A stretch of DNA of 45,525 nucleotides from contig JALUCS010000056.1 of NCBI GenBank assembly GCA_027050205.1, forward strand, positions 1 to 45,525, given 5' to 3'. Position 1 is the stretch's first letter; each line of letters begins with the position of its first letter. This DNA comes from a candidate division WOR-3 bacterium (GTDB taxonomy: Bacteria > Hydrothermota > Hydrothermia > LBFQ01). The notes below the pieces were generated by a model, which worked only from the letters and a program-made list of their open reading frames with translations, was not told where the DNA came from and searched no databases. The translations under genes were made by a program, and so were the position numbers. Below, piece after piece: positions 1 to 45,525 of this stretch.

Positions 1-59
1 TATCAGGCGTATCCGGCAGATGGGAATTACGTTGATAAAAAGATGCGAGGGGGCATTAA

Positions 60-140
60 CCCATCCTCACCTTCAAAAATTGAAAGTGGGACTTTAAGAA
101 ACCGAAAATCACTCTTTAATAAATAACAAATTGAACTTTA
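60..140 (-). repeat. Degenerate 22-bp-period array (dyad TAAAG-N5-CTTTA + 7-bp T-rich linker), 3-4 units
   Basis: Minus strand reads TAAAG-ttcaa-TTTGT tatttat TAAAG-agtga-TTTTC ggtttct TAAAG-tccca-CTTTC aattttt GAAGG; on + strand CTTTA ends at 96, 118 and 140. Confidence 0.75.
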
Positions 141-371
141 AGCTCCTTGCACCCCCCATTAACGAACTTTGAACGGCGTCAAATGATACGACCTACCTTT
201 ATCGCCAATCTTTGGCATACGATCCGGGAAATTCCGTACCAACGTTCATAGGGAGATGCGTTATCCCATCCGCCAAATACCGAAGTTGGACTTCAAATTT
301 TTGGAAAGTGGGACGTAATCGGCACATTTTTCGCCAACAAGATCCCCACATTACCGACGTAACATCGCGAA

Positions 372-1319
372 TCACTTCTCCATCTTATCCACGTTCAAGA
401 TACTCTTTTGGTCCGTCACCAGGACCTTTATCTTCTTGCCGAGTTTGTCTATGTACATATAGGTCAGGATCTTAGGGTTCCTTCTTATGACTTCCCCTAT
501 GACCGATAGGGCCTGGGCCTTACCCTTGGCCTCTACCATCATCTTCTCAACCTTTAGGCTCTCCTGCTTGATGGCGTACTTCATCTTTAAGGCCTCCTGC
601 TCGGCTATCCTCCGCTCCTCCAAGGCCTTCTCGTAGTCCGGGGAGAGCTTTATGTCCCTTATCACGGCGTCTATGAAGAGGAAGCCCATCGGCTCTATCT
701 TGTTCCTTATGTACTCCTTGAGGTCGTACTCCACCCCGTACTGGCTGAAGGACACCAACTCCTCCGCAGTGTATTTGGAGATGATGTACTTTATGGCACC
801 TATGAACGAGGGTCGGATGAACTTCTCCTCGTAGTCGGGACCGAAGTTCCGATGGACCTTCATGAGGTTCTCCGGTACCAGTTTGTACCACATCGTGGCC
901 TCTACCCCTACGGTTATGCCGTCCTTACTGGTACCCCACACCGTACCCTCCCCCTTACGCTTCTTCGTAGGGCTTACCGTTACCTCCCTAACGCGGAGGT
1001 CATAGAGATATACACTCTCAAAGATGGGCATTATGAAGACGGTACCCTCGTGGACGATGCTGTAGGTTTTGAAGAGGCTGTTGAACTTGACGCCGGCGTT
1101 CCCCTGTGGTACCACCTTGACGGAGAGGAAAGCGAGGGCCACCACTATCGCCACTATGGAGCCGGCCACCAGTTGGGGGGTTAGGATGAACTTCCGTACC
1201 GTCCGGATGTCCCCTCCCTTCTCTACCAGTACCTCTTGGGTGCCGTACCTATACACCAAGTAGAACAGGACGAGGAAGAGCGCTACCGGTACGATGACGT
1301 TTACAAGGTCGTAGCTCAT
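372..1319 (-). CDS. SPFH/band 7/prohibitin family membrane protein
   Basis: Two N-terminal TM segments; VVPQGNAGV, SKDGITVGVE, IRDIKL motifs; coiled EERRIAEQEA tail; ATGA overlap with purS. Confidence 0.9.
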   Translation of the reverse strand: MSYDLVNVIVPVALFLVLFYLVYRYGTQEVLVEKGGDIRTVRKFILTPQLVAGSIVAIVVALAFLSVKVVPQGNAGVKFNSLFKTYSIVHEGTVFIMPIFESVYLYDLRVREVTVSPTKKRKGEGTVWGTSKDGITVGVEATMWYKLVPENLMKVHRNFGPDYEEKFIRPSFIGAIKYIISKYTAEELVSFSQYGVEYDLKEYIRNKIEPMGFLFIDAVIRDIKLSPDYEKALEERRIAEQEALKMKYAIKQESLKVEKMMVEAKGKAQALSVIGEVIRRNPKILTYMYIDKLGKKIKVLVTDQKSILNVDKMEK

Positions 1320-1558
1320 AGCCTATGGATGGTATAGTCCTCTATTATAGGGTTGGAGAGGACCTCGCTGGCCATCTTTTCTACCAACGTTTCGGCCTCC
1401 TTTTCGCTGTTGGCCTCCACCTCCAGCTCTATGCTCTTGCCTATCCTCACCTCTCCCACCTCCATACCCATCTCGCGAAGGACGCTTGCAACGGCCCTAC
1501 CCTGTGGGTCTAACAGCTCCTTCCGGGGCATGACGATGACCCTAAACTTGAATCGCAT
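1316..1558 (-). CDS. purS: Phosphoribosylformylglycinamidine synthase subunit PurS
   Basis: 80 aa with LDPQGRAV, VRIGKSIEL and LSNPIIEDY signatures. Confidence 0.95.
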   Translation of the reverse strand: MRFKFRVIVMPRKELLDPQGRAVASVLREMGMEVGEVRIGKSIELEVEANSEKEAETLVEKMASEVLSNPIIEDYTIHRL

Positions 1559-1588
1559 GGCCGACGATTATACCGTTGAAGGACGGGC

Positions 1589-1918
1589 CTACTCCGGAAG
1601 CTCGTCCCTCACGTCCTCGTGGGCCTTGTACTCCTCGTCCTGAAGGACGGAGGTTATGAAGTCGTCTATCTCCCGCTTCGTTAGGAATACCCCGGCGAGA
1701 AGCTTTCCGGTATATCGGTTGTTCTTTATCTCCCAGAACATATAGAATTCCGGGAACCGCTCCTTCAGTTGCCTGTAGGCGACGCCGTACTTACTCGGCT
1801 TCTTGTAGTTCTGCTCTATGAAGAAGTGATTTTCGGACACCTCTATGAGGTTCAGGACGGCACCCGTTTTGGTCTCTACCAGCTTCCACTTGAGGGGTTT
1901 CTCTTTGAGGACCTTCAT
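1589..1918 (-). CDS. Hypothetical protein (109 aa), resembles a Thermococcales conserved protein
   Basis: Start moved to ATG 1918 (TATAAT 10 nt upstream; the longer ORF overlaps mgtE antisense); sequence KYGVAYRQLKERFPEFYMFWEIKNNRYTGKLLAG; family resemblance is from memory. Confidence 0.75.
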   Translation of the reverse strand: MKVLKEKPLKWKLVETKTGAVLNLIEVSENHFFIEQNYKKPSKYGVAYRQLKERFPEFYMFWEIKNNRYTGKLLAGVFLTKREIDDFITSVLQDEEYKAHEDVRDELPE

Positions 1919-1985
1919 AGGTACGGGTATTATACACCCGTTGTTGGGTGTATCTTGCACTTTTAAACGACCGTACAATTGCAAC

Positions 1986-3344
1986 TTGTTTCGGATAGCC
2001 CAGGCCCTCCTCCCGGAAATTCGCGACCTCTTGAGGAACCGGGAGTTGAGGCCTTTGAAGTCCCTCCTGTCCGAGCTCCATCCCGCCGAGATTGAGGATA
2101 TAATCTCCGAGCTTTCCCCTTCAGAGGCCGTTTTGCTCCTGAAACTTCTGCCACCGGAGAAGGCGGCGGAGGTGATCTCCAACCTCCACACCCACAACAT
2201 AGACAAGATAATAGCCGGTTTCTCCGATAAGCAACTCCTTGAGATAATGGAGGAGATGGACGACGACGACCGTACCGCTCTCTTTGAGGAGCTTCCCCCG
2301 GACCTCGTCAGGAAGATCCTATCCCTCCTGCCGGAGGAGGAGAGGGAAATTGCCTTGACCCTTTTGAACTACCCGGAGGACTCCTGCGGTCGCCTTATGA
2401 ATACGGAGTTCGTGGCCCTGAACCGTAAGACCACCGTAAAGGAGGCCTTAGAACACCTTAGGAGGAGCGACTACGCCGACGAGGTACTCTTGACCATATA
2501 CGCATTGGACGACGCCCAACGCCTCCGGGGACAGGTCAAACTGACCACCTTGGTGAAATCTCCGGAGGAGGTCCCCATAGGGAAGCTGGCGGAGAAGGTC
2601 CCCTTCGTATCGGCCTACGACCCCGCCTGGAAGGCGGCCAAGATAATGGCAGACTACGACCTCCTCTCCATACCCGTCGTGGATAGTGCCAACCGTATGC
2701 TCGGCGTGATCACTATAGACGACGTGGTGGACGTGATAGTTGAGGAGAGCGCCGAGGACTTCTTGAGGTTCGCTGCCGTGAGCGATCCGGAGGACAACTA
2801 CTTCCTCCTGCCCGTCTTGGAGAGGGTCAAGAAGAGGCTCCCGTGGTTGGCGGGTTTGGCCCTTCTGGCCAACGTCTCCTCCTTTATAATAGGGGCGTAC
2901 GAGGACGTCCTGAAGGAGGCCGTTATACTCGCCGCCTTCATACCTATCCTGAACGGTACGGCGGGGAACACCGGTTCCCAGTGCGCCAGCTTCGTAATAC
3001 GGGCCCTCGCTACGGGGGAGATTACCCTCAACCCCAAGGAGGTCCTGAAGCTTTGGATGACGGAGATGGTGGGGGTACTCTTCGGTCTCGCCCTCCCCCT
3101 ATCGCTCATAGCAGCAGGGAGCGCCTTCCTCCGTACCCACAACCTCGCCATAACCCTGTCCGTCGCCCTTACTATGACGGTGGCCGTCCTCGTGGCCAAC
3201 AGCATCGGCTTCTTCCTTCCCCTTATCGCCAAGAGGCTCGGTATAGACCCGGCCAGCATATCTGCCCCCCTCAACGCTACCCTGAACGATGCCCTCACCC
3301 TAACCCTCTACTTCACCATCTCCCGCCTCATTCTCCACCTGTAG
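1986..3344 (+). CDS. mgtE: Magnesium transporter MgtE
   Basis: MgtE N domain (LHPAEI, MDDDDR), CBS pair (YPEDSCGRLMN, GVITIDDVVD), TM region GNTGSQ and DPASISAP; probable TTG start at 1986, 6 nt after TACAAT. Confidence 0.95.
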   Translation: MFRIAQALLPEIRDLLRNRELRPLKSLLSELHPAEIEDIISELSPSEAVLLLKLLPPEKAAEVISNLHTHNIDKIIAGFSDKQLLEIMEEMDDDDRTALFEELPPDLVRKILSLLPEEEREIALTLLNYPEDSCGRLMNTEFVALNRKTTVKEALEHLRRSDYADEVLLTIYALDDAQRLRGQVKLTTLVKSPEEVPIGKLAEKVPFVSAYDPAWKAAKIMADYDLLSIPVVDSANRMLGVITIDDVVDVIVEESAEDFLRFAAVSDPEDNYFLLPVLERVKKRLPWLAGLALLANVSSFIIGAYEDVLKEAVILAAFIPILNGTAGNTGSQCASFVIRALATGEITLNPKEVLKLWMTEMVGVLFGLALPLSLIAAGSAFLRTHNLAITLSVALTMTVAVLVANSIGFFLPLIAKRLGIDPASISAPLNATLNDALTLTLYFTISRLILHL

Positions 3345-3909
3345 CCATCGCGTAGGTTTCGGGGTCGTAGAGTACGACCCTATCCACCTTAAGGGTATCC
3401 CTTCCGGTTAAGACCTCAACCTTGACGTAATGCTCCCCTTCCTCTACCTCTGGCTCCAGATACACGTACCCCTCTCCCCGTCCCACGGCTACCACCTTCC
3501 CATCTATGGACACCCTGACCTCCAGGTTCCCATCGCCTTGGACGAGGATGTAGCCATCCCATAGGTCCTCAAGACCGCTTACCTCAACCGTGGGCGTCTC
3601 CTCCACTTCCTTGTTCCCTCCCAGTGGCATCCTTACAAAGAATACGGCCAAAAGGAGAAGGGCGGTGATGGATGCGAAGGCTACGGCGAGACGGAGGTAC
3701 GGGAACCTCCTCTTTACGGTGGGTGGTGGAGGCGGTACCACCTCCCGCGCCATCTCCTCCATCAGGGTAGCGAGCCTCCTCTCCCTCTCGTACAGCCTGC
3801 GGCACTCCCCGCAGGTCTCAAGGTGCCTTAGCACCTCCTCCTTCTCCTCCCCCTCCAACCTCCCTATGGCCAGAAGGGGAATGAGTTCCCTTATCTGCCT
3901 GTGGGTCAT
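3328..3909 (-). CDS. Zinc-finger (zf-HC2) transmembrane anti-sigma factor
   Basis: HLETCGEC (HxxxCxxC) motif, single TM helix, periplasmic beta domain; translationally coupled to the ECF sigma gene. Confidence 0.9.
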   Translation of the reverse strand: MTHRQIRELIPLLAIGRLEGEEKEEVLRHLETCGECRRLYERERRLATLMEEMAREVVPPPPPTVKRRFPYLRLAVAFASITALLLLAVFFVRMPLGGNKEVEETPTVEVSGLEDLWDGYILVQGDGNLEVRVSIDGKVVAVGRGEGYVYLEPEVEEGEHYVKVEVLTGRDTLKVDRVVLYDPETYAMATGGE

Positions 3910-4433
3910 TTTCCTTTCTCCTTCAAAAGTGCCTTTAGCTTTCTCTTCGCCCTGTTCAGTCTGGATTTTACCGTCCCTACGCTAACCCCTGTGGCCTCGG
4001 CTATCTCCCTGTAGGTCATCTTCTCCACGTAGAAGAGGTAGAGGACCTCCCTGTAAGGGTCCGGCAGGGAGTAGTATGCCCGGCGAAAGGCGTCAAGGGG
4101 GACGGCGAAGTCCGGCTCCTCCGTCTCCTCCTCATAGTCGTCCTCCTTGGATAACAGGGGGTTGTCCAGGTCGTCCGCCTCCTCGGAGTAGGGGGCGGGT
4201 AGCAGGGGTAGGTGCCTGTTTCTATACCTCCAGTAGTCGTTCATTACGTTTATGGCTATGCGGAAGAGCCAGGTCTTTACCGAGGACAGGCCTTTGAACC
4301 CGGCGAAACCCTTCAGGGCCTTCGTGAAGACCTCCGAGGTCAGGTCAAGGGCGTCGTTGTAATCCCGGACCTTGGAGTATATGAACCGGAAGACGTCCCC
4401 GTAGTGTTTCCTGTAGACCTCCTCAAACGACAC
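3906..4433 (-). CDS. ECF RNA polymerase sigma-70 factor
   Basis: Region 2 DLTSEVF...KTWLFRIAIN; region 4 TYREIAEATGVSVGTVKSRLNRAK. Confidence 0.95.
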   Translation of the reverse strand: MSFEEVYRKHYGDVFRFIYSKVRDYNDALDLTSEVFTKALKGFAGFKGLSSVKTWLFRIAINVMNDYWRYRNRHLPLLPAPYSEEADDLDNPLLSKEDDYEEETEEPDFAVPLDAFRRAYYSLPDPYREVLYLFYVEKMTYREIAEATGVSVGTVKSRLNRAKRKLKALLKEKGK

Positions 4434-4463
4434 CGTACATTAGACCCCGGTATGTTCCCGCAT

Positions 4464-4486
4464 AAAAAAGGGGGGCAAAGCCCCCC
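4464..4486 (-). terminator. Rho-independent terminator of the S8 protease gene
   Basis: Minus strand GGGGGGC-TTT-GCCCCCC followed by TTTTTT, about 23 nt after the stop at 4510. Confidence 0.85.
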
Positions 4487-4509
4487 CCTCGTACCTTTCC
4501 CGCGTAAGG

Positions 4510-6669
4510 TCATCGGATCATCAGGCGGTAGCTCCGTCCCTCGCTTACGACGAAGAACACTCCCCTGTGGAGCCTCACCCTCTGGCCGCCCTTGAAGGAG
4601 CCGATCAGACGGCCGTCGCTCGCATAGACCTTCGCCCCCTTCAGGAAGAGGACGGTCTGACCGGATACGGTGTAGGGCAGGTAGGAGGATCTGGACCTGG
4701 GAGACTCCTCAACGGATAGGCCGTCCCCGTTTCCGCAGGGGCCGGCGTCCACGACCACGAGGCTGTAGGGCTGGGTGCCGCCGGGTTTGGGGTTGTTGAG
4801 GGCGCGACCGTATACCTTAACCCTCCATATCCCCCTCTTGGCGGGGGCGACGTACACCACCTCAACGTTGTTTAAGTAGTCCCTGCCTGTCGGGTTGGGT
4901 ACGGAGACCCCATCGCTGATGATGTTGCCGTGGTACTCGTTGCCATCCGCCCCTTCAACTATGAGGTCAAGGTCGTTCTGGAGGTAGGCGCCGGGGGCGT
5001 CCGTCCAGGCCAGCACGATCTTCACGTAGTCGGTGTACATAGACTCGTTGCAGCCAACGATGACGTCGTAGACGGCCGTATCGCCGGCGGAGATGCCAAC
5101 GCTGTCGTCGACGACGAAGAGGCGGTGCCTGTACTCCGGGGGCATATCGGCGAAGAAGAGGACCCTGCTTAGGTTGACCCCTCCGAAGCCCACCTCGTTG
5201 TTGGGAGGCGTAGGCTCGTACTCAAGGGGCTGGGCGGAGGCTATGAGGGCGGCCTTCAGAAGGGACCCTTGGGGTACGAAACCGTTGGCCGTGTCCCTGA
5301 CTCCGTTGGGATACCAGCCCTCCCTGAAGTACTGGCGGACGAGGAGGGCCGTACCGGCGGCCGCAGGGGCGGCCATAGAGGTACCCTGAAAACCGCTCGT
5401 GAGGATGCTGCAAGAGTAAGTCCTATCGGTCCGATTCCGAGCAGAGCCTATGAAGGAAGGTGAATAATGATAGTCCCCTCCGGGGGTCATAACGTCGGGT
5501 TTTATCCTGCCGTCGTAGGTGGGACCCTGGGAGGAGTAGTAGGCCCTATGCTCATGAGGTTTCGTAAAAGCGTCAAATGCACCTGTAGCACCAACAGTAA
5601 GGGCATTTTTGGCCGTAGCAGGGGAACCTAAACTACCGTCCTCGGAGGCATCTTCATCGCTAGAGTTCCCGGCGGCAACTGTCACCAGAGCATCCGGATT
5701 GTCCCACATGAAAGCGTCCACATCTTGAGCTGCAGAGCTGTAGGTGTTAAATGCAGATCCCCAGGAGAAGTTGACCACCCTTGCTCCCCGGCTGTAGAAG
5801 TCGGTCAGGATATCGTATATGGATGAACTATAACATATACTTCCGCAACTGCCGCAGGAGGGACCTCCCGCGTCCCCGAATACCAACTTGGCTTTGTAGG
5901 CCATCCCCTTGTAGTTATAGAAGACGGAACTCGCAGAGTCGGGATAGCCAACGAAGGTTCCGCTTACGTGCGTACCGTGGGAGTAGCTACACGAGGCAAA
6001 GTCGTCGGCGTAGCTGGAGAGTACCATATAGTCCAGGACCTTCCTGTGGGTGGGGCCGGGTAGGACGACGCTGGTATCCCTGAAGAAGCAAGAGTAGTAG
6101 TCCAGACCGGTGTCCATCACCCCACCTACCTCACCCTCACCGTTTATGCCGTGCGCCCAGACGAGGGAATCCCCCTCAACGTGGGTCTGAATGTACCAGC
6201 GGGTATGGTTGTTCCAGAGGTACTTCCTTAGGTCCGGTTCCACCTTGGAAACCACCTCAAAGGCGGCGAGCTGACGGGAGATCCTTAGGACATCGCCGGG
6301 TGGCACGGAGACCTTGAACCTTGGCATTATGGAGGTGGGGAACCTTTCGGGCAGGAGGCCGAGGGAGGAGATGGCATCAAACAGCGTAGCCTCGTCCTCA
6401 CCGGGGTAGCCGGAGACTATGAGCCTCACCTTTCCGCCGTACAGGGCGTCTTCCAACTTGCCCTCGTAGATCAAAGGGCTAACCTTCAGGGCTTCGGGGA
6501 CGGGGCGGACGTTTGCGTCCTTCAGCTTGAGGTTTTCGGGAACGTACGCGATGTAGCCGTAGGACGGGACGTACTGGTATATGCGCACGCCTCGCTCCCG
6601 GAGGCTCTGGGCGTTTATCCCTTCCTCTCCACTTATCAAGGCCCATCCACCTATCAGGACCGTTATCAT
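4510..6669 (-). CDS. S8 subtilase (KP-43-like) with T9SS type A-like C-terminal sorting domain
   Basis: Catalytic DTG / HGTHV / GTSMA; KP-43-type C domain (WTD, NDLDL, NNVE); tail VYASDGRL..LHRGVFFV..RLMIR. Confidence 0.9.
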   Translation of the reverse strand: MITVLIGGWALISGEEGINAQSLRERGVRIYQYVPSYGYIAYVPENLKLKDANVRPVPEALKVSPLIYEGKLEDALYGGKVRLIVSGYPGEDEATLFDAISSLGLLPERFPTSIMPRFKVSVPPGDVLRISRQLAAFEVVSKVEPDLRKYLWNNHTRWYIQTHVEGDSLVWAHGINGEGEVGGVMDTGLDYYSCFFRDTSVVLPGPTHRKVLDYMVLSSYADDFASCSYSHGTHVSGTFVGYPDSASSVFYNYKGMAYKAKLVFGDAGGPSCGSCGSICYSSSIYDILTDFYSRGARVVNFSWGSAFNTYSSAAQDVDAFMWDNPDALVTVAAGNSSDEDASEDGSLGSPATAKNALTVGATGAFDAFTKPHEHRAYYSSQGPTYDGRIKPDVMTPGGDYHYSPSFIGSARNRTDRTYSCSILTSGFQGTSMAAPAAAGTALLVRQYFREGWYPNGVRDTANGFVPQGSLLKAALIASAQPLEYEPTPPNNEVGFGGVNLSRVLFFADMPPEYRHRLFVVDDSVGISAGDTAVYDVIVGCNESMYTDYVKIVLAWTDAPGAYLQNDLDLIVEGADGNEYHGNIISDGVSVPNPTGRDYLNNVEVVYVAPAKRGIWRVKVYGRALNNPKPGGTQPYSLVVVDAGPCGNGDGLSVEESPRSRSSYLPYTVSGQTVLFLKGAKVYASDGRLIGSFKGGQRVRLHRGVFFVVSEGRSYRLMIR

Positions 6670-6711
6670 AACACCGGTATTATACAGGAGGGATGTCGGG
6701 CTTGGCGGTCC

Positions 6712-8094
6712 TTACGGTAGCCTCTCCAGCACCTCCATAAGCCGACGCCTGTTGGGGAAGGTCTCCTTCAGGTACTTCAGGGTGCGTTCGTACTCCTTCG
6801 GGGAGATCTCCCGCATCAGCTTCAGGAGTTCCGCCACCTTCGGGTATAGGCTCCACCTCCGGCCGGAGGCTATCCGCACCGCCTCCTCCCTTATTATGGG
6901 CAAAGCAGCCTCACCTATGCGTCTGGCGTTCCTTATGACGAGGGGGGTGAGGACCTCCCTATCCACCATCCCCTTCAACTTCGGCAGATCCTCCGGCGAG
7001 ACCTCGGCGACGTAGTGCGCGTACTCCTCCAGCGAAAGGCTCTTCAGGAGCCGCTCCAGATCGGAGAAGGTATCCTCCGGTACGAGGTCCTTCAGGGCGA
7101 GGAGCATTGAGGCCGTGGGTCTCCTTGAGAGGAGTTTCAGGGCCACGTCCGGCTCACCGCCAACCTGAAGGTAGTAGAGGACGAGGGGAGGGTAGAGTCC
7201 GAACCTGTCCATGCACTTCCTCGCTATCTCGCGGGCCTTTCTCTTGGGCAGGAGGGTGTTCAGGAGGTAGTCAAGGCAGGCGTCGGCGCTGGAGAAGGAG
7301 AGCCTCTCCGGTACCACCTCCCCCTCAACCCTGACGAGGTCATAGGGTACCCCCTCATCAACCGCCCTCACCCTCTCCTCCTCCGTAAGGAGGTCCCCGA
7401 AGTTCAAACCTGGCAACTCGCACCCGTTAGAGGTGAGGGCCTCGTGGATGTACCGGAGGTACCGCACCTTATCCTCCGCCCTCCTGACGATCCCCCTCAA
7501 GGCGACCCTTAAAGTGTGGGGGCAGGGGGTTCCCCTCCTCTTGAACGCCTTTATGGCCCTCTCTACGAAGCCTTCGGCCTCAAAGGTGTCGTATATCACG
7601 GGGACGAAGGGGAGGAGTCCCGTAAGGGGGGACGGGTCCCCGTACTTCTCAAACCTCCGTAGAGTCATCTCCGGCCCCTCCATCAGGGCCTTCTTTACGT
7701 TCTCCGGGAGGTAGTCCATCAGCAGCTCCGCCATCTCCTCCCTGTGGAGCCTCATGACTATCTCCCTCACCTCCGGTCCCCCCTTCCTCTTGAGGATGAG
7801 GAGGGAGGCGTATATGTGTTTGCAGGGCGGGTCGGAGCGGCAGGTACACATGCCGAGGAGGGTGTCCCCGTCGTAGGAGAGGGTTATTGAGTAGGAGTCG
7901 GCGACCTGTCCGGAGGACCTGAAGTGGGCCTTATCCGGCATTACGTCCGTCGGGATGACCTTCCCGGATGAGAAGTACTCCTCTCCCCTGCGTCTTACCG
8001 GGGCTGAGAACCTGTCCTCTATCCTGTCCCAGTCCTTCTCAATCACCTCTTTGAGGTTCTTCCTGCCCGGTACGGTCAGGTGCAGGAATCCCAT
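6712..8094 (-). CDS. SWIM zinc-finger domain protein
   Basis: RRGEEYF upstream motif and CTC-x5-CKH SWIM signature, followed by a long helical region. Confidence 0.85.
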   Translation of the reverse strand: MGFLHLTVPGRKNLKEVIEKDWDRIEDRFSAPVRRRGEEYFSSGKVIPTDVMPDKAHFRSSGQVADSYSITLSYDGDTLLGMCTCRSDPPCKHIYASLLILKRKGGPEVREIVMRLHREEMAELLMDYLPENVKKALMEGPEMTLRRFEKYGDPSPLTGLLPFVPVIYDTFEAEGFVERAIKAFKRRGTPCPHTLRVALRGIVRRAEDKVRYLRYIHEALTSNGCELPGLNFGDLLTEEERVRAVDEGVPYDLVRVEGEVVPERLSFSSADACLDYLLNTLLPKRKAREIARKCMDRFGLYPPLVLYYLQVGGEPDVALKLLSRRPTASMLLALKDLVPEDTFSDLERLLKSLSLEEYAHYVAEVSPEDLPKLKGMVDREVLTPLVIRNARRIGEAALPIIREEAVRIASGRRWSLYPKVAELLKLMREISPKEYERTLKYLKETFPNRRRLMEVLERLP

Positions 8095-8095
8095 A

Positions 8096-10723
8096 CTACC
8101 TCAACACCGCCCTGACCCCCCGCCTTGGGAAGACCTCGTATCCAACCGTTAGACGCAGGGGGACCTGGGAGAAGAGGAGGAGGTCAAGGTTGCCGTTGAT
8201 GATGAGGTGGGGGACGTCCCCCTCGTAGGGTATGGCCACCCCCCGCCCGTAGTGGAGGTACTCCAAGGTGAGGCCCGGATAGGCGCGGGTTACGGCCAGA
8301 TAGGAGAAGAAGGCCCAGGGGGACGGCGGGATGAGGCTGAAGTAGAGGTCGGGGAAGCGGGGGGAGAATACGTCCGGATAGACGGAGAGGGAGACATGGG
8401 CGAAGGTGTCGGAGACCACCGTAAGGGTGGGGTAGTCGTAGAGGGAGACCGGACTGGAGTAGGGTAGGGCGAAGCCCTCAAACCGGAGGTTGAAGAGGAG
8501 CCACTTCCGGAAGGCCAGGACCCCGGAGAGGCCGAAGCCGGGACCTCCGTTGTATGCCACGTACCCCCTTAAAGCGAAGCCGTCCGCCACGACCGTCGCC
8601 GTTGGCTTGTACGCGTAGGCCCTTGATACGCTCCCCTCTATCCCCCCTGCGAAGGAGATCGTATCCGACGCCAGCCTCCCGAAGAGGAAGAGGCCGATAC
8701 TCTCCCTGCCATCTATATGGTTGAAGGGGATGGAGACCGTCGGCCGGAGGGTGAGGTCGTAGTACTTGAGCCTGAACCTCGTATCGTTGGAGACGTAGGC
8801 CCCTATATCAAGGCCGAGGGTGGGGAAGAGGCCGTCGTAGGTGTAGGAGAGGGAAGCATCGTTGTAGAGGAGGGTGTCGGAGTTCCTTATCCGGATACCG
8901 CCGAAGTAGGAGAAAAGGTAGGAGTGCCTGTAGAGGACGTCGCTCCCCGCCGTGAGGAGGCCGGCATACATATCCGTAAAGGAGAGGGTGTCCGTCTCGT
9001 AGGTGAGGGCGAATCCAAGGGGCTGCCAGAACTTGGGGATGAGGTGGGGGATGGGGTTGTAGGGGCGGGATTTGGAGAGGTCAAGGGGTGGGATTTCAAC
9101 TTCCCTGCGGTAGTCTCTGGGGAGGGAGGCGGCCTCGCTCCTTACGGGGACGGTGGCCACGTCTAAGCCCTTACCCCGGAGGGCCAGGACCACGAGGCTG
9201 TCGCCGTGGGGCTGGGGGTAGAGGAGGGAGAGGGAGTTCCGGGCCAGCCTCCTGAACTCCCCGTCCTTGAACAGGTAGGGGGTGAAGTTCTCCGTAAAGA
9301 TGACCCCCTCCTCCCCGACGTAGGATAGGAGGGAAGGCTCCCGCGTTTGGGTTATGAGCCGCACCGAGTCCTCCCCCCAGGGGAGGTAGGCGACGTCCGT
9401 CCAGCCGTGATGGTAGAAGGTGAAGTAGAGGGTGTCCCCGTGGAACTTCAGGTCGGTAAAGCCCTCCCCTTCCTTCCCCCGCAGCAGCACCTTACCGCCG
9501 AGGAGGACTATGCTCTGCCCCGGCCCCTCCCTCCGTACGTACGCTACGCCGTAGGGGGTGGAGACGGGGGAGTGCGCCCTCTCCCCGGAGGTTAGCCTTT
9601 TGACCTCGCCGGTGCCGAGGTTGAGGGAGTAGAGGTCGGAGAAGACGTAGAAGTTCCGCACCACCCGGTACTGGGAGAAGAGGATAACGCTGTCCCCCAT
9701 CCAGGAGAGGGAGCCGACGGTGAGGGCGCGCACCGAGCGGATCACCTTACCGCTCTTTAAGTCCATCACCTTGAGGGAGGGGTACTCGTAGGTGTTGTCC
9801 TCCGTATATGCGAGGTACCTTCCGGAGGGGGAAATGGATAGGGTACCCTTACCGCTTCCGTTGTCCGTCAGGAGCCTGTACCCAACCCTCCGGACCTTGA
9901 GGGCCTCCAGCCTAAGGCTCGTTCTCCACCGGTTGAAGTCCCCCATCTCCCTCAAGAGGTAGGGGCCGGGGATACACCCGCACGAGCAGAAGGTTATGGG
10001 GTCCTCAAAGTAGGAGGAATTGACCACCCTCTTTACCACCTCCCGCTCTCCCTTCCTGCCGGCGAGGAAGTTGAGGTACATCCCACCCCACAGGTACCAC
10101 CTCCCGAAGGGCCACCGGTCCACGTACATACTCATTAAGTCGGGCGTGAGCCTGCCGCCGTCCTTGACGTAGGCGAGCATCTGGTCCGTGAAGTAGCGGT
10201 TGTTGAGCCTCCCGTACCCCCCCTTTGACTCGTAGTAGGTGGCTATCCCCTCTATCTGCCATCCGGGGTCCAGGAGGTTGGGGAAGGCGCACATCGCCGG
10301 GTTCCTCCCGAAGATGAGGCGGGATAGCTCCGGAAGGGGCAGCACGCCCCAGAGGGGATGGGGTTTGTCAAGGTGGAAGGTATGCACCAGCTCGTGGGAC
10401 AGGAGGTCCTCAATCCACCCCTCCATACTCCCGAAGTAAGGTTCCCCCACCGGCGGCTGGAGGTAGAGGGTTACGGTGTTCTCCGGGAAGGGGGTTGAGA
10501 AGCCGTTGGAGAAGTCGTAGGCGTCTATCAGGACGAGGTTGACCTTATCCGGGGACCACCCGAAGGTTCGGCTGTACAGGGAATAGAGGCTCTCGGCCAC
10601 GTAAGCCACCCGCGGAACCCAGCCCTCCGTACCCCTGTGGTAGTGTATCAGGAAGTGGCGGGTCTCGTAGGTGCGGAACTTCAGGTCTGGGGGGAGCTTG
10701 AGCTGGGCGAGGATAAGGAGCAT
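8096..10723 (-). CDS. Outer-membrane/periplasmic protein: zincin-like domain + TolB/PD40 beta-propeller + Omp85-like beta-rich C-terminus
   Basis: ETRHFLIHY, HELVH (HExxH), WQIEGIATYYES; SPSGRYLAY propeller repeats; PYNP linker followed by amphipathic beta strands. Confidence 0.75.
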   Translation of the reverse strand: MLLILAQLKLPPDLKFRTYETRHFLIHYHRGTEGWVPRVAYVAESLYSLYSRTFGWSPDKVNLVLIDAYDFSNGFSTPFPENTVTLYLQPPVGEPYFGSMEGWIEDLLSHELVHTFHLDKPHPLWGVLPLPELSRLIFGRNPAMCAFPNLLDPGWQIEGIATYYESKGGYGRLNNRYFTDQMLAYVKDGGRLTPDLMSMYVDRWPFGRWYLWGGMYLNFLAGRKGEREVVKRVVNSSYFEDPITFCSCGCIPGPYLLREMGDFNRWRTSLRLEALKVRRVGYRLLTDNGSGKGTLSISPSGRYLAYTEDNTYEYPSLKVMDLKSGKVIRSVRALTVGSLSWMGDSVILFSQYRVVRNFYVFSDLYSLNLGTGEVKRLTSGERAHSPVSTPYGVAYVRREGPGQSIVLLGGKVLLRGKEGEGFTDLKFHGDTLYFTFYHHGWTDVAYLPWGEDSVRLITQTREPSLLSYVGEEGVIFTENFTPYLFKDGEFRRLARNSLSLLYPQPHGDSLVVLALRGKGLDVATVPVRSEAASLPRDYRREVEIPPLDLSKSRPYNPIPHLIPKFWQPLGFALTYETDTLSFTDMYAGLLTAGSDVLYRHSYLFSYFGGIRIRNSDTLLYNDASLSYTYDGLFPTLGLDIGAYVSNDTRFRLKYYDLTLRPTVSIPFNHIDGRESIGLFLFGRLASDTISFAGGIEGSVSRAYAYKPTATVVADGFALRGYVAYNGGPGFGLSGVLAFRKWLLFNLRFEGFALPYSSPVSLYDYPTLTVVSDTFAHVSLSVYPDVFSPRFPDLYFSLIPPSPWAFFSYLAVTRAYPGLTLEYLHYGRGVAIPYEGDVPHLIINGNLDLLLFSQVPLRLTVGYEVFPRRGVRAVLR

Positions 10724-10933
10724 AATGGGTATTTTAACGGGGATAGAGGAAAGGTTGGCGGAATTTTCCCCTGCTGCGCATCAAAGACCTAACGGCGTCG
10801 GGGATGTCAAAGCGCACATGGTTATACGTTGCTTCGGAGGTAGTGTGATGCACACTTTCAGGAGACCCGTATTGCACCGAAGGCAATCCGTTCCCGAGGT
10901 TTTCAAAATCCGTCATAGGGGGTACGAGAATCT

Positions 10934-11014
10934 TGAAGTGCGACTTACTATTTCTTAAAGTGTAAGTTTAAATTTTATAAAATATATCTTTCAGTTTTTA
11001 AAAGTGCGTTGTTC
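10934..11014 (+). repeat. Degenerate 22-bp-period array, 4 units
   Basis: TGAAG-tgcga-CTTAC tatttct TAAAG-tgtaa-GTTTA aatttta TAAAA-tatat-CTTTC agttttt AAAAG-tgcgt-TGTTC; unit starts 10934/10956/10978/11000. Confidence 0.7.
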
Positions 11015-11399
11015 GGCTTTAAGCGGTGGACGAAGTATCATTTCCGTCGGCGTAATACCGCCGTTTGAAGCACCCATTCAAAAATGGGAATCGGCAATCC
11101 GAGTCTAGATTTTGGCACCGGTGATGCGGTGAATTTTTATGCCGACGGTTCATCGGAGGTTGAATCATTCTATACGATACTAAATATTTGAAGCAGAATC
11201 TGGCTCGGTACCGTTGAAGATCTTGAAATTGTAGGGTTTAAAAGTTGTAAAAGCCTAATTTAAAATTATGCCCATATTTTTATTGATGTATGAAAAATTG
11301 GAAAAATTCAGTAAATCTTTAAGTTGAGCTATTCATTTGGATATTAAGCCGATGGGGAGGGATTGCTCCGCAGCCCTATCAAACGGGACAGAAGAATTT

Positions 11400-11502
11400 T
11401 AAAGGTGAGCTTTCGGTTTACGAAAGTTGAGCTTTACATTTCTTAAATAGGGATTAGCGATTTCCTAAAGGATAAGTTTCAGATTTTGAAAGTGCATCCG
11501 TC
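11400..11502 (+). repeat. Degenerate 22-bp-period array, 5 units
   Basis: TAAAG-gtgag-CTTTC ggtttac GAAAG-ttgag-CTTTA catttct TAAAT-aggga-TTAGC gatttcc TAAAG-gataa-GTTTC agatttt GAAAG; unit starts 11400/11422/11444/11466/11488. Confidence 0.8.
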
Positions 11503-11529
11503 TCCCGTCAAACGGCGAACGGAACCCCA

Positions 11530-11565
11530 GACAACGGACAGGTATCCCCCTACCGGCTCAATACC
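11530..11565 (-). repeat. Dispersed 36-bp intergenic repeat, copy 1
   Basis: Reverse complement GGTATTGAGCCGGTAGGGGGATACCTGTCCGTTGTC matches 20420-20455 at 31/36. Confidence 0.85.
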
Positions 11566-11605
11566 GGGGGAGCTTCACGTTCCCATCAACCCCATAGCTA
11601 CTCGT

Positions 11606-11634
11606 GCCTGTCAATCCCGCTATCCTTTGAATAC
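11606..11634 (+). repeat. Dispersed 29-bp intergenic repeat, copy 1
   Basis: GCCTGTCAATCCCGCTATCCTTTGAATAC matches 28951-28979 at 27/29. Confidence 0.9.
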
Positions 11635-11800
11635 TCCTTTATGTCCCCGCTCCCCGATACCGTTCCGCTACGGGGCCGTTCCTTGTCCCTTCGCTCACCA
11701 AGTGTCAGATTTTTGTAGTAATTCTGATGTGTAAAATTTGTTCTGGTTGTGTGCAAAATGTATCATGTTTATAACTCATCGCCGTTATAATTTTCTTTCT

Positions 11801-13240
11801 ATGCTGTGGATCCTGATATCGCAGGACCTGTACGGCGTATGGAACGAGGCGTGGCCGATGTTTCGGCACGATTACAAGCGTACGGGGCATTACAAGGCGT
11901 GGAAGGCCTCGTGTTCCTCTATGTCCCACCTCTACGACGTCGTCCACGGTACTATGGACGAAAGTGTGATAAGCAGGGACGCCAACGGGGATGGGTATAC
12001 GGACGTGATAGGGACCCAGGCCGAAGCGTACGGCGTTAAGGTGATACACGGATGGAACGGTACCACCATCTGGCAGTCCGGATCGGACAGGTACTCCTAC
12101 CCTCCCATACCCGCAGCCGCCTCCGATACGAGGGTCTTCGCCGTAGGATACAACTACTTCCAGGTTTTCAACCTCTCCACCGGTTCAACTATCTACAGGT
12201 ACTCAAAAGGTGGCTCTAGGGATCCCGCTCCTGCCGTAGCCGATATAGATAACGACGGCTGTCCGGAGGTATATACGGCCTTCGGCCGTACGGCCGTCGC
12301 CATAAACGGCTGCGCCTCCTCCTACTCTACCTTATGGACCTACTCCCTACCTGCGTCTCCCTACGCCCCTGCCCTTGGGGACGTGGATGGGGACGGAGAC
12401 CTTGAGGTCCTGTATCCCACGAGCAACAGCACTGTTTACGTCTTGGACGCTGCCACTGGCAGTTTCCACAGTTCCTTCTCGTTTGGCTCTCCCTACTCAG
12501 GTATGCCCGATTACACGGTGGCCTTAGATGACCTTGACGGGGACGGGAAGGACGAGGTCGTGACCGTTACCACCTACTACATCAAGGCCCACGATTTCAA
12601 CTACGGTTGGAGTGAAAATTGGTCCGTCTTCATCTACTCCGGTGGCTCTGTCCCTGCCCTTGGGGACAAGGACGGCGACGGCCTACCCGACGTATGGGTC
12701 ATAAGGAACAACAACGTCTACGTCTATAAGGGGACGGATGGTTCCCTCCTCGGTAGCTCCAGCGTCGGCGACCTGAACTCCGACTATCCTCCATCCCTCG
12801 CTGACCTTACCGGCGACCGGATCCCAGACGTTCTGGCTATCAAAGGCTCCCATTATGTCCGGGTCATCAACGGTGCGACCCTCACCCCGGTAATGACGCT
12901 CGGCTCAACTCCTTACGGCATAACCTCCGAGGTGGTCGTCTTGAAGCTCCGGAATACCCTCGGCCTTACGGTCGGGGATCACTCCTGCCACATAAACACT
13001 TGGGGCGGCTGTCTCATCGGTACGGACGACGAGCTATCCGTAGGAGAGAAGGAGGATGCCCAATCCACCCTGAAGTTTGACGGCACGTACGTAGTGGCAA
13101 AGGGGAGGGAGATAGAAATCTACGACCGCTCCGGACACATCCTCCTAAGGGGCTACGGCAAGGTCTCGGTGTCCTCCCTGCCCAAGGGCATATACTTCGC
13201 CCGCTCCGGCGAGAAGGTCATAAGGATTGCAGTCAGGTAG
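11801..13240 (+). CDS. FG-GAP/VCBS repeat beta-propeller protein with T9SS type A-like C-terminal domain
   Basis: WPMFRHD..RTG N-terminal motif; repeated DxDGDGxxEV/DV Ca-binding motifs; tail IYDRSGH..LPKGIYF..KVIRIAVR; start 11801 preferred (TATAAT 9 nt upstream), ATG 11765 also possible. Confidence 0.85.
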   Translation: MLWILISQDLYGVWNEAWPMFRHDYKRTGHYKAWKASCSSMSHLYDVVHGTMDESVISRDANGDGYTDVIGTQAEAYGVKVIHGWNGTTIWQSGSDRYSYPPIPAAASDTRVFAVGYNYFQVFNLSTGSTIYRYSKGGSRDPAPAVADIDNDGCPEVYTAFGRTAVAINGCASSYSTLWTYSLPASPYAPALGDVDGDGDLEVLYPTSNSTVYVLDAATGSFHSSFSFGSPYSGMPDYTVALDDLDGDGKDEVVTVTTYYIKAHDFNYGWSENWSVFIYSGGSVPALGDKDGDGLPDVWVIRNNNVYVYKGTDGSLLGSSSVGDLNSDYPPSLADLTGDRIPDVLAIKGSHYVRVINGATLTPVMTLGSTPYGITSEVVVLKLRNTLGLTVGDHSCHINTWGGCLIGTDDELSVGEKEDAQSTLKFDGTYVVAKGREIEIYDRSGHILLRGYGKVSVSSLPKGIYFARSGEKVIRIAVR

Positions 13241-13254
13241 GACTGCAGGGGAGG

Positions 13255-16200
13255 TTAGAACTTTATCCGTATATCTGCCCTGATCTGGTTCTTGCGGGTG
13301 AAGATGCCTCCTTCGTAGTCGCCGCTTAGGTCGTAGATGTAGCTGAAGGTGGCCTCAACGGCGTTGCTGAACTGGTAGGTGGCGCTTAGGGTCATATTCT
13401 CGCTCTTCCGACGGGATAGGGTGTCTATAGAGTTCGGGAGGCCCTCAAAGAGGTGGTTTATGGAGACGTCCGTACCCGTTGAAACACTGTATTTAAACGA
13501 TAAAGTTAGCTGATTTTTAAGAGAAAGTAGACGACTTTTACTCCAGGGGAACCTTATTCCAGCAAAACTTGTAAAGGTGTGGCTTACGGTCAGGTCCTGG
13601 TTGGTTTGGACGGATCTGGTCTCCAGGTTGGTGGCGGAGTACACCTGGTGGTCTGTCGTGTAGGTGTAGGTGTAGGTGTACCTCAAACTGGTGCCGTTCC
13701 GTAGGGTAGCGTTGGGCGAGAAGCTTAGGGTCCTCGTCCTCCTCTCCGTCTTTGGTTCCACCGTATCCGTCGCCGTAGGTTCCCATAGGGGATAGGTGGT
13801 GGCGCTCCTCTCGTCAGAGTAGCTCACGGTGAAGTCGGAGGAGGCTACGAACTTGAGGTTGGAAACTATCGGGAGGGGCCGCCCGTTGAGGGTGAGGTCG
13901 GGGAACCTCCACGTCTCGGTTAGCATCCTCCTCGTCCTATCGTCGCTTAGGTCCCTCCGGTAGCTGCCGCGGGGGGAGAGGCGGTAGTTCCCCAGATTGA
14001 TGTCCGTTGAGAGGTCGTAGTTGTGGGTCTCCCTCCACATAGACCTCTGGGTGTCCGTTACGATAACCTCTGGGTCTAAGGAGATGCCGAGGCGGTAGGG
14101 TAGGGAGGCCCGGCCGAGGGCGGCGTAGAAGTTGGACGTACGGCTGAAGGAGTAGCCGAACCTAACGCTCCTCCAGACCCGTGAGAGCCTCTCCATCCCG
14201 TACAGGATGGTGTGTAGGGGGCCGGCCTTGGAGAGGGCGGTATCCTTGCTCTTATCCCTCAATCCCCCTATCTTGGAGAGGATGGTCCCGCTCTCCAGGT
14301 TGAGGTTGAAACCTACGCTCAAGTCCTCGTTTAGGTCCCGGACGTCAAACCCGGTTAGGGCGTTCTCCGGTTTCCTACTCTCCGAATAGCCGTGCCTGTA
14401 GTTTATGGAGGGCTGGAGGAACCAGATCGTTCCGAGGTTGAGGGAGGAGGTTAAGTTCTCCCTGAACTGGCTCTCAAAACCGAGGAGGCTATCCAAAGGG
14501 GTCTTGAGGAGTTCCCCGTACCGGTAATCGCCCCGGCGGGAGACGGAGTAGCCGAAGCCCAACATACCGGGGATGGGGTCGTAGTTTATGCTGGCAGATA
14601 GGTTGCCGTTTTTGTCCGTTCGGCGGGTCTTGGCCCCCAACACGTCGGAAAAGGTCGCCGTCCGCCTGTAATCGTAGGAGATGGAGTATGAGGAGGGGAG
14701 GTACCTGTACCTGCGGCCCCCCAACATAAACTCCCCCGTTGGCCTGTAGGAGTACCTGACACCGTAGTTCTCGGATACCGTTGAATCCTTGGACTGTCCC
14801 GGTATGTAGGAGAAGTCGTACCTGCTGCCGTAGTTGAACCGCCAGGGGTCTAAGAACCACTTTCCGATGAGGTTGGTGGAACCGTTTTTGGAGAAGGTGA
14901 AACCGTAGGACGTCGTCTTGCTTACGGAGGTCAGGCGATGCCTCTCCTCCTCCGTAGTGACGGGGACGTCCAGACCGGGGTAGAACTTGGGCAGACGGCT
15001 GGAGAACCCGTAGGAGAAGTTTACGGGGGCGTTCAGACCCCAGGACCTCGGAAAGAGACGGTGGGCGTTAAAGGTGGTATTTACGTTTATGCGGGAGGTC
15101 TGGTATCGGCTTAGGTCGGTGGCGGAGCGGGCGAAGTCTATCTGCTCAAAGTTCCCGCTGACGTTGCTCTGGAAGAGGTCGGAGACGTTGAGGCTCATAG
15201 AGACGTTCCCGGCGTAGGCCGAAGTCTTCACCGGGTCGGTTAGACGCAGCTCGTTGACCCACAGCTCCCCGGATATGCGGCTGGGTGAGTCGTTGGCCAC
15301 CCCTATCCAGAAGAACTCAACCTCAAATATGCTGGGGTTCCCCTTAACCCCGTACCGTCCGTTGCTCCTGTAGTCTGGGGAGTAGTCCTTACCTTTGAAG
15401 AGGACGAGGCTATCTAAGGGTATCTTGACGCTCTGCCACCCTTCCCCCGTTATCCTCTGGCGGAACTCGTAGAAGTTCAGGGAGTCCTTACCGAACCGGA
15501 CGATGAGGGTAGGATGGCTCCCCGTCCTGTCCCAGACCCAGAGGGATACGGAGCGGTAGTTTATGAAGTTGTACTTAGTGTCCATCTTCTTGCGGGCGAG
15601 GACGTAGTCGCCGGGCTTTATCTCGTAGAGGAGCGACATAGACCCCTCGTCCTCAAGGGCCATGGTGTTGCTCTCGTAGTTGAGCTTCTCCTGTACCCCC
15701 GGAGGAGATACGTATCCGGGGGTCGTCTTACGGCTTACGAAGTTGATGGCGAGGTACTGGGTGGTGTCGGCGGTATCCACCTTCGGACCCTCGTTTATCC
15801 AGTTGCTGCCGCCTATTCCGAGGTGCCACAGGAAGAGGGTGTCCGTACGGGTGAAGCCGTACCACGTGAGCCTGTAGTATGCTATACGGTCAAGGGAGGG
15901 GTTGCCGTACACCCTCGTGGGCTTTTTAAGGGGAATGCGGTAGAGCTTCCAACCCTTGTACTCGGCTATGGGGGTGGTGGTGTCCAGGTCTATGACGTAG
16001 GAGTAGAAGTTCTCTTTCATATCCAACTGGAAGTTCCGGTTGAGGTCCTCCGTCTCCATGTGGTGGTTCCCCTCGTACCGGTTGATGGCGAAGGGGTCCG
16101 CCCTTGCGGGGTCGGAGATGGTGTAGTCGTCGTTCCCCCAATCCCCACCGGACGGGTTGCAGGGGCCGTCCTCCCCCCTCTTACCGTCAAGGCCCACGTC

Positions 16201-18810
16201 CTCCCTAGTCTCCGTAAACTGGTTGTCCCCGTCCAGGTCCTCCGTGTTCAGGACCCCCAGGCCGTAGAAGTTGCCATCGCAAGCACGGACGTAGGCGTCC
16301 TCGGGTATGTTGGTACCGATGTCAAATATCAGGATTCCGTGGCCCCTCACGTACACCTCAACGTACTCCCTGTCGGCGTAGTTCATCTCCCTCCTCTCCC
16401 CCAGCATTATGGTCATGAAGTTGGGGATACCGGGAATCCGAGGCTCGGCCACCAATCTCATAAGCTGCTCCGGTTTGTTCTCGTCGTTGGGGTCGGTGAC
16501 GGGGAGGATGTCCTTTCTGACAGCCATAATGGCCGAGTACCACGACTGCCTGTTGGCGAGGATGGAGGTATCGGCATAAGAGGTGGAGTCCAGTATGTAC
16601 GGTAGTGAGCCGTGAATCCACTCCCTGTAGTCGTAGGATACGAGATTGGTTAGGTTAGCATCTATCTGGTCAAACTTGTCTATGTATGCTTCCCCGGCGG
16701 TGTTGGGGTTGGGGAAGGACTTCGCAACCTCCCCGTTCAGCTTGACCTCGCTCCTCTTCTCAAGGCTCAAGGGGGTGCGGGCGTTCAGGAAGCGGTTCAG
16801 GTAGTCCATCGTGTGGTTGAACTTGAGGGAGGCGTCCAGTACCCCGTAGCCCGTTGGGGCGCCGGCGAAGTCGGGCCTCCTCTGGGAGGAGGCGCGGGAC
16901 TTGGACATGTAGTTGAGGCTGAACTGAAGGTTCTCGGATATGTCAAAGGTGGAGGCGAGGCCCAGGATGGCCCTACTCTGCCCCCCGCCGAAGCCGTACT
17001 CCTGCCTGTAATTTACCTTTATCTCGTCCGTCTCGTTTAGGGGTATCAGGAAGTGTATGGTACCCGTAGCGTAATCCACGGTGTAATCCCTACCTTCCTC
17101 CAGTTTCTGCCCGTTCCGGAACACCTCAACCGACCCGTTCAGTACCCCTCCACCCAAGGATATGAACTTCTGGGGCTTCTTGAAGGTTAAGACCATGTAG
17201 TACTTCTCGGAGTAGTAGTTCTGCCAGTACTCCCTGTCTAAAAGGTAGATGACGCTGTCCCTATCGTTGAGGACGGTGTCTGCGAAGGGCCAGAACTTGG
17301 GGAAGATGAGGTAGCCTCCCCCCTCCGGCCTCACGTCCAGGACCCTGAAGTTCACCGTATCCGTTCCATTGACTACCGTCACTATCTCGTTTATGTGGCC
17401 GTCCCCGTCCGGGTCTACGCCGAGGAGAGTGGAGAACTTTATGCCGCCCTGGCCGATGGAGTCGTTGGTGGTGGGATTGTCCCGGTAGATGTTGAAGGTT
17501 ATGCTGGTGGGGGCCACGCTCGTGTCCAGCTCGTAGGGGAGGGTATAGACGTTCTTAAGCTCAAGGAGGTTGATGTTCCGGGCGCAGGTCAGGAGGGTGT
17601 CGGAGGAGGTCATCTTGTTGAGCTTCATCAGGAGCATCCTGACGGGGTTGGTGCTGTCGGGGGATGGGGGGATGTATCCCACCTGTACGGTGTCGGTACC
17701 GTCCTGTTTTACGAGGGTATAGACGGCTCCCAACCACCACTCGGAGGCGTCGGGTGGCTCCAGTATCTGGATAACGTTCCTACTGTAGAACCGGTAGGTG
17801 GAGGGGTCCATCTGGACGAACCTACCGCTGACGAAGCACCGGGTGGTGTCGTCCGTTATCAGTCCGAGGGAGTCCATAAAGTGGAAGGCCTTACCGTAGA
17901 CGTAGGTGTTTCCCGTGAGGGTGAGGGGTCGGTAGAAGAGGACGAGGTTGGTTATGCGGTACTCGTTGGGGTCGCCGGATACGAAGGGGGCAACGGGGAG
18001 GTAGAAGAAGGTCTCCTTCAGGTAATCGCTCCCCCATATCGTATCGGTGATTATCTGGGATTTGGCCTGGAAGACTTTGGTCTGGCTCTGGCCTTTCTCC
18101 TTGGTGGCAACGGCCACTATCTTGGCCGGACCAAAGGCGAACCTACCCTTCAGACCGAATAGGCCCGCTCCCGCACCGATGGAGGAGTAGCTAGTACTGG
18201 GGAAGTCGGAGACGTCTATGTCCCCCGCCTGAAGGCTCTGCACTATGTCGTCGTCCGTACCGGTGTAGGAGAGGAGTATCTTCTGGCGGTTCATCTCCGT
18301 CGCCTCGGAGTTGTGTCTGACCTCAACCTTCAAACGGTCGGTTATCTGGCCGGTTATTATGACGTTTAGGGTTTGCTTCATGTTCAGGCCGGGGACGTTG
18401 CTCATCTGGTAGGTGTTGTTGAGGTTCTGCCCGCCGGGACTTAGGAGGTCTTCCTTGTATCCACCGATTGAGATGGTTTGACTTCCCCGCAGGGATACCT
18501 TGCTGACGCCCTCCCCGAGGAACCTCCACCGCTTGGGGATCTGGACGGGTACCTCTATGTCGGGGACGAGACCGGATATGGCGCTGGAGGAGGCGGTATC
18601 GTAGGGCTTTACGGTCGTCTTACGGAGGTACCTGACGAGGTTTATGCCGAAGAACTCGTCCAAGGAGTAGACCTTTACGGTGTCCTGCGTCCCGAAGTAG
18701 TCGTATACGCCATACACACCGGTGGAGTCGTAGGTGTAGGTGTAGGAGAAGGTCTCCTCCAAAAACCTCCGTGTGAAGTAATCTTCGTATGAGAGAAGGA
18801 GCCAGATCAC
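13255..18810 (-). CDS. sprA: T9SS outer-membrane translocon SprA/Sov homologue
   Basis: 1851 aa; SprA-type motifs GQITDRLKV, YTGTDDDIVQSLQAGDI, GLFGLKG, ELKNVY, DYTVDYATG, TEDLD/TEDLN, WKLYRIPL, GELWVNELRL; beta-barrel C-terminus ending in F. Confidence 0.9.
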   Translation of the reverse strand: MIWLLLSYEDYFTRRFLEETFSYTYTYDSTGVYGVYDYFGTQDTVKVYSLDEFFGINLVRYLRKTTVKPYDTASSSAISGLVPDIEVPVQIPKRWRFLGEGVSKVSLRGSQTISIGGYKEDLLSPGGQNLNNTYQMSNVPGLNMKQTLNVIITGQITDRLKVEVRHNSEATEMNRQKILLSYTGTDDDIVQSLQAGDIDVSDFPSTSYSSIGAGAGLFGLKGRFAFGPAKIVAVATKEKGQSQTKVFQAKSQIITDTIWGSDYLKETFFYLPVAPFVSGDPNEYRITNLVLFYRPLTLTGNTYVYGKAFHFMDSLGLITDDTTRCFVSGRFVQMDPSTYRFYSRNVIQILEPPDASEWWLGAVYTLVKQDGTDTVQVGYIPPSPDSTNPVRMLLMKLNKMTSSDTLLTCARNINLLELKNVYTLPYELDTSVAPTSITFNIYRDNPTTNDSIGQGGIKFSTLLGVDPDGDGHINEIVTVVNGTDTVNFRVLDVRPEGGGYLIFPKFWPFADTVLNDRDSVIYLLDREYWQNYYSEKYYMVLTFKKPQKFISLGGGVLNGSVEVFRNGQKLEEGRDYTVDYATGTIHFLIPLNETDEIKVNYRQEYGFGGGQSRAILGLASTFDISENLQFSLNYMSKSRASSQRRPDFAGAPTGYGVLDASLKFNHTMDYLNRFLNARTPLSLEKRSEVKLNGEVAKSFPNPNTAGEAYIDKFDQIDANLTNLVSYDYREWIHGSLPYILDSTSYADTSILANRQSWYSAIMAVRKDILPVTDPNDENKPEQLMRLVAEPRIPGIPNFMTIMLGERREMNYADREYVEVYVRGHGILIFDIGTNIPEDAYVRACDGNFYGLGVLNTEDLDGDNQFTETREDVGLDGKRGEDGPCNPSGGDWGNDDYTISDPARADPFAINRYEGNHHMETEDLNRNFQLDMKENFYSYVIDLDTTTPIAEYKGWKLYRIPLKKPTRVYGNPSLDRIAYYRLTWYGFTRTDTLFLWHLGIGGSNWINEGPKVDTADTTQYLAINFVSRKTTPGYVSPPGVQEKLNYESNTMALEDEGSMSLLYEIKPGDYVLARKKMDTKYNFINYRSVSLWVWDRTGSHPTLIVRFGKDSLNFYEFRQRITGEGWQSVKIPLDSLVLFKGKDYSPDYRSNGRYGVKGNPSIFEVEFFWIGVANDSPSRISGELWVNELRLTDPVKTSAYAGNVSMSLNVSDLFQSNVSGNFEQIDFARSATDLSRYQTSRINVNTTFNAHRLFPRSWGLNAPVNFSYGFSSRLPKFYPGLDVPVTTEEERHRLTSVSKTTSYGFTFSKNGSTNLIGKWFLDPWRFNYGSRYDFSYIPGQSKDSTVSENYGVRYSYRPTGEFMLGGRRYRYLPSSYSISYDYRRTATFSDVLGAKTRRTDKNGNLSASINYDPIPGMLGFGYSVSRRGDYRYGELLKTPLDSLLGFESQFRENLTSSLNLGTIWFLQPSINYRHGYSESRKPENALTGFDVRDLNEDLSVGFNLNLESGTILSKIGGLRDKSKDTALSKAGPLHTILYGMERLSRVWRSVRFGYSFSRTSNFYAALGRASLPYRLGISLDPEVIVTDTQRSMWRETHNYDLSTDINLGNYRLSPRGSYRRDLSDDRTRRMLTETWRFPDLTLNGRPLPIVSNLKFVASSDFTVSYSDERSATTYPLWEPTATDTVEPKTERRTRTLSFSPNATLRNGTSLRYTYTYTYTTDHQVYSATNLETRSVQTNQDLTVSHTFTSFAGIRFPWSKSRLLSLKNQLTLSFKYSVSTGTDVSINHLFEGLPNSIDTLSRRKSENMTLSATYQFSNAVEATFSYIYDLSGDYEGGIFTRKNQIRADIRIKF

Positions 18811-18811
18811 C

Positions 18812-19396
18812 TTACACGAACTCTATACCTTCTACGCTCCTGACGACGCTACCCCTGTAGAGGAAATCTATCTGCCTCAAGGCGAAGTGATAGTCGCCCT
18901 CGTTGAGGGCAGAAACGCCGTCCATCGGGACGACAACCTCGTACCATCTAAGGGCAGCCGAACCGGCCGTGTGCAACACGCATATGTTGGCCACCGTACC
19001 AACGACGACGAGCCTCTTGACCCCCTTTAGGCGGAGTAGGTGGTCCAAGGGGGTACCGTAAAAGCCGTCGTACCGGAGTTTCTTGATGAGGGTGTCCCCT
19101 TTGTGAGGCTTAAGTTCCTCCACTATCTCCGCCCCCCACGTACCTGCCACGGCGTGCCTCCCCCATATGGCGAACTCCGGGTCCTCCTCCCCGTGCCAAT
19201 CTTGGGTGTAGAAGACGGAAACCCCGGCCTTACGGGCCTTTTCAAGGAGTTTCGCTATTGCCGGAACCGTTTTGGGAGCCTCCGGTACGAAGAGCGCCCC
19301 CTTGGGATGGACGAAGTCGTTCTGCATATCCACCACGATGACGGCAGTATCCCTCGCCGGCAGTTCCACCCTGTCCTTTACGCTGTACTCCGCCAT
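18812..19396 (-). CDS. pncA: Isochorismatase-family cysteine hydrolase, probable nicotinamidase
   Basis: VVDMQNDF, TQDWH, WGRHAV metal ligands, catalytic K and C (ANICV); adjacent to nadC. Confidence 0.75.
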   Translation of the reverse strand: MAEYSVKDRVELPARDTAVIVVDMQNDFVHPKGALFVPEAPKTVPAIAKLLEKARKAGVSVFYTQDWHGEEDPEFAIWGRHAVAGTWGAEIVEELKPHKGDTLIKKLRYDGFYGTPLDHLLRLKGVKRLVVVGTVANICVLHTAGSAALRWYEVVVPMDGVSALNEGDYHFALRQIDFLYRGSVVRSVEGIEFV

Positions 19397-19405
19397 GGAA
19401 TGGTA

Positions 19406-20239
19406 TTATAGACCCGAAAGGGGGAGCGTGTCTAAAACTTCAAGGCTCAAGTCTACGGGTTTGGCCGCCTTCGTTATGGCACCGATGGATATACGGTCCG
19501 GCCGCAGGGACGCGTACGCCTGGAGGTTCTCAAGGGTTATGCCGCCGGAGACCTCCACCTTGAACCCCATCCTCCGGGCGGTGGGTATAGCCCTCTGTAG
19601 GGTTTCCGGATCCATGTTGTCCAGTAGGACCCAATCTATGGGCAACCCCTCAAGGCTCAAGAGTTCCTCGTAGGTATCCACCTCCACCACGAGTGGCGTA
19701 TGGGGGGCGTTCTCCCTGAAGGATAGGACGGCCTTCCGTAGGGAACCGGCTATCCTCTTGTGGTTGTCCTTTATCATACCCACGTCGGAGAGGCTGAACC
19801 TGTGGTTGTACCCTCCACCAACCCGTACGGCGTACTTGTCGTAGTACCGCAGTAGAGGGGAGGTTTTGCGGGTGTCGTATATGGGGACCCCGTCGGCCCT
19901 CTTGACGAACTCGGCCGTTAGGGTGGCGATGCCGCACATCCTACCAAGGATGTTTAAAAGTGTGCGCTCCACCAGAAGTACGTCCCTCGCCCGCCCGCGG
20001 AGTTCCGCCACCGTATCGCCCTCCCGGAACCTATCCCCATCCTCCATTTTCCTAACGATCTCCAACGAGGGGAAGAGCCGTCCGAGGGCCTCAAAGAGGG
20101 GGTCGGAGGCCAGAATGCCCCCTTCCCGCGCCACAACCGTGGCGGCCACATTAACGTTGGGGACGGCGTACCTGCCCGTAATGTCGCCAAAGGGCGCATC
20201 CTCTAACAGGGCCAAACGGAGGACCTCAACCGCCTCCAC
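19406..20239 (-). CDS. nadC: Nicotinate-nucleotide diphosphorylase (quinolinate phosphoribosyltransferase)
   Basis: EDAPFGDIT, ERTLLN, DTRKT, NHRFSL, IKDNH, LLDNM, SGGIT motifs. Confidence 0.95.
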   Translation of the reverse strand: MEAVEVLRLALLEDAPFGDITGRYAVPNVNVAATVVAREGGILASDPLFEALGRLFPSLEIVRKMEDGDRFREGDTVAELRGRARDVLLVERTLLNILGRMCGIATLTAEFVKRADGVPIYDTRKTSPLLRYYDKYAVRVGGGYNHRFSLSDVGMIKDNHKRIAGSLRKAVLSFRENAPHTPLVVEVDTYEELLSLEGLPIDWVLLDNMDPETLQRAIPTARRMGFKVEVSGGITLENLQAYASLRPDRISIGAITKAAKPVDLSLEVLDTLPLSGL

Positions 20240-20419
20240 CTGCGTATTCTAAGGAGGCCCGCTGGGGCGTACGGGGGGACGATCAGAGCGAAGGGATTAC
20301 GAAGGCGGGTTTTCGGTATTCGGTGGATGGCCCACCTCTGAGGGAGTGGTCGGCGTTCTATAATTTGGGATTATGCTGATAGGGGGATAGCCTACCTTCC
20401 ACGTCCTCCCCATTAACGG

Positions 20420-20455
20420 GGTATTGAGCCGATAGAGGGGTACCTATCCGTCGTC
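20420..20455 (+). repeat. Dispersed 36-bp intergenic repeat, copy 2
   Basis: GGTATTGAGCCGATAGAGGGGTACCTATCCGTCGTC; 31/36 to the reverse complement of 11530-11565, all mismatches transitions. Confidence 0.85.
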
Positions 20456-20856
20456 CGAGTACGCATAGGGTATAGCTTCCCGACGGCATTTTTCCATTTT
20501 TTGGGCGCAGGTGAAAGTGGGATAATATGAGAAAATGTTTGTAAATATGGTAGTTAGCATCAAATTGTTAAAAATCTGCATGTACTTCCATAAAATCTTA
20601 AAATTATCCCAGTTTTATGGGGCTGTGGGGTGATAGTCATTCCATCAGCAGAATCCCGGTTTCAGAAGGTGCGAGATACAGTTCAACGGATCCTTGAAGG
20701 CCATATCGTACCATCCATAAACCTATCCACCAAATACCGCAATCTTTTTGGGGAAGTTCCCAACCCCTCATCCGCCGAATATCGCATCATCTACCGAATA
20801 TCGTTGTTTAAGAAGAAAAAGAACTGTTTGTGCCATTGTGATTTTCCCACGCTTAA

Positions 20857-21186
20857 TCATTTAGACTCATCGTCCATACCCTCACCCTCGGCAAGGGCCT
20901 CTATCTCCCTCCATTTTTCGTACAACTTCCTTATCAGAGGGACGTACTTATCTTTGAATCGGTAGTAAATGCGGCGATTTTCAGATTTACTCTCAAGAAA
21001 ACCCGCATCGGCCATGGCCTTCAGATAGTATGCTATGGTGGTATGTATGCCGTGCCTGTAGAAGTCGGAAGGGGAGAGCCACCGGTTGTTGTATCTCGCA
21101 AACAGGTTGACTATCTTCCGGACCGCAGGGCTGTCAAGGTACCCTTCAACGAGGTTCCTGTACTCCCAGATATACACCCGCTTCAC
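20857..21186 (-). CDS. Winged-helix (ArsR-like) DNA-binding protein
   Basis: TTIAYYLKAMADAGFLESKSENRRIYYRF wHTH wing pattern; probable GTG start at 21186, 8 nt after TACAAT. Confidence 0.75.
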   Translation of the reverse strand: MKRVYIWEYRNLVEGYLDSPAVRKIVNLFARYNNRWLSPSDFYRHGIHTTIAYYLKAMADAGFLESKSENRRIYYRFKDKYVPLIRKLYEKWREIEALAEGEGMDDESK

Positions 21187-21255
21187 AGATGCAAATTGTA
21201 AAGACGCCGAAGGTGGGGTAATTTTCAACCATATCACTTGTCCATTACCAATTAC

Positions 21256-21284
21256 TTGACAAATCAAGTTGATTCATCCATTAT
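21256..21284 (+). promoter_or_regulatory. Sigma-70 promoter with palindromic operator in its spacer
   Basis: TTGACA (21256-21261), 17-nt spacer, CATTAT (21279-21284); AATCAA-G-TTGATT inverted repeat at 21262-21274. Confidence 0.6.
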
Positions 21285-21293
21285 TCCTCTCCT

Positions 21294-21723
21294 ATGGCTA
21301 CGCTAAGGGCGACTCTTTTTCCTTCCCTTCGTCTTGGGTATAGCACTTGCCGGATGCAAAGGGGAACCTACGGTTCTCCTTGAGGAAACCACAGTGGTAC
21401 CGCAGGAAGGTTACGTCTCCTACACCCTCTCGCTGGAGGAGGGGACGGAGGTTGAGACCGAGGTAAGGGTCCAGAACGATCAGCCCATAGATGCCCTTCT
21501 CATAGACGCTTCGGACCTCTCCGTTTGGGAGGATACTACCAGCATGAGCATAGACGTCTATACGTGTTGCTCAACTACCGGGGTCAAGAGTAAAACCTAT
21601 ACCTTCATCGCTCCCAAAACCGGTGAGTTCGCTGTAATACTGAACAACGGATGGCGGGCTTTTGATGGTTCCCTCCCCTCCGAGAAGGACGCCGACGTTT
21701 ACGTAAAGATGACGGCAAAGTAA
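21294..21723 (+). pseudogene. Lipoprotein with beta-sandwich (GOLD/emp24-like) domain; 1-nt frameshift in the signal peptide (real lesion or assembly error)
   Basis: Main frame (ORF track 21334..21723) has lipobox LAGC but an in-frame TAA at 21304; ATG 21294 is one base out of frame; FIAPKTGEFAVILNN resembles a GOLD strand motif. Confidence 0.6.
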
Positions 21724-21737
21724 AAGGAGGTAGAGCC

Positions 21738-22043
21738 ATGAGAAGGGCCTTAACTTTAGAAACGATAGGAGGGGCGCTTCTCCTTTCGTCCTGCGCTACC
21801 ATAAGCATAAGCGGGGAAGCCCAGCTTGCCCCGAAGTCCGCCGTGTGCAGAAAGGTCAACCAGAAGCAGATCTGGTTCCTCTTCGGCCTCTTCCCCATCG
21901 GAGACAACTCCACCGACGACATCATACCCAAGGGCAAGAAGGTCAAGATAGAGACCAAGTTCACCCTGACGGACTTCGCTATAGAGTTCCTACCCAGCGG
22001 CTTCTTAGTAAGTCGCACAGCCGAGGCCTACGTGTGTGAGTAG
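21738..22043 (+). CDS. Bor/Iss-like small lipoprotein
   Basis: SD AAGGAGGT; signal MRRALTLETIGGALLLSS-C; WFLFGLFPIG and RTAEAYVC pattern. Confidence 0.7.
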   Translation: MRRALTLETIGGALLLSSCATISISGEAQLAPKSAVCRKVNQKQIWFLFGLFPIGDNSTDDIIPKGKKVKIETKFTLTDFAIEFLPSGFLVSRTAEAYVCE

Positions 22044-22048
22044 GGAAT

Positions 22049-22075
22049 GGGGGCCTTCGGCCCCCTCCGTTCTTC
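22049..22075 (+). terminator. Probable intrinsic terminator hairpin
   Basis: GGGGGCC-TTC-GGCCCCC 5 nt after the stop, followed by a weak T tract (tccgttcttc). Confidence 0.6.
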
Positions 22076-22290
22076 AAGTGGCTATTTTTTCTGAAGTTAT
22101 GCCCCAGTTCTTGAGGGGCGTCCGGACATCTGTACCTCCCGATTATCGGCGGATGGGAATCGCCCCTACCCAAACGGCGTTGGGAGGAGCCCTCAACGGT
22201 CCCCACACCTCCCCCATCAACGTACTGCCCGTCTGACCCCTTTTCCACCTCCCGTTCCCCGGTATAATACCGGTCAAACAAGGGGGTACT

Positions 22291-23490
22291 ATGCATGAGG
22301 ATACCAAAGTCGTACGAGGACTTGATGAGGAGCGGTTTCATAAGACCGACTCTTACATGAACAAGGCCCTGAACTCCCACCGCCTACCCATCTACCAGAC
22401 CTCCACCTTCATATTTGACTCCTTAGAGGAGGCCTACAAAGCCTTCACCGGTGAGGAGCATCACCACATCTACTCCCGTGTCTCCAACCCCAACGCCCTC
22501 TACCTCGGAGCCAAGGTCGCCCTGTTGGAGGGGGCGGAGGCCGGAATCGCCTTCAACTCCGGTATGGCCGCCATCACCACCACCCTCCTGACCCTGACGA
22601 AGCCGGGGGACCGTATAGTTTCCTCCAAGCCCGTGTACGGCGGTACGGGGGAGTTCTTCGCTTACCTGCAGGAGCATCTCGGCATACGGGTGGACGTTCT
22701 CGGCCCGGAGGAGTTCTACGAGGCCCTTGAGAAGGGGGGCTACAGGGTGGCCTACGTTGAGACGCCGGGCAACCCTACCCTGACCGTCTACGACATAGAG
22801 CTGGCAGCCCGTCTCGCTCATAAGAACGGGGCCGTTCTGGTCGTGGATAACACCTTCGCCACGCCCTTCCACCAGAAGCCCATAGAGTGGGGTGCGGACG
22901 TAGTACTGCACAGCAGCACGAAGTACATCAACGGCCACGGGGACACTATAGGTGGGGTGGTGGTCGGAAAGGAGGATTTCATAAAGGAGCTGCTCCATAC
23001 CACCAAGATGTTCGGCACCCTGATGCAGCCCTTCAACGCCTGGCTTACGGCGAGAGGTCTCCGCACCTTGGCCGTACGTATGCGCAAGCACTCCGAGAAC
23101 GCCATGAAGGTGGCCCAGTTCCTTGAGAGCCGCCCGGAGGTGGTTGAGGTGAACTACCCCGGACTCCCCTCCTTCCCCTACCACGATATAGCCCGGAAGC
23201 AGATGAGGAACGGGTACTCCGGAATGGTCTCCTTCGTCCTTGACGGCACGAGGGAGCATCTGAAACGCTTCATAACCTCCCTTGAGCTGTTCCACTTCGC
23301 CGTCTCCCTCGGAGATACGGACAGCCTCGCCACTTCTCCCGCCCTCACCACCCACGCCCTCTCCCCCACGACGGACTTCCCCGCCAACCTCGTAAGGCTC
23401 TCCGTAGGTCTGGAGGATGCGGACGACCTCATAGCCGACCTTGAGAATGCACTAAAGAAGGCCTTCCACACCAGCGAAGTGGGGCGATAG
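22291..23490 (+). CDS. PLP-dependent trans-sulfuration enzyme (cystathionine/methionine gamma-lyase family)
   Basis: PIYQTSTF, YSRVSNP, SGMAAI, YGGT, DNTF, SSTKYINGHGD (PLP lysine), RLSVGLED; leadered (TATAAT 22263, SD AGGGGGT). Confidence 0.92.
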   Translation: MHEDTKVVRGLDEERFHKTDSYMNKALNSHRLPIYQTSTFIFDSLEEAYKAFTGEEHHHIYSRVSNPNALYLGAKVALLEGAEAGIAFNSGMAAITTTLLTLTKPGDRIVSSKPVYGGTGEFFAYLQEHLGIRVDVLGPEEFYEALEKGGYRVAYVETPGNPTLTVYDIELAARLAHKNGAVLVVDNTFATPFHQKPIEWGADVVLHSSTKYINGHGDTIGGVVVGKEDFIKELLHTTKMFGTLMQPFNAWLTARGLRTLAVRMRKHSENAMKVAQFLESRPEVVEVNYPGLPSFPYHDIARKQMRNGYSGMVSFVLDGTREHLKRFITSLELFHFAVSLGDTDSLATSPALTTHALSPTTDFPANLVRLSVGLEDADDLIADLENALKKAFHTSEVGR

Positions 23491-23493
23491 AGG

Positions 23494-25203
23494 TTGATCA
23501 ACCTGCTGCGGCTCCTCCTTCCCCACTGGAGGAGGGTTCTCGCGGGTTTTGCGGTGTTGTTGGTGGTTGACCTGGGGCAGTTGGTCGTCCCCCAGTTCGT
23601 CCGCCGGGCGGTAAACGAACTTTACGCAGGCAACTACTCCGCCGTACCTAAGTGGGCGGCCTTCATAGTGGGGGTCGCCCTCTTCTTCTCCTTCCTCCGC
23701 TTCTTCTGGCGGTACTTCTTCATAGGGACCTCCCGCCTCCTTGAGAAGGAGCTGCGGAGCAAACTCTACGAGCATACCCTAAGGCTGGACCCCGGACTCT
23801 TCCGTACGATGAAGACTGGGGACGTTATGGCCCTCTTCACGAACGACCTCCAGGCCATAAACATGGCCCTCGGTATGGGGATGGTAGCCATCGCCGACTT
23901 CACCATATACACCACCTTCTCCATAGTGGCTATGCTCCTCATATCCCCCAAACTCACGGGGATGGTGATAATCCCTCTGCCCCTAATCGGCGTGGTGATG
24001 TTTATCCTCGGTCGCCTGATATACCGCAAGTTCCGGGAGGTGCAGGACTTCTTCGGCCTCCTGACGGAGTGGCTCCGGGACATCCTTAGCGGCATAAGGG
24101 TGGTGAAGGCCTACGATACGGAGTTCAGGCTCACCCGTCGCTACTCCGAGATCTCGGAGAGGTTCCTGAAGTTGAACCTCCAGTTCGCCGTAATAGACGG
24201 CCTCTTCCACCCTGCCATAAGCACCCTCGCCTATGTCTCCCTCGCCATCCTCCTCTTGGTGGGCGGTAAGATGACGACCACCGGCCTCGTCTCCCTTGGC
24301 GACTACGTGGCCTTCAGCTCCTACATCGGGATGATGATCTGGCCGATGGTGGCCCTCGGCTGGTTCGCCAACCTCGTACAGAGGGGGAGCGCCTCGTACT
24401 CCCGCATAGAGGCCTACCTGTCCATAGAGCCTCCCCTTAAAGAGGACGGGAAGGTGGAGATTGACGGTTTCCGGGAGCTCCAAACGAGGGGTTTAGGGGT
24501 CGCCATAAACGGGCGGACGGTCCTCCGAGGGGTGGATATGCACGTAAGGGAGGGGGAGTTCGTGGGTATAACGGGGCCGACGGGGGCCGGAAAGAGCGTC
24601 CTCCTCAACACGCTGGTCAAGTTTCACCTCCCCTTTACCGGTAGGGTTCTGGTCAACGGTACCGATTACCTGGAGGTCTCCACCGACTCCCTCCGCTCTC
24701 ACATCCTGTTGGTGCCTCAAGAGGTCTTCGTCTTCTCAATGACCATCGCCGAGAACCTAAAGGTGGCCAGGCCGGACGCCACAGAGGAGGAGATGTGGTG
24801 GGCCTTGAGGATGGCCGGTCTGGACGAGGACGTAAGGCGGATGCCCGACGGCCTTAACACCCTGATAGGGGAGAGAGGGGTGGGCCTCTCCGGTGGGCAG
24901 AGGCAGAGGCTGGCCCTCGCGAGGGCCTTCTTGAGTCCCGCCTCCCTGATCCTGTTGGACGAGTCCCTCTCCGCCCTTGACTCCAAGACGGAGGAGAAGG
25001 TGGTACGGAGCCTAAGGGAACTGGGTAAGACCGTGGTCCTCGCCTCCCACAGGCTGACGTCCATAGCAGCGACGGACAGGATATACGTCCTCGTGAGGGG
25101 GAAGACGGTGGAGGAGGGTACCCACGAGGAGCTGCTTCGCAACGGTGAGATATACCCCATGCTCTGGAAGGCCCACCACGAGGGGATAAGGGGAGGTCCG
25201 TAA
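23494..25203 (+). CDS. ABC exporter, fused TMD-NBD half transporter (MdlA/YheI-like)
   Basis: 6 TM helices; Walker A GPTGAGKS; signature LSGGQRQR; Walker B LILLDE; SHR switch. Confidence 0.92.
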   Translation: MINLLRLLLPHWRRVLAGFAVLLVVDLGQLVVPQFVRRAVNELYAGNYSAVPKWAAFIVGVALFFSFLRFFWRYFFIGTSRLLEKELRSKLYEHTLRLDPGLFRTMKTGDVMALFTNDLQAINMALGMGMVAIADFTIYTTFSIVAMLLISPKLTGMVIIPLPLIGVVMFILGRLIYRKFREVQDFFGLLTEWLRDILSGIRVVKAYDTEFRLTRRYSEISERFLKLNLQFAVIDGLFHPAISTLAYVSLAILLLVGGKMTTTGLVSLGDYVAFSSYIGMMIWPMVALGWFANLVQRGSASYSRIEAYLSIEPPLKEDGKVEIDGFRELQTRGLGVAINGRTVLRGVDMHVREGEFVGITGPTGAGKSVLLNTLVKFHLPFTGRVLVNGTDYLEVSTDSLRSHILLVPQEVFVFSMTIAENLKVARPDATEEEMWWALRMAGLDEDVRRMPDGLNTLIGERGVGLSGGQRQRLALARAFLSPASLILLDESLSALDSKTEEKVVRSLRELGKTVVLASHRLTSIAATDRIYVLVRGKTVEEGTHEELLRNGEIYPMLWKAHHEGIRGGP

Positions 25204-25260
25204 GGTTCCCGCTTGTGACCCTGATAAGGCCTATTTACGCCCTTAGAATAAATGTCATCT

Positions 25261-25632
25261 ATGGTAGAGGAACTGCAAAACATCGTTGAGGATGTCCGAC
25301 GGTTCGTCCCTACCCTCTTAGGGGCGATCGTCATAAGTGAGGACGGACTCCCCATCGGATACTCCTTCTCCAAGGCCTGGGATATGGAGGACCCCATAGT
25401 GATAAGCGGTCTGATATCCTCTGCTATGGCTATGATGGAGAACGTCCTGCGGGAGTTCGGAGATACGGGCGCCCAGCTCACCTTCGCCCAGGGTAAGGAG
25501 TACTCCCTCTTGGTGGGAAGAGCCGGGAACGTCTTCGTGGGCTTCATAGCAACGGCCGACACCACCCTCGGGACCCTCTTTATGGAGATGCGGAAGCAGA
25601 GCAAGAGGATAGCCGAGATATTCTCATCCTGA
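25261..25632 (+). CDS. Roadblock/LC7 (MglB-like) domain protein
   Basis: GAIVISEDGLPI motif, helix SGLISSAMAM, C-terminal LGTLFMEMRK; start 25261 or 25252 (TAGAAT at 25244-25249 favours 25261). Confidence 0.85.
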   Translation: MVEELQNIVEDVRRFVPTLLGAIVISEDGLPIGYSFSKAWDMEDPIVISGLISSAMAMMENVLREFGDTGAQLTFAQGKEYSLLVGRAGNVFVGFIATADTTLGTLFMEMRKQSKRIAEIFSS

Positions 25633-25643
25633 AAGGGGGAAGT

Positions 25644-26081
25644 ATGACGGAGAAGTTAGACGAGTTCCTGAAGAACGAAGGCGTTATCCTCCCCAAGGAC
25701 TTCGTCGTGGATGTGTATGCCCAGATCCTCAAGTTTGCCGGGGGGTTCGCCGGTCTCCTCCAAGCCGGCTCCAAGCGGGCAGGAGTCAGCGCCGCCAAAT
25801 CCCTCGCCCCTTACATATCCGGGGACGAAGCCGTAGCCAACCTGAAGGAGCTTATTGAGGAGTTCTTCCGCAGGGCCGGGTTCGGCGACATAGAGGTGGA
25901 GGTGGGAGACTCCAAGATCGTACTCAACGTCAAGGACAGCTTCCTCCTCAAGGCCCACAAGAAACCCGAAGTCTCCCTCCGACCCCTCGTAGGTGCGGCC
26001 GAGGGCTTCATAGGGGAGGTAATGGGGAGGAAGACGAAGACGAAGGTAGAGGGTACCCGGATAGTGATAGAGCTGAAGTAG
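25644..26081 (+). CDS. V4R/H-NOX-fold-like small protein
   Basis: FFRRAGFGDIEV, IVLNVKDSF, LVGAAEGFIGEV pattern typical of V4R domains; the usual Cys ligands are absent. Confidence 0.6.
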   Translation: MTEKLDEFLKNEGVILPKDFVVDVYAQILKFAGGFAGLLQAGSKRAGVSAAKSLAPYISGDEAVANLKELIEEFFRRAGFGDIEVEVGDSKIVLNVKDSFLLKAHKKPEVSLRPLVGAAEGFIGEVMGRKTKTKVEGTRIVIELK

Positions 26082-26681
26082 ATGCTCCTGCTCATCGCCC
26101 TCCTCAAGATAGCCCGCCTGCAGTATGACGGTGGAGGGGACTGGTACAACGACCCGGAGATACTGCCGAACATAACGAAGGCCTTCAACAGTAGGGTTTC
26201 ACCCGTCTTTGATACCCTGGCGTACAGCGTCCGTCCCTCGTCGCCGGAGATATACGAGTATCCTATGCTGTTTATGACTGGACACGGGAACGTGGTCTTC
26301 TCCGAGGCCGATGCCCGGAACCTCCGCAGGTACCTGATGAACGGTGGCTTCCTCTACGTAGACGACGACTACGGCTTGGACAAGTACTTCCGACGGGAGA
26401 TAAAGAAGGTTTTCCCGGACTACGAGCTGGTGGAGATTCCACCGGAGCATCCCATATTCCACATCTTCTACGACCAACCCCTACCCAAGGTCCACGAGCA
26501 TTACCCCGGCCCTCCGAAGGCGTACGGCATATTCGTCAAAGGTCGCCTCGTCCTCCTCTACACTTGGAACTCCAACGTCTCCGACGGCTGGACCGATCGC
26601 TACGGCGACCCCCCCGATATAAGGGAGAAGGCCGTCCGTATGGGGGTCAATATCCTCCTCTACTCCCTCGTGGGCATTTGA
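26082..26681 (+). CDS. DUF4159 domain protein
   Basis: IARLQYDGGGDWY, YPMLFMTGHG, GGFLYVDDDYG, HPIFH, SDGW, MGVNILLY motifs. Confidence 0.9.
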   Translation: MLLLIALLKIARLQYDGGGDWYNDPEILPNITKAFNSRVSPVFDTLAYSVRPSSPEIYEYPMLFMTGHGNVVFSEADARNLRRYLMNGGFLYVDDDYGLDKYFRREIKKVFPDYELVEIPPEHPIFHIFYDQPLPKVHEHYPGPPKAYGIFVKGRLVLLYTWNSNVSDGWTDRYGDPPDIREKAVRMGVNILLYSLVGI

Positions 26682-27082
26682 GTGGGGCGTTTAGGGACGG
26701 TCGGTAGGATACGGCGAAGGGAGGCAGGGGGACGGATAGGGCGGAGGTTGGTGTCGGTGCATACGTGGGTGGTGCGTCCCTCGGCTACCTTCTCCTCCCC
26801 ACGGTAGGCTGTGTAGGATACGAATATCTTCGCCCCCTTTATGAAGGCGTCCACTTCAATGTCTAAGGTGTCGTCAAACCTCGCCGGTTTTATGTAGCGG
26901 ATGTGTATGTCCAGAAGCGGCATTAGGATGCCCCTATCCTCCAAATCTTTGTAGGGTTGCCCGAGGTACCTTAGGTACTCAATCCTCGCCTCCTCAAAGT
27001 AGACGGCGTAAATACTGTGATGCACGACCCCCATCTGATCCGTCTCGGCATATCTAACCTTTATCCTGTGCCTGAACGCCAT
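26660..27082 (-). CDS. YbgC/4HBT family acyl-CoA thioesterase
   Basis: VRYAETDQMGVVHHSIYAVYFEEAR hotdog signature. Confidence 0.92.
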   Translation of the reverse strand: MAFRHRIKVRYAETDQMGVVHHSIYAVYFEEARIEYLRYLGQPYKDLEDRGILMPLLDIHIRYIKPARFDDTLDIEVDAFIKGAKIFVSYTAYRGEEKVAEGRTTHVCTDTNLRPIRPPASLRRILPTVPKRPTQMPTRE

Positions 27083-27431
27083 GGTCTTCCTCCGGTGATA
27101 CGTTCCCGGAAACGGTGGCCCCCTCTTCTACCACGAGGACCTTGTACTTTAGGTTTCCGGTGAATTTCCCCGTACCCTTGAACTCCACCCTCTTGGCTAC
27201 CAGCTCCTCCGTACGGATCTCCCCGGCACAGACGACGGAACCGGCCCTTACGATTTTGGACTCTATCTTACCGTCCGTCTCCACTATCAGTTCCCCCTTC
27301 ACCTCAACGTCCCCCTTGAGCTTCCCCTCCACTATGGCGCTCCCCTCAACCGTGATGTTGCCCACCAGCTCCGTCCCCTTACCTACGAAAAGTTCAACGG
27401 AGGCGAAATCCTCCTTCTTCCTCCCGAACAT
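27054..27431 (-). CDS. Bactofilin (polymer-forming cytoskeletal protein)
   Basis: MFGRKK membrane-targeting N-terminus; beta-helix repeats (LVGNI, VEGKLKGDV, VEEGATVSGNV). Confidence 0.9.
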   Translation of the reverse strand: MFGRKKEDFASVELFVGKGTELVGNITVEGSAIVEGKLKGDVEVKGELIVETDGKIESKIVRAGSVVCAGEIRTEELVAKRVEFKGTGKFTGNLKYKVLVVEEGATVSGNVSPEEDHGVQAQDKG

Positions 27432-27433
27432 CT

Positions 27434-27886
27434 TTAACCTCCGAACGCCGAGATGAGGACACCGGCCAGGGAGGAGAGCTTAGAAAGGAGTACGGTCTGC
27501 TCTACCGTAAGGCGGAAGGCCGGTACACTGATGGCCGCGTACCCAAGGACACCGGCAAAGAGGGAGGACTCCACGAAGGCGAATATACCCCCGACGAGGG
27601 GATCCAAACCACCTAACGAGAAGTTCAGCCTAAGTTGAGAGGTTAGGAGCTGGATACCCTGATGGAGGACCAGGAAGACTATCAGGAAGGCCACCATCCT
27701 CCTGACGGCTTCGTCCTGAAGGAAGTTCAGGGTATTTGCCACCGGTGAGGTGAAGAGGACCCCACCCCAGAGGGCGACTATCAGGGCTACCAACGCCCAA
27801 AAGGACGTCCCCGCCTTTGATCGCGCCCCCTGGTAGGTGGAGAAAAGCACGAAAGCAACCGCTGCCAAATCTATCAACCAGACCAT
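27434..27886 (-). CDS. CvpA family membrane protein
   Basis: Start at ATG 27886 (MVWLIDLAAV, TAGAAT 8 nt upstream); 4 TM helices; LDPLVGGIF motif. Confidence 0.75.
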   Translation of the reverse strand: MVWLIDLAAVAFVLFSTYQGARSKAGTSFWALVALIVALWGGVLFTSPVANTLNFLQDEAVRRMVAFLIVFLVLHQGIQLLTSQLRLNFSLGGLDPLVGGIFAFVESSLFAGVLGYAAISVPAFRLTVEQTVLLSKLSSLAGVLISAFGG

Positions 27887-27912
27887 AGGGCGATATTCTA
27901 CGGGGGGTAGGG

Positions 27913-28632
27913 TTAGGGACGTTTGCGACCCAACTTCTCCCAAGCTTCGGCCGTCCAGGGCATCTTCTCCCTGAAGATCCGTAGGATAACCTTGGCGTAC
28001 TGCCTTATCTCCCACTGGGCGTCGGAGGCCTCCCTCAAACGCAGGAAGTTCATAAGGCTGCGGGCATTCACCGTCCAGTAGAACTGGGTGTATATGCCCA
28101 AGGGGAGGACTATACGGGCCAACTCTCTCGCTACGCCCCTCTCCAACATCTCCCTGTAGAGGGTATAGACGTACCTGTAGGCCTCCTCTATCTTGGATAG
28201 GATCTCCCCCTCGTCCGGAAAGTCGGCGAACTCGCTCGCCTGCTTGTTGCCCTTTGAAGGTTTGCGTAGCCTGTCGGGTACGTAGAACTCGTCCCCCACC
28301 TCCACGTACCGTTGGCTTATCTCGTTGTAGGAGGCTATCCGGTGCCTAAACCACTCCCTGGCGACGAATATCGGGGCCTTTACGTGAAACTTGAAGACGG
28401 CGTGTTCAAAGGGGGTTCCATGCTCGTGCTTCATAAGGTAGTTTATCAGGCGGCGGTCCTTCTCCGGTGTCTTGAGGCCCTGCCCTACGGAAACGCGGGC
28501 GGCCTGTACCACCGCCCTGTCCCCCCCCAAGAACTCTACGAGCCGAACGAACCCCTTGTCAAGGACGTTGTAAGCCCCGCAGTGCGGACAGGGTTGCGAT
28601 TCCACTTCTCTGCCGCAGGAGTTGCATCGCAC
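27913..28632 (-). CDS. thyX: FAD-dependent thymidylate synthase ThyX with N-terminal Zn ribbon
   Basis: [26 protein letters not shown] (ThyX motif), AQWEIR; GTG start at 28632, 6 nt after TATAAT. Confidence 0.95.
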
Positions 28633-28831
28633 GGAGGGATTATAGGGGAGGAGTTTTGGAGAAGTCGGATGTGGCGTAAATCCACGTTCGGTCTTAGAAA
28701 CGGACAGGAAGGTCAGGGAGATGGTGTTACGCTTATGGGATGATGCCCCATATCCAACGCTTTCAAATGAAAACGATGGACGGTATCCAATCCTCAACAC
28801 CGCTCGGGGGATCCGTGGGGTGTCAAAATCT

Positions 28832-28912
28832 TAAAGTCAGACTTTTAATTCTTTAAACATACATTTTAGGTTTCTTAAAATACCGTTTTAAAATCTTGAA
28901 AATGATCTACGT
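28832..28912 (+). repeat. Degenerate 22-bp-period array, 3-4 units
   Basis: TAAAG-tcaga-CTTTT aattctt TAAAC-ataca-TTTTA ggtttct TAAAA-taccg-TTTTA aaatctt GAAAA; unit starts 28832/28854/28876/28898. Confidence 0.75.
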
Positions 28913-28950
28913 TCAAAGGCCAGAATTATTGTGGGACTCGTAGATACCAA

Positions 28951-28979
28951 GCCTGTCAATCCCTCTATCCTTTGAGTAC
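28951..28979 (+). repeat. Dispersed 29-bp intergenic repeat, copy 2
   Basis: GCCTGTCAATCCCTCTATCCTTTGAGTAC; 27/29 to 11606-11634. Confidence 0.9.
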
Positions 28980-29113
28980 CGGTTCTCCAAGTCGCCCTTA
29001 AAAGTGCCTTACCCCCAACCTTTATCGCGGCCTTCGTTAAGGGTACAACCTCAAAACCTACCGATGGGGAGCAGGGACAGATTTGGGCAACGCCCCCTGA
29101 CTCCCGGTCGGCC

Positions 29114-30865
29114 CTACTCCTTCTCCTCTATCCCTGCGTCCTTCACCTTCTCACCCGGCTCTATGTACATCCCCTTGAATAGGTGCCGCTTTATCTTGCG
29201 GGTGGTGGTCTTGGGGAACTCCTCGTACCGGAGGGCGAACCGCTTTATCCTCTTGTAAGAGGCGAGGTCCTTTGAGAGGCGATCTATCTCCTTCTCTATC
29301 AGGCCGTAGATGAAGTCGTCGTCGGGTTTTATACCCCGCCTGCGGGCCTCCTCGCGAACGGCGTCAAGGTTGGGATATACGAGGGCCTGGACCTCTTCGT
29401 CCCCCGTCTGTGGGTTCTTGGCACCGAAGACCAGAATCTCTTCTATGAAAGGAGACTCAAGGAGTTTGCTCTCAATCTCCTCCGGGTAGATGTTCTTTCC
29501 ACCCTTCGTCACGATGACGGCCTTCTTCCTGCCGGTTATGTATAGGTAGCCGTCCTTATCAAGGTAGCCTATGTCCCCCGTCAGGAACCAGCCATCCTCC
29601 GTAAAGACCTCCTTGGTGGCCTTCTCGTTCTTGTAGTACCCCTTCATCACGACGGGGCCGCGGGCGGCTATCTCTCCCTCCCCGTCCTCGTTGGGGTCAA
29701 ATATCTTTATCTCAACGCCGGGAAGGGCCACCCCTACGGAAGGGAGACGGGGGTCGTGGGGTGGTGTAACCGTTAGGATGGGGGAGGTCTCCGATAGGCC
29801 GTAGCCCTGTATCACGTGGAAGCCCAACTCCTCAAGGCCTTTCGCCACCCACAGTGGAAGGGCGGCACCACCGGATACCATGAACTTGAGCCTGTCAAGA
29901 CCGAGCTTCTCGTGTAGGGGTTTGAAGAGGCGACGGTTCAGATTCTTACCGATGAGGGGAAGTTTGGAGGTACCCCTCATGAGGTTGAAGATGGCCCTAC
30001 GGGAGGCCGGTGCCTTGGATACCTCCTTCATTATGCGGGTGTAGATCTTCTCAAGGATGAGGGGGACGGTTAGCCAGATGGTCGGGCGGGTGTCCCTCAT
30101 ATCTTGCATCATATGGTCCGGCCTTAGGGAGCGAGAGTAGGAGACGGTTGCGCCGATGTATATGGGGGATAGGAAACCAACGGTGCATTCGTAGACGTGG
30201 TGGAGGGGGAGGATGGAGAAGAAGACGTCCTCCTCGTACAGAGGGATAACCTGATACACCCCCTCTATGTCGCTCATTATGTTGCCGTGGGTGAGCATCA
30301 CCCCCTTAGGAGATCCGGTTGTACCCGAAGTGAACAGGATCTCCGCCAGGTCCTCGGGGGAGACCTCAACCCTGTCTATGCCCCCGTACTTGGTTTCAAC
30401 GTCGGAGAAGGTGGGAACCCCGTCGTAGGGGTCCATGGACAGGATCCCCTTGAGGCCCAGTTCCTTCTTCGCCTCAAGCAGTTCCGGGACGTACCTATTG
30501 GATGCTATTACGTACTTAACCTCGGCGAAGTCTAAGAGGTACCTCCTCTCCATCGCACCAAGGCGGGCGTCCAGAGGTATCACCGTAGCCCCCGCCCAGA
30601 GTATTCCGAGGTAGGCCTGTCCCCATTCGGGGCGGTTTTCGGATACGAGGGCGACGAAGTCTCCCTTCCGTACCCCCCACTCCTCCTGGAGAAACTCTGC
30701 TATGCGCCTTACCCTATCGTGGGCTTGGGAGTAGGTGTAGGATACCCATCCCTTTCCCCTCCTCATCCTCGCCATCTCCTTGTCGGGGAGACGGTGGACG
30801 GTCTCCTCAAACATCTCCGTGATGGTCCTAAGACCCTTGGGCTTGCGCAGAATCCTGTGTCCCAT
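29114..30865 (-). CDS. Long-chain fatty acid-CoA ligase (AMP-binding enzyme)
   Basis: FTSGTTGSPKGVMLTHGN, QGYGLSETSP, GWFLTGDIG, GKNIYPEEIE, FPKTTTRKIKR. Confidence 0.92.
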   Translation of the reverse strand: MGHRILRKPKGLRTITEMFEETVHRLPDKEMARMRRGKGWVSYTYSQAHDRVRRIAEFLQEEWGVRKGDFVALVSENRPEWGQAYLGILWAGATVIPLDARLGAMERRYLLDFAEVKYVIASNRYVPELLEAKKELGLKGILSMDPYDGVPTFSDVETKYGGIDRVEVSPEDLAEILFTSGTTGSPKGVMLTHGNIMSDIEGVYQVIPLYEEDVFFSILPLHHVYECTVGFLSPIYIGATVSYSRSLRPDHMMQDMRDTRPTIWLTVPLILEKIYTRIMKEVSKAPASRRAIFNLMRGTSKLPLIGKNLNRRLFKPLHEKLGLDRLKFMVSGGAALPLWVAKGLEELGFHVIQGYGLSETSPILTVTPPHDPRLPSVGVALPGVEIKIFDPNEDGEGEIAARGPVVMKGYYKNEKATKEVFTEDGWFLTGDIGYLDKDGYLYITGRKKAVIVTKGGKNIYPEEIESKLLESPFIEEILVFGAKNPQTGDEEVQALVYPNLDAVREEARRRGIKPDDDFIYGLIEKEIDRLSKDLASYKRIKRFALRYEEFPKTTTRKIKRHLFKGMYIEPGEKVKDAGIEEKE

Positions 30866-30898
30866 GGACGTCTATTATACCGGAGGAAAAGGTTCCAC

Positions 30899-31804
30899 CT
30901 ACTTTGCTATCCTCTTGGCGACCCTCTTGGCGACGGAGTAGAGGGCCTTCAGGTGCCTCTCCGGTGAGAGTAGGGATCCGGAGCCTCTCCCTGCGAACCT
31001 CTCCCCGGCGTACCCCTTTAGGTACCTGACCATATCCTCAACTGTGGGGAAGACCCTTCCGGGACCGATCCTCCTCACCATCTCCGCCGCCCCTCCGGCC
31101 CTCTCAAGGACGAGGACGGGGGTCCCTGCTGCCATAGACTCAAGGGCGACGTAGGAGAAGGACTCGTACCGGGAGGTTATCAGGGTGAAGGTGGCCTCCC
31201 TGTAGAGCCTGCCCAGCTCCTCCGCCGGCACCCTGCCGAGGCTCTTGAGGTTGGGCGGGGCTTCGCCTTTCCTCTCAACCCCAACGACCACAAAATCCCA
31301 CTCCGGTAGGGCTTCGGCCAGAGAGAGGAGGGTGTCGTACCCCTTTATCCACGCCTCCCTCCCCACCCAGAGCAGCATTTTACCCTCCGGTACGACCTCT
31401 ACCGGCCTTATCCCTTGGGGAAAGGGTAGGGGGAGGACCTCCCCATCCACTCCGTATATCCTCCGGGCCGTCCCCCTCATCGCCTCCGTGGGGAACAGGA
31501 GGGCGGAGAACCTCCGCAGGTAGCACTTGAACCTCCGGAACCTCATAAGGTGCAGGGGGTTGAACTCCCACCTCCCCTCAAGGATTCGGGGGGACACCGC
31601 CCTGAGGCCGTGGAAGTAGTACAACTTGGGTACGGGATGACGGGCGACCTCCGGTACTATGCCATGGACGACGAGGAGGTTGTACCCCTTGGGCGGCGGC
31701 CCCTTCTCATCTATCTCCCAGACCTCCTCACCGAGGGACTCAAGGATGGACAGGTACCGCCCTATCCCCCCTCCCTTCTTCCTTACGACGTTTAGCAGTT
31801 TCAC
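30899..31804 (-). CDS. Glycosyltransferase family 4 (GT-B)
   Basis: VGREAWIKG and SRYESFSYVALESMAAGTPV (Ex7E) motifs; coupled to lptB. Confidence 0.85.
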   Translation of the reverse strand: MKLLNVVRKKGGGIGRYLSILESLGEEVWEIDEKGPPPKGYNLLVVHGIVPEVARHPVPKLYYFHGLRAVSPRILEGRWEFNPLHLMRFRRFKCYLRRFSALLFPTEAMRGTARRIYGVDGEVLPLPFPQGIRPVEVVPEGKMLLWVGREAWIKGYDTLLSLAEALPEWDFVVVGVERKGEAPPNLKSLGRVPAEELGRLYREATFTLITSRYESFSYVALESMAAGTPVLVLERAGGAAEMVRRIGPGRVFPTVEDMVRYLKGYAGERFAGRGSGSLLSPERHLKALYSVAKRVAKRIAK

Positions 31805-32526
31805 ATCCGGAACTTCTCCCCGAGGTACAGCTTGCGCGCCTCTGGGTTGTTTATGAGGTACTCGGTCGTCCCTTCAAGGAGTATCCGGCCCTCGTATATG
31901 ATGTAGGCTCTGTCGGTTATCTCCAGCGTTTCACGGACGTTGTGGTCGGTTATTATCACGCCGATGTCCATATCCTTGAGCTTCAGGACCATCTCCTGTA
32001 TCTCCTCCCGCGTCTTCGGGTCTACGGCGGCGAAAGGCTCGTCCAATAGGAGGAACTTCGGCTCCAACACTATGGCGCGGGCCACCTCAACCCTCCTCCT
32101 CTCCCCACCGGAGAGCTGTATCCCGAGGCTCTTTACGACCTTCTTCAGGTTCAGCATCTCAATCACCTCCTCCGTCCTCCTCCTCGCCTCCTTGCGGCCG
32201 TACCCCCTCATCTCAAGGACGCCGTAGATGTTGTCCCAGACGGACAGGTAGCGGAAGACGGAAGGCTCCTGCGGCAGGTAGCCTATGCCCATCCTCGCCC
32301 TCTTAAACATCGGCAACTTCGTTATCTCCCTATCGTCAAGGAAGACCTTCCCGGAGTTGGGCCTTATCGCCCCCACTATCATATAGAAGGTGGTCGTCTT
32401 CCCCGCCCCGTTAGGCCCCAGAAGGCCCACTATCTCCCCCTGCCTCACCTCAAGGCTAACCTCGTTCACCACCCTCCGCTTCCGGTAGATCTTGACCAAC
32501 TTCTCTGTCCGAAGTACGGAAGACAC
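31801..32526 (-). CDS. lptB: LPS export ABC transporter ATP-binding protein LptB
   Basis: GPNGAGKTTTFYMIVG, YLPQEPSVF, LSGGERRRVE, ITDHNVRETL, YLGEKF. Confidence 0.97.
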   Translation of the reverse strand: MSSVLRTEKLVKIYRKRRVVNEVSLEVRQGEIVGLLGPNGAGKTTTFYMIVGAIRPNSGKVFLDDREITKLPMFKRARMGIGYLPQEPSVFRYLSVWDNIYGVLEMRGYGRKEARRRTEEVIEMLNLKKVVKSLGIQLSGGERRRVEVARAIVLEPKFLLLDEPFAAVDPKTREEIQEMVLKLKDMDIGVIITDHNVRETLEITDRAYIIYEGRILLEGTTEYLINNPEARKLYLGEKFRM

Positions 32527-32545
32527 GGGGGGATTTTAAAGCGGT

Positions 32546-33538
32546 CTAACCGTCTCCCCTATCCCTCATCTTTCCGAAGAGGAATCCGGCGAGCCTCAAG
32601 GCGGCTAATGTGAGCCACAGGCGCAGGAGGAAGATAAAGGCGGTGTGCCACAGTGTGAAGGAAACGTACGGCCCGATTCCTCTACCGTAAACGACCCTCT
32701 CCTCCCCGACGGTGATGGCGTACAGAAACCGGGCTACTAAGACGCACAACCTCCCACATGCCCCCTCCAACTTAGACACCGCCCTTACTATCGGGGACCG
32801 GTGATAACGGGTTTCAAAGTCGTTCCTCCTTATCAGGACGAGGGTTGAGATCCTCGGTCGGTAGTAGGACACGAGTTGATCGGCCGGTATAAGGTACCCC
32901 TCCCCGTACTGCATCGCCACGATTTCGGAGGCCCCTTTCCGTAGGGCCTCCTTCAGGTCCAGGGCGCCCATGGGGGAACCGCTCCCGTCATAGAGGATGG
33001 CGAGGTTCTGGGCATCTACCATTACCCACTTCCTTAGCTTTGGGATCCACACCTCCACGACCGTGTGGCCCGACCCACCGTAGCCGTCCTTAGCCTCAAA
33101 GGAGACGTTCCTCGCCTTGAAGCCGTTGACCTGAAGCAAGAAGTTCAGGAGGATGGCGTCGTTGTAGCACTTTCCCCTCACCCCCTTGAGGAGGCATAAG
33201 CGGGCGATCTCCGAGGGCCTCTGGGGGACGTAGGCCGAGTGGCCGGAGCATCGGCTGTAAAAGGCGGTGTCCAAGTACCGTAGGGTGGAGACAACGGCCT
33301 CCAAACCCTTCTCGGCAGAGAAGTTCCTTTTGGAATATTGAGTGAAATTTTTGATGATTTTTCTGTCTTCATATACAAAAAAGCTCAAACTATCCCTAAA
33401 AATATGCTCATTATTGCTCACTATTGTGCGTATGAAGGTCGCCCTTACGATATGAGGGTTGAAAGCAAGACCTACCCCTATCGTCCCAGCGATGTATAAG
33501 CCGAGGATAAACGAGACCGCCTTGAACAGGAGCCTCAC
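32546..33538 (-). CDS. Membrane-anchored transglutaminase-like domain protein
   Basis: N- and C-terminal TM helices; triad GKC..., GHTVVEVW, WVMVD. Confidence 0.75.
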   Translation of the reverse strand: MRLLFKAVSFILGLYIAGTIGVGLAFNPHIVRATFIRTIVSNNEHIFRDSLSFFVYEDRKIIKNFTQYSKRNFSAEKGLEAVVSTLRYLDTAFYSRCSGHSAYVPQRPSEIARLCLLKGVRGKCYNDAILLNFLLQVNGFKARNVSFEAKDGYGGSGHTVVEVWIPKLRKWVMVDAQNLAILYDGSGSPMGALDLKEALRKGASEIVAMQYGEGYLIPADQLVSYYRPRISTLVLIRRNDFETRYHRSPIVRAVSKLEGACGRLCVLVARFLYAITVGEERVVYGRGIGPYVSFTLWHTAFIFLLRLWLTLAALRLAGFLFGKMRDRGDG

Positions 33539-33539
33539 G

Positions 33540-36002
33540 TCAGGGTACGAGGACCTTCAGGACCTTTCCCTCATAAACGGCGAAGTATATCCCCCTCCCC
33601 AGCCTGTGCCACCCTTCGGTGAGGACCCCTAGGAGCCTACCGGAGGGGGAGTAGATCCTGACGCCGTCTTCAAGGACGACTATCCCGTTCCGCTCAACCC
33701 TTACGGGTACGTACCCCCCCTTAGACGTTGGCACACCGAGGACGGGGGGACAGACGGGAGAGTAAGTGTGGAAAACCTTCAGGTACATGCTCGCCGAGTC
33801 TCCGGGAGAGAGGGTGTAGGGGCCCACGGAGAGGACCAGCGACCAGTCGCCTACGGTGTCGGCCGCGAAGGAGAGGGAGCCGGAGATGAGGGCGTACTTC
33901 ACCGGGTCGTAGAGGGTGTCGTACCAGTCTCTGTTCCTTATGAAGGAGAGGTGGGCCGGAGCCAAGGGGGTCTGGAAGCCGAGGTATCCGGGGAAACTGC
34001 TGTCCGCCGCCCATATCAGGAGGCACCGTTGGGATGCGAAGACCTGTCCCGTATCGGAGGATGGCCATCCGACGTCGGGGTCGGCGAAGAAGGCGAGGTA
34101 GCCGGTTATGGGGTAGGGGGTGGTGTTGAAGACGGTGAAGGCGAGGTGCAAAGTGGCGTCCCCCGGATAGGCGAAGGCCTGCGTCCGGAACCTCAACCCC
34201 CTGGGCGAAGGGTGGCCGGAGTCCGTCTGCATAACGTACCAGCCCTGGGGGACGAAGGGGAGGGGGCGGAAGGTGTCCGCAGGGAGGAAGTCGGAGTCGG
34301 AACCCTGGGGGTTTATCCATGCGTCCGCAACGTAGGAGGTGTCCGTAGCGAAGGCGAAACTGCCGAGGTAGAGGAGGGAGACCCCGCCGTAGAGGAGCCG
34401 GAACCACTTCCCGGACCGGGTGAAGGAGATGTGCAACGCCCCCGTATCCACGTCCACGTACTCCTCCGGTGGGGTACCGTAGCGGAGCAGGACCTTATAC
34501 AGGAGGGTATCGGAGAACTCAACCCGCAGGTTGAAGGGTACGTAGGTGCCGTCCGTGAGGCCGGAGGCGGAGACCCCGTAGAGGAGGGTGAGGGTGTCGG
34601 AGGCCGGGAGGGTGGCCGTCCTGACCGGGTCTGCTATGGAGACCCCTGAGGATGGAGTTGTGAGGACGAAGGTGGCCGTACCGGAGGCGGGGGCGTGGTT
34701 GAAGACCCTGATCTCCAGCGTATCCGTACCGTCAAAGGTGCCGTCCAGCACCCTCCAGGAGACCACCTCCGGCAGGAGCGGGGGAGGGGAGAGGAGGTTG
34801 AGGGAGCGCCACACGTTCAGCCTGCCCCATCCGTAGGTGTTGTTGGGGTAAGGGGAACCCCACGGGAAGGTGTCGGCCCCGGAGGTCAGGGCCGAGTACA
34901 CCTCCTCAAAGGTGAGGGTCGGGTCCCTCTGGAGGAGGATAGCCACGGCCCCGGCCACTAAGGGGGAGGCCAGGGAGGTACCGGACCACGCCTGAAACCC
35001 CCCTCCGGGCATAGTCGTCAGGACGCCAACGCCGGGGGCGACGAGGTCGGGCTTGAGGAGGTTCCACGTGGGGTAGGGCCAGTAGGTGGTGTCGTTCCAG
35101 GGGGGCCTGTTGGGGGCCGGCCCTTCAGAGGAGAAGTGCGCTATCGTATCGCTCTCGTAGGTTGCCCCCACCCCTATAACGGTGGGGTAGTTCCCCGGTG
35201 AGAAGCACACGCCGGAGGTGTTGCCGATGGCGAAGACCGGGACTATGCCGGCCAGCCTGAGGAGATAGACGTCGTTCCAGTACTCAAGTGAGCCGTCAGG
35301 CCCCCCCGTCTTCCAGGAGCCGTTATAGACCCGGATGTTGTAGCCGCTGTCTATCTTCCACTCCAATATCCTCTCAAATCCGAGGTGGGTGGTTATCTCC
35401 GACGAGGTGAGGTACTTACCGAAGAGCCTCACGACCGCCACCTTGGCGCCTGGGGCCACGCCCGTACTGTCGGCCACTATCACGCCGCTTACGATGGTGC
35501 CGTGGGGGAACTCGCTCTCAACTGGCCTTGGGTTACGCTCAACGGGGTCGTACCAGAGGCCGGACCACTTGGAGATGAGGTAGGGGTGGGAGGTGTCAAT
35601 GCCCGTATCCATCACCACCACTATAACGCCCTCACCGTCGTAGCCAGCGGCCCAGGCCGAATCCGCCATTACCCTGTCAAGCGCCCAGGAGCCGGTTGAG
35701 GTCAAATCGGCGGGGGACGGAAGGACGAGCTGGACGTACCCGGCCTTCCGGTAGCCTATCGCCCCGGTCTCCCTCGCGAGGTCCGGGAGGAGGTCCCCAT
35801 CGGTGAGGACGGCGACGGCGTTGGCCGTTGGCAGCGGTATCACGCTATCCACCCCCGGAAGACCCTTAACCCTGTCGGCTACGCTCCTTATCCGGGCCTT
35901 CAGGTAGTGGAAGAGGGCATGGGGGGAGTTCATCCTGTACTCCCTTACGTCCCCGTAGCGGAGGATGTACCAATCGGAGGTTATGAGGCTCAAGAGTAGC
36001 AC
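33540..36002 (-). CDS. S8 subtilase with T9SS type A-like C-terminal domain
   Basis: MDTG / HGTIV / GTSLASP triad; KPDLVAPG; YGWGRLN; tail IYSPSGRL..LGRGIYF..KVLKVLVP. Confidence 0.9.
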   Translation of the reverse strand: MLLLSLITSDWYILRYGDVREYRMNSPHALFHYLKARIRSVADRVKGLPGVDSVIPLPTANAVAVLTDGDLLPDLARETGAIGYRKAGYVQLVLPSPADLTSTGSWALDRVMADSAWAAGYDGEGVIVVVMDTGIDTSHPYLISKWSGLWYDPVERNPRPVESEFPHGTIVSGVIVADSTGVAPGAKVAVVRLFGKYLTSSEITTHLGFERILEWKIDSGYNIRVYNGSWKTGGPDGSLEYWNDVYLLRLAGIVPVFAIGNTSGVCFSPGNYPTVIGVGATYESDTIAHFSSEGPAPNRPPWNDTTYWPYPTWNLLKPDLVAPGVGVLTTMPGGGFQAWSGTSLASPLVAGAVAILLQRDPTLTFEEVYSALTSGADTFPWGSPYPNNTYGWGRLNVWRSLNLLSPPPLLPEVVSWRVLDGTFDGTDTLEIRVFNHAPASGTATFVLTTPSSGVSIADPVRTATLPASDTLTLLYGVSASGLTDGTYVPFNLRVEFSDTLLYKVLLRYGTPPEEYVDVDTGALHISFTRSGKWFRLLYGGVSLLYLGSFAFATDTSYVADAWINPQGSDSDFLPADTFRPLPFVPQGWYVMQTDSGHPSPRGLRFRTQAFAYPGDATLHLAFTVFNTTPYPITGYLAFFADPDVGWPSSDTGQVFASQRCLLIWAADSSFPGYLGFQTPLAPAHLSFIRNRDWYDTLYDPVKYALISGSLSFAADTVGDWSLVLSVGPYTLSPGDSASMYLKVFHTYSPVCPPVLGVPTSKGGYVPVRVERNGIVVLEDGVRIYSPSGRLLGVLTEGWHRLGRGIYFAVYEGKVLKVLVP

Positions 36003-36008
36003 GTGGAT

Positions 36009-36034
36009 ATTTTAAAGGATGCCCGCTTTAAAAT
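36009..36034. promoter_or_regulatory. Back-to-back divergent -10 boxes forming a 9-bp inverted repeat
   Basis: ATTTTAAAG-gatgcccg-CTTTAAAAT; TAAAAT lies 6 nt before GTG 36002 (-) and 10 nt before ATG 36045 (+). Confidence 0.65.
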
Positions 36035-36044
36035 CCCCTCCCCT

Positions 36045-37640
36045 ATGAAGTTCGTCTTCGTAACGGGTGGCGTCCTCTCCTCCCTCGGCAAGGGCATAAC
36101 CTCCTCCTCAATCGGGCTTCTCCTCAAGAGCAGGGGTCTGAAGGTCACCATCGTTAAGATAGACCCCTACCTCAACTACGACGCCGGGACTATGAACCCC
36201 TACCAGCACGGGGAGGTTTTCGTAACGGACGATGGGGGGGAGACGGATCTGGACATAGGGCATTACGAGAGGTTCCTGAACGAGGACCTCTCCAAGAGGA
36301 ACAACGTAACGGCCGGGCAGGTCTATCTTGAGGTGGTGGAGAGGGAGAGGGAAGGGAGGTACCTCGGTGCGACCGTCCAGGTCGTCCCCCACCTTACCAA
36401 CCTGATAAAGGAGCGGATAAAGGAGGTGGCCAAGGATTACGATGTGACCGTCGTGGAGATAGGGGGGACGGTGGGGGACATAGAGAGTCTCCCCTTCCTT
36501 GAGGCCGCCCGTCAGATGGGCCTTGAGGAGAGTTCCTTCTACCTCCACGTATCCTACGTCCCCTTCGTCCGTTCCGTTGGCGAGATAAAGACCAAACCCA
36601 CCCAGCACTCCGTCCAGAAGCTCCGGGAGATAGGCATCCAGCCGGACGCCCTCGTCGCCCGCGGGGAGAAGCCCCTGACACCGGAGGCCCGCCGTAAGCT
36701 CGCCCTCTTCTCCAGCCTCCCCCTGAGGGCCGTCATAAGCGCCCACGACCTCGCCAACGTCTATAGGGTCCCCTTCCTCCTCGCCGAGCAGGACCTGGAC
36801 GACCTCATATTTGAGAAGTTGGGCATAGGGATATACAGCGACAGGGACCTCTCGGAGTGGGAGGACTTCGTCCGGAGGGTGGAGGGGGCCTCCGAGGTGG
36901 TGAGGGTGGCCATAGTGGGGAAGTACATAGAGGTGAGGGACGCGTACAAGAGCCTGATAGAGGCCATAATCCACGCTGGGGCGCACATCGGCGTAAAGCC
37001 GGAGATAACCCTGATAGACGCCATAAGGTTGGAGCAGGAGGGAATGGACACCCTGAAGGAGTACGACGCCATAATCATAGCCGGTGGTTTCGGGAGGAGG
37101 GGCATAGAGGGTAAGATAGGGGCGATAACCTTCGGTAGGGAGAGGGGGATCCCCACCCTCGGTATCTGCCTCGGTATGCAGCTGATGACGGTTGAGTGGG
37201 CGCGGAACGTCCTCGGCCTGAAGGACGCCCACAGCGAAGAGTTCAACCCCTCAACTCCCCACCCCGTCATCCACCTCCTCCCCGGCCAGAGGGACATAGA
37301 CCGCCTCGGTGCCACTATGAGGCTCGGCGGCCAGGACATTAACCTCGTTGAGGGAAGCCTGATACACTCCCTCTACGGCAGGAGGGTGATCCGGGAGAGG
37401 CACAGGCACAGGTACGAGTTCAACGACGCGTACAGGGAGGAGTTTGAAAAGAGCGGCCTAAGGATAACGGGGGAGGCCGGGGGTCTGGTGGAGGTGATAG
37501 AGTGGCCGGAGCATCCCTTCTTCTTGGGGGTGCAGTTCCATCCGGAGTACACCTCCCGACCCCTCCGCCCCAACCCCGTGTTCGTCGGACTCCTAAGGGC
37601 TGCACTCGGAAGGCACCCCTCCCACGATACGCCCTTATAA
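36045..37640 (+). CDS. pyrG: CTP synthase
   Basis: MKFVFVTGGVLSSLGKG, HGEVFV, KTKPTQHSV, GICLGMQ, ERHRHRYE, QFHPE; start moved to ATG 36045. Confidence 0.97.
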   Translation: MKFVFVTGGVLSSLGKGITSSSIGLLLKSRGLKVTIVKIDPYLNYDAGTMNPYQHGEVFVTDDGGETDLDIGHYERFLNEDLSKRNNVTAGQVYLEVVEREREGRYLGATVQVVPHLTNLIKERIKEVAKDYDVTVVEIGGTVGDIESLPFLEAARQMGLEESSFYLHVSYVPFVRSVGEIKTKPTQHSVQKLREIGIQPDALVARGEKPLTPEARRKLALFSSLPLRAVISAHDLANVYRVPFLLAEQDLDDLIFEKLGIGIYSDRDLSEWEDFVRRVEGASEVVRVAIVGKYIEVRDAYKSLIEAIIHAGAHIGVKPEITLIDAIRLEQEGMDTLKEYDAIIIAGGFGRRGIEGKIGAITFGRERGIPTLGICLGMQLMTVEWARNVLGLKDAHSEEFNPSTPHPVIHLLPGQRDIDRLGATMRLGGQDINLVEGSLIHSLYGRRVIRERHRHRYEFNDAYREEFEKSGLRITGEAGGLVEVIEWPEHPFFLGVQFHPEYTSRPLRPNPVFVGLLRAALGRHPSHDTPL

Positions 37641-37652
37641 TACCCGTCTCAA

Positions 37653-37726
37653 GGCGGCGTAGCTCAGCCGGTCAGAGCGAGGGTTTCATAAACCCTAGGT
37701 CCGGGGTTCAAGTCCCCGCGCCGCCA
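37653..37726 (+). tRNA. tRNA with CAT anticodon (most likely elongator Met; Ile2 not excluded), CCA not encoded
   Basis: Acceptor GGCGGCG/CGCCGCC-A; D arm GCTC/GAGC; anticodon arm AGGGT-TTCATAA-ACCCT; T arm CGGGG-TTCAAGT-CCCCG; the paired 1-72 position rules out initiator tRNA. Confidence 0.93.
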
Positions 37727-37730
37727 CTTA

Positions 37731-38831
37731 GTGTATCTGCAGACGCTTCCTCTGTACTTCTACAGCGTTAGTTTTGGCGGGTACGTGAGCTTGGAGAATA
37801 CCAAGTCGTTGGAAAGCACACTCAACAGGGCGACGCTCGTAGGCTCACCCCACTTTATGATGGATTACGACTTCGCCTATCACTACTACTACTCTGTCAA
37901 ATCGTCGGCCAACGAGTACTCCTCCTACGTTATGTCCCTCCGCACACCCTCCTTCGTGTTTCCAACGGCGGTTAAGGTCGGCAGGAAGTTCGGTGGCACC
38001 TTCCTGCAGGTGGGAGGGGAGTTCTGGGGCAGCTACAGGGACTACGTCGGAGACTATCAGGGGGACGTCCTGACCCTACTGCTGGCCAAAGAGAGTTCCA
38101 TCGTAGGGGAGTTCGGGTTTGAGGCCTTCTACACCCACTTCCAGAGGAGCGCCTACATTGGCTCCTACCCGGTGGATACGGGTAAGGGAGGCGGCACCGT
38201 AGTGGACTTCTACGAGGAGTGGATCTATCGGGACGGCTTCGGGATGAAGTTTGCCCGGTACGGTGAGGACTACAACCTCTCCGGAGGCTTCTCCTACATG
38301 TCGGCGGATAGGGTGGTCCCCCTGTTCCTGGAGTTCAAGAAGCTCCTCGGCAGTTCAACCATCTACTTCAGGCAGACGGCCTTCTGGGGTAGCACCATCC
38401 TGCCCCCCAAACTCCACATAGGCTACGACAGGGAGTTCGTGATGGGGAGGAGGAGCCTCTACCTGTCCCTATTCACGGGGATACTCCTACGGCCGAGCGA
38501 GGTCTTCGGTCTCAAGAGGCCCCCCATAAGCGGCCTGTCCCTCAAGTACGTCTCCTACTCCCCCTCCGGAGAACTTACCCTGATGGGTAGGGGCTACGCC
38601 ACCAAGGCGGACAAAAACGAGGTGGGAGGTGAAGTCTACCTCGCCTACAGGTTCGCCCGTAAGTGGAGGCCAAAACCCTTCGCCGGCTTCATCTACGCCG
38701 GGGACGTGAGGGGTCCCTATCTGGGGGTCAGCTTCGGGACCCTCGGAAGGCGGTTCTACGTAGCATACTACCACGCGCACAAGGCGGTTTCCCTCGGTTT
38801 GGAGGTGTCCTATGGAGTTTTTGCTCTTTAG
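37731..38831 (+). CDS. Hypothetical protein, probable outer-membrane beta-barrel
   Basis: 366 aa; Tyr/Phe/Gly-rich alternating beta strands; host-like codon usage. Confidence 0.65.
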   Translation: MYLQTLPLYFYSVSFGGYVSLENTKSLESTLNRATLVGSPHFMMDYDFAYHYYYSVKSSANEYSSYVMSLRTPSFVFPTAVKVGRKFGGTFLQVGGEFWGSYRDYVGDYQGDVLTLLLAKESSIVGEFGFEAFYTHFQRSAYIGSYPVDTGKGGGTVVDFYEEWIYRDGFGMKFARYGEDYNLSGGFSYMSADRVVPLFLEFKKLLGSSTIYFRQTAFWGSTILPPKLHIGYDREFVMGRRSLYLSLFTGILLRPSEVFGLKRPPISGLSLKYVSYSPSGELTLMGRGYATKADKNEVGGEVYLAYRFARKWRPKPFAGFIYAGDVRGPYLGVSFGTLGRRFYVAYYHAHKAVSLGLEVSYGVFAL

Positions 38832-39261
38832 CCTCGGTGTAAAGACCACCTTTCCGGGGTTGGTGTCGGACGTCCTCCCCAAGGCGGTGGCTTTCCCTTC
38901 GGTCTCCATAAGCGCCGGGTTAGGTGAGTACTCCTATACGTCCGTGGAGATGGACGTCCTCAAGCTCAAGACCGGCCAGTACGAGATCTCCCTCCTATCC
39001 TCTACCTTCTACGTCGGCACCTTCGTCAAGAACTACGATATAGCCGTAGGCTACACCGTCTCCGGTGTGGGGATAAACACCCTCGCCATAGAGGATCAGG
39101 GATATATGGCTATCACACTTAAGGGGGGGTACGTCAAGAGGTTCGGTAAGTTGGCCCTGAACGGGGGGATGGTCCTGCCGATATACGGGATGGTGGCGAG
39201 CGGCAAGTTCTCCGTCATACCCGTCCCTCTACTCTACCTGTCCCTCTCCTATGGACGGTAG
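38812..39261 (+). CDS. Hypothetical small beta-rich (outer-membrane-like) protein
   Basis: 149 aa amphipathic strands ending LYLSLSYGR; overlaps both neighbours. Confidence 0.6.
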   Translation: MEFLLFSLGVKTTFPGLVSDVLPKAVAFPSVSISAGLGEYSYTSVEMDVLKLKTGQYEISLLSSTFYVGTFVKNYDIAVGYTVSGVGINTLAIEDQGYMAITLKGGYVKRFGKLALNGGMVLPIYGMVASGKFSVIPVPLLYLSLSYGR

Positions 39262-40975
39262 GGTAAGGGAGGCCATCCTGAACGCCCCGGACTCACCGGG
39301 TGTGTATATCTTCAAGAGGGGAGGAAAGCCCCTCTACGTCGGGAAAGCGAAGTCCCTCGCGAAGAGGTTAAAGGCCTACCTTCACGCGGAGGGGCGGATA
39401 GGCGAGATGGTTGAGGAGGCGGAGGAGTTGGAACTGGTACCCACCACGACGGAGGAGGGGGCGCTCCTCTTGGAGGCCAACCTCATAAGGAGATACCGTC
39501 CCCGGTACAACGTAAGGCTCAAGGACGGGAACCCCTTCCTCTACATCCATCTAACGGACGAGGAGTTTCCCCGGATAACCGTCGTAAGGAGACCCCCGGA
39601 AGGGGGTGAGACCTACGGTCCGTTCCTGCGTAGGGCCACCCTTAGGGAGTTCTTGAGGGTGGCCAGACGGCTCTTCCCGGTAAGGAACTGTTCCCTGAAG
39701 CTCCCAGCGAAGGGTAAGGTATCCCCCTGCGTGGAGTATCACATAGGGAGGTGTCTCGCCCCCTGCGCCTACGAGGTCGGAGAGGAGTACGCCGAGGCCG
39801 TGGAGGGTCTGAAGCGTCTCCTTAGGGGGGACGAGGAAGGGGTAAGGAGGTTCCTGTACGGTAAGATGATAGAGGAGGCGGAGAGGTACAACTACGAGGC
39901 GGCCGCCCTGTGGAGGGACAGGTTGAGGGCCTTTCAGGAGGTGGTGGGCAGGAAGAGGGAGAGGAGGGACCTGTGGGTGGTGGCCTCCTACGATAGGGAG
40001 GCGGTCGTGGTCCTCTACGTTCTCCATGGGAGCGAGGTGGGGGACGTATATCCCTTTTATGTCTCCGCCTCCATAGAGGGGGACAGGGGGACACTCCGGG
40101 AGTTTCTGTCTATGTACTACGCCCGTTCCTCCGATCCCCCGTCCGTCGCCCTCACCTACCCACCGTTGGAGGAAGATGAGATAGCCGGCGTTAGGGTGGA
40201 GCCGCCCGGTGAGGCGGAGGAGGAGGTCCTGAAGGTGGCCTTAGACTACGCCCAATCCAAGCTCCGCGACGTCCTCTCCCGTAAGGAGCGTACGGATCCA
40301 GCCCTCGTCTCCCTCCAAAAGCTCCTTGGCCTCCCCGACGTCCCCCGCAGGATAGAGGGCTACGACATCTCCCACACCTTCGGTGAGTACAAGGTCGCCT
40401 CCCTCGTCGTCTTCAAAGACGGCCGCCCCCAGAAGTCCGAGTACAGGCGGTACAAAATCAGGGAGGTCTCCGGGATAGACGACTACGCAGCGATGTACGA
40501 GGTGGTGAGGAGGAGGTTCCGGAGGTTGGTTGAGGAGGGAGGGGAAAGGCCTTCCCTCGTCCTGATAGACGGGGGGCCGGGACAGCTGAAGGCCGCCCTA
40601 CGGGCCATGGAAGAGGTGGGGGTTGAGGTGCCGGCCGTGGCCCTCGCCAAGAGGTACGAGACCCTCCACCTGCCATCCGGTGAGGTCGTGCAGCTCCCCC
40701 TTAGCGACCCCGCCCTAAGGCTCCTTATGAGGGTCAGGGACGAGGCCCACAGGTTCGCCCTCAAGTACCATAGGACCCTAAGGAGCAAGAGGTACGGCGC
40801 CAGCGTCCTGGACGACATCCCCGGCATAGGGAAGAAGCGGAAGAGGATCCTCCTATCCCACTTCGGTTCGGTGGACCGCATAAGGTTGGCTTCTTTGCAG
40901 GAGATAGCCTCCCTCCCCACCTTCAGCCTCTCCCTCGCCAAACGGGTCAAGGATTACCTGTCGGGGAAAGGTTGA
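39251..40975 (+). CDS. uvrC: Excinuclease ABC subunit C
   Basis: GIY-YIG (PGVYIF..YVGKAKSL), Cys cluster, RIEGYDISH, LIDGGPGQL, RDEAHRFA, HhH IPGIG. Confidence 0.97.
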   Translation: MDGRVREAILNAPDSPGVYIFKRGGKPLYVGKAKSLAKRLKAYLHAEGRIGEMVEEAEELELVPTTTEEGALLLEANLIRRYRPRYNVRLKDGNPFLYIHLTDEEFPRITVVRRPPEGGETYGPFLRRATLREFLRVARRLFPVRNCSLKLPAKGKVSPCVEYHIGRCLAPCAYEVGEEYAEAVEGLKRLLRGDEEGVRRFLYGKMIEEAERYNYEAAALWRDRLRAFQEVVGRKRERRDLWVVASYDREAVVVLYVLHGSEVGDVYPFYVSASIEGDRGTLREFLSMYYARSSDPPSVALTYPPLEEDEIAGVRVEPPGEAEEEVLKVALDYAQSKLRDVLSRKERTDPALVSLQKLLGLPDVPRRIEGYDISHTFGEYKVASLVVFKDGRPQKSEYRRYKIREVSGIDDYAAMYEVVRRRFRRLVEEGGERPSLVLIDGGPGQLKAALRAMEEVGVEVPAVALAKRYETLHLPSGEVVQLPLSDPALRLLMRVRDEAHRFALKYHRTLRSKRYGASVLDDIPGIGKKRKRILLSHFGSVDRIRLASLQEIASLPTFSLSLAKRVKDYLSGKG

Positions 40976-42051
40976 TAGAGGCCTGTATAGTCCTCGCCTC
41001 TAACTTCCTGTGTAGGGATACGGACCTCAAGGGGGCCGACAGCCTCGTTCTCCATCACCTCCACCACCTCGCCGATCACGGGTACCCCTTCGCCCGCGCC
41101 AGGGTGTGGGTGTGGGGTAGGGAGTACGTCGCCCTCGTGGATAGGGGGAAGTTCTACGTCGTCAGGGAGGCGCTGGCCGAGGGTAGAGCCTCAATGCCCC
41201 TCGTCCGTTGGAGCCTCAAGGGGATCCGGGGCAGGGCCTTCAGCCTATCTCGCATCAGGGAGAGGAGGCGACTTTTAAGGTACTACGGCGTAAGGATGGA
41301 GGTCCTACGGAGAGACGGGGAGGTGGTCTTCCGGTTCGGGGGTGGGGGAGGGGAGATAGGAGGAGAGTTGAGGGGGGGAAGGGGGGAAAAAATCGGAGGC
41401 GCCATAACCGTTGAGGGCAGGAATCTGTTGGCCTCCGGGGTCCTTCTGTCCCTGATGGCCTCCTTTGACTCCTTGGATATGTACGTCTCCGTCCGTACCG
41501 ACGTCCCCCCCCTCTACGGTTTGGGTCTAAACCTGGAGGGGGAGGTGGTGAGGGCGTCCGATACCCTGTCCCGATCCGCCCTCCTACTGCCCTACGTCTG
41601 GTCCTACCCCTACAGGTTCCTCTTGGGGGGTGGGTACTCCGGACTCCCCTTCGTAGCCGCGGGAGTGGGTAGGGTGGAGGGCTTCAGGTACGAGGTCCTC
41701 GGCTTGATATCCAAGGGGGGAGTGGGGTACAGGCTAACCTTCTCCTACGGATGGGTTTCAGGCTTCGTCTTTAGAGGTGTGGGGGGATGGCTTGAGAGGG
41801 TGGGAGGGATGGACCGCTTCAGGCGTTTGCCCCCCTCCGGGTACCTCTCCGGGAACTTCGCCGTCCTCCGGTTGGACGCCCACCTACTCCGCTTCGGGAG
41901 GCTCTCCATCGGTCCCTTCGGGGACGCCCTGTACGAGGAGGGCGAAAGGCCCCTTTACGCTTACGGCGTTTCCCTACGATTCGGTGGCACCCTCTCCCTC
42001 TTTCTCTCGGCCGACGGCTACGTGGGCTTTGGCCTGAAGACGGGGCTTTGA
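40972..42051 (+). CDS. Divergent Omp85/TamA-like protein (POTRA remnant + small barrel)
   Basis: LADHGYPFARARV POTRA motif; NLLASG barrel start; GGMDRFR loop; terminal VGFGLKTGL strand. Confidence 0.55.
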   Translation: MIEACIVLASNFLCRDTDLKGADSLVLHHLHHLADHGYPFARARVWVWGREYVALVDRGKFYVVREALAEGRASMPLVRWSLKGIRGRAFSLSRIRERRRLLRYYGVRMEVLRRDGEVVFRFGGGGGEIGGELRGGRGEKIGGAITVEGRNLLASGVLLSLMASFDSLDMYVSVRTDVPPLYGLGLNLEGEVVRASDTLSRSALLLPYVWSYPYRFLLGGGYSGLPFVAAGVGRVEGFRYEVLGLISKGGVGYRLTFSYGWVSGFVFRGVGGWLERVGGMDRFRRLPPSGYLSGNFAVLRLDAHLLRFGRLSIGPFGDALYEEGERPLYAYGVSLRFGGTLSLFLSADGYVGFGLKTGL

Positions 42052-42108
42052 GGGGAATGGATTTTTTATGTGCCTTTACCCGACGGTTCTCCAGTATAAT
42101 ACCTGTGT

Positions 42109-42825
42109 ATGCCCAAATATCCGAAACCGATAGGTCCGTACTCCGCTTATAGGTTTGCCGGCGACCTCGTCTTCCTCGCCGGACAGATAGGCATAAACCC
42201 GGATACGGGGGAATTGGAGGAGGGTTTGGAAGCGCAAACCTTGAGGGCCATCAAGAACGTCGCCAATATACTCGCCGAGATAGGCCTGGGCCTTGACGAC
42301 GTGGTGAAGACGACTATCTTCCTAAAGGACATAGGGGATTACCCGAAGGTGAACGAGATATACGCCCGCTTCTTCCACGAACCGTACCCCGCCCGCTCCG
42401 CTGTAGCTGTAAAGGACCTTCCGAAGGGCGCCTTAGTGGAGATTGAGGTGGTCGCCCTGATGGGTAGGGTGCCGGACGAGGTGAGGGAGGGGTTGAGGCT
42501 CTTCAAGGAGGGGAAGTTCTACGAGTCCCACGAGTACTGGGAGAAGGCCTTCCGTAAGGTGGAGGGGGATAGGAGGACCTTCCTAAGCGGGCTGGTCAAT
42601 ATAGACGCCGCCCTCATAAAGTACGGCGAGGGAAACCTCAAGGGAGCAGTGCTGAACTTCACCAAGGCGAAGGAGAAGGTGGCCGCCCTCCTTCCCACCC
42701 ACAGGCTCGTTGAGGAGCTCGGCAGGGTCATAGAGACGTTGGAGAGCGGGGGGAAGCCCGACTTCGCACCGCTGGAGGAGGCAGTAGAGGAAGCCGTAAA
42801 GGAGTTCTTAGATGCCGTTGAGTAA
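42109..42825 (+). CDS. RidA (YjgF/UK114) - DUF309 fusion protein
   Basis: PIGPYS, GQIG, VVKTTIFL, YPARSAV, LVEIE in the first ~118 aa; then LFKEGKFYESHEYWE (DUF309 HExxE). Confidence 0.85.
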   Translation: MPKYPKPIGPYSAYRFAGDLVFLAGQIGINPDTGELEEGLEAQTLRAIKNVANILAEIGLGLDDVVKTTIFLKDIGDYPKVNEIYARFFHEPYPARSAVAVKDLPKGALVEIEVVALMGRVPDEVREGLRLFKEGKFYESHEYWEKAFRKVEGDRRTFLSGLVNIDAALIKYGEGNLKGAVLNFTKAKEKVAALLPTHRLVEELGRVIETLESGGKPDFAPLEEAVEEAVKEFLDAVE

Positions 42826-44086
42826 GGGACACGTCCTGGCGAAGAAGTACGAAATAGTGGAATTTCTGGGTAAAGGTCTGATTTTTGAGGTTTATAGAGC
42901 GAGACACACCCGACTTGACAGGGATGTAGCCTTGAAGGTCCTGATACCGGAGGTGGCGGCGGATCTGGAGTTCGCCCGCTTCGTCATAAAGACCATAAGG
43001 GCAACGGCTTCCTTGGATGCCCATCCCCACATTTCCTGGGTCCACGACATAGACAAGGATGGGGTTTATATCTTCTTCGTTATGGACTACCTCCCCGTAG
43101 ACCTGAACGCCGTAATGCACAAACTGGACGTTGAGTCCTCCGTCAACGTCACCCTCGCCATCCTTGACGCCCTCTCCTATGCCCACAAGAACGGCTTAAT
43201 ACATAAGGACATCAGGCCGAGCAACGTCCGTTTCAGCGAGAGCGGTGAGCCGCTGTTGGTGGACTTCGGCATGGCGGAGATAGCCGCCCGTGCCGCCGTG
43301 AAGTTCAAGAAGACGGCCTACCTCCCACCCCCCACCTACGCCGCCCCGGAGCAGATAAAGTCCTTCTCCCTCGCCGATGAGAGGTCGGATATATACTCTG
43401 TGGGGGCCGTCCTCTACCATATGCTAACCAAGCGTCCCCCCTTCTCCGGGGACATCAAGGAGATATACTACCAGAAGCTCTCCCCCCACTTCCTACCGCC
43501 CAAGCCGAGGGAGATAAATCCAGAGGTACCTCCGAAGCTGGAAGAGGTGGTCCTCAAGGCCATGGAGAACGACCCCGAAAACCGCTATCAATCGGCCGAC
43601 GAGATGCTCTCCGCCCTCTTGGACGTTCGCAGGAGGTACATAGCCCGTTTCATGCCCGGCCACTACGAGGAGAGGAGGCCGGAGGGGGCCTTTGGAATGA
43701 AGTACAAGCTCCGGGAGAACTCCCCCATACAGGTGGCCTCAATAGAGGTACCCTCCGTAATCCTCGTAAACGTACCCTACCAGATAACCGTCTCCCTCGT
43801 CGGCGATGGCAGGGGGAAGGTTAGGATAGAGGTCCCGGATTTCCTGTCCCTATCCGCCCCGGCCGTTCAGGAGGTTGAGGTACCCGCCGACGTCTCGTGG
43901 TACGTAATCACTACGAAGGAGAGGTACGGTGCCTACGATATTGCCATAGATGTGGTGTATGATGACGTAAGCATCCTTGAGTCTCCCATAAGGCTCCCCT
44001 TCCTCGTCCTACCCATAGAGGGCAAGGAGCGAAAGGCCGGAAAGAAGACCATATTCAACCTATTCGGCCTGATGGAGGGAGGATGA
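42812..44086 (+). CDS. Hanks-type Ser/Thr protein kinase-like protein, cytoplasmic, with C-terminal beta domain
   Basis: VALKVL, HKDIRPSNV, DFG, YAAPEQ, SDIYSVG, DPENRYQSA; no TM segment. Confidence 0.9.
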   Translation: MPLSKGHVLAKKYEIVEFLGKGLIFEVYRARHTRLDRDVALKVLIPEVAADLEFARFVIKTIRATASLDAHPHISWVHDIDKDGVYIFFVMDYLPVDLNAVMHKLDVESSVNVTLAILDALSYAHKNGLIHKDIRPSNVRFSESGEPLLVDFGMAEIAARAAVKFKKTAYLPPPTYAAPEQIKSFSLADERSDIYSVGAVLYHMLTKRPPFSGDIKEIYYQKLSPHFLPPKPREINPEVPPKLEEVVLKAMENDPENRYQSADEMLSALLDVRRRYIARFMPGHYEERRPEGAFGMKYKLRENSPIQVASIEVPSVILVNVPYQITVSLVGDGRGKVRIEVPDFLSLSAPAVQEVEVPADVSWYVITTKERYGAYDIAIDVVYDDVSILESPIRLPFLVLPIEGKERKAGKKTIFNLFGLMEGG

Positions 44087-45189
44087 GGGAGAAGGCAATA
44101 GTTGTGGCCGTAGCACGGCCGGATGACCTATCCGAGGCGCAGAGGAGCATAGACGAGCTGATAGACCTCCTTGACACGGCGGGCGTAGACGTGGTGGATA
44201 TAGTCGTCCAGAAGAGGCGTAAGATAGACCCGGCGTACTACATCGGTAAGGGGAAGGCACGGGAGATAGGCGAGCTGGCCCAAAAGTTGGGGGTGGATGC
44301 CGTCGTGTTTGACGCCCGCCTGTCCCCCAAGCACGTTCGCAACCTCTCCTCCATAATACCCGTGAAGGTCCTTGACCGGGTGGACGTGATCTTAGACATA
44401 TTCGCACAGCACGCCGGCTCTGCCGAGGCGAAGATACAGGTTGAGCTGGCCCAGCTCCAGCACAGGCTGGCCCGCCTCCGGGTGGACCCCGGCGCCCTCT
44501 CAAGGCTCGGAGGTGGTATAGGGACGAGGGGACCGGGTGAGACCAAGCTGGAGATAGACCGCAGGCGGATACAGGCCCGTATAGCCCGCCTCAAGAGGAA
44601 GCTCAAGAAGGTGGAGAAGGTCCGGCAACAGAAGACCAAGCAGCAGAGGTACTTCTTCCGTGTGGCACTGGTGGGTTATACGAGTGCCGGCAAGAGTACC
44701 CTTATGAACAGGCTAACCAAGTCCCGCTTCAAGGAGAGTCCCCAGCTTTTCACCACCCTTGACACCTTTACACGGGCGGCGTGGATAAAGGGAGCTACCA
44801 TCCTGGTCTCGGACACCGTAGGTTTCATCTCCAACCTCCCGACCGAACTGGTGGCGGCCTTCAGATCCACTCTTATGGTGGCAAACGAGGCCGACCTACT
44901 TTTAGTGGTGGTGGACGTCTCCAAGCCCGACTTTGAGAGGGACATAGAGGTCGTGGAGCGGACCCTTAAGAGGATAGGGGCGGGGGATAAATCGAAAGTC
45001 TACGTCTTCAACAAGATAGACCTCCTGCCGTCGCGGTATATGTTGGAGAGGCTCAAGGACAAGTACGAGGGGGAGGAGGTGGTCTTCATCAGCGCTAAGA
45101 CGGGGGAGGGGATTGAGGAGTTGAAGGACAAGATATACGAGTACTACAGGCGGTGGAAGGGAGAGGTTCCCACCGAGACGTACCTTTAG
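44083..45189 (+). CDS. hflX: Ribosome-splitting GTPase HflX
   Basis: YIGKGK, ILDIFAQHA, GGGIGTRGPGETKLE, GYTSAGKST, DTVGF, NKID, ISAKTG. Confidence 0.97.
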   Translation: MREKAIVVAVARPDDLSEAQRSIDELIDLLDTAGVDVVDIVVQKRRKIDPAYYIGKGKAREIGELAQKLGVDAVVFDARLSPKHVRNLSSIIPVKVLDRVDVILDIFAQHAGSAEAKIQVELAQLQHRLARLRVDPGALSRLGGGIGTRGPGETKLEIDRRRIQARIARLKRKLKKVEKVRQQKTKQQRYFFRVALVGYTSAGKSTLMNRLTKSRFKESPQLFTTLDTFTRAAWIKGATILVSDTVGFISNLPTELVAAFRSTLMVANEADLLLVVVDVSKPDFERDIEVVERTLKRIGAGDKSKVYVFNKIDLLPSRYMLERLKDKYEGEEVVFISAKTGEGIEELKDKIYEYYRRWKGEVPTETYL

Positions 45190-45525
45190 GCGGCATCACA
45201 ACCGTATCTGTTGCACTTTTCAACGTTTTGATGTAAAGGTGGAACACCTGCCTACAGGGACATACCCTCTAAAACGCCCGTTAGGTATCCTGTGGTGGGA
45301 GATGGGCTGGGCTTTGTTCTATCATCGCCTTGAGGCCTGACTTAGCCCTAGGAGGATTGGGGATCATAAAAAGTTGGTTTCCGTGAAATTTTCCCTAAAA
45401 AATGCTGTGTCCAATAATACTTTAGTAGGCGTATCATCCTTTTGACATTTTTCTGAATGGGTAATGGAATTATGCGGCCAACATCAAGGCAGAAATGTAC
45501 AACTTAAACATTATCTCCCGTTTTA

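Follow-up and report, generated by a model that had tools for sequence, protein, structure and literature searches.

On balance, we favor an explanation in which IS1-family MITEs dispersed a putative DUF2089 operator array through the genome of a candidate division WOR-3 bacterium and selection keeps the dispersed sites bindable. What is new here is the origin of the array and the constraint upon it. The window, a 45,525-nucleotide stretch of contig JALUCS010000056.1, holds four such arrays, and the feature is genome-wide: 106 arrays of two to four units were called in the whole genome, all intergenic (outside called genes). One call is a contig-overlap duplicate of the array at 77-142, leaving 105 distinct arrays, and because detection was by score, decayed arrays are missed.

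Array 1 lies on the minus strand at 70-153, with units starting at 142, 120, and 98 and an additional upstream half-site, while the other three are on the plus strand: array 2 at 10921-11004 (units at 10932, 10954, and 10976; half unit at 10998), array 3 at 11387-11492 (units at 11398, 11420, 11442, and 11464; half unit at 11486), and array 4 at 28819-28902 (units at 28830, 28852, and 28874; half unit at 28896). Each keeps an exact 22-bp register and ends in a TTGAAAG-like half unit, and arrays 3 and 4 include a -10-like hexamer on the reverse strand (TAAAAT at 11396-11401, and TAAGAT at 28828-28833, the latter facing thyX). The sequence-only reading had placed four arrays with exact 22-bp spacing at these sites and noted a recurrent GGTTTCT at 97-103 (as the reverse complement) and 28869-28875, and both observations hold. 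Its weaker pair at 11226-11262 does not qualify as an array, as the decayed units there (11223-11266, plus strand) fall under the array threshold, the best, at 11246, scoring 7.4 bits. Nor is the 7-bp T-rich linker filler, with TTT at unit positions 20 to 22 among the most conserved bases (1.1 to 1.8 bits).

A two-unit pattern matched four times in the window and never in 100 shuffles. In intergenic gaps of 150 bp or more, 167 unit pairs were separated by 22 bp, compared to none in 10 local shuffles, confirming the proposed lag-22 enrichment; 8 pairs fell at 21 bp, 11 at 23 bp, and none at 18 to 20 or 24 to 26 bp. In sequence, the array is a polar chain of alternating half-sites that is better taken as 15-bp sites, TT..R-N5-T..AA, centered on TTT, a form that fits 143 of 335 sites when applied strictly. 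Units are no more alike within arrays (0.608) than between them (0.602) and core bases are constrained, which argues for selected binding sites of a presumably dimeric protein rather than slippage, as had been suggested.

Several other identities were considered, and most were rejected. A BrickBuilt-type minisatellite does not fit arrays of two to four units whose within-array identity equals that between arrays, without homogenization. The arrays lack the spacers of a CRISPR remnant, and the CRISPR repeats of this genome are other sequences. A Rep_3 iteron origin was dropped on units only 60% alike and the failure to find PF01051 in G000 (93.5% complete). For a structured noncoding RNA the signs were mixed, with inconsistent predicted folding (z from -2.8 to +0.9 over eight folds) and only a tRNA matched in an Rfam search. 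A single large palindrome around the first unit gave a modest peak, with other centers as good. Replication-strand polarity, a check also proposed earlier, was not evident: arrays at neighboring loci on a contig agreed in orientation in 22 of 36 cases (p=0.24), and no usable GC skew was seen.

Dispersal of the arrays by IS1-family MITEs is very likely. An end motif with 239 hits forms the terminal repeats of C31:1269-2174, an IS1-family element that has an 8-bp duplication and a transposase matching PF03400 at 27.6 bits (cutoff, 24.1), and the motif plays the same part in relatives of this element in 5 of 11 family genomes. The C31 copy, in which the InsA and InsB frames are both open and overlap at an A-run, is the predicted partner transposase; the C40 copy is broken, and neither full IS copy contains an array unit. 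Facing end pairs had exact 8-bp duplications in 8 cases versus 0 to 2 in offset controls, and, among long gaps, an IS1-type end occurred in 62 of the 79 that hold an array versus 39 of the 183 that do not (p=3e-18). Array-bearing elements are 204 to 370 bp long, noncoding, and multicopy (with families of eight and five), and together with matching terminal inverted repeats, 8- to 9-bp duplications, and the partner transposase, they show the features of an IS1-family MITE. The scatter of the arrays is thus explained by their being MITE cargo, and the possibility, foreseen in the sequence-only reading, that the motif would match an IS or MITE end is borne out to the extent that such elements carry the arrays, but the arrays are not the ends themselves.

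Both ends were found for 37 of the 106 arrays (51 have an upstream end and 59 a downstream end), and a target duplication with at most one mismatch flanked 7 of these 37 two-ended elements and none of the 3 end-bounded elements in the window. Neither arrays nor ends were present in any of 15 congener gaps beside the same genes, although the order of genes is different there; related populations, at about 95% identity, have contigs that span the genes. Searches for extended homology between the MITEs and native promoter flanks found none, a degenerate inner IS1 end directly upstream of the arrays was unsupported, and swapped target duplications, as from recombination between copies, gave one distant match, within the control range. 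An IS1595-family assignment was rejected, as PF12762 was not found and the element with these ends belongs to the IS1 family.

In the window, array 1 sits within a 259-bp MITE-like element (23-281, minus strand) bounded by IS1-type terminal inverted repeats at 23 and 281, with six of eight flank positions mismatched and no target duplication. Positions 1-127 of the window overlap the end of contig C66. For array 2, an IS1-type terminal inverted repeat marks the right end of the element (11036-11059, minus strand), with the left end undetected. Array 3 is carried by a 226-bp family A MITE (11340-11565, plus strand; IS1-type ends at 11340-11363 and 11542-11565) without a target duplication, one of 14 near-full-length family A copies in the genome, others of which have 8- to 9-bp duplications. 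A family B right-end fragment (11565-11635, plus strand), matching family B right ends at 82 to 90%, abuts this element and is nested or truncated. Array 4 lies in a 258-bp family B MITE (28723-28980, plus strand) with IS1-type ends and no target duplication; the family B copy at C87 has one with a single mismatch. A cluster of IS1-type ends at 20315-20802 (20315, 20367, and 20420 on the plus strand; 20657, 20738, and 20783 on the minus strand), which the earlier reading missed, represents array-less MITE relics.

The array motif is very probably that of a native promoter in relatives, judged by sequence. Across 18 genomes of the order, the two best nonself matches to the array come from G004 and G005, where both immediately precede the same gene, a SHOCT-like/weak Toastrack gene (its LiaX match, at E 5.5e-4, is weak and far below the cutoff), and by sequence the same motif, period, and polarity form the promoter of this gene in relatives. 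When a matrix was built only from the native promoters of eight relatives, with no arrays included, arrays made up 25 of the top 25 hits, 45 of the top 50, and 74 of the top 100, against an expected 5%, and nearly all of these hits were antisense to the array. This test is partly circular, because G004 and G005 were found with the array model, but a set of about 38 distant promoters that is not circular still ranked arrays as 17 of its top 25 hits. Control promoters yielded 0 of 25, and column shuffles yielded 4, 0, and 3 of 25.

Gene neighborhood and motif together make DUF2089 the probable binder of the arrays. The DUF2089 gene is divergent from the SHOCT-like/Toastrack gene in G001, G008, and G009 and shares an operon with it in many members of the class. 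Promoters of DUF2089 operons have 21- to 22-bp periodicity above control promoters (p=0.008), as do 16 metagenome DUF2089-operon promoters compared to 108 controls (p=0.002), and at locus L186 the sequence TTTCA-N5-TGAAA sits on the -35 of a DUF2089 gene. G007, a 90%-complete genome, is without both DUF2089 and the operator motif, a co-loss that counts as a single case because G003 and G016 retain DUF2089 with low-scoring promoters (-3.8 and -8.8). The protein consists of a zinc ribbon, a helix-turn-helix (HTH), and a SHOCT-like tail. In a predicted model (pLDDT 83), residues 39 to 86 align to LuxR/NarL-type HTHs, with DosR the best match (Z 7.0, rmsd 1.2 over 47 residues), a middling score for so common a fold; no solved close relative was found by sequence, and Foldseek gave no match at E≤0.001. 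No GerE/LuxR regulator in G000 passes the cutoff. DUF2089 occurs in 127 of 201 WOR-3 genomes and, above the cutoff, also in Thermus, Deinococcus, Bacteroides, and Thermotoga controls. The earlier reading could not name a regulator, and the present evidence points to this HTH protein. The source organism is a hot-vent bacterium, and DUF2089 is a candidate regulator linked to a stress gene.

It is improbable that the arrays instead serve HU/IHF or another nucleoid protein, or a constraint on DNA shape, with the likeness to the DUF2089-operon promoter reflecting a shared cofactor. Two HU/IHF-family genes are present, the array unit has a TCAR-N4-TTR spacing that resembles the IHF consensus, and a perfect 22-bp tandem repeat of a similar unit follows an HU-like gene in a Culturomica contig. 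However, the IHF consensus, WATCAANNNNTTR, exactly fits 1 of 335 sites, on which an IHF site was rejected; AA/TT phasing in the arrays peaks at 22 and 7.3 bp, not at 10.5 to 11 bp; and in congeners the motif is essentially limited to one promoter, unlike a general nucleoid signal. The Culturomica repeat is one of three matches in a 596-Gb scan of GTDB contigs and may be chance, the other two scoring poorly. Similar expansions were not found in the genomes searched: with strict patterns, none of 60 relatives gave a match and 1 of 11 gave a single site, and in 149 other WOR-3 genomes, with 28 candidates scored per genome, no match to the array model reached E≤1e-6. R1 matches in G014 and G018 were dropped, being located inside a coding gene.

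Sequence comparison among copies makes it fairly likely that selection after insertion keeps the array sites bindable. In 13 copies of family A, core A/T bases mismatched at 2.5% versus 15.4% for matched bases, and 33 of 37 core columns were invariant versus 15 of 44 others (p=3e-7). Pairs compared genome-wide, for which site counts are not independent, differed at 2.8% in the core, 12.0% in matched A/T runs, and 12% at the ends. The rate of change in core bases is four to six times lower than in matched MITE bases and is also below that of the transposon ends; array copies appear to be preserved rather than decaying, and there are signs of the cargo persisting longer than the ends of the transposon. 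One could view the arrays as neutral relics, an old minisatellite-like, BrickBuilt-like cargo in decay that looks conserved because A/T runs mutate little and because detection is biased. Most elements are indeed broken and without duplications, and constraint was not significant in family B (27 of 30 versus 67 of 81, p=0.55; five full rows, four partial rows dropped). This view is already disfavored and very unlikely, as A/T runs outside the core change four times more often, core positions come out the same when family A is left out of their definition and are still the invariant ones in family A, units are not homogenized, and the motif recurs in a conserved promoter of relatives.

Selection might also act on the element rather than the host, with the same motif and binder: bound protein would bend or bridge the MITE and aid IS1 transposase in end pairing or target choice, so that only copies with an intact array multiply, at no gain to the host. 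We regard this as unlikely, but it has points in its favor. The two largest MITE families are among the 20 of 46 simple end-to-end elements that carry an array, neighboring arrays in one gap share an orientation in 24 of 25 cases, and insertions seem to favor the last array site (6 of 228 ends there versus 0.14 expected, a pattern chosen post hoc). A filled/empty site pair in G002/G004, for an array-less MITE, and the IHF site of Correia elements (PMC10969869) also count toward it. Against it, 21 of the 46 elements have no unit at all, some array-less ones keep target duplications, and a general test of insertion into units found no enrichment (16 versus 16). Key end bases, moreover, decay at the background rate while cores do not: family A has 0.39 private changes per column at key end bases, 0.25 at other A/T positions, and 0.05 in the core (p=0.007 for ends versus core). 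Such decay counts against element-level selection because transposition should need those bases.

Control of adjacent genes is not supported by where the arrays lie. Convergent gaps make up 13 of the 72 internal gaps that bear arrays, much like long gaps without arrays (21 of 137), and tandem gaps reveal no orientation bias (20 versus 14), on which a reading of the arrays as promoter boxes was rejected; the distance to the facing gene ranges from 88 to 1868 bp. Plant MITEs spread transcription factor sites (PMC5950925), and 37 of 62 first units here keep the reverse-strand -10-like hexamer of the native promoter, as if each MITE gave its neighbors a DUF2089-controlled promoter and the host kept those that usefully joined the envelope-stress response. 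The hexamer, however, has no predictive value for array conservation (p=0.77) or for the presence of a gene that reads away (25 of 46 versus 41 of 57), and such regulon rewiring has very little chance of being correct.

Under the explanation that we favor, dispersal of a DUF2089 operator followed by selection on its sites, DUF2089 dimers would bind each 15-bp site, one dimer per two helical turns on one face of the DNA, covering the -35 and -10 and repressing the SHOCT-like/Toastrack gene. A nonautonomous IS1 derivative would have captured this promoter/operator, and the IS1 transposase, acting in trans, would have copied it into about 100 gaps. Most ends would then have been broken up by nested insertion, adjacent deletion, and recombination while post-insertion selection maintained bindable sites. 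As the reason for upkeep, local silencing of AT-rich, promoter-derived inserts is our first choice, held tentatively, and it is weakened because the reverse -10 predicts neither array conservation nor a gene reading away; a titration sink or DNA-organizing role comes next. A bolder version, which we think rather unlikely, is that a selfish nonautonomous element multiplied the operator of one stress regulator, once present at a single locus, until it occupied about 100 loci with about 400 sites, and that the host domesticated the copies. DUF2089, not autoregulated here, would then coat arrays genome-wide and, by means of its SHOCT-like tail together with the SHOCT-like Toastrack protein, organize or tether the chromosome in an envelope-stress-dependent way. 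If true, the result would be a bacterial DNA-binding network built by a transposon.

For DUF2089, a widespread uncharacterized HTH family that appeared in no title or abstract among the matches listed in a literature search, these results offer a concrete and testable prediction of the binding motif and of the operon targeted. They also describe a bacterial case of a transposon amplifying the operator of a specific host regulator about 100-fold. The literature on transposon-amplified regulator sites that we found concerns mainly plants, with only promoters and IHF sites for bacterial MITEs and nothing closer. Whether bacterial MITEs can be domesticated as trans-acting sinks or DNA organizers becomes a testable question, and a dispersed repeat family is shown to serve as a natural deep alignment that exposes an orphan regulator's motif.

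Rep_3 plasmid iteron origins consist of 3.5 repeats of 22 bp. The arrays resemble them in period and apparent copy number, but units here are degenerate, about 100 copies are chromosomal, and no Rep_3 gene was found. SHOCT-like/Toastrack (YvlB/LiaX-like) envelope-stress modules are genes coupled to HTH regulators (PMC11237479), and the native array here is the promoter of just such a SHOCT-like and Toastrack gene; the passages of that paper covered, other than its two DUF2089 mentions, contain no DUF2089 operator. BrickBuilt of Porphyromonas gingivalis (PMC4596501) is likewise a species-restricted intergenic MITE with promoter elements and an internal tandem repeat whose 23-nt unit spans about two helical turns, but it has 1 to 23 near-identical repeats with 0 to 11% mismatch, whereas the arrays have two to four units only about 60% alike, fixed core bases, and an origin traceable to a host promoter. 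Correia elements of Neisseria are bacterial MITEs with promoters and one site for a general architectural protein, IHF (PMC10969869), compared to three to five sites here for an apparent single-operon regulator. Plant MITEs that amplify E2F, bZIP60, PIF3, and TCP motifs share the lineage-specific amplification of a transcription factor motif, but they are eukaryotic and were proposed to rewire genes (PMC5950925), whereas no link to neighboring genes was found here. IS1-family insertion sequences and their MITEs have the same InsA/InsB element ends, 8- to 9-bp target duplications, short noncoding multicopy elements, and nesting, yet in the main MITE families here there is a 22-bp operator array, constrained and host-derived, that the autonomous IS lacks.

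The array/MITE system of the source genome (G000; 2.05 Mb, 57% GC, 135 contigs, with the window making up the whole of contig C56) is real and extends over many contigs. Database entries homologous to its DUF2089 protein carry the label candidate division WOR-3, and the top-ranked sequencing run, possibly of the source sample, is a metagenome from a hydrothermal vent. Genes were called with a purpose-written script, which returned 1,913 genes, and those of the window were named with Pfam. The four window arrays lie in exact 22-bp register, as the sequence-only reading had claimed, and the enrichment at lag 22 that it proposed comparing with shuffled DNA held up, with zero lag-22 pairs after local shuffling; the weak pair that it listed at 11226-11262 fell under the array threshold. 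At lag 22, a matrix seeded on the window arrays found 149 chains of three units, compared with 0 to 3 at each other lag from 15 to 34. Upon iteration, it predicted 106 arrays (56 three-unit, 35 two-unit, and 15 four-unit), every one intergenic, and after removal of one contig-overlap duplicate 105 distinct arrays remained, including the promoter we consider native. The units share the consensus CTTAAAGTGCGACTTTCAGTTT, in which TT (positions 2-3), AA (5-6), TT (14-15), and TTT (20-22) hold most of the information. Arrays open with an AAT-terminated half-site and close with TTGAAAG, making them chains of 15-bp sites of the form TT..R-N5-T..AA, about 400 in total. Similarity between units is no higher within an array (0.608) than across arrays (0.602), which rules out recent slippage as the source.

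A second motif, GGTATT..GCYGATRGR (239 matches, 9 inside called genes), occurs in the array flanks, which group into families, and frequently forms inverted pairs enclosing an array. A 906-bp element with an 8-bp duplication, at C31:1269-2174, is bounded by this motif as well. Its zinc-ribbon/HTH frame overlaps a DDE frame at an A-run, an arrangement that identifies an IS1-family transposase. A second IS1-family copy, on C40, is broken, and 5 of the 11 genomes of the family have transposase relatives with the same ends. Exact 8-bp duplications were present at eight facing end pairs, versus 0 to 2 matches in offset controls, and an end was found in 62/79 long gaps with an array versus 39/183 without one. 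By ends, duplications, and partner, the array-bearing elements of the genome belong to the IS1-family MITEs; the window has a family A copy at 11340-11565 and a family B copy at 28723-28980. Most array elements are damaged: both ends were detected for 37 of the 106 arrays, and a duplication within one mismatch is kept by 7 of these 37, none of them in the window. Simple end-to-end elements (n = 46) contained an array in 20 cases and no unit at all in 21, and the two largest MITE families (8 and 5 members) are both array bearing. Arrays within one gap were co-oriented in 24 of 25 neighbor pairs. Congener gaps adjoining three window genes, where gene order differs, held an array or end in 0 of 15 cases.

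Related elements without arrays were also seen. The window gap at 20240-20856 holds six IS1-type ends and no array, these being relics of array-less MITEs, and in relative G002 a 148-bp array-less IS1 MITE (L043:315-462) is inserted in the single site of an older element, the empty form of which is found in G004 (L051/L107). InsA-like zinc-ribbon/HTH frames lacking the DDE part occur at C123:5594-5836, with its own stop and no end listed close by, and at C61:464-685.

Strict array patterns had no match in 60 of 60 relatives. When a profile built from 26 arrays was run against 18 other genomes of the order, the top two non-self matches, in G005 (E = 2e-7) and G004 (E = 1.3e-4), both lay immediately upstream of the same gene. 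The G000 orthologue, at C104:12130, is likewise preceded by an array (native promoter at about 12045-12130), and its neighboring genes differ. This orthologue group encodes a SHOCT-like domain with a weak Toastrack/DUF4097 match, a gene type tied to envelope-stress systems (PMC11237479). Periodic sites across the -35 and -10 of this promoter are kept in most members of the family and order. The strongest evidence that the arrays probably originated in this native promoter came from a reverse test, in which G000 intergenic matches were ranked with a matrix from the promoters of 8 relatives and zero G000 input. Arrays were 25 of the 25 and 45 of the 50 best matches, with 5% expected by length. 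Because 2 of these 8 promoters had been found through the array model, the distant promoter set provides cleaner evidence; its matrix placed arrays at 17/25, compared to 0/25 for control promoters and 4, 0, and 3 of 25 for shuffled matrices. Nearly all matches to the 8-promoter matrix were antisense relative to the array, and read in antisense, 37/62 arrays have a -10-like hexamer on the first unit and on no other, as does the native promoter.

Array sequence appears to be under constraint. Among 13 copies of family A, 2.5% of core A/T cells were off consensus compared to 15.4% of remaining A/T bases, with 33/37 core columns invariant versus 15/44 for other A/T; core positions rederived without family A were identical, plus two. 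Private changes per column were 0.05 in the core, 0.25 at other A/T, and 0.39 at key end bases. Genome-wide best-match pairs, the sites of which are not independent, changed at 46/1631 positions in core A/T runs, 585/4863 in other A/T runs, and about 12% of key end bases. Three-unit arrays with 0, 1, and 2 ends had similar scores of 65.1, 66.5, and 63.4 (n = 22, 16, and 11), a comparison biased by score-based detection. No significant constraint was found in the five full rows of family B (four partial rows being dropped). Cargo held more tightly than the ends required for movement favors selection acting on the arrays after insertion.

The probable binding protein is the HTH protein DUF2089. 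Its gene is divergent from the SHOCT-like/Toastrack gene in G001, G008, and G009, and in many members of the class both belong to a single operon; in G000 the single DUF2089 gene (C88, 119 aa) is located elsewhere, without an upstream array. Promoters of DUF2089-linked operons exceeded same-locus control promoters in 21- to 22-bp periodicity (P = 0.008; of 49 extracted regions, those with a full window were tested, with 23 controls). Metagenome promoters, being the 16 distinct ones with a recognizable -35 out of 80 loci, did so relative to 108 controls (P = 0.002) as well as to an AT-rich set of 66 (P = 0.008). DUF2089 and the sites were both lost in G007, while G003 and G016 retain the gene with weak promoter scores. 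At the G007 locus (L127, C3), all that is left of the divergent DUF2089 gene is its start, a remnant ahead of another gene; the gene body and the operator are gone. The predicted DUF2089 structure contains an HTH resembling LuxR/NarL domains, and no GerE/LuxR regulator able to fill the LiaR role scored above cut-off in G000. Together, these associations lead us to infer that DUF2089 binds the arrays.

As a target of selection, control of neighboring genes drew no support from gap direction or orientation: 13/72 array gaps are convergent, and orientations in tandem gaps number 20 versus 14. The reverse -10 on the first unit predicted neither array conservation nor a facing gene, and RNA structure was likewise unsupported as a reason for conservation. 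With neighbor-gene control and RNA structure set aside, position-independent roles remain. Narrowly first, we place local silencing, in which an array-bound protein would quiet promoter-derived AT-rich DNA. Alternatively, the sites, at their total number of about 400, could titrate a repressor that is not autoregulated, arrays could organize the chromosome through SHOCT-like domains, or they may assist transposition.

Other features of these genomes bear mention. The last 126 bp of the window (45400-45525) are identical to the ends of five other contigs (C7, C10, C60, C73, and C106), all of which lead into one and the same unassembled sequence, a collapsed multicopy element and possibly another IS. 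A tRNA-Met(CAT) lies at window 37653-37727 (+), in the gap separating the CTP synthase gene from the following ORF. Genes for Uma2-like putative endonucleases form tandem clusters on C49, C73, C97, C104, C122, and C132 and on C47, C93, and C129 (e.g., L289 and L290), with paralogue families of 22 and 11 members at ≥60% identity (one member per family scanned). A DUF5618/PaREP1-like gene has ten copies on C11, C67, C73, C93, and C94 (L291), and several minimal nucleotidyltransferase genes lie on C106, C126, and C69 (L292). G000 also has more than 10 CRISPR arrays, distributed over many contigs, with three or more repeat types among them. A Culturomica contig contains a perfect 22-bp tandem repeat like the array unit (L013:266-375), possibly by chance, directly 3' of an HU-like gene. 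Gene order is strongly shuffled between species of the genus, including genomes with few MITEs (L273-L287).

Among known systems, iteron origin, an IS1595 MITE, an IHF site, CRISPR, and a minisatellite were each considered, and the arrays failed each class test. The portions of PMC11602168 and PMC10434189 consulted offered nothing further on operator-array MITEs. Closer parallels come from elements that combine some of the same parts: Correia elements also place a site for a host protein within a MITE (PMC10969869), BrickBuilt also carries a repeat array within a MITE (PMC4596501), and plant MITEs also amplify transcription-factor motifs (PMC5950925).

What the first reader, a model, noticed from the sequence alone, without database searches (positions are those of the whole stretch)
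4510..42051. Exported proteins carry ultra-short hydrophobic N-termini in place of classical Sec signal peptides
Seen N-termini: SprA MIWLLLS-YEDY; Omp85-like MLLILAQ-LKLP; S8 MLLLSLITS-DWY; S8 MITVLIGG-W; FG-GAP MLWILISQ-DLY; DUF4159 MLLLIALL-KIARL; small barrel MEFLLFS; TamA-like MIEACIVLAS. None has a basic n-region or a typical 20-25 aa length. Upstream extension is impossible in several cases: an in-frame TAG lies directly before ATG 26082, and in-frame stops lie 5 codons before the SprA start and 4 codons before GTG 36002. By contrast, the lipoprotein at 21738 keeps a normal MRR...LSSC signal. Established: SprA, Omp85 proteins and T9SS cargo must cross the inner membrane, normally through Sec with 18-30 aa signals. 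Inference: this lineage uses a minimal signal peptide (Met + 5-7 hydrophobic residues + S/A/Q), which would imply a modified SecA/SecY/SRP/LepB recognition mechanism.
Basis: partly seen in the sequence, partly recalled or inferred. Interest (0 to 1): 0.82.

Follow-up and report, generated by a model that had tools for sequence, protein, structure and literature searches.

The report
Minimal export signals in SRP-less bacteria
In this hot-spring bacterium many proteins that must leave the cytoplasm, including the T9SS pore SprA, BamA and SurA, begin with only Met plus five to nine greasy residues where a roughly 20-residue signal peptide is normal, and its whole class of relatives also lacks the signal recognition particle usually called universal.

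Summary
SprA, two S8 peptidases, an FG-GAP protein and a DUF4159 protein in the window start with Met plus 5-13 apolar residues and no basic n-region. In-frame stops or promoter boxes rule out longer forms. Three labels (Omp85-like, small barrel, TamA-like) could not be verified.

It is genome-wide: 288 of 1725 proteins fit by my rule, and a sampled 111 were rich in textbook Sec substrates such as BamA, SurA, LolA, TolC and FadL. About 46% of genes sit 5-12 nt after a TAnAAT box (peak 6-9 nt), so are probably leaderless, which fixes many start codons.

Orthologues in other WOR-3 families carry classical signals ending at the same mature residue. Lipoproteins keep classical MRR-type signals.

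New here: Ffh, FtsY and SRP RNA were not found in any sampled genome of this class, while SecA is near-universal in the phylum. SecY, LepB, LspA and YidC look canonical. For DUF4159, SRP loss does not track signal length.

Best reading: genuine h-region-only Sec signals. Cleavage is unproven.

The scan reported the short signals before, on another window of this genome (e1-5219537). The SRP loss was not noted before.

The parts
13255..18810 (-). sprA (T9SS outer-membrane translocon), 1851 aa, starts GTG 18810: (M)IWLLLS-YEDYF
   Evidence: TIGR04189 at 317.7 bits (cut-off 200) and SprA_N. Only 4 open codons lie upstream. The start lies 1 nt after the stop of the upstream isochorismatase-like gene. 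The short N-terminus is conserved in the 10 relatives' loci (6 same-genus, 4 same-family) whose 5' end could be read; an eleventh (L012) was broken by Ns.
33540..36002 (-). Peptidase S8, 820 aa, starts GTG 36002: (M)LLLSLITS-DWY
   Evidence: Pfam PF00082, E 6e-39. 3 open codons upstream. TAAAAT box 6 nt upstream.
36009..36014 (-). -10 box TAAAAT of the S8 gene, 6-nt spacer to GTG 36002
   Evidence: Read directly. Fits the genome-wide spacing peak of 6-9 nt.
36029..36034 (+). -10 box TAAAAT of cytoplasmic pyrG (ATG 36045), 10-nt spacer; back to back with the S8 promoter inside a 42-nt gap
   Evidence: Read directly.
4510..6669 (-). Peptidase S8, 719 aa, ATG 6669: MITVLIGGWALISG-EEG
   Evidence: Pfam PF00082, E 5e-40. 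TATAAT at 6679-6684, 9 nt upstream.
8096..10723 (-). 875-aa HExxH + beta-propeller + beta-rich C-terminal protein, ATG 10723: MLLILA-QLKLPPD ('Omp85-like' not verified)
   Evidence: No Pfam or NCBIfam family. Weak colinear similarity to a PD40+Omp85 paralogue. TAAAAT at 10731-10736, 7 nt upstream. No ATG/GTG/TTG in the 19 open codons upstream.
11801..13240 (+). FG-GAP protein, ATG 11801: MLWILIS-QDLYG (alternative upstream ATG at 11765)
   Evidence: Pfam FG-GAP_3, E 6e-21. TATAAT at 11786-11791, 9 nt upstream. Two paralogues have the same start architecture, one without any upstream ATG.
26082..26681 (+). DUF4159 protein, 199 aa: MLLLIALL-KIARLQYDGGGDWY
   Evidence: PF13709, E 6e-58, from residue 9. 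TAG directly before the ATG. 31 of the 120 best database homologues have the same 8-residue presequence; others carry 20-35-residue classical signals before the same motif.
21738..22043 (+). Lipoprotein-like ORF with a classical signal MRRALTLETIGGALLLSSC and Shine-Dalgarno AGGAGG (internal contrast)
   Evidence: Genome-wide lipobox count is 70 of 277 classical-like versus 6 of 288 short N-termini.
38812..39261 (+). 149-aa ORF MEFLLFS... ('small barrel'); identity and export unverified
   Evidence: No family in Pfam or NCBIfam. Overlaps the preceding ORF by 20 nt.
40972..42051 (+). 359-aa ORF, TTG start overlapping the uvrC stop, (M)IEACIVLAS... ('TamA-like'); unverified
   Evidence: No family in Pfam or NCBIfam. 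Start read.
37653..37727 (+). tRNA-Met preceded by TATAAT (37636-37641), 11 nt before the mature 5' end; supports reading the box as a promoter
   Evidence: ARAGORN; sequence.

Best explanation
These are genuine N-terminal export signals reduced to the hydrophobic core. They consist of fMet plus 5-9 (up to about 13) Leu/Ile/Val/Phe/Trp-rich residues, with no basic n-region and little or no c-region. An acidic or Gln/Pro residue usually follows.

They most likely direct non-lipoprotein envelope proteins to SecYEG. SecA is the likely motor. It is present in all six congeners but missing from this incomplete assembly. The organism and its whole class have no detectable SRP.

Where the run ends in Ser/Ala followed by Gln (typically M-L-[LW]-[IL]-L-[LI]-[SA]|Q, Gln at residue 8), the single type I signal peptidase probably cuts before the Gln. 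That would make a presequence of about 7 residues. In other cases the apolar run overlaps what is mature sequence in orthologues, and cleavage is doubtful.

Shown: the starts, their conservation, the protein families, the replacement of classical signals in orthologues, and the gene content of the export machinery. Inferred: Sec dependence, SecA targeting, cleavage, and any link to SRP loss, leaderless mRNAs or thermophily.
For: 1. Starts are fixed.
- In-frame stops lie 0-4 codons upstream of the DUF4159, S8 and SprA starts.
- 205 of 288 short-class genes have no upstream in-frame ATG/GTG/TTG, and 164 of 288 have 10 or fewer open codons upstream.
- A TAnAAT box lies 5-12 nt before a candidate start in 883 of 1833 genes, against 0.4% of 18,665 internal start codons. 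The spacing peaks at 6-9 nt.
- The same box precedes a tRNA.

2. A distinct class. Run lengths are bimodal. The strict set has 188 proteins, with a modal Met-to-last-apolar length of 7.

3. Exported families.
- Of 111 short-class proteins scanned, 71 had a Pfam hit. By my hand tally, 36 of the 71 are clear envelope families: BamA, PD40+Omp85, SurA, LolA, TolC, FadL, TonB-type barrels, OmpA-family, Amidase_3, PCuAC, HtrA-like, FG-GAP and BNR. A further 13 are ambiguous, 5 inner-membrane and 17 cytoplasmic.
- In the control of 97 proteins without an apolar N-terminus from the same DNA, 4 of 72 with hits are exported-type (stricter E-value).
- T9SS-CTD/S8 set: of 18 genes, 13 are clearly short, 2 ambiguous and 3 classical.

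4. Conservation and homology of position.
- The SprA short form is kept in genus, family and order. It grades to 13-17 residues, and to classical 25-residue signals, in other families of the class.
- DUF4159 shows the same pattern.
- G000 MLVLLLS|QWSYGYNK aligns with G186 MKSSYLAYLLLGIFCVFSLASA|QYYFSKNK, Gln on Gln.
- 5 of 6 exported orthologue pairs are classical in G186.

5. Grammar.
- Gln is the first polar residue in 62 of 288 short N-termini, against 18 of 685 N-termini with no apolar run. When Gln is next, position -1 is Ser/Ala in 40 of 62.
- Net charge of the next 12 residues is -0.42, against +0.45 for classical signals.

6. Internal control. Lipoproteins keep classical signals (6 of 288 versus 70 of 277).

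7. Machinery.
- SecY, LepB (TIGR02227), LspA and YidC are present.
- SecA is found in 196 of 201 phylum genomes.
- No SRP components were found.
Against: - There is no experimental or transcript evidence. No RNA run could be listed.
- My gene caller, start rule and class rule are home-made. 17 of the 71 short-class proteins with a Pfam hit are cytoplasmic (Rossmann-type and Cys-first N-termini, plus 8 Uma2 paralogues), so the figure of 288 overstates the class.
- When Gln follows the run, -1 is not a small residue in 13 of 62 cases. The DUF4159 forms (..SF|Q..LL|K) do not fit type I signal peptidase rules. In two orthologue alignments the G000 apolar run overlaps residues that are mature in G186. 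Cleavage may therefore not occur in many cases.
- Glutaminyl cyclase of the PF05096 type was not found.
- SecY shows no change at the pore-ring and prl positions I could recall (mapped by hand).
- SecA itself is missing from this assembly.
- Classical signals coexist in the genome. n-less signals occur in SRP-bearing families too. Neither SRP loss nor any visible machinery change explains the shortening.
Confidence: 0.68

Rival explanations
1. Uncleaved head tag. The short apolar N-terminus targets the protein to SecYEG or the membrane but is too short to anchor it. The protein is released without signal peptidase and keeps the residues.
For: In two orthologue alignments the G000 run covers residues that are mature in G186 (MLFLLSYVLIPMD versus ...AGAMFAKILIPMD; MLLLIALLKIARL versus ...VIAQNFTIARL). 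Many runs end in Leu, Val or Phe before Pro, Asp, Glu or Lys, with no small -1 residue. A 6-9-residue segment cannot span a bilayer (general knowledge).
Against: Gln is enriched at the first polar position with Ser/Ala at -1 (40 of 62). The same A|Q pattern ends the classical signals of this genome. In one pair Gln aligns on the Gln after ASA in the orthologue. LepB is present and canonical.
Confidence: 0.2
2. A different, unknown targeting route. A factor that replaced SRP recognises Met plus an apolar run at the very N-terminus, perhaps on the ribosome, and hands the chain to SecYEG or YidC.
For: No SRP component was found in the class, so inner-membrane proteins must also be targeted some other way. 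Two discrete populations of signals coexist in one genome. In a 21-genome SecY alignment, replacements shared by the two same-genus SecYs (G000, G006) against a residue kept in at least 85% of the other sequences cluster in the cytoplasmic loops C4 and C5 and the C-tail.
Against: No candidate factor was identified. YidC has no extended basic tail. Short n-less signals also occur in SRP-bearing families. SecY shows no fixed difference between 12 SRP-lacking and 9 SRP-bearing genomes.
Confidence: 0.08
3. Artefact. Starts are mis-called (non-canonical upstream starts, frameshifts, assembly errors), or cytoplasmic proteins start this way just as often.
For: The FG-GAP gene has an upstream ATG that gives a classical-looking signal. 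83 of 288 short-class genes have some upstream in-frame start codon. 17 of the 71 scanned short-class proteins with a Pfam hit are cytoplasmic.
Against: Stops lie 0-4 codons upstream in SprA, S8 and DUF4159. The same short starts occur in independent assemblies of at least 10 relatives and in public gene calls. Promoter boxes sit at fixed spacing. Run lengths are bimodal and the class is enriched for envelope families: 36 of 71 against 4 of 72.
Confidence: 0.03

Closest known systems
Classical bacterial Sec / type I signal peptides (n-, h- and c-regions; LepB cleavage)
   Same: N-terminal; apolar core; found on the same protein families. They sit in the same position relative to the mature domain as the classical signals of orthologues. 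Small residue at -1 and Gln at +1 in many. LepB is present.
   Different: No basic n-region, a core of 5-9 residues and little or no c-region, for a total of about 7-10 residues. The textbook form has n 1-5, h 7-15 and c 3-7 residues (passage in PMC6579943). The downstream region is acidic, not neutral or basic.
Bacteroidetes 'Q-rule' (Gln at +1 of type I signal peptidase sites, cyclised to pyroglutamate). Recalled; no paper was retrieved under this term.
   Same: Gln is strongly enriched directly after the signal, in both short and classical signals of this T9SS-bearing genome.
   Different: No PF05096 glutaminyl cyclase was found, and the only strong M28 hit is a 581-aa frame. Pyroglutamate formation was not tested.
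Lipoprotein (type II) signal peptides
   Same: They coexist in the same genome and use the same SecYEG. LspA is present.
   Different: They stay classical (MRR/MKR plus 12-18 apolar residues plus a lipobox Cys): 70 of 277 classical-like against 6 of 288 short N-termini carry a lipobox.
Export with defective or missing signals in E. coli prlA (secY) suppressor strains (recalled)
   Same: Shows that a translocon can accept very weak signals.
   Different: G000 SecY keeps the wild-type residue at the positions I recalled (E. coli F67, I82, I86, I191, I278, S282, F286, L407, I408). Position 187 is Ala, as in Aquifex SecY. Mapping was by hand on the alignments.
SRP-independent growth in the laboratory: Streptococcus mutans SRP deletion (PMC8546722, abstract) and E. 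coli SRP-loss suppressors (bioRxiv 10.1101/2021.01.06.425660 and PMC7844537, abstracts)
   Same: Bacteria can live without Ffh and FtsY.
   Different: Those are engineered deletions. Here three SRP components are not found in 62 sampled genomes of a natural class, nor in further families of the phylum. YidC shows no YidC2-like basic tail (the tail feature is recalled).
Leaderless-mRNA-rich bacteria (Deinococcus, Actinobacteria; recalled)
   Same: A -10 box 6-9 nt before the start codon in about a third to a half of genes.
   Different: The box is extended upstream by C-rich positions (C at -6 in 90%) and there is no -35 signal. Leaderless starts are not specific to the short-signal class: 64% of short, 59% of classical-like and 46% of N-termini with no apolar run.

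Membership tests
Sec / type I signal peptide | Located at the extreme N-terminus of a protein whose homologues are exported | tested here: met
   SprA, S8, FG-GAP and DUF4159 in the window. BamA, SurA, LolA, TolC, FadL and others genome-wide.
Sec / type I signal peptide | Positively charged n-region (1-5 residues) | tested here: not met
   No Lys or Arg before the apolar run in the 288 short-class proteins, by definition of the class. None in the five verified window proteins either.
Sec / type I signal peptide | Hydrophobic h-region of 7-15 residues | tested here: inconclusive
   Apolar run of 5-13 residues. In the strict set of 188 the modal total length including Met is 7. SprA has 6 (IWLLLS). 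Many fall below 7.
Sec / type I signal peptide | c-region with small residues at -1 and -3 before the cleavage site | tested here: inconclusive
   When Gln follows the run, -1 is Ser/Ala in 40 of 62 and -3 is Leu in 36 of 62. Otherwise -1 is often Leu, Val or Phe.
Sec / type I signal peptide | Removed by signal peptidase I after translocation | not testable with these tools
   LepB is present. No proteomic data were available.
SRP pathway | Ffh with signal-binding M domain (PF02978) | tested here: not met
   0 hits in G000 and 0 of 31 relatives. 0 of 84 genomes in 19 families of the phylum, against 104 of 201 overall; the control rings in 14 of 14. tblastn with six WOR-3 Ffh proteins gave a best E of 0.16.
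SRP pathway | FtsY / Ffh NG GTPase domain (PF00448) | tested here: not met
   G000 has only two 19-bit hits, which are a MeaB-like GTPase and RadA. No hit at E<=1e-5 in 15 families, while SRP-bearing genomes show two hits near 1e-70.
SRP pathway | SRP RNA (RF00169 or RF01854) | tested here: not met
   RF00169: 0 in G000, 0 of 58 in SRP-lacking families, 84 of 150 overall. RF01854: 0 of 61 in the class.
Leaderless mRNA | -10 promoter element about 7 nt upstream of the start codon | tested here: met
   Spacing peak at 6-9 nt: 548 of 1753 first candidate starts, against at most 0.15% per spacing at internal start codons.
Leaderless mRNA | Transcript 5' end at the start codon | not testable with these tools
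   No RNA run was listed.
T9SS translocon SprA/Sov | Match to the equivalog model above its cut-off | tested here: met
   TIGR04189, 317.7 bits against 200.

The most novel reading that the evidence does not exclude
A whole class of free-living, diderm thermophiles (the WOR-3 class that holds Caldipriscus) has lost the signal recognition particle, its receptor and its RNA. Within this class, one order exports most of its non-lipoprotein envelope proteome, including BamA, SurA and the T9SS pore, with uncharged presequences of about seven residues. If so, Sec targeting and signal-peptidase recognition need far less than the textbook n-h-c signal, and co-translational SRP targeting is not universal in cellular life.
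Probability: 0.5. Interest if true: 0.92.

Novelty: new variant of a known kind. Interest (0 to 1): 0.85.

Why it matters
Signal-peptide rules (basic n-region, h-region of at least 7, c-region of at least 3) underlie every secretome predictor and much secretion engineering. A natural proteome that exports essential outer-membrane factors with about 7 uncharged residues would set a new lower bound. It would also explain why predictors under-call secretomes in such lineages.

SRP is described as conserved in all living organisms (PMC7844537, abstract). A large natural clade without Ffh, FtsY and SRP RNA makes an open question testable: how are inner-membrane proteins targeted without SRP? A cultured relative, strain sy37, exists (PMC12285271).

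Tried and rejected
- **RNA evidence:** The look-up of sequencing runs for window 4400-14300, kind rna. No RNA holder was listed.
- **Link between SRP loss and short signals:** tested on DUF4159 in 60 genomes (29 from SRP-lacking and 31 from SRP-bearing families). Start-to-motif distances overlap, with medians of about 20 and 22 by eye. The 8-9-residue form also occurs in SRP-bearing family f29. Link rejected for this protein.
- **Glutaminyl cyclase:** PF05096 not found. The M28 hits are not cyclase-sized. Inconclusive.
- **YidC2-like basic C-tail** as an SRP substitute: not seen.
- **prl-like SecY substitutions:** none at the recalled positions (mapped by hand).
- **SecY comparison:** the script asked for columns where f1+f2 differ from the rest, but the f2 row (G012) was mostly gapped. 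Its best ORF may be the wrong frame, because the gene has an in-frame TGA. The listed differences therefore rest on G000 and G006 only, the two same-genus SecYs.
- **SecA absent from G000**: rejected as biology, since SecA is in 6 of 6 congeners and 196 of 201 phylum genomes.
- **Stop-codon recoding** upstream of the starts: considered, not pursued. Upstream frames give no signal-like sequence.
- **Leaderless starts as the cause:** rejected, with similar shares in short and classical classes.
- **Literature:**
  - No paper held both WOR-3 and 'signal recognition particle'.
  - No mention of signal peptide or signal recognition in four WOR-3/Caldipriscus papers searched by term; 'leaderless' was absent from the three searched for it (42, 43, 95) and was not searched in PMC4791363.
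  - No paper on natural ffh loss under the phrases.
  - Nothing relevant under the 'short/minimal signal peptide' phrases.
  - Supplements were not read.

Full report
**What was checked first.** The window is contig C56 of a 2.05-Mb, 135-contig assembly, 93.5% complete. Names on homologues of its DUF4159 protein place it in candidate division WOR-3, close to 'Candidatus Caldipriscus'.

All eight quoted N-termini are in the sequence.
- SprA is an 1851-aa frame on the minus strand. Only four codons (SSCK) lie between an in-frame stop and GTG 18810, and that GTG sits 1 nt after the stop of the upstream gene.
- The S8 gene at 33540-36002 has three open codons before its GTG.
- DUF4159 starts directly after TAG.

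Family identity is verified for five proteins. SprA matches TIGR04189 at 317.7 bits against a cut-off of 200. The two S8 peptidases, FG-GAP and DUF4159 match Pfam, and the DUF4159 profile begins at residue 9.

The 'Omp85-like', 'small barrel' and 'TamA-like' ORFs have no Pfam or NCBIfam family. The first is a weak, colinear paralogue (E 0.001) of a PD40+Omp85 protein elsewhere in the genome.

**Are the starts right?** Three independent lines say yes.

First, the stops just described. Genome-wide, 205 of 288 short-class genes have no upstream in-frame ATG/GTG/TTG at all.

Second, a promoter signal.
- A TAnAAT hexamer (at most one mismatch to TATAAT) lies 6, 7, 8 or 9 nt before the first candidate start codon in 141, 87, 191 and 129 of 1753 genes. 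At internal start codons the rate is at most 0.15% per spacing.
- 883 of 1833 genes have such a box 5-12 nt before some candidate start, against 0.4% of 18,665 internal start codons.
- The logo extends upstream (C at -6 in 90%, C at -3 in 69%) and shows no -35 element.
- In the window the box precedes S8 6669 (9 nt), the 875-aa protein (7 nt), FG-GAP ATG 11801 (9 nt) and S8 36002 (6 nt). It also precedes cytoplasmic pyrG (10 nt) and tRNA-Met (11 nt).
- I read these as leaderless promoters. That is inference, because no RNA run could be listed.

The FG-GAP gene has an upstream ATG that would give MFITHRRYNFLS-MLWILISQ. The HRRYNFLS codons are the promoter box itself, and one of two paralogues has no upstream ATG.

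Third, conservation.
- The SprA frame begins with the same short form in six congeners (VVWLLLSSEDYF, VFWFLLSYEDYF, VLWVLLNYEDYF and so on) and in four genomes of the sister genus (VIIFLAYTDFSE, MIILLAYLDFSE). A fifth same-family locus (L012) was broken by Ns at its 5' end and could not be read.
- It also does so in the sister family (MLILFAVAQ-VEW, (M)IWILVSWNVE).
- Other families of the class have 10-17-residue n-less forms (MFLIFSFLLFAIF-EERD, MPGWESLLGLLLLAQ-EAP). One family has a classical (M)HRFLVNTRVWPFLLSLAFAVSLRGQ.

**Is it a class, and is it about export?** I called genes with a home-made codon-usage caller, which gave 1836 genes. For each gene I chose the box-supported start, else a Shine-Dalgarno-supported start, else the first start codon.
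- Among the 883 box-supported starts, the length of the run after Met before the first D/E/K/R/N/Q/H/P is bimodal: 394, 159, 68, 47, 17, then 30, 35, 31, 37, 21, 13, 10, 9, 4.
- Against a null from 7021 internal Met residues, runs of 5-13 are 190 observed against 101 expected. Runs of 2-4 are 132 against 246.
- By my rule, 288 of 1725 proteins are 'short, no n-region', 277 are 'classical-like' (this includes many cytoplasmic Rossmann N-termini and membrane proteins) and 685 have no apolar N-terminal run; the remaining 475 fall in three other classes.
- A stricter set (promoter or SD support, mean Kyte-Doolittle at least 2) has 188 members. Total lengths are 7 (53), 8 (41), 9 (37), 6 (24) and 10 (21).

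I scanned with Pfam the 111 short-class proteins that lie in the 20 densest 20-kb stretches (111 of 288). My hand tally of the 71 with hits is as follows.
- 36 are clear envelope families: BamA MLLIFLS-QAQGG, PD40+Omp85 MLVLLLS-QWSYG, SurA MIILLAA-QLDTL, LolA, TolC, FadL, TonB-type barrels, an OmpA-family protein, Amidase_3, PCuAC, an HtrA-like protease, eleven FG-GAP proteins and four BNR proteins.
- 13 are ambiguous, 5 are inner-membrane and 17 are cytoplasmic. Eight of the 17 are one Uma2 paralogue family starting MGVALA-E.
- 40 had no hit.

The control was the 97 proteins without an apolar N-terminus from the same stretches. It gave 72 with hits, at a stricter E-value of 1e-12. Only 4 of those are exported-type, one of them an S8 whose start my rule mis-called. 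The rest are ribosomal proteins, RpoA, a tRNA synthetase, MutS, glycolytic enzymes and the like.

I also went top-down from T9SS C-terminal-domain matches and all S8 peptidases.
- There were 19 CTD matches, of which only 4 are above the Pfam cut-off, and 6 S8 matches.
- I entered 19 places. Three had no gene call in my set, which left 16; with the two window S8s that gives 18 genes.
- 13 are clearly short and n-less, 2 are ambiguous and 3 are classical (MKRFAIALGLLGATPLMG, MRRFSLLAGILAIYGGELQA, MMRKIARYLAGATVIAGVVSPLLAYC).

So both kinds of signal work in the same cell.

**The grammar of the short signals.**
- Positions 2-7 are dominated by Leu, with Trp common at 3 and Ser/Ala at 7.
- The first polar residue is Gln in 62 of 288. 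That compares with 18 of 685 in N-termini without an apolar run and a 4.4% share of Gln among these polar residues in the proteome. Gln falls most often at residue 8 (30 of 62).
- When Gln is next, -1 is Ser/Ala in 40 of 62 and -3 is Leu in 36 of 62.
- The classical signals of this genome also end ...A|Q (for example PAYA-Q, LFA-Q, GLNA-Q).
- The 12 residues after the run carry a net charge of -0.42, against +0.45 after classical-like signals and +0.19 in the control. Acidic residues downstream may supply the charge asymmetry that the missing n-region normally gives. That is inference.
A plausible reason is that Lgt and LspA need a membrane-spanning anchor holding the Cys at the outer face. 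That is inference from established knowledge of these enzymes.

**Comparison with orthologues.** Among the 120 best database homologues of DUF4159, the residues before the conserved (Q)IARLxYxGGGDWY number 8 in 31 proteins (MIFALIGF-QIARL, MLFLLFSF-QIARL). They rise through 12-17 to classical 21-35-residue signals (MRDKKILLLILLFGINVVSAQ-NFSIARL). These are other pipelines' gene calls, and the list is biased towards relatives.

In 400 kb of G186, an SRP-bearing WOR-3 genome, 13 best-hit pairs passed my filter (29 queries had hits).
- Of the 6 that are envelope proteins, 5 have K/R-bearing signals of 20 or more residues in G186 where G000 has the short form.
- In the PD40+Omp85 pair, G000 MLVLLLS|QWSYGYNK aligns with MKSSYLAYLLLGIFCVFSLASA|QYYFSKNK, Gln on Gln.
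- Four cytoplasmic pairs have matching N-termini.
- In two pairs the G000 run overlaps residues that are mature in G186. This keeps the 'uncleaved' rival alive.

**The machinery.** G000 encodes the following.
- SecY: 446 aa, aligned end to end with Aquifex and E. coli SecY.
- One type I signal peptidase: TIGR02227, 139 bits.
- LspA.
- YidC, without a long basic tail.

SecA was not found in G000. It is present in 6 of 6 congeners and 196 of 201 sampled phylum genomes, so this is an assembly gap and a useful positive control.

Against that control, SRP is missing.
- The Ffh M domain was found in 0 of 31 relatives and in 104 of 201 phylum genomes. It scored 0 of 84 in 19 families, including all 62 sampled genomes of the window's class, some of them 100% complete and in 3 contigs.
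- The NG GTPase domain of Ffh and FtsY gives two hits near 1e-70 per genome in SRP-bearing families. It gives none at E<=1e-5 in 15 families. Family f3 has only hits around 1e-6, and f19, f23 and f27 have a single hit around 1e-40.
- In G000 the two best NG candidates are a MeaB-like GTPase and RadA.
- Six WOR-3 Ffh proteins found nothing in G000 by tblastn (best E 0.16).
- Small SRP RNA was found in 84 of 150 genomes with the same family pattern, 0 of 58 in the SRP-lacking families. Large SRP RNA was found in 0 of 61 genomes of the class.
- These are samples of draft genomes, so the proper wording is 'not found in those searched'.

SecY shows no fixed difference between 12 SRP-lacking and 9 SRP-bearing genomes. 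It keeps the wild-type residue at the pore-ring and prl positions that I recalled and mapped by hand.

**Does SRP loss explain the short signals?** Not on present evidence. I fetched the DUF4159 start region from 60 genomes.
- Short n-less presequences occur in SRP-bearing families: f20 and f21 at 12 residues, f16, f36 and f37 at 12-14, and f29 at 8-9.
- Basic classical signals occur in SRP-lacking families (f7, f9, f11, f25).
- The most reduced forms sit in f1 and f2 (8 residues) and in f5 and f6 (9-11), all SRP-lacking, and in SRP-bearing f29 (8-9).

The two features are therefore separate facts about the lineage. The absence of an n-region looks like a phylum-wide tendency, carried furthest in f1, f2, f5, f6 and f29.

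**Known or new?** The scan reported the short signals before, on another window of this genome (e1-5219537). I confirm its BamA and SurA examples independently.

In the paper library, four WOR-3/Caldipriscus papers contain none of 'signal peptide' or 'signal recognition'. 'Leaderless' is also absent from the three where I searched it; I did not search it in PMC4791363. My phrase searches found no report of natural ffh loss or of such short Sec signals. Only term hits, listings and abstracts were seen, and no supplements.

One review passage gives the textbook lengths as n 1-5, h 7-15 and c 3-7 (PMC6579943). One abstract calls SRP conserved in all living organisms (PMC7844537).

**Verdict.** The best reading is a minimal, h-region-only Sec signal. 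Cleavage before Gln is likely in part of the set and unproven overall. The expected 'modified machinery' turns out to be a missing SRP, with an otherwise ordinary-looking Sec apparatus, and its connection to the short signals is not shown.

Noticed in passing
whole genome G000; examples at window 6679-6684, 10731-10736, 11786-11791, 36009-36014, 36029-36034, 37636-37641: The promoter-like consensus is longer than a -10 box, roughly TTnCnnCC(G/T)TAnAATA. C is at -6 in 90% and at -3 in 69% of 877 sites. There is no -35 signal, and A follows the hexamer in 53%.
   Followed up: partly
window 36002-36045: The start codons of the exported S8 peptidase (minus strand) and of pyrG (plus strand) are only 42 nt apart. 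Each has its own TAAAAT box inside that gap, giving back-to-back, apparently leaderless promoters.
   Followed up: partly
G000 SecY, C95:12985-14322 (L026); residues 249, 257, 260, 264, 348, 350, 357, 418, 430, 439: Replacements shared by the two same-genus SecYs (G000, G006), against residues kept in at least 85% of the other aligned WOR-3 SecYs, cluster in cytoplasmic loops C4 and C5 and the C-tail. They include GVRAG in place of the usual GIRPG. The loop names and the GIRPG motif are recalled.
   Followed up: partly
G000 contigs C93 (L100:7078-10177), C47 (L113:2875-5355), C73 (L118:5205-6947): Tandem arrays of about 200-aa Uma2-family (putative restriction endonuclease) paralogues. One subfamily starts MGVALAEKPE... 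and has at least 8 copies with Pfam hits. Another has three strong Uma2 copies interleaved with DUF5618 proteins.
   Followed up: no
G000 contigs C109, C101, C126, C114 (e.g. L102:8974-10977, L107:18667-19987, L116:7533-9161): Two multi-copy families of about 210-aa proteins with short signals and no Pfam family. One starts MLLYLLS-QPVELEGGWWA..., the other MLLFVYLLA-DLDE(S/G)(K/R)Q.DSI....
   Followed up: no
G000 C109, locus L102:12457-17568 (minus strand): A 97-aa ORF matches only the first 71 positions of class I tRNA synthetase. A DNA methylase gene follows, and then a full 862-aa class I synthetase. This may be a duplicated or interrupted 5' end (proteins 12, 14, 15).
   Followed up: no
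G000 assembly: SecA (PF07517) is not found in this assembly although 6 of 6 congeners have it. The MAG is missing at least this essential gene.
   Followed up: yes
phylum sample, families f19, f23, f27: These families have one SRP54-type NG-domain hit (about 1e-40 to 1e-47) but no Ffh M domain and no SRP RNA. This could be a lone FtsY, an FlhF-like protein or an intermediate stage of SRP loss.
   Followed up: no

What the first reader, a model, noticed from the sequence alone, without database searches (positions are those of the whole stretch)
11340..11565. Candidate composite element: imperfect inverted ends enclosing a five-unit 22-bp array
Seen: 11340-11375 and the reverse complement of 11530-11565 match at 15 of the first 20 positions (22/36 overall, mostly transitions) and enclose the 11400-11502 array. 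The gap at 8-281 has the same layout: 16-mer, array at 60-140, inverted 16-mer. The two spans are similar (226 and 274 bp). The gap at 20315-20802 has three inward copies on each side. Short words also recur across the gaps: TCAAACGGCG at 11508 and in reverse at 11059-11068, and CCCCATTAACG at 154-164 and 20408-20418. Inference: a modular, roughly 230-500 bp non-coding element family. It could be an ancient MITE family or a domesticated chromosome-architecture locus. This is my best candidate for an undescribed system in the window.
Basis: partly seen in the sequence, partly recalled or inferred. Interest (0 to 1): 0.8.

Follow-up and report, generated by a model that had tools for sequence, protein, structure and literature searches.

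The report
Mini-transposon carrying a host operator array
This 226-base element is one of many copies of a miniature, non-coding IS1-type transposon, and its core of 22-base repeats matches the repeat array over the promoter of a conserved predicted envelope-stress operon, so mobile DNA has likely copied a host regulator's predicted binding site to about 90 places in one genome.

Summary
Observation confirmed. 11340-11565 is an IS1-family MITE: 14 near-full copies in the genome (70-92% alike), ends matching two IS1 elements there, exact 8-9 bp target duplications at 3 of 14 copies (none here), and no copy in 40 relatives. The scan had already called these arrays IS1-MITE modules on other DNA of this genome. 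New here: the 22-bp dyad array (about 90 loci, none in genes) matches a single-copy array over the sigma-70 promoter of the SHOCT-toastrack/DUF2089 operon, conserved across this WOR-3 class. A model from the dispersed arrays ranks that promoter first in 5 relatives; a matrix from relatives' promoters puts the dispersed arrays in 50 of its top 50 hits. Likely reading: an IS1 derivative captured the operator of the uncharacterised DUF2089 regulator and amplified it. Binding is untested, and convergence on phased A/T DNA is not excluded. Domestication is not supported: there is no bias toward gene starts, and the test for selection after insertion was not significant.

The parts
11340..11565 (+). 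IS1-family MITE, family A (226 bp); old copy without target-site duplication
   Evidence: left junction shared with related vent populations
11340..11362 (+). left terminal inverted repeat, IS1 type, decayed (GA instead of GG)
   Evidence: 16/23 identical to the left end of the C40 IS1; score 22.4
11543..11565 (-). right terminal inverted repeat, IS1 type
   Evidence: 17/23 identical to the left end of the C40 IS1; score 27.6
11393..11494 (+). 22-bp-period array of TTYMA-N5-TKRAA-like dyads (dyads at 11411, 11433, 11455, 11477); predicted DUF2089-type operator copy
11566..11635 (+). right 70 bp of a family-B IS1-type MITE, abutting family A (A likely inserted into B, then the left flank was exchanged)
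10900..11059 (+). second, more decayed array element in the same gap (array 10927-11015, one end at 11059)
23..281 (-). IS1-type MITE of another subfamily, with array at 59-147
20367..20802 (.). nest of IS1-type ends (2 facing right, 3-4 facing left), no array called
28723..28980 (+). family-B IS1-type MITE with array at 28825-28912

Best explanation
The element is a non-coding miniature transposon with IS1-type ends and a core of 22-bp dyads that matches the conserved array over the toastrack/DUF2089 operon promoter; it likely was moved in trans by an IS1 transposase and likely carries a captured copy of the operator predicted to bind the host DUF2089 regulator. SHOWN: IS1-type ends; 8-9 bp target duplications in the family; an intact-looking IS1 in the same genome; the two-way match between the dispersed arrays and the operon promoter array; one such array in the congeners best examined against about 90 here. 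INFERRED: (1) InsAB' mobilised it; (2) an ancestral pair of IS1 ends picked up the promoter/operator array, and the subfamilies descend from that event; (3) DUF2089 (zinc ribbon-HTH-SHOCT) binds the dyads as an oligomer, one dyad every two helical turns; (4) the dyads were kept in the propagating lineages, most likely because a protein-bound or A/T-phased, bendable 100-bp core helps two ends only about 230 bp apart to pair; (5) as a side effect, the extra arrays would titrate the regulator. This copy is now likely immobile. Confidence is about 0.93 for the IS1-MITE part and about 0.65 for the whole statement through step 3; step 4 is the weakest (about 0.35).
For: MITE: 14 near-full copies, exact duplications at 3 of 14, 7/8 and 6/8 at two more. 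10 exact 8-9 bp flank pairs among 200 IS1-type ends, all local, against a shuffle mean of 0.4 and maximum of 2. IS1 at C31:1269-2174 with InsA/InsB', an A8C slippery run and an exact 8-bp duplication. The end motif occurs in the same 5 of 11 family genomes that hold the IS1 transposase. A filled/empty pair with an 8-bp duplication exists for a sister MITE in G002/G004. Operator link: an array upstream of the toastrack gene in 18 of 20 relatives where it leads its operon. The best site lies at -68 to -89 in 7 of 7 class members where DUF2089 leads. Model R1, built without the native locus, ranks that promoter first in G001, G005, G006, G012 and G016 and second in G004, and the unit matrix ranks it first in 1.39 Mb of G006. 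In the reverse test, 50 of the top 50 hits at 22-bp spacing are called arrays, against 0-4 at 19, 20, 24 and 25 bp and 9-28 for column-shuffled matrices. G007 has no DUF2089 by two searches and no array over the promoter. Dyad A/T sites change less: 0.29 against 1.69 changes per site, and 0.069 against 0.16-0.18 in matched A/T context.
Against: No binding data. The motif is mostly phased T- and A-runs, so convergence on bendable DNA could give much of the match. R1 did not rank the promoter first in G027 or G002 and was noisy in AT-rich genomes, and only 81-150 candidates per genome were scored. Where DUF2089 lies apart from the toastrack gene (G000, G004, G005, G006, G012, G016, G027 and others), no array precedes it. 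G003 has two DUF2089 genes but only a weak array. 35 of 92 arrays have no inward IS1-type end within 350 bp, and only 29 of 92 have both. This copy has no target duplication (0/8). The native G000 array preferred the opposite orientation in one matrix test (39 against 20 bits), though R1 scored it best in the congeners' orientation. Private substitutions do not show constraint after insertion (p=0.096; no difference within context). No empty site was found for family A.
Confidence: 0.65

Rival explanations
1. Ordinary IS1 MITE whose core is convergent phased A/T (bent, or HU/IHF-type) DNA; the likeness to the operon promoter reflects shared DNA geometry, not descent or a shared binder.
For: The motif is T-run/A-run periodic, and column-shuffled matrices still recover 9-28 of the top 50. 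Two HU/IHF-family genes are present. A relaxed IHF-like word (consensus recalled, not from a call) occurs in 29 of 92 arrays. Sequence context explains part of the conservation. MITEs with IHF sites are known (PMC3184786, passages).
Against: The exact recalled IHF consensus occurs in only 3 of 92 arrays. The match is sharply tuned to 21-23 bp spacing and peaks at 22. In G006 the only comparable site in 1.39 Mb is the toastrack promoter, which is not expected of a global nucleoid factor. R1 hits lie antisense to the operon in 6 of 6 listed relatives.
Confidence: 0.2
2. The dispersed arrays have been domesticated: they form an enlarged DUF2089 regulon, or a membrane-tethering or chromosome-organising lattice through the SHOCT tails.
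For: Dyads are conserved even in copies with decayed ends. About 40-55 dispersed loci score as well as the native site (native rank 44, this copy rank 56). Genes flanking this gap have lost the upstream neighbours they have in congeners.
Against: No orientation bias (44 against 37 of 70), and only 14 of 70 lie within 120 bp of a gene start. The singleton test is not significant. The dispersed arrays are absent from the 1.39 Mb of G006 examined and nearly so from G001 and G005.
Confidence: 0.1
3. A structured non-coding RNA family.
For: The window copy folds with z=-3.4.
Against: The folding follows from the terminal repeats and the dyads. Only 7 of 61 consensus pairs in 10 copies show any double-sided change. 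There is no Rfam match at these coordinates. Target duplications and IS1 ends explain the boundaries.
Confidence: 0.04

Closest known systems
IS1-family insertion sequences (E. coli IS1; PMC12428005, passages read) and their non-autonomous derivatives
   Same: Imperfect terminal repeats, 8-9 bp target duplication, and a partner element with InsA (zinc finger + HTH), an A6C-type frameshift and a DDE InsB' in the same genome.
   Different: No transposase remnant, and the core is unrelated to the two IS1 elements of the genome, which carry no array between their ends.
BrickBuilt MITE of Porphyromonas gingivalis (PMC4596501, abstract and passages read)
   Same: A species-restricted, intergenic MITE with a trapped internal tandem repeat (23 nt there, 22 bp here); many copies have lost an end.
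   Different: BrickBuilt has IS5-type ends and a minisatellite of 1-23 near-identical units. Here there are a fixed 4-5 position-specific dyad units shared by several subfamilies, with an identifiable counterpart over a conserved host promoter.
Correia elements, REP2 and BIMEs carrying IHF sites or promoters (PMC3184786, passages read)
   Same: Small mobile or repeated DNA that spreads protein-binding or promoter motifs.
   Different: Those carry sites for global factors or RNA polymerase; here the cargo matches the predicted operator of one specific local regulator.
DUF2089 / SHOCT-like / Toastrack gene contexts (Ravi et al., bioRxiv 10.1101/2020.09.24.301986, passages read)
   Same: The operon under the native array is of this kind (PF22746, weak PF13349, PF09862); the paper predicts a membrane-stress role and a ZnR-HTH-SHOCT architecture.
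   Different: The passages read name no operator. Its supplements could not be seen and may bear on this.

Membership tests
MITE (non-autonomous IS derivative) | terminal inverted repeats flanking a short non-coding core | tested here: met
   0 of 92 arrays in coding sequence
MITE (non-autonomous IS derivative) | multiple dispersed copies with sharp shared boundaries | tested here: met
   14 near-full copies, 204-236 bp
MITE (non-autonomous IS derivative) | target-site duplication | tested here: met
   exact in 3 of 14 copies, near in 2, absent in this copy; 10 local pairs against 0.4 expected
MITE (non-autonomous IS derivative) | empty orthologous site in a relative | tested here: inconclusive
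   flanks not syntenic for the 3 family-A loci tried; a filled/empty pair was seen only for a sister MITE
IS1-family derivative | ends shared with an IS1-family element of the same genome | tested here: met
   window ends 16/23 and 17/23 to the C40 IS1, other copies up to 20/23; motif co-occurs with IS1 transposase in 5 of 11 family genomes
IS1-family derivative | partner has InsA ZnR-HTH, A6C frameshift and DDE InsB' | tested here: met
   NF033558 E 2e-18 and 2e-13 for the two halves (each under the whole-protein cut-off); PF03400 over cut-off; PF03811 just under; A8C run
IS1-family derivative | 8-9 bp duplication length | tested here: met
   IS1 value from PMC12428005
IS1-family derivative | mobilised by InsAB' in trans | not testable with these tools
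   needs a transposition assay
DUF2089-type operator (predicted, uncharacterised) | same dyad and period as the array over the operon promoter | tested here: met
DUF2089-type operator (predicted, uncharacterised) | array follows presence of the DUF2089 gene | tested here: inconclusive
   G007 lacks both; G003 has the gene and only a weak array; stand-alone DUF2089 genes have no array of their own
DUF2089-type operator (predicted, uncharacterised) | bound by DUF2089 | not testable with these tools
   no protein-DNA test available; the fold job did not finish
IHF-site-bearing repeat (Correia/BIME type) | IHF consensus (recalled) in the core | tested here: not met
   exact in 3 of 92 arrays, relaxed in 29 of 92
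structured ncRNA | compensatory covariation or Rfam match | tested here: not met

The most novel reading that the evidence does not exclude
A bacterial MITE radiation captured the operator of one specific host transcription factor (DUF2089, with a SHOCT tail predicted to be membrane-linked) and multiplied it about 90-fold. The bound host protein serves the element as a synapsis scaffold, and the copies titrate or rewire a predicted envelope-stress circuit. This would be transposon-driven spread of regulator sites, familiar in eukaryotes, in a prokaryote, and it would also reveal the DUF2089 binding site.
Probability: 0.35. Interest if true: 0.78.

Novelty: new variant of a known kind. Interest (0 to 1): 0.52.

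Why it matters
As a MITE it is ordinary. Its cargo is not. The same 22-bp dyad array lies over the promoter of an uncharacterised, widespread operon (DUF2089 in 162 of 226 genomes of this phylum). That gives a ready probe for the unknown DUF2089 binding site, plus about 90 natural variants of it in one genome. If binding is confirmed, this is a direct bacterial case of a transposon amplifying a specific regulator's operator, and titration, cargo selection and host-factor-assisted transposition become testable with two small proteins and a 226-bp fragment.

Tried and rejected
IS1595 and IS6 partners: no PF12762 or PF13610 match in the genome. Other homes for the array: the exact pattern gave 1 hit in the GTDB collection, a near-perfect 22-bp tandem repeat behind what looks like an HU-like gene in a Culturomica MAG, judged unrelated. 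The family-specific pattern gave 0 hits in JGI metagenomes. Empty sites: the flanks of 3 family-A loci are not syntenic in 5 congeners. A link to rearrangement breakpoints is not specific: 1 of 32 MITE-bearing gaps is syntenic in G006, but so are only 2 of 22 other gaps of 300 bp or more. Promoter donation: no orientation or distance bias. Selection after insertion: not significant. RNA: no RNA holder listed, and covariation is weak. No solved structure matched DUF2089 below E 0.04. The structure prediction did not finish. Two review papers looked up by recalled id were not held. PMC10434189 mentions DUF2089 only in a table row. The family-B alignment included partial copies, so only the family-A figures are used.

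Full report
Setting. The window is contig C56 of a 2.05-Mb, 57% GC assembly. Homologue names place it in candidate division WOR-3, and the main DNA holder is a hydrothermal-vent metagenome. The element lies in a 1-kb non-coding gap between an 875-aa gene without Pfam match and an FG-GAP protein.

Observation. BLAST of the gap against the genome gives a family with sharp boundaries at 11340 and 11565: 14 near-full copies of 204-236 bp, 70-92% alike. None of 40 relatives has a match.

It is an IS1-type MITE. A matrix from the ends finds 140 sites against 2 in a shuffle; after refinement there are 247 over 14 bits against 1-5 per shuffled strand. One inward pair, C40:1774-2693, encloses InsA- and InsB'-like frames, broken near the C-terminus. 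A second element, C31:1269-2174, looks intact: 906 bp, a 121-aa ZnR-HTH frame, an A8C slippery run, a 177-aa DDE frame and an exact 8-bp duplication. Both halves hit the IS1 model NF033558, each under the whole-protein cut-off, and PF03400 is over its cut-off. These are the IS1 features described in PMC12428005 (passages). The window's ends match the C40 IS1 at 16/23 and 17/23, other copies at up to 20/23. Exact 8-9 bp duplications flank 3 of 14 copies, two more match 7/8 and 6/8, and the window copy has none. Among 200 ends, 10 exact flank pairs exist, all local, against 0.4 expected; these 10 include the IS1 itself, one back-to-back junction and one same-strand pair. In relatives the end motif occurs in 7 of 40 genomes. 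Within the family it occurs in the same 5 of 11 that have the IS1 transposase, and two more distant genomes have 1-2 hits without one. The window copy abuts the right 70 bp of a family-B MITE. Its left junction is shared with related vent populations in 2 of 4 runs laid, so it is likely an old, immobile insertion whose flank was exchanged later.

The array. A 22-bp unit holding a TTYMA-N5-TKRAA-like dyad forms 92 arrays of 3-5 units, against 0 in shuffles, and none lies in coding sequence. 29 have inward IS1-type ends on both sides, 28 on one side and 35 on neither. Gaps with an array hold an end in 44 of 64 cases, gaps without in 41 of 184. Units are position-specific across subfamilies, which points to one ancestral array. 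The IS1 elements themselves do not contain it.

Where the array comes from. The pattern hit only 1 of 40 relatives, G005, directly upstream of a SHOCT-like/toastrack gene. G000 has an array at the orthologous place, C104:12035-12123, with no IS1 end called beside it. Of 28 relatives' toastrack-operon loci examined, 7 were internal genes and 1 had no upstream DNA. Of the other 20, 18 have an array over the -35/-10 region (scores 13.6-37.8; four are from AT-rich genomes, where scores inflate), and G003 and G007 do not. In the 7 class members where DUF2089 leads the operon, the best site of the 3-kb locus lies at -68 to -89 in all 7, though two score low (4.3 and 10.9). Of 30 loci from other families only 2 match this matrix well, and many others show a different dyad. 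Promoter sets show self-similarity peaks at 21-22 bp (23 promoters of this class) and at 21 bp (49 of 80 metagenome loci with a detectable promoter). Two blind tests link the dispersed and native arrays. First, model R1, built from 24 dispersed arrays without the native locus, ranks the operon promoter first in G001, G005, G006, G012 and G016 and second in G004. It does not do so in G027 or G002 and is noisy in AT-rich genomes. The unit matrix also ranks the promoter first in 1.39 of 1.8 Mb of G006, where no array passes the G000 threshold. Second, a matrix from 26 relatives' promoters, placed only by the -10 box (two were mis-anchored and kept), puts called arrays in 50 of the top 50 and 82 of the top 100 G000 hits at 22-bp spacing. 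The figures are 38-39 of 50 at 21 and 23 bp, 0-4 at 19, 20, 24 and 25 bp, and 9-28 for shuffled columns; the native site ranks 44th and this element 56th. DUF2089 is ZnR-HTH-SHOCT (Ravi et al., passages), is present in 162 of 226 phylum genomes and is intact in G000. In G001, G008 and G009 it is divergent from the toastrack gene across the array. G007 lacks it by two searches and lacks the array. Against this reading: stand-alone DUF2089 genes have no array of their own, G003 has the gene and only a weak array, and nothing here shows binding. An earlier scan note on Clostridia (e1-974542) also reports evenly spaced palindromes at DUF2089 promoters; it is an unchecked lead, seen after my tests.

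Is the array constrained? In 13 family-A copies, dyad and core A/T sites show 0.29 changes per site against 1.69 at other non-terminal A/T sites (permutation p<1e-4). In matched A/T context over 90 non-independent pairs the gap shrinks to 0.069 against 0.16, with 0.18 in array-free repeats. Private substitutions do not differ significantly (5/652 against 13/684, p=0.096). So any constraint is on propagating lineages, or is partly mutational; host-level selection after insertion is not shown. Arrays show no orientation or distance bias toward gene starts. RNA structure is not supported.

Mechanism. Shown: IS1-type ends and duplications, a candidate helper IS1, and a two-way match of the core to the operon promoter array. 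Inferred: mobilisation in trans by InsAB'; one capture of the promoter/operator array by IS1 ends, since the native array is class-wide and single-copy in the best-examined congeners while the dispersed copies are seen mainly in IS1-bearing genomes (a few in G002 and G004); DUF2089 as the binder; retention because a bound or phased core helps the closely spaced ends to pair; and titration of the regulator as a side effect.

Known and new. MITEs with internal repeats or binding motifs are known (BrickBuilt, PMC4596501, abstract and passages; Correia and BIME, PMC3184786, passages). Seven searches of the held library (listings only, except the papers named) showed no DUF2089 operator and no bacterial MITE carrying a specific regulator's operator. 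Most subscription papers and the Ravi et al. supplements were not visible. Verdict: a real feature, a known kind of element with an unusual and testable cargo; interest 0.52.

Noticed in passing
window 45403-45525: The last 123-126 bases are 100% identical to the ends of 5 other contigs: a recent collapsed repeat, possibly an active IS end, not classified.
   Followed up: no
L132 (G002:C97:208-588) against L126 (G004:C56:31659-31883): The same array-bearing IS1-type MITE in two congeners, one with a nested 148-bp IS1-type MITE inserted into the array with an 8-bp duplication. L131 shows a 149-bp MITE with an 8-bp duplication abutting an array, so arrays may be preferred targets.
   Followed up: partly
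G000:C60:36869-37665 and C87:25896-26758: Composite elements of 797 and 863 bp bounded by IS1-type ends with exact 8-bp duplications, so multi-module units moved as one.
   Followed up: no
G000:C63:23519/23529: Two IS1-type ends back to back, separated by a 9-bp spacer, like a tandem junction.
   Followed up: no
L175-L248 (metagenome DUF2089 loci): Other DUF2089 clades have a different dyad (TTAA-N5-TTAA-like) at about 21-bp spacing upstream of the -35 box. L176, whose HTH resembles this genome's, has the G000-type dyad.
   Followed up: partly
L054-L064 (toastrack gene promoters): The -10 box lies about 9 nt before the ATG with no Shine-Dalgarno sequence in this order: predicted leaderless mRNAs.
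   Followed up: no
window 10724-11791: Both flanking genes sit directly behind, or close to, other genes in the congeners examined, so this 1-kb gap is a rearrangement junction filled with MITE debris.
   Followed up: partly
L050:255-360: A near-perfect 22-bp tandem repeat behind an HU-like gene in a Culturomica MAG resembles the unit consensus; probably chance.
   Followed up: partly
window 3328-4433, 13255-18810, 37653-37726: An ECF-type sigma/anti-sigma pair next to an S8 peptidase, an SprA-domain protein of 1851 aa, and a tRNA.
   Followed up: no
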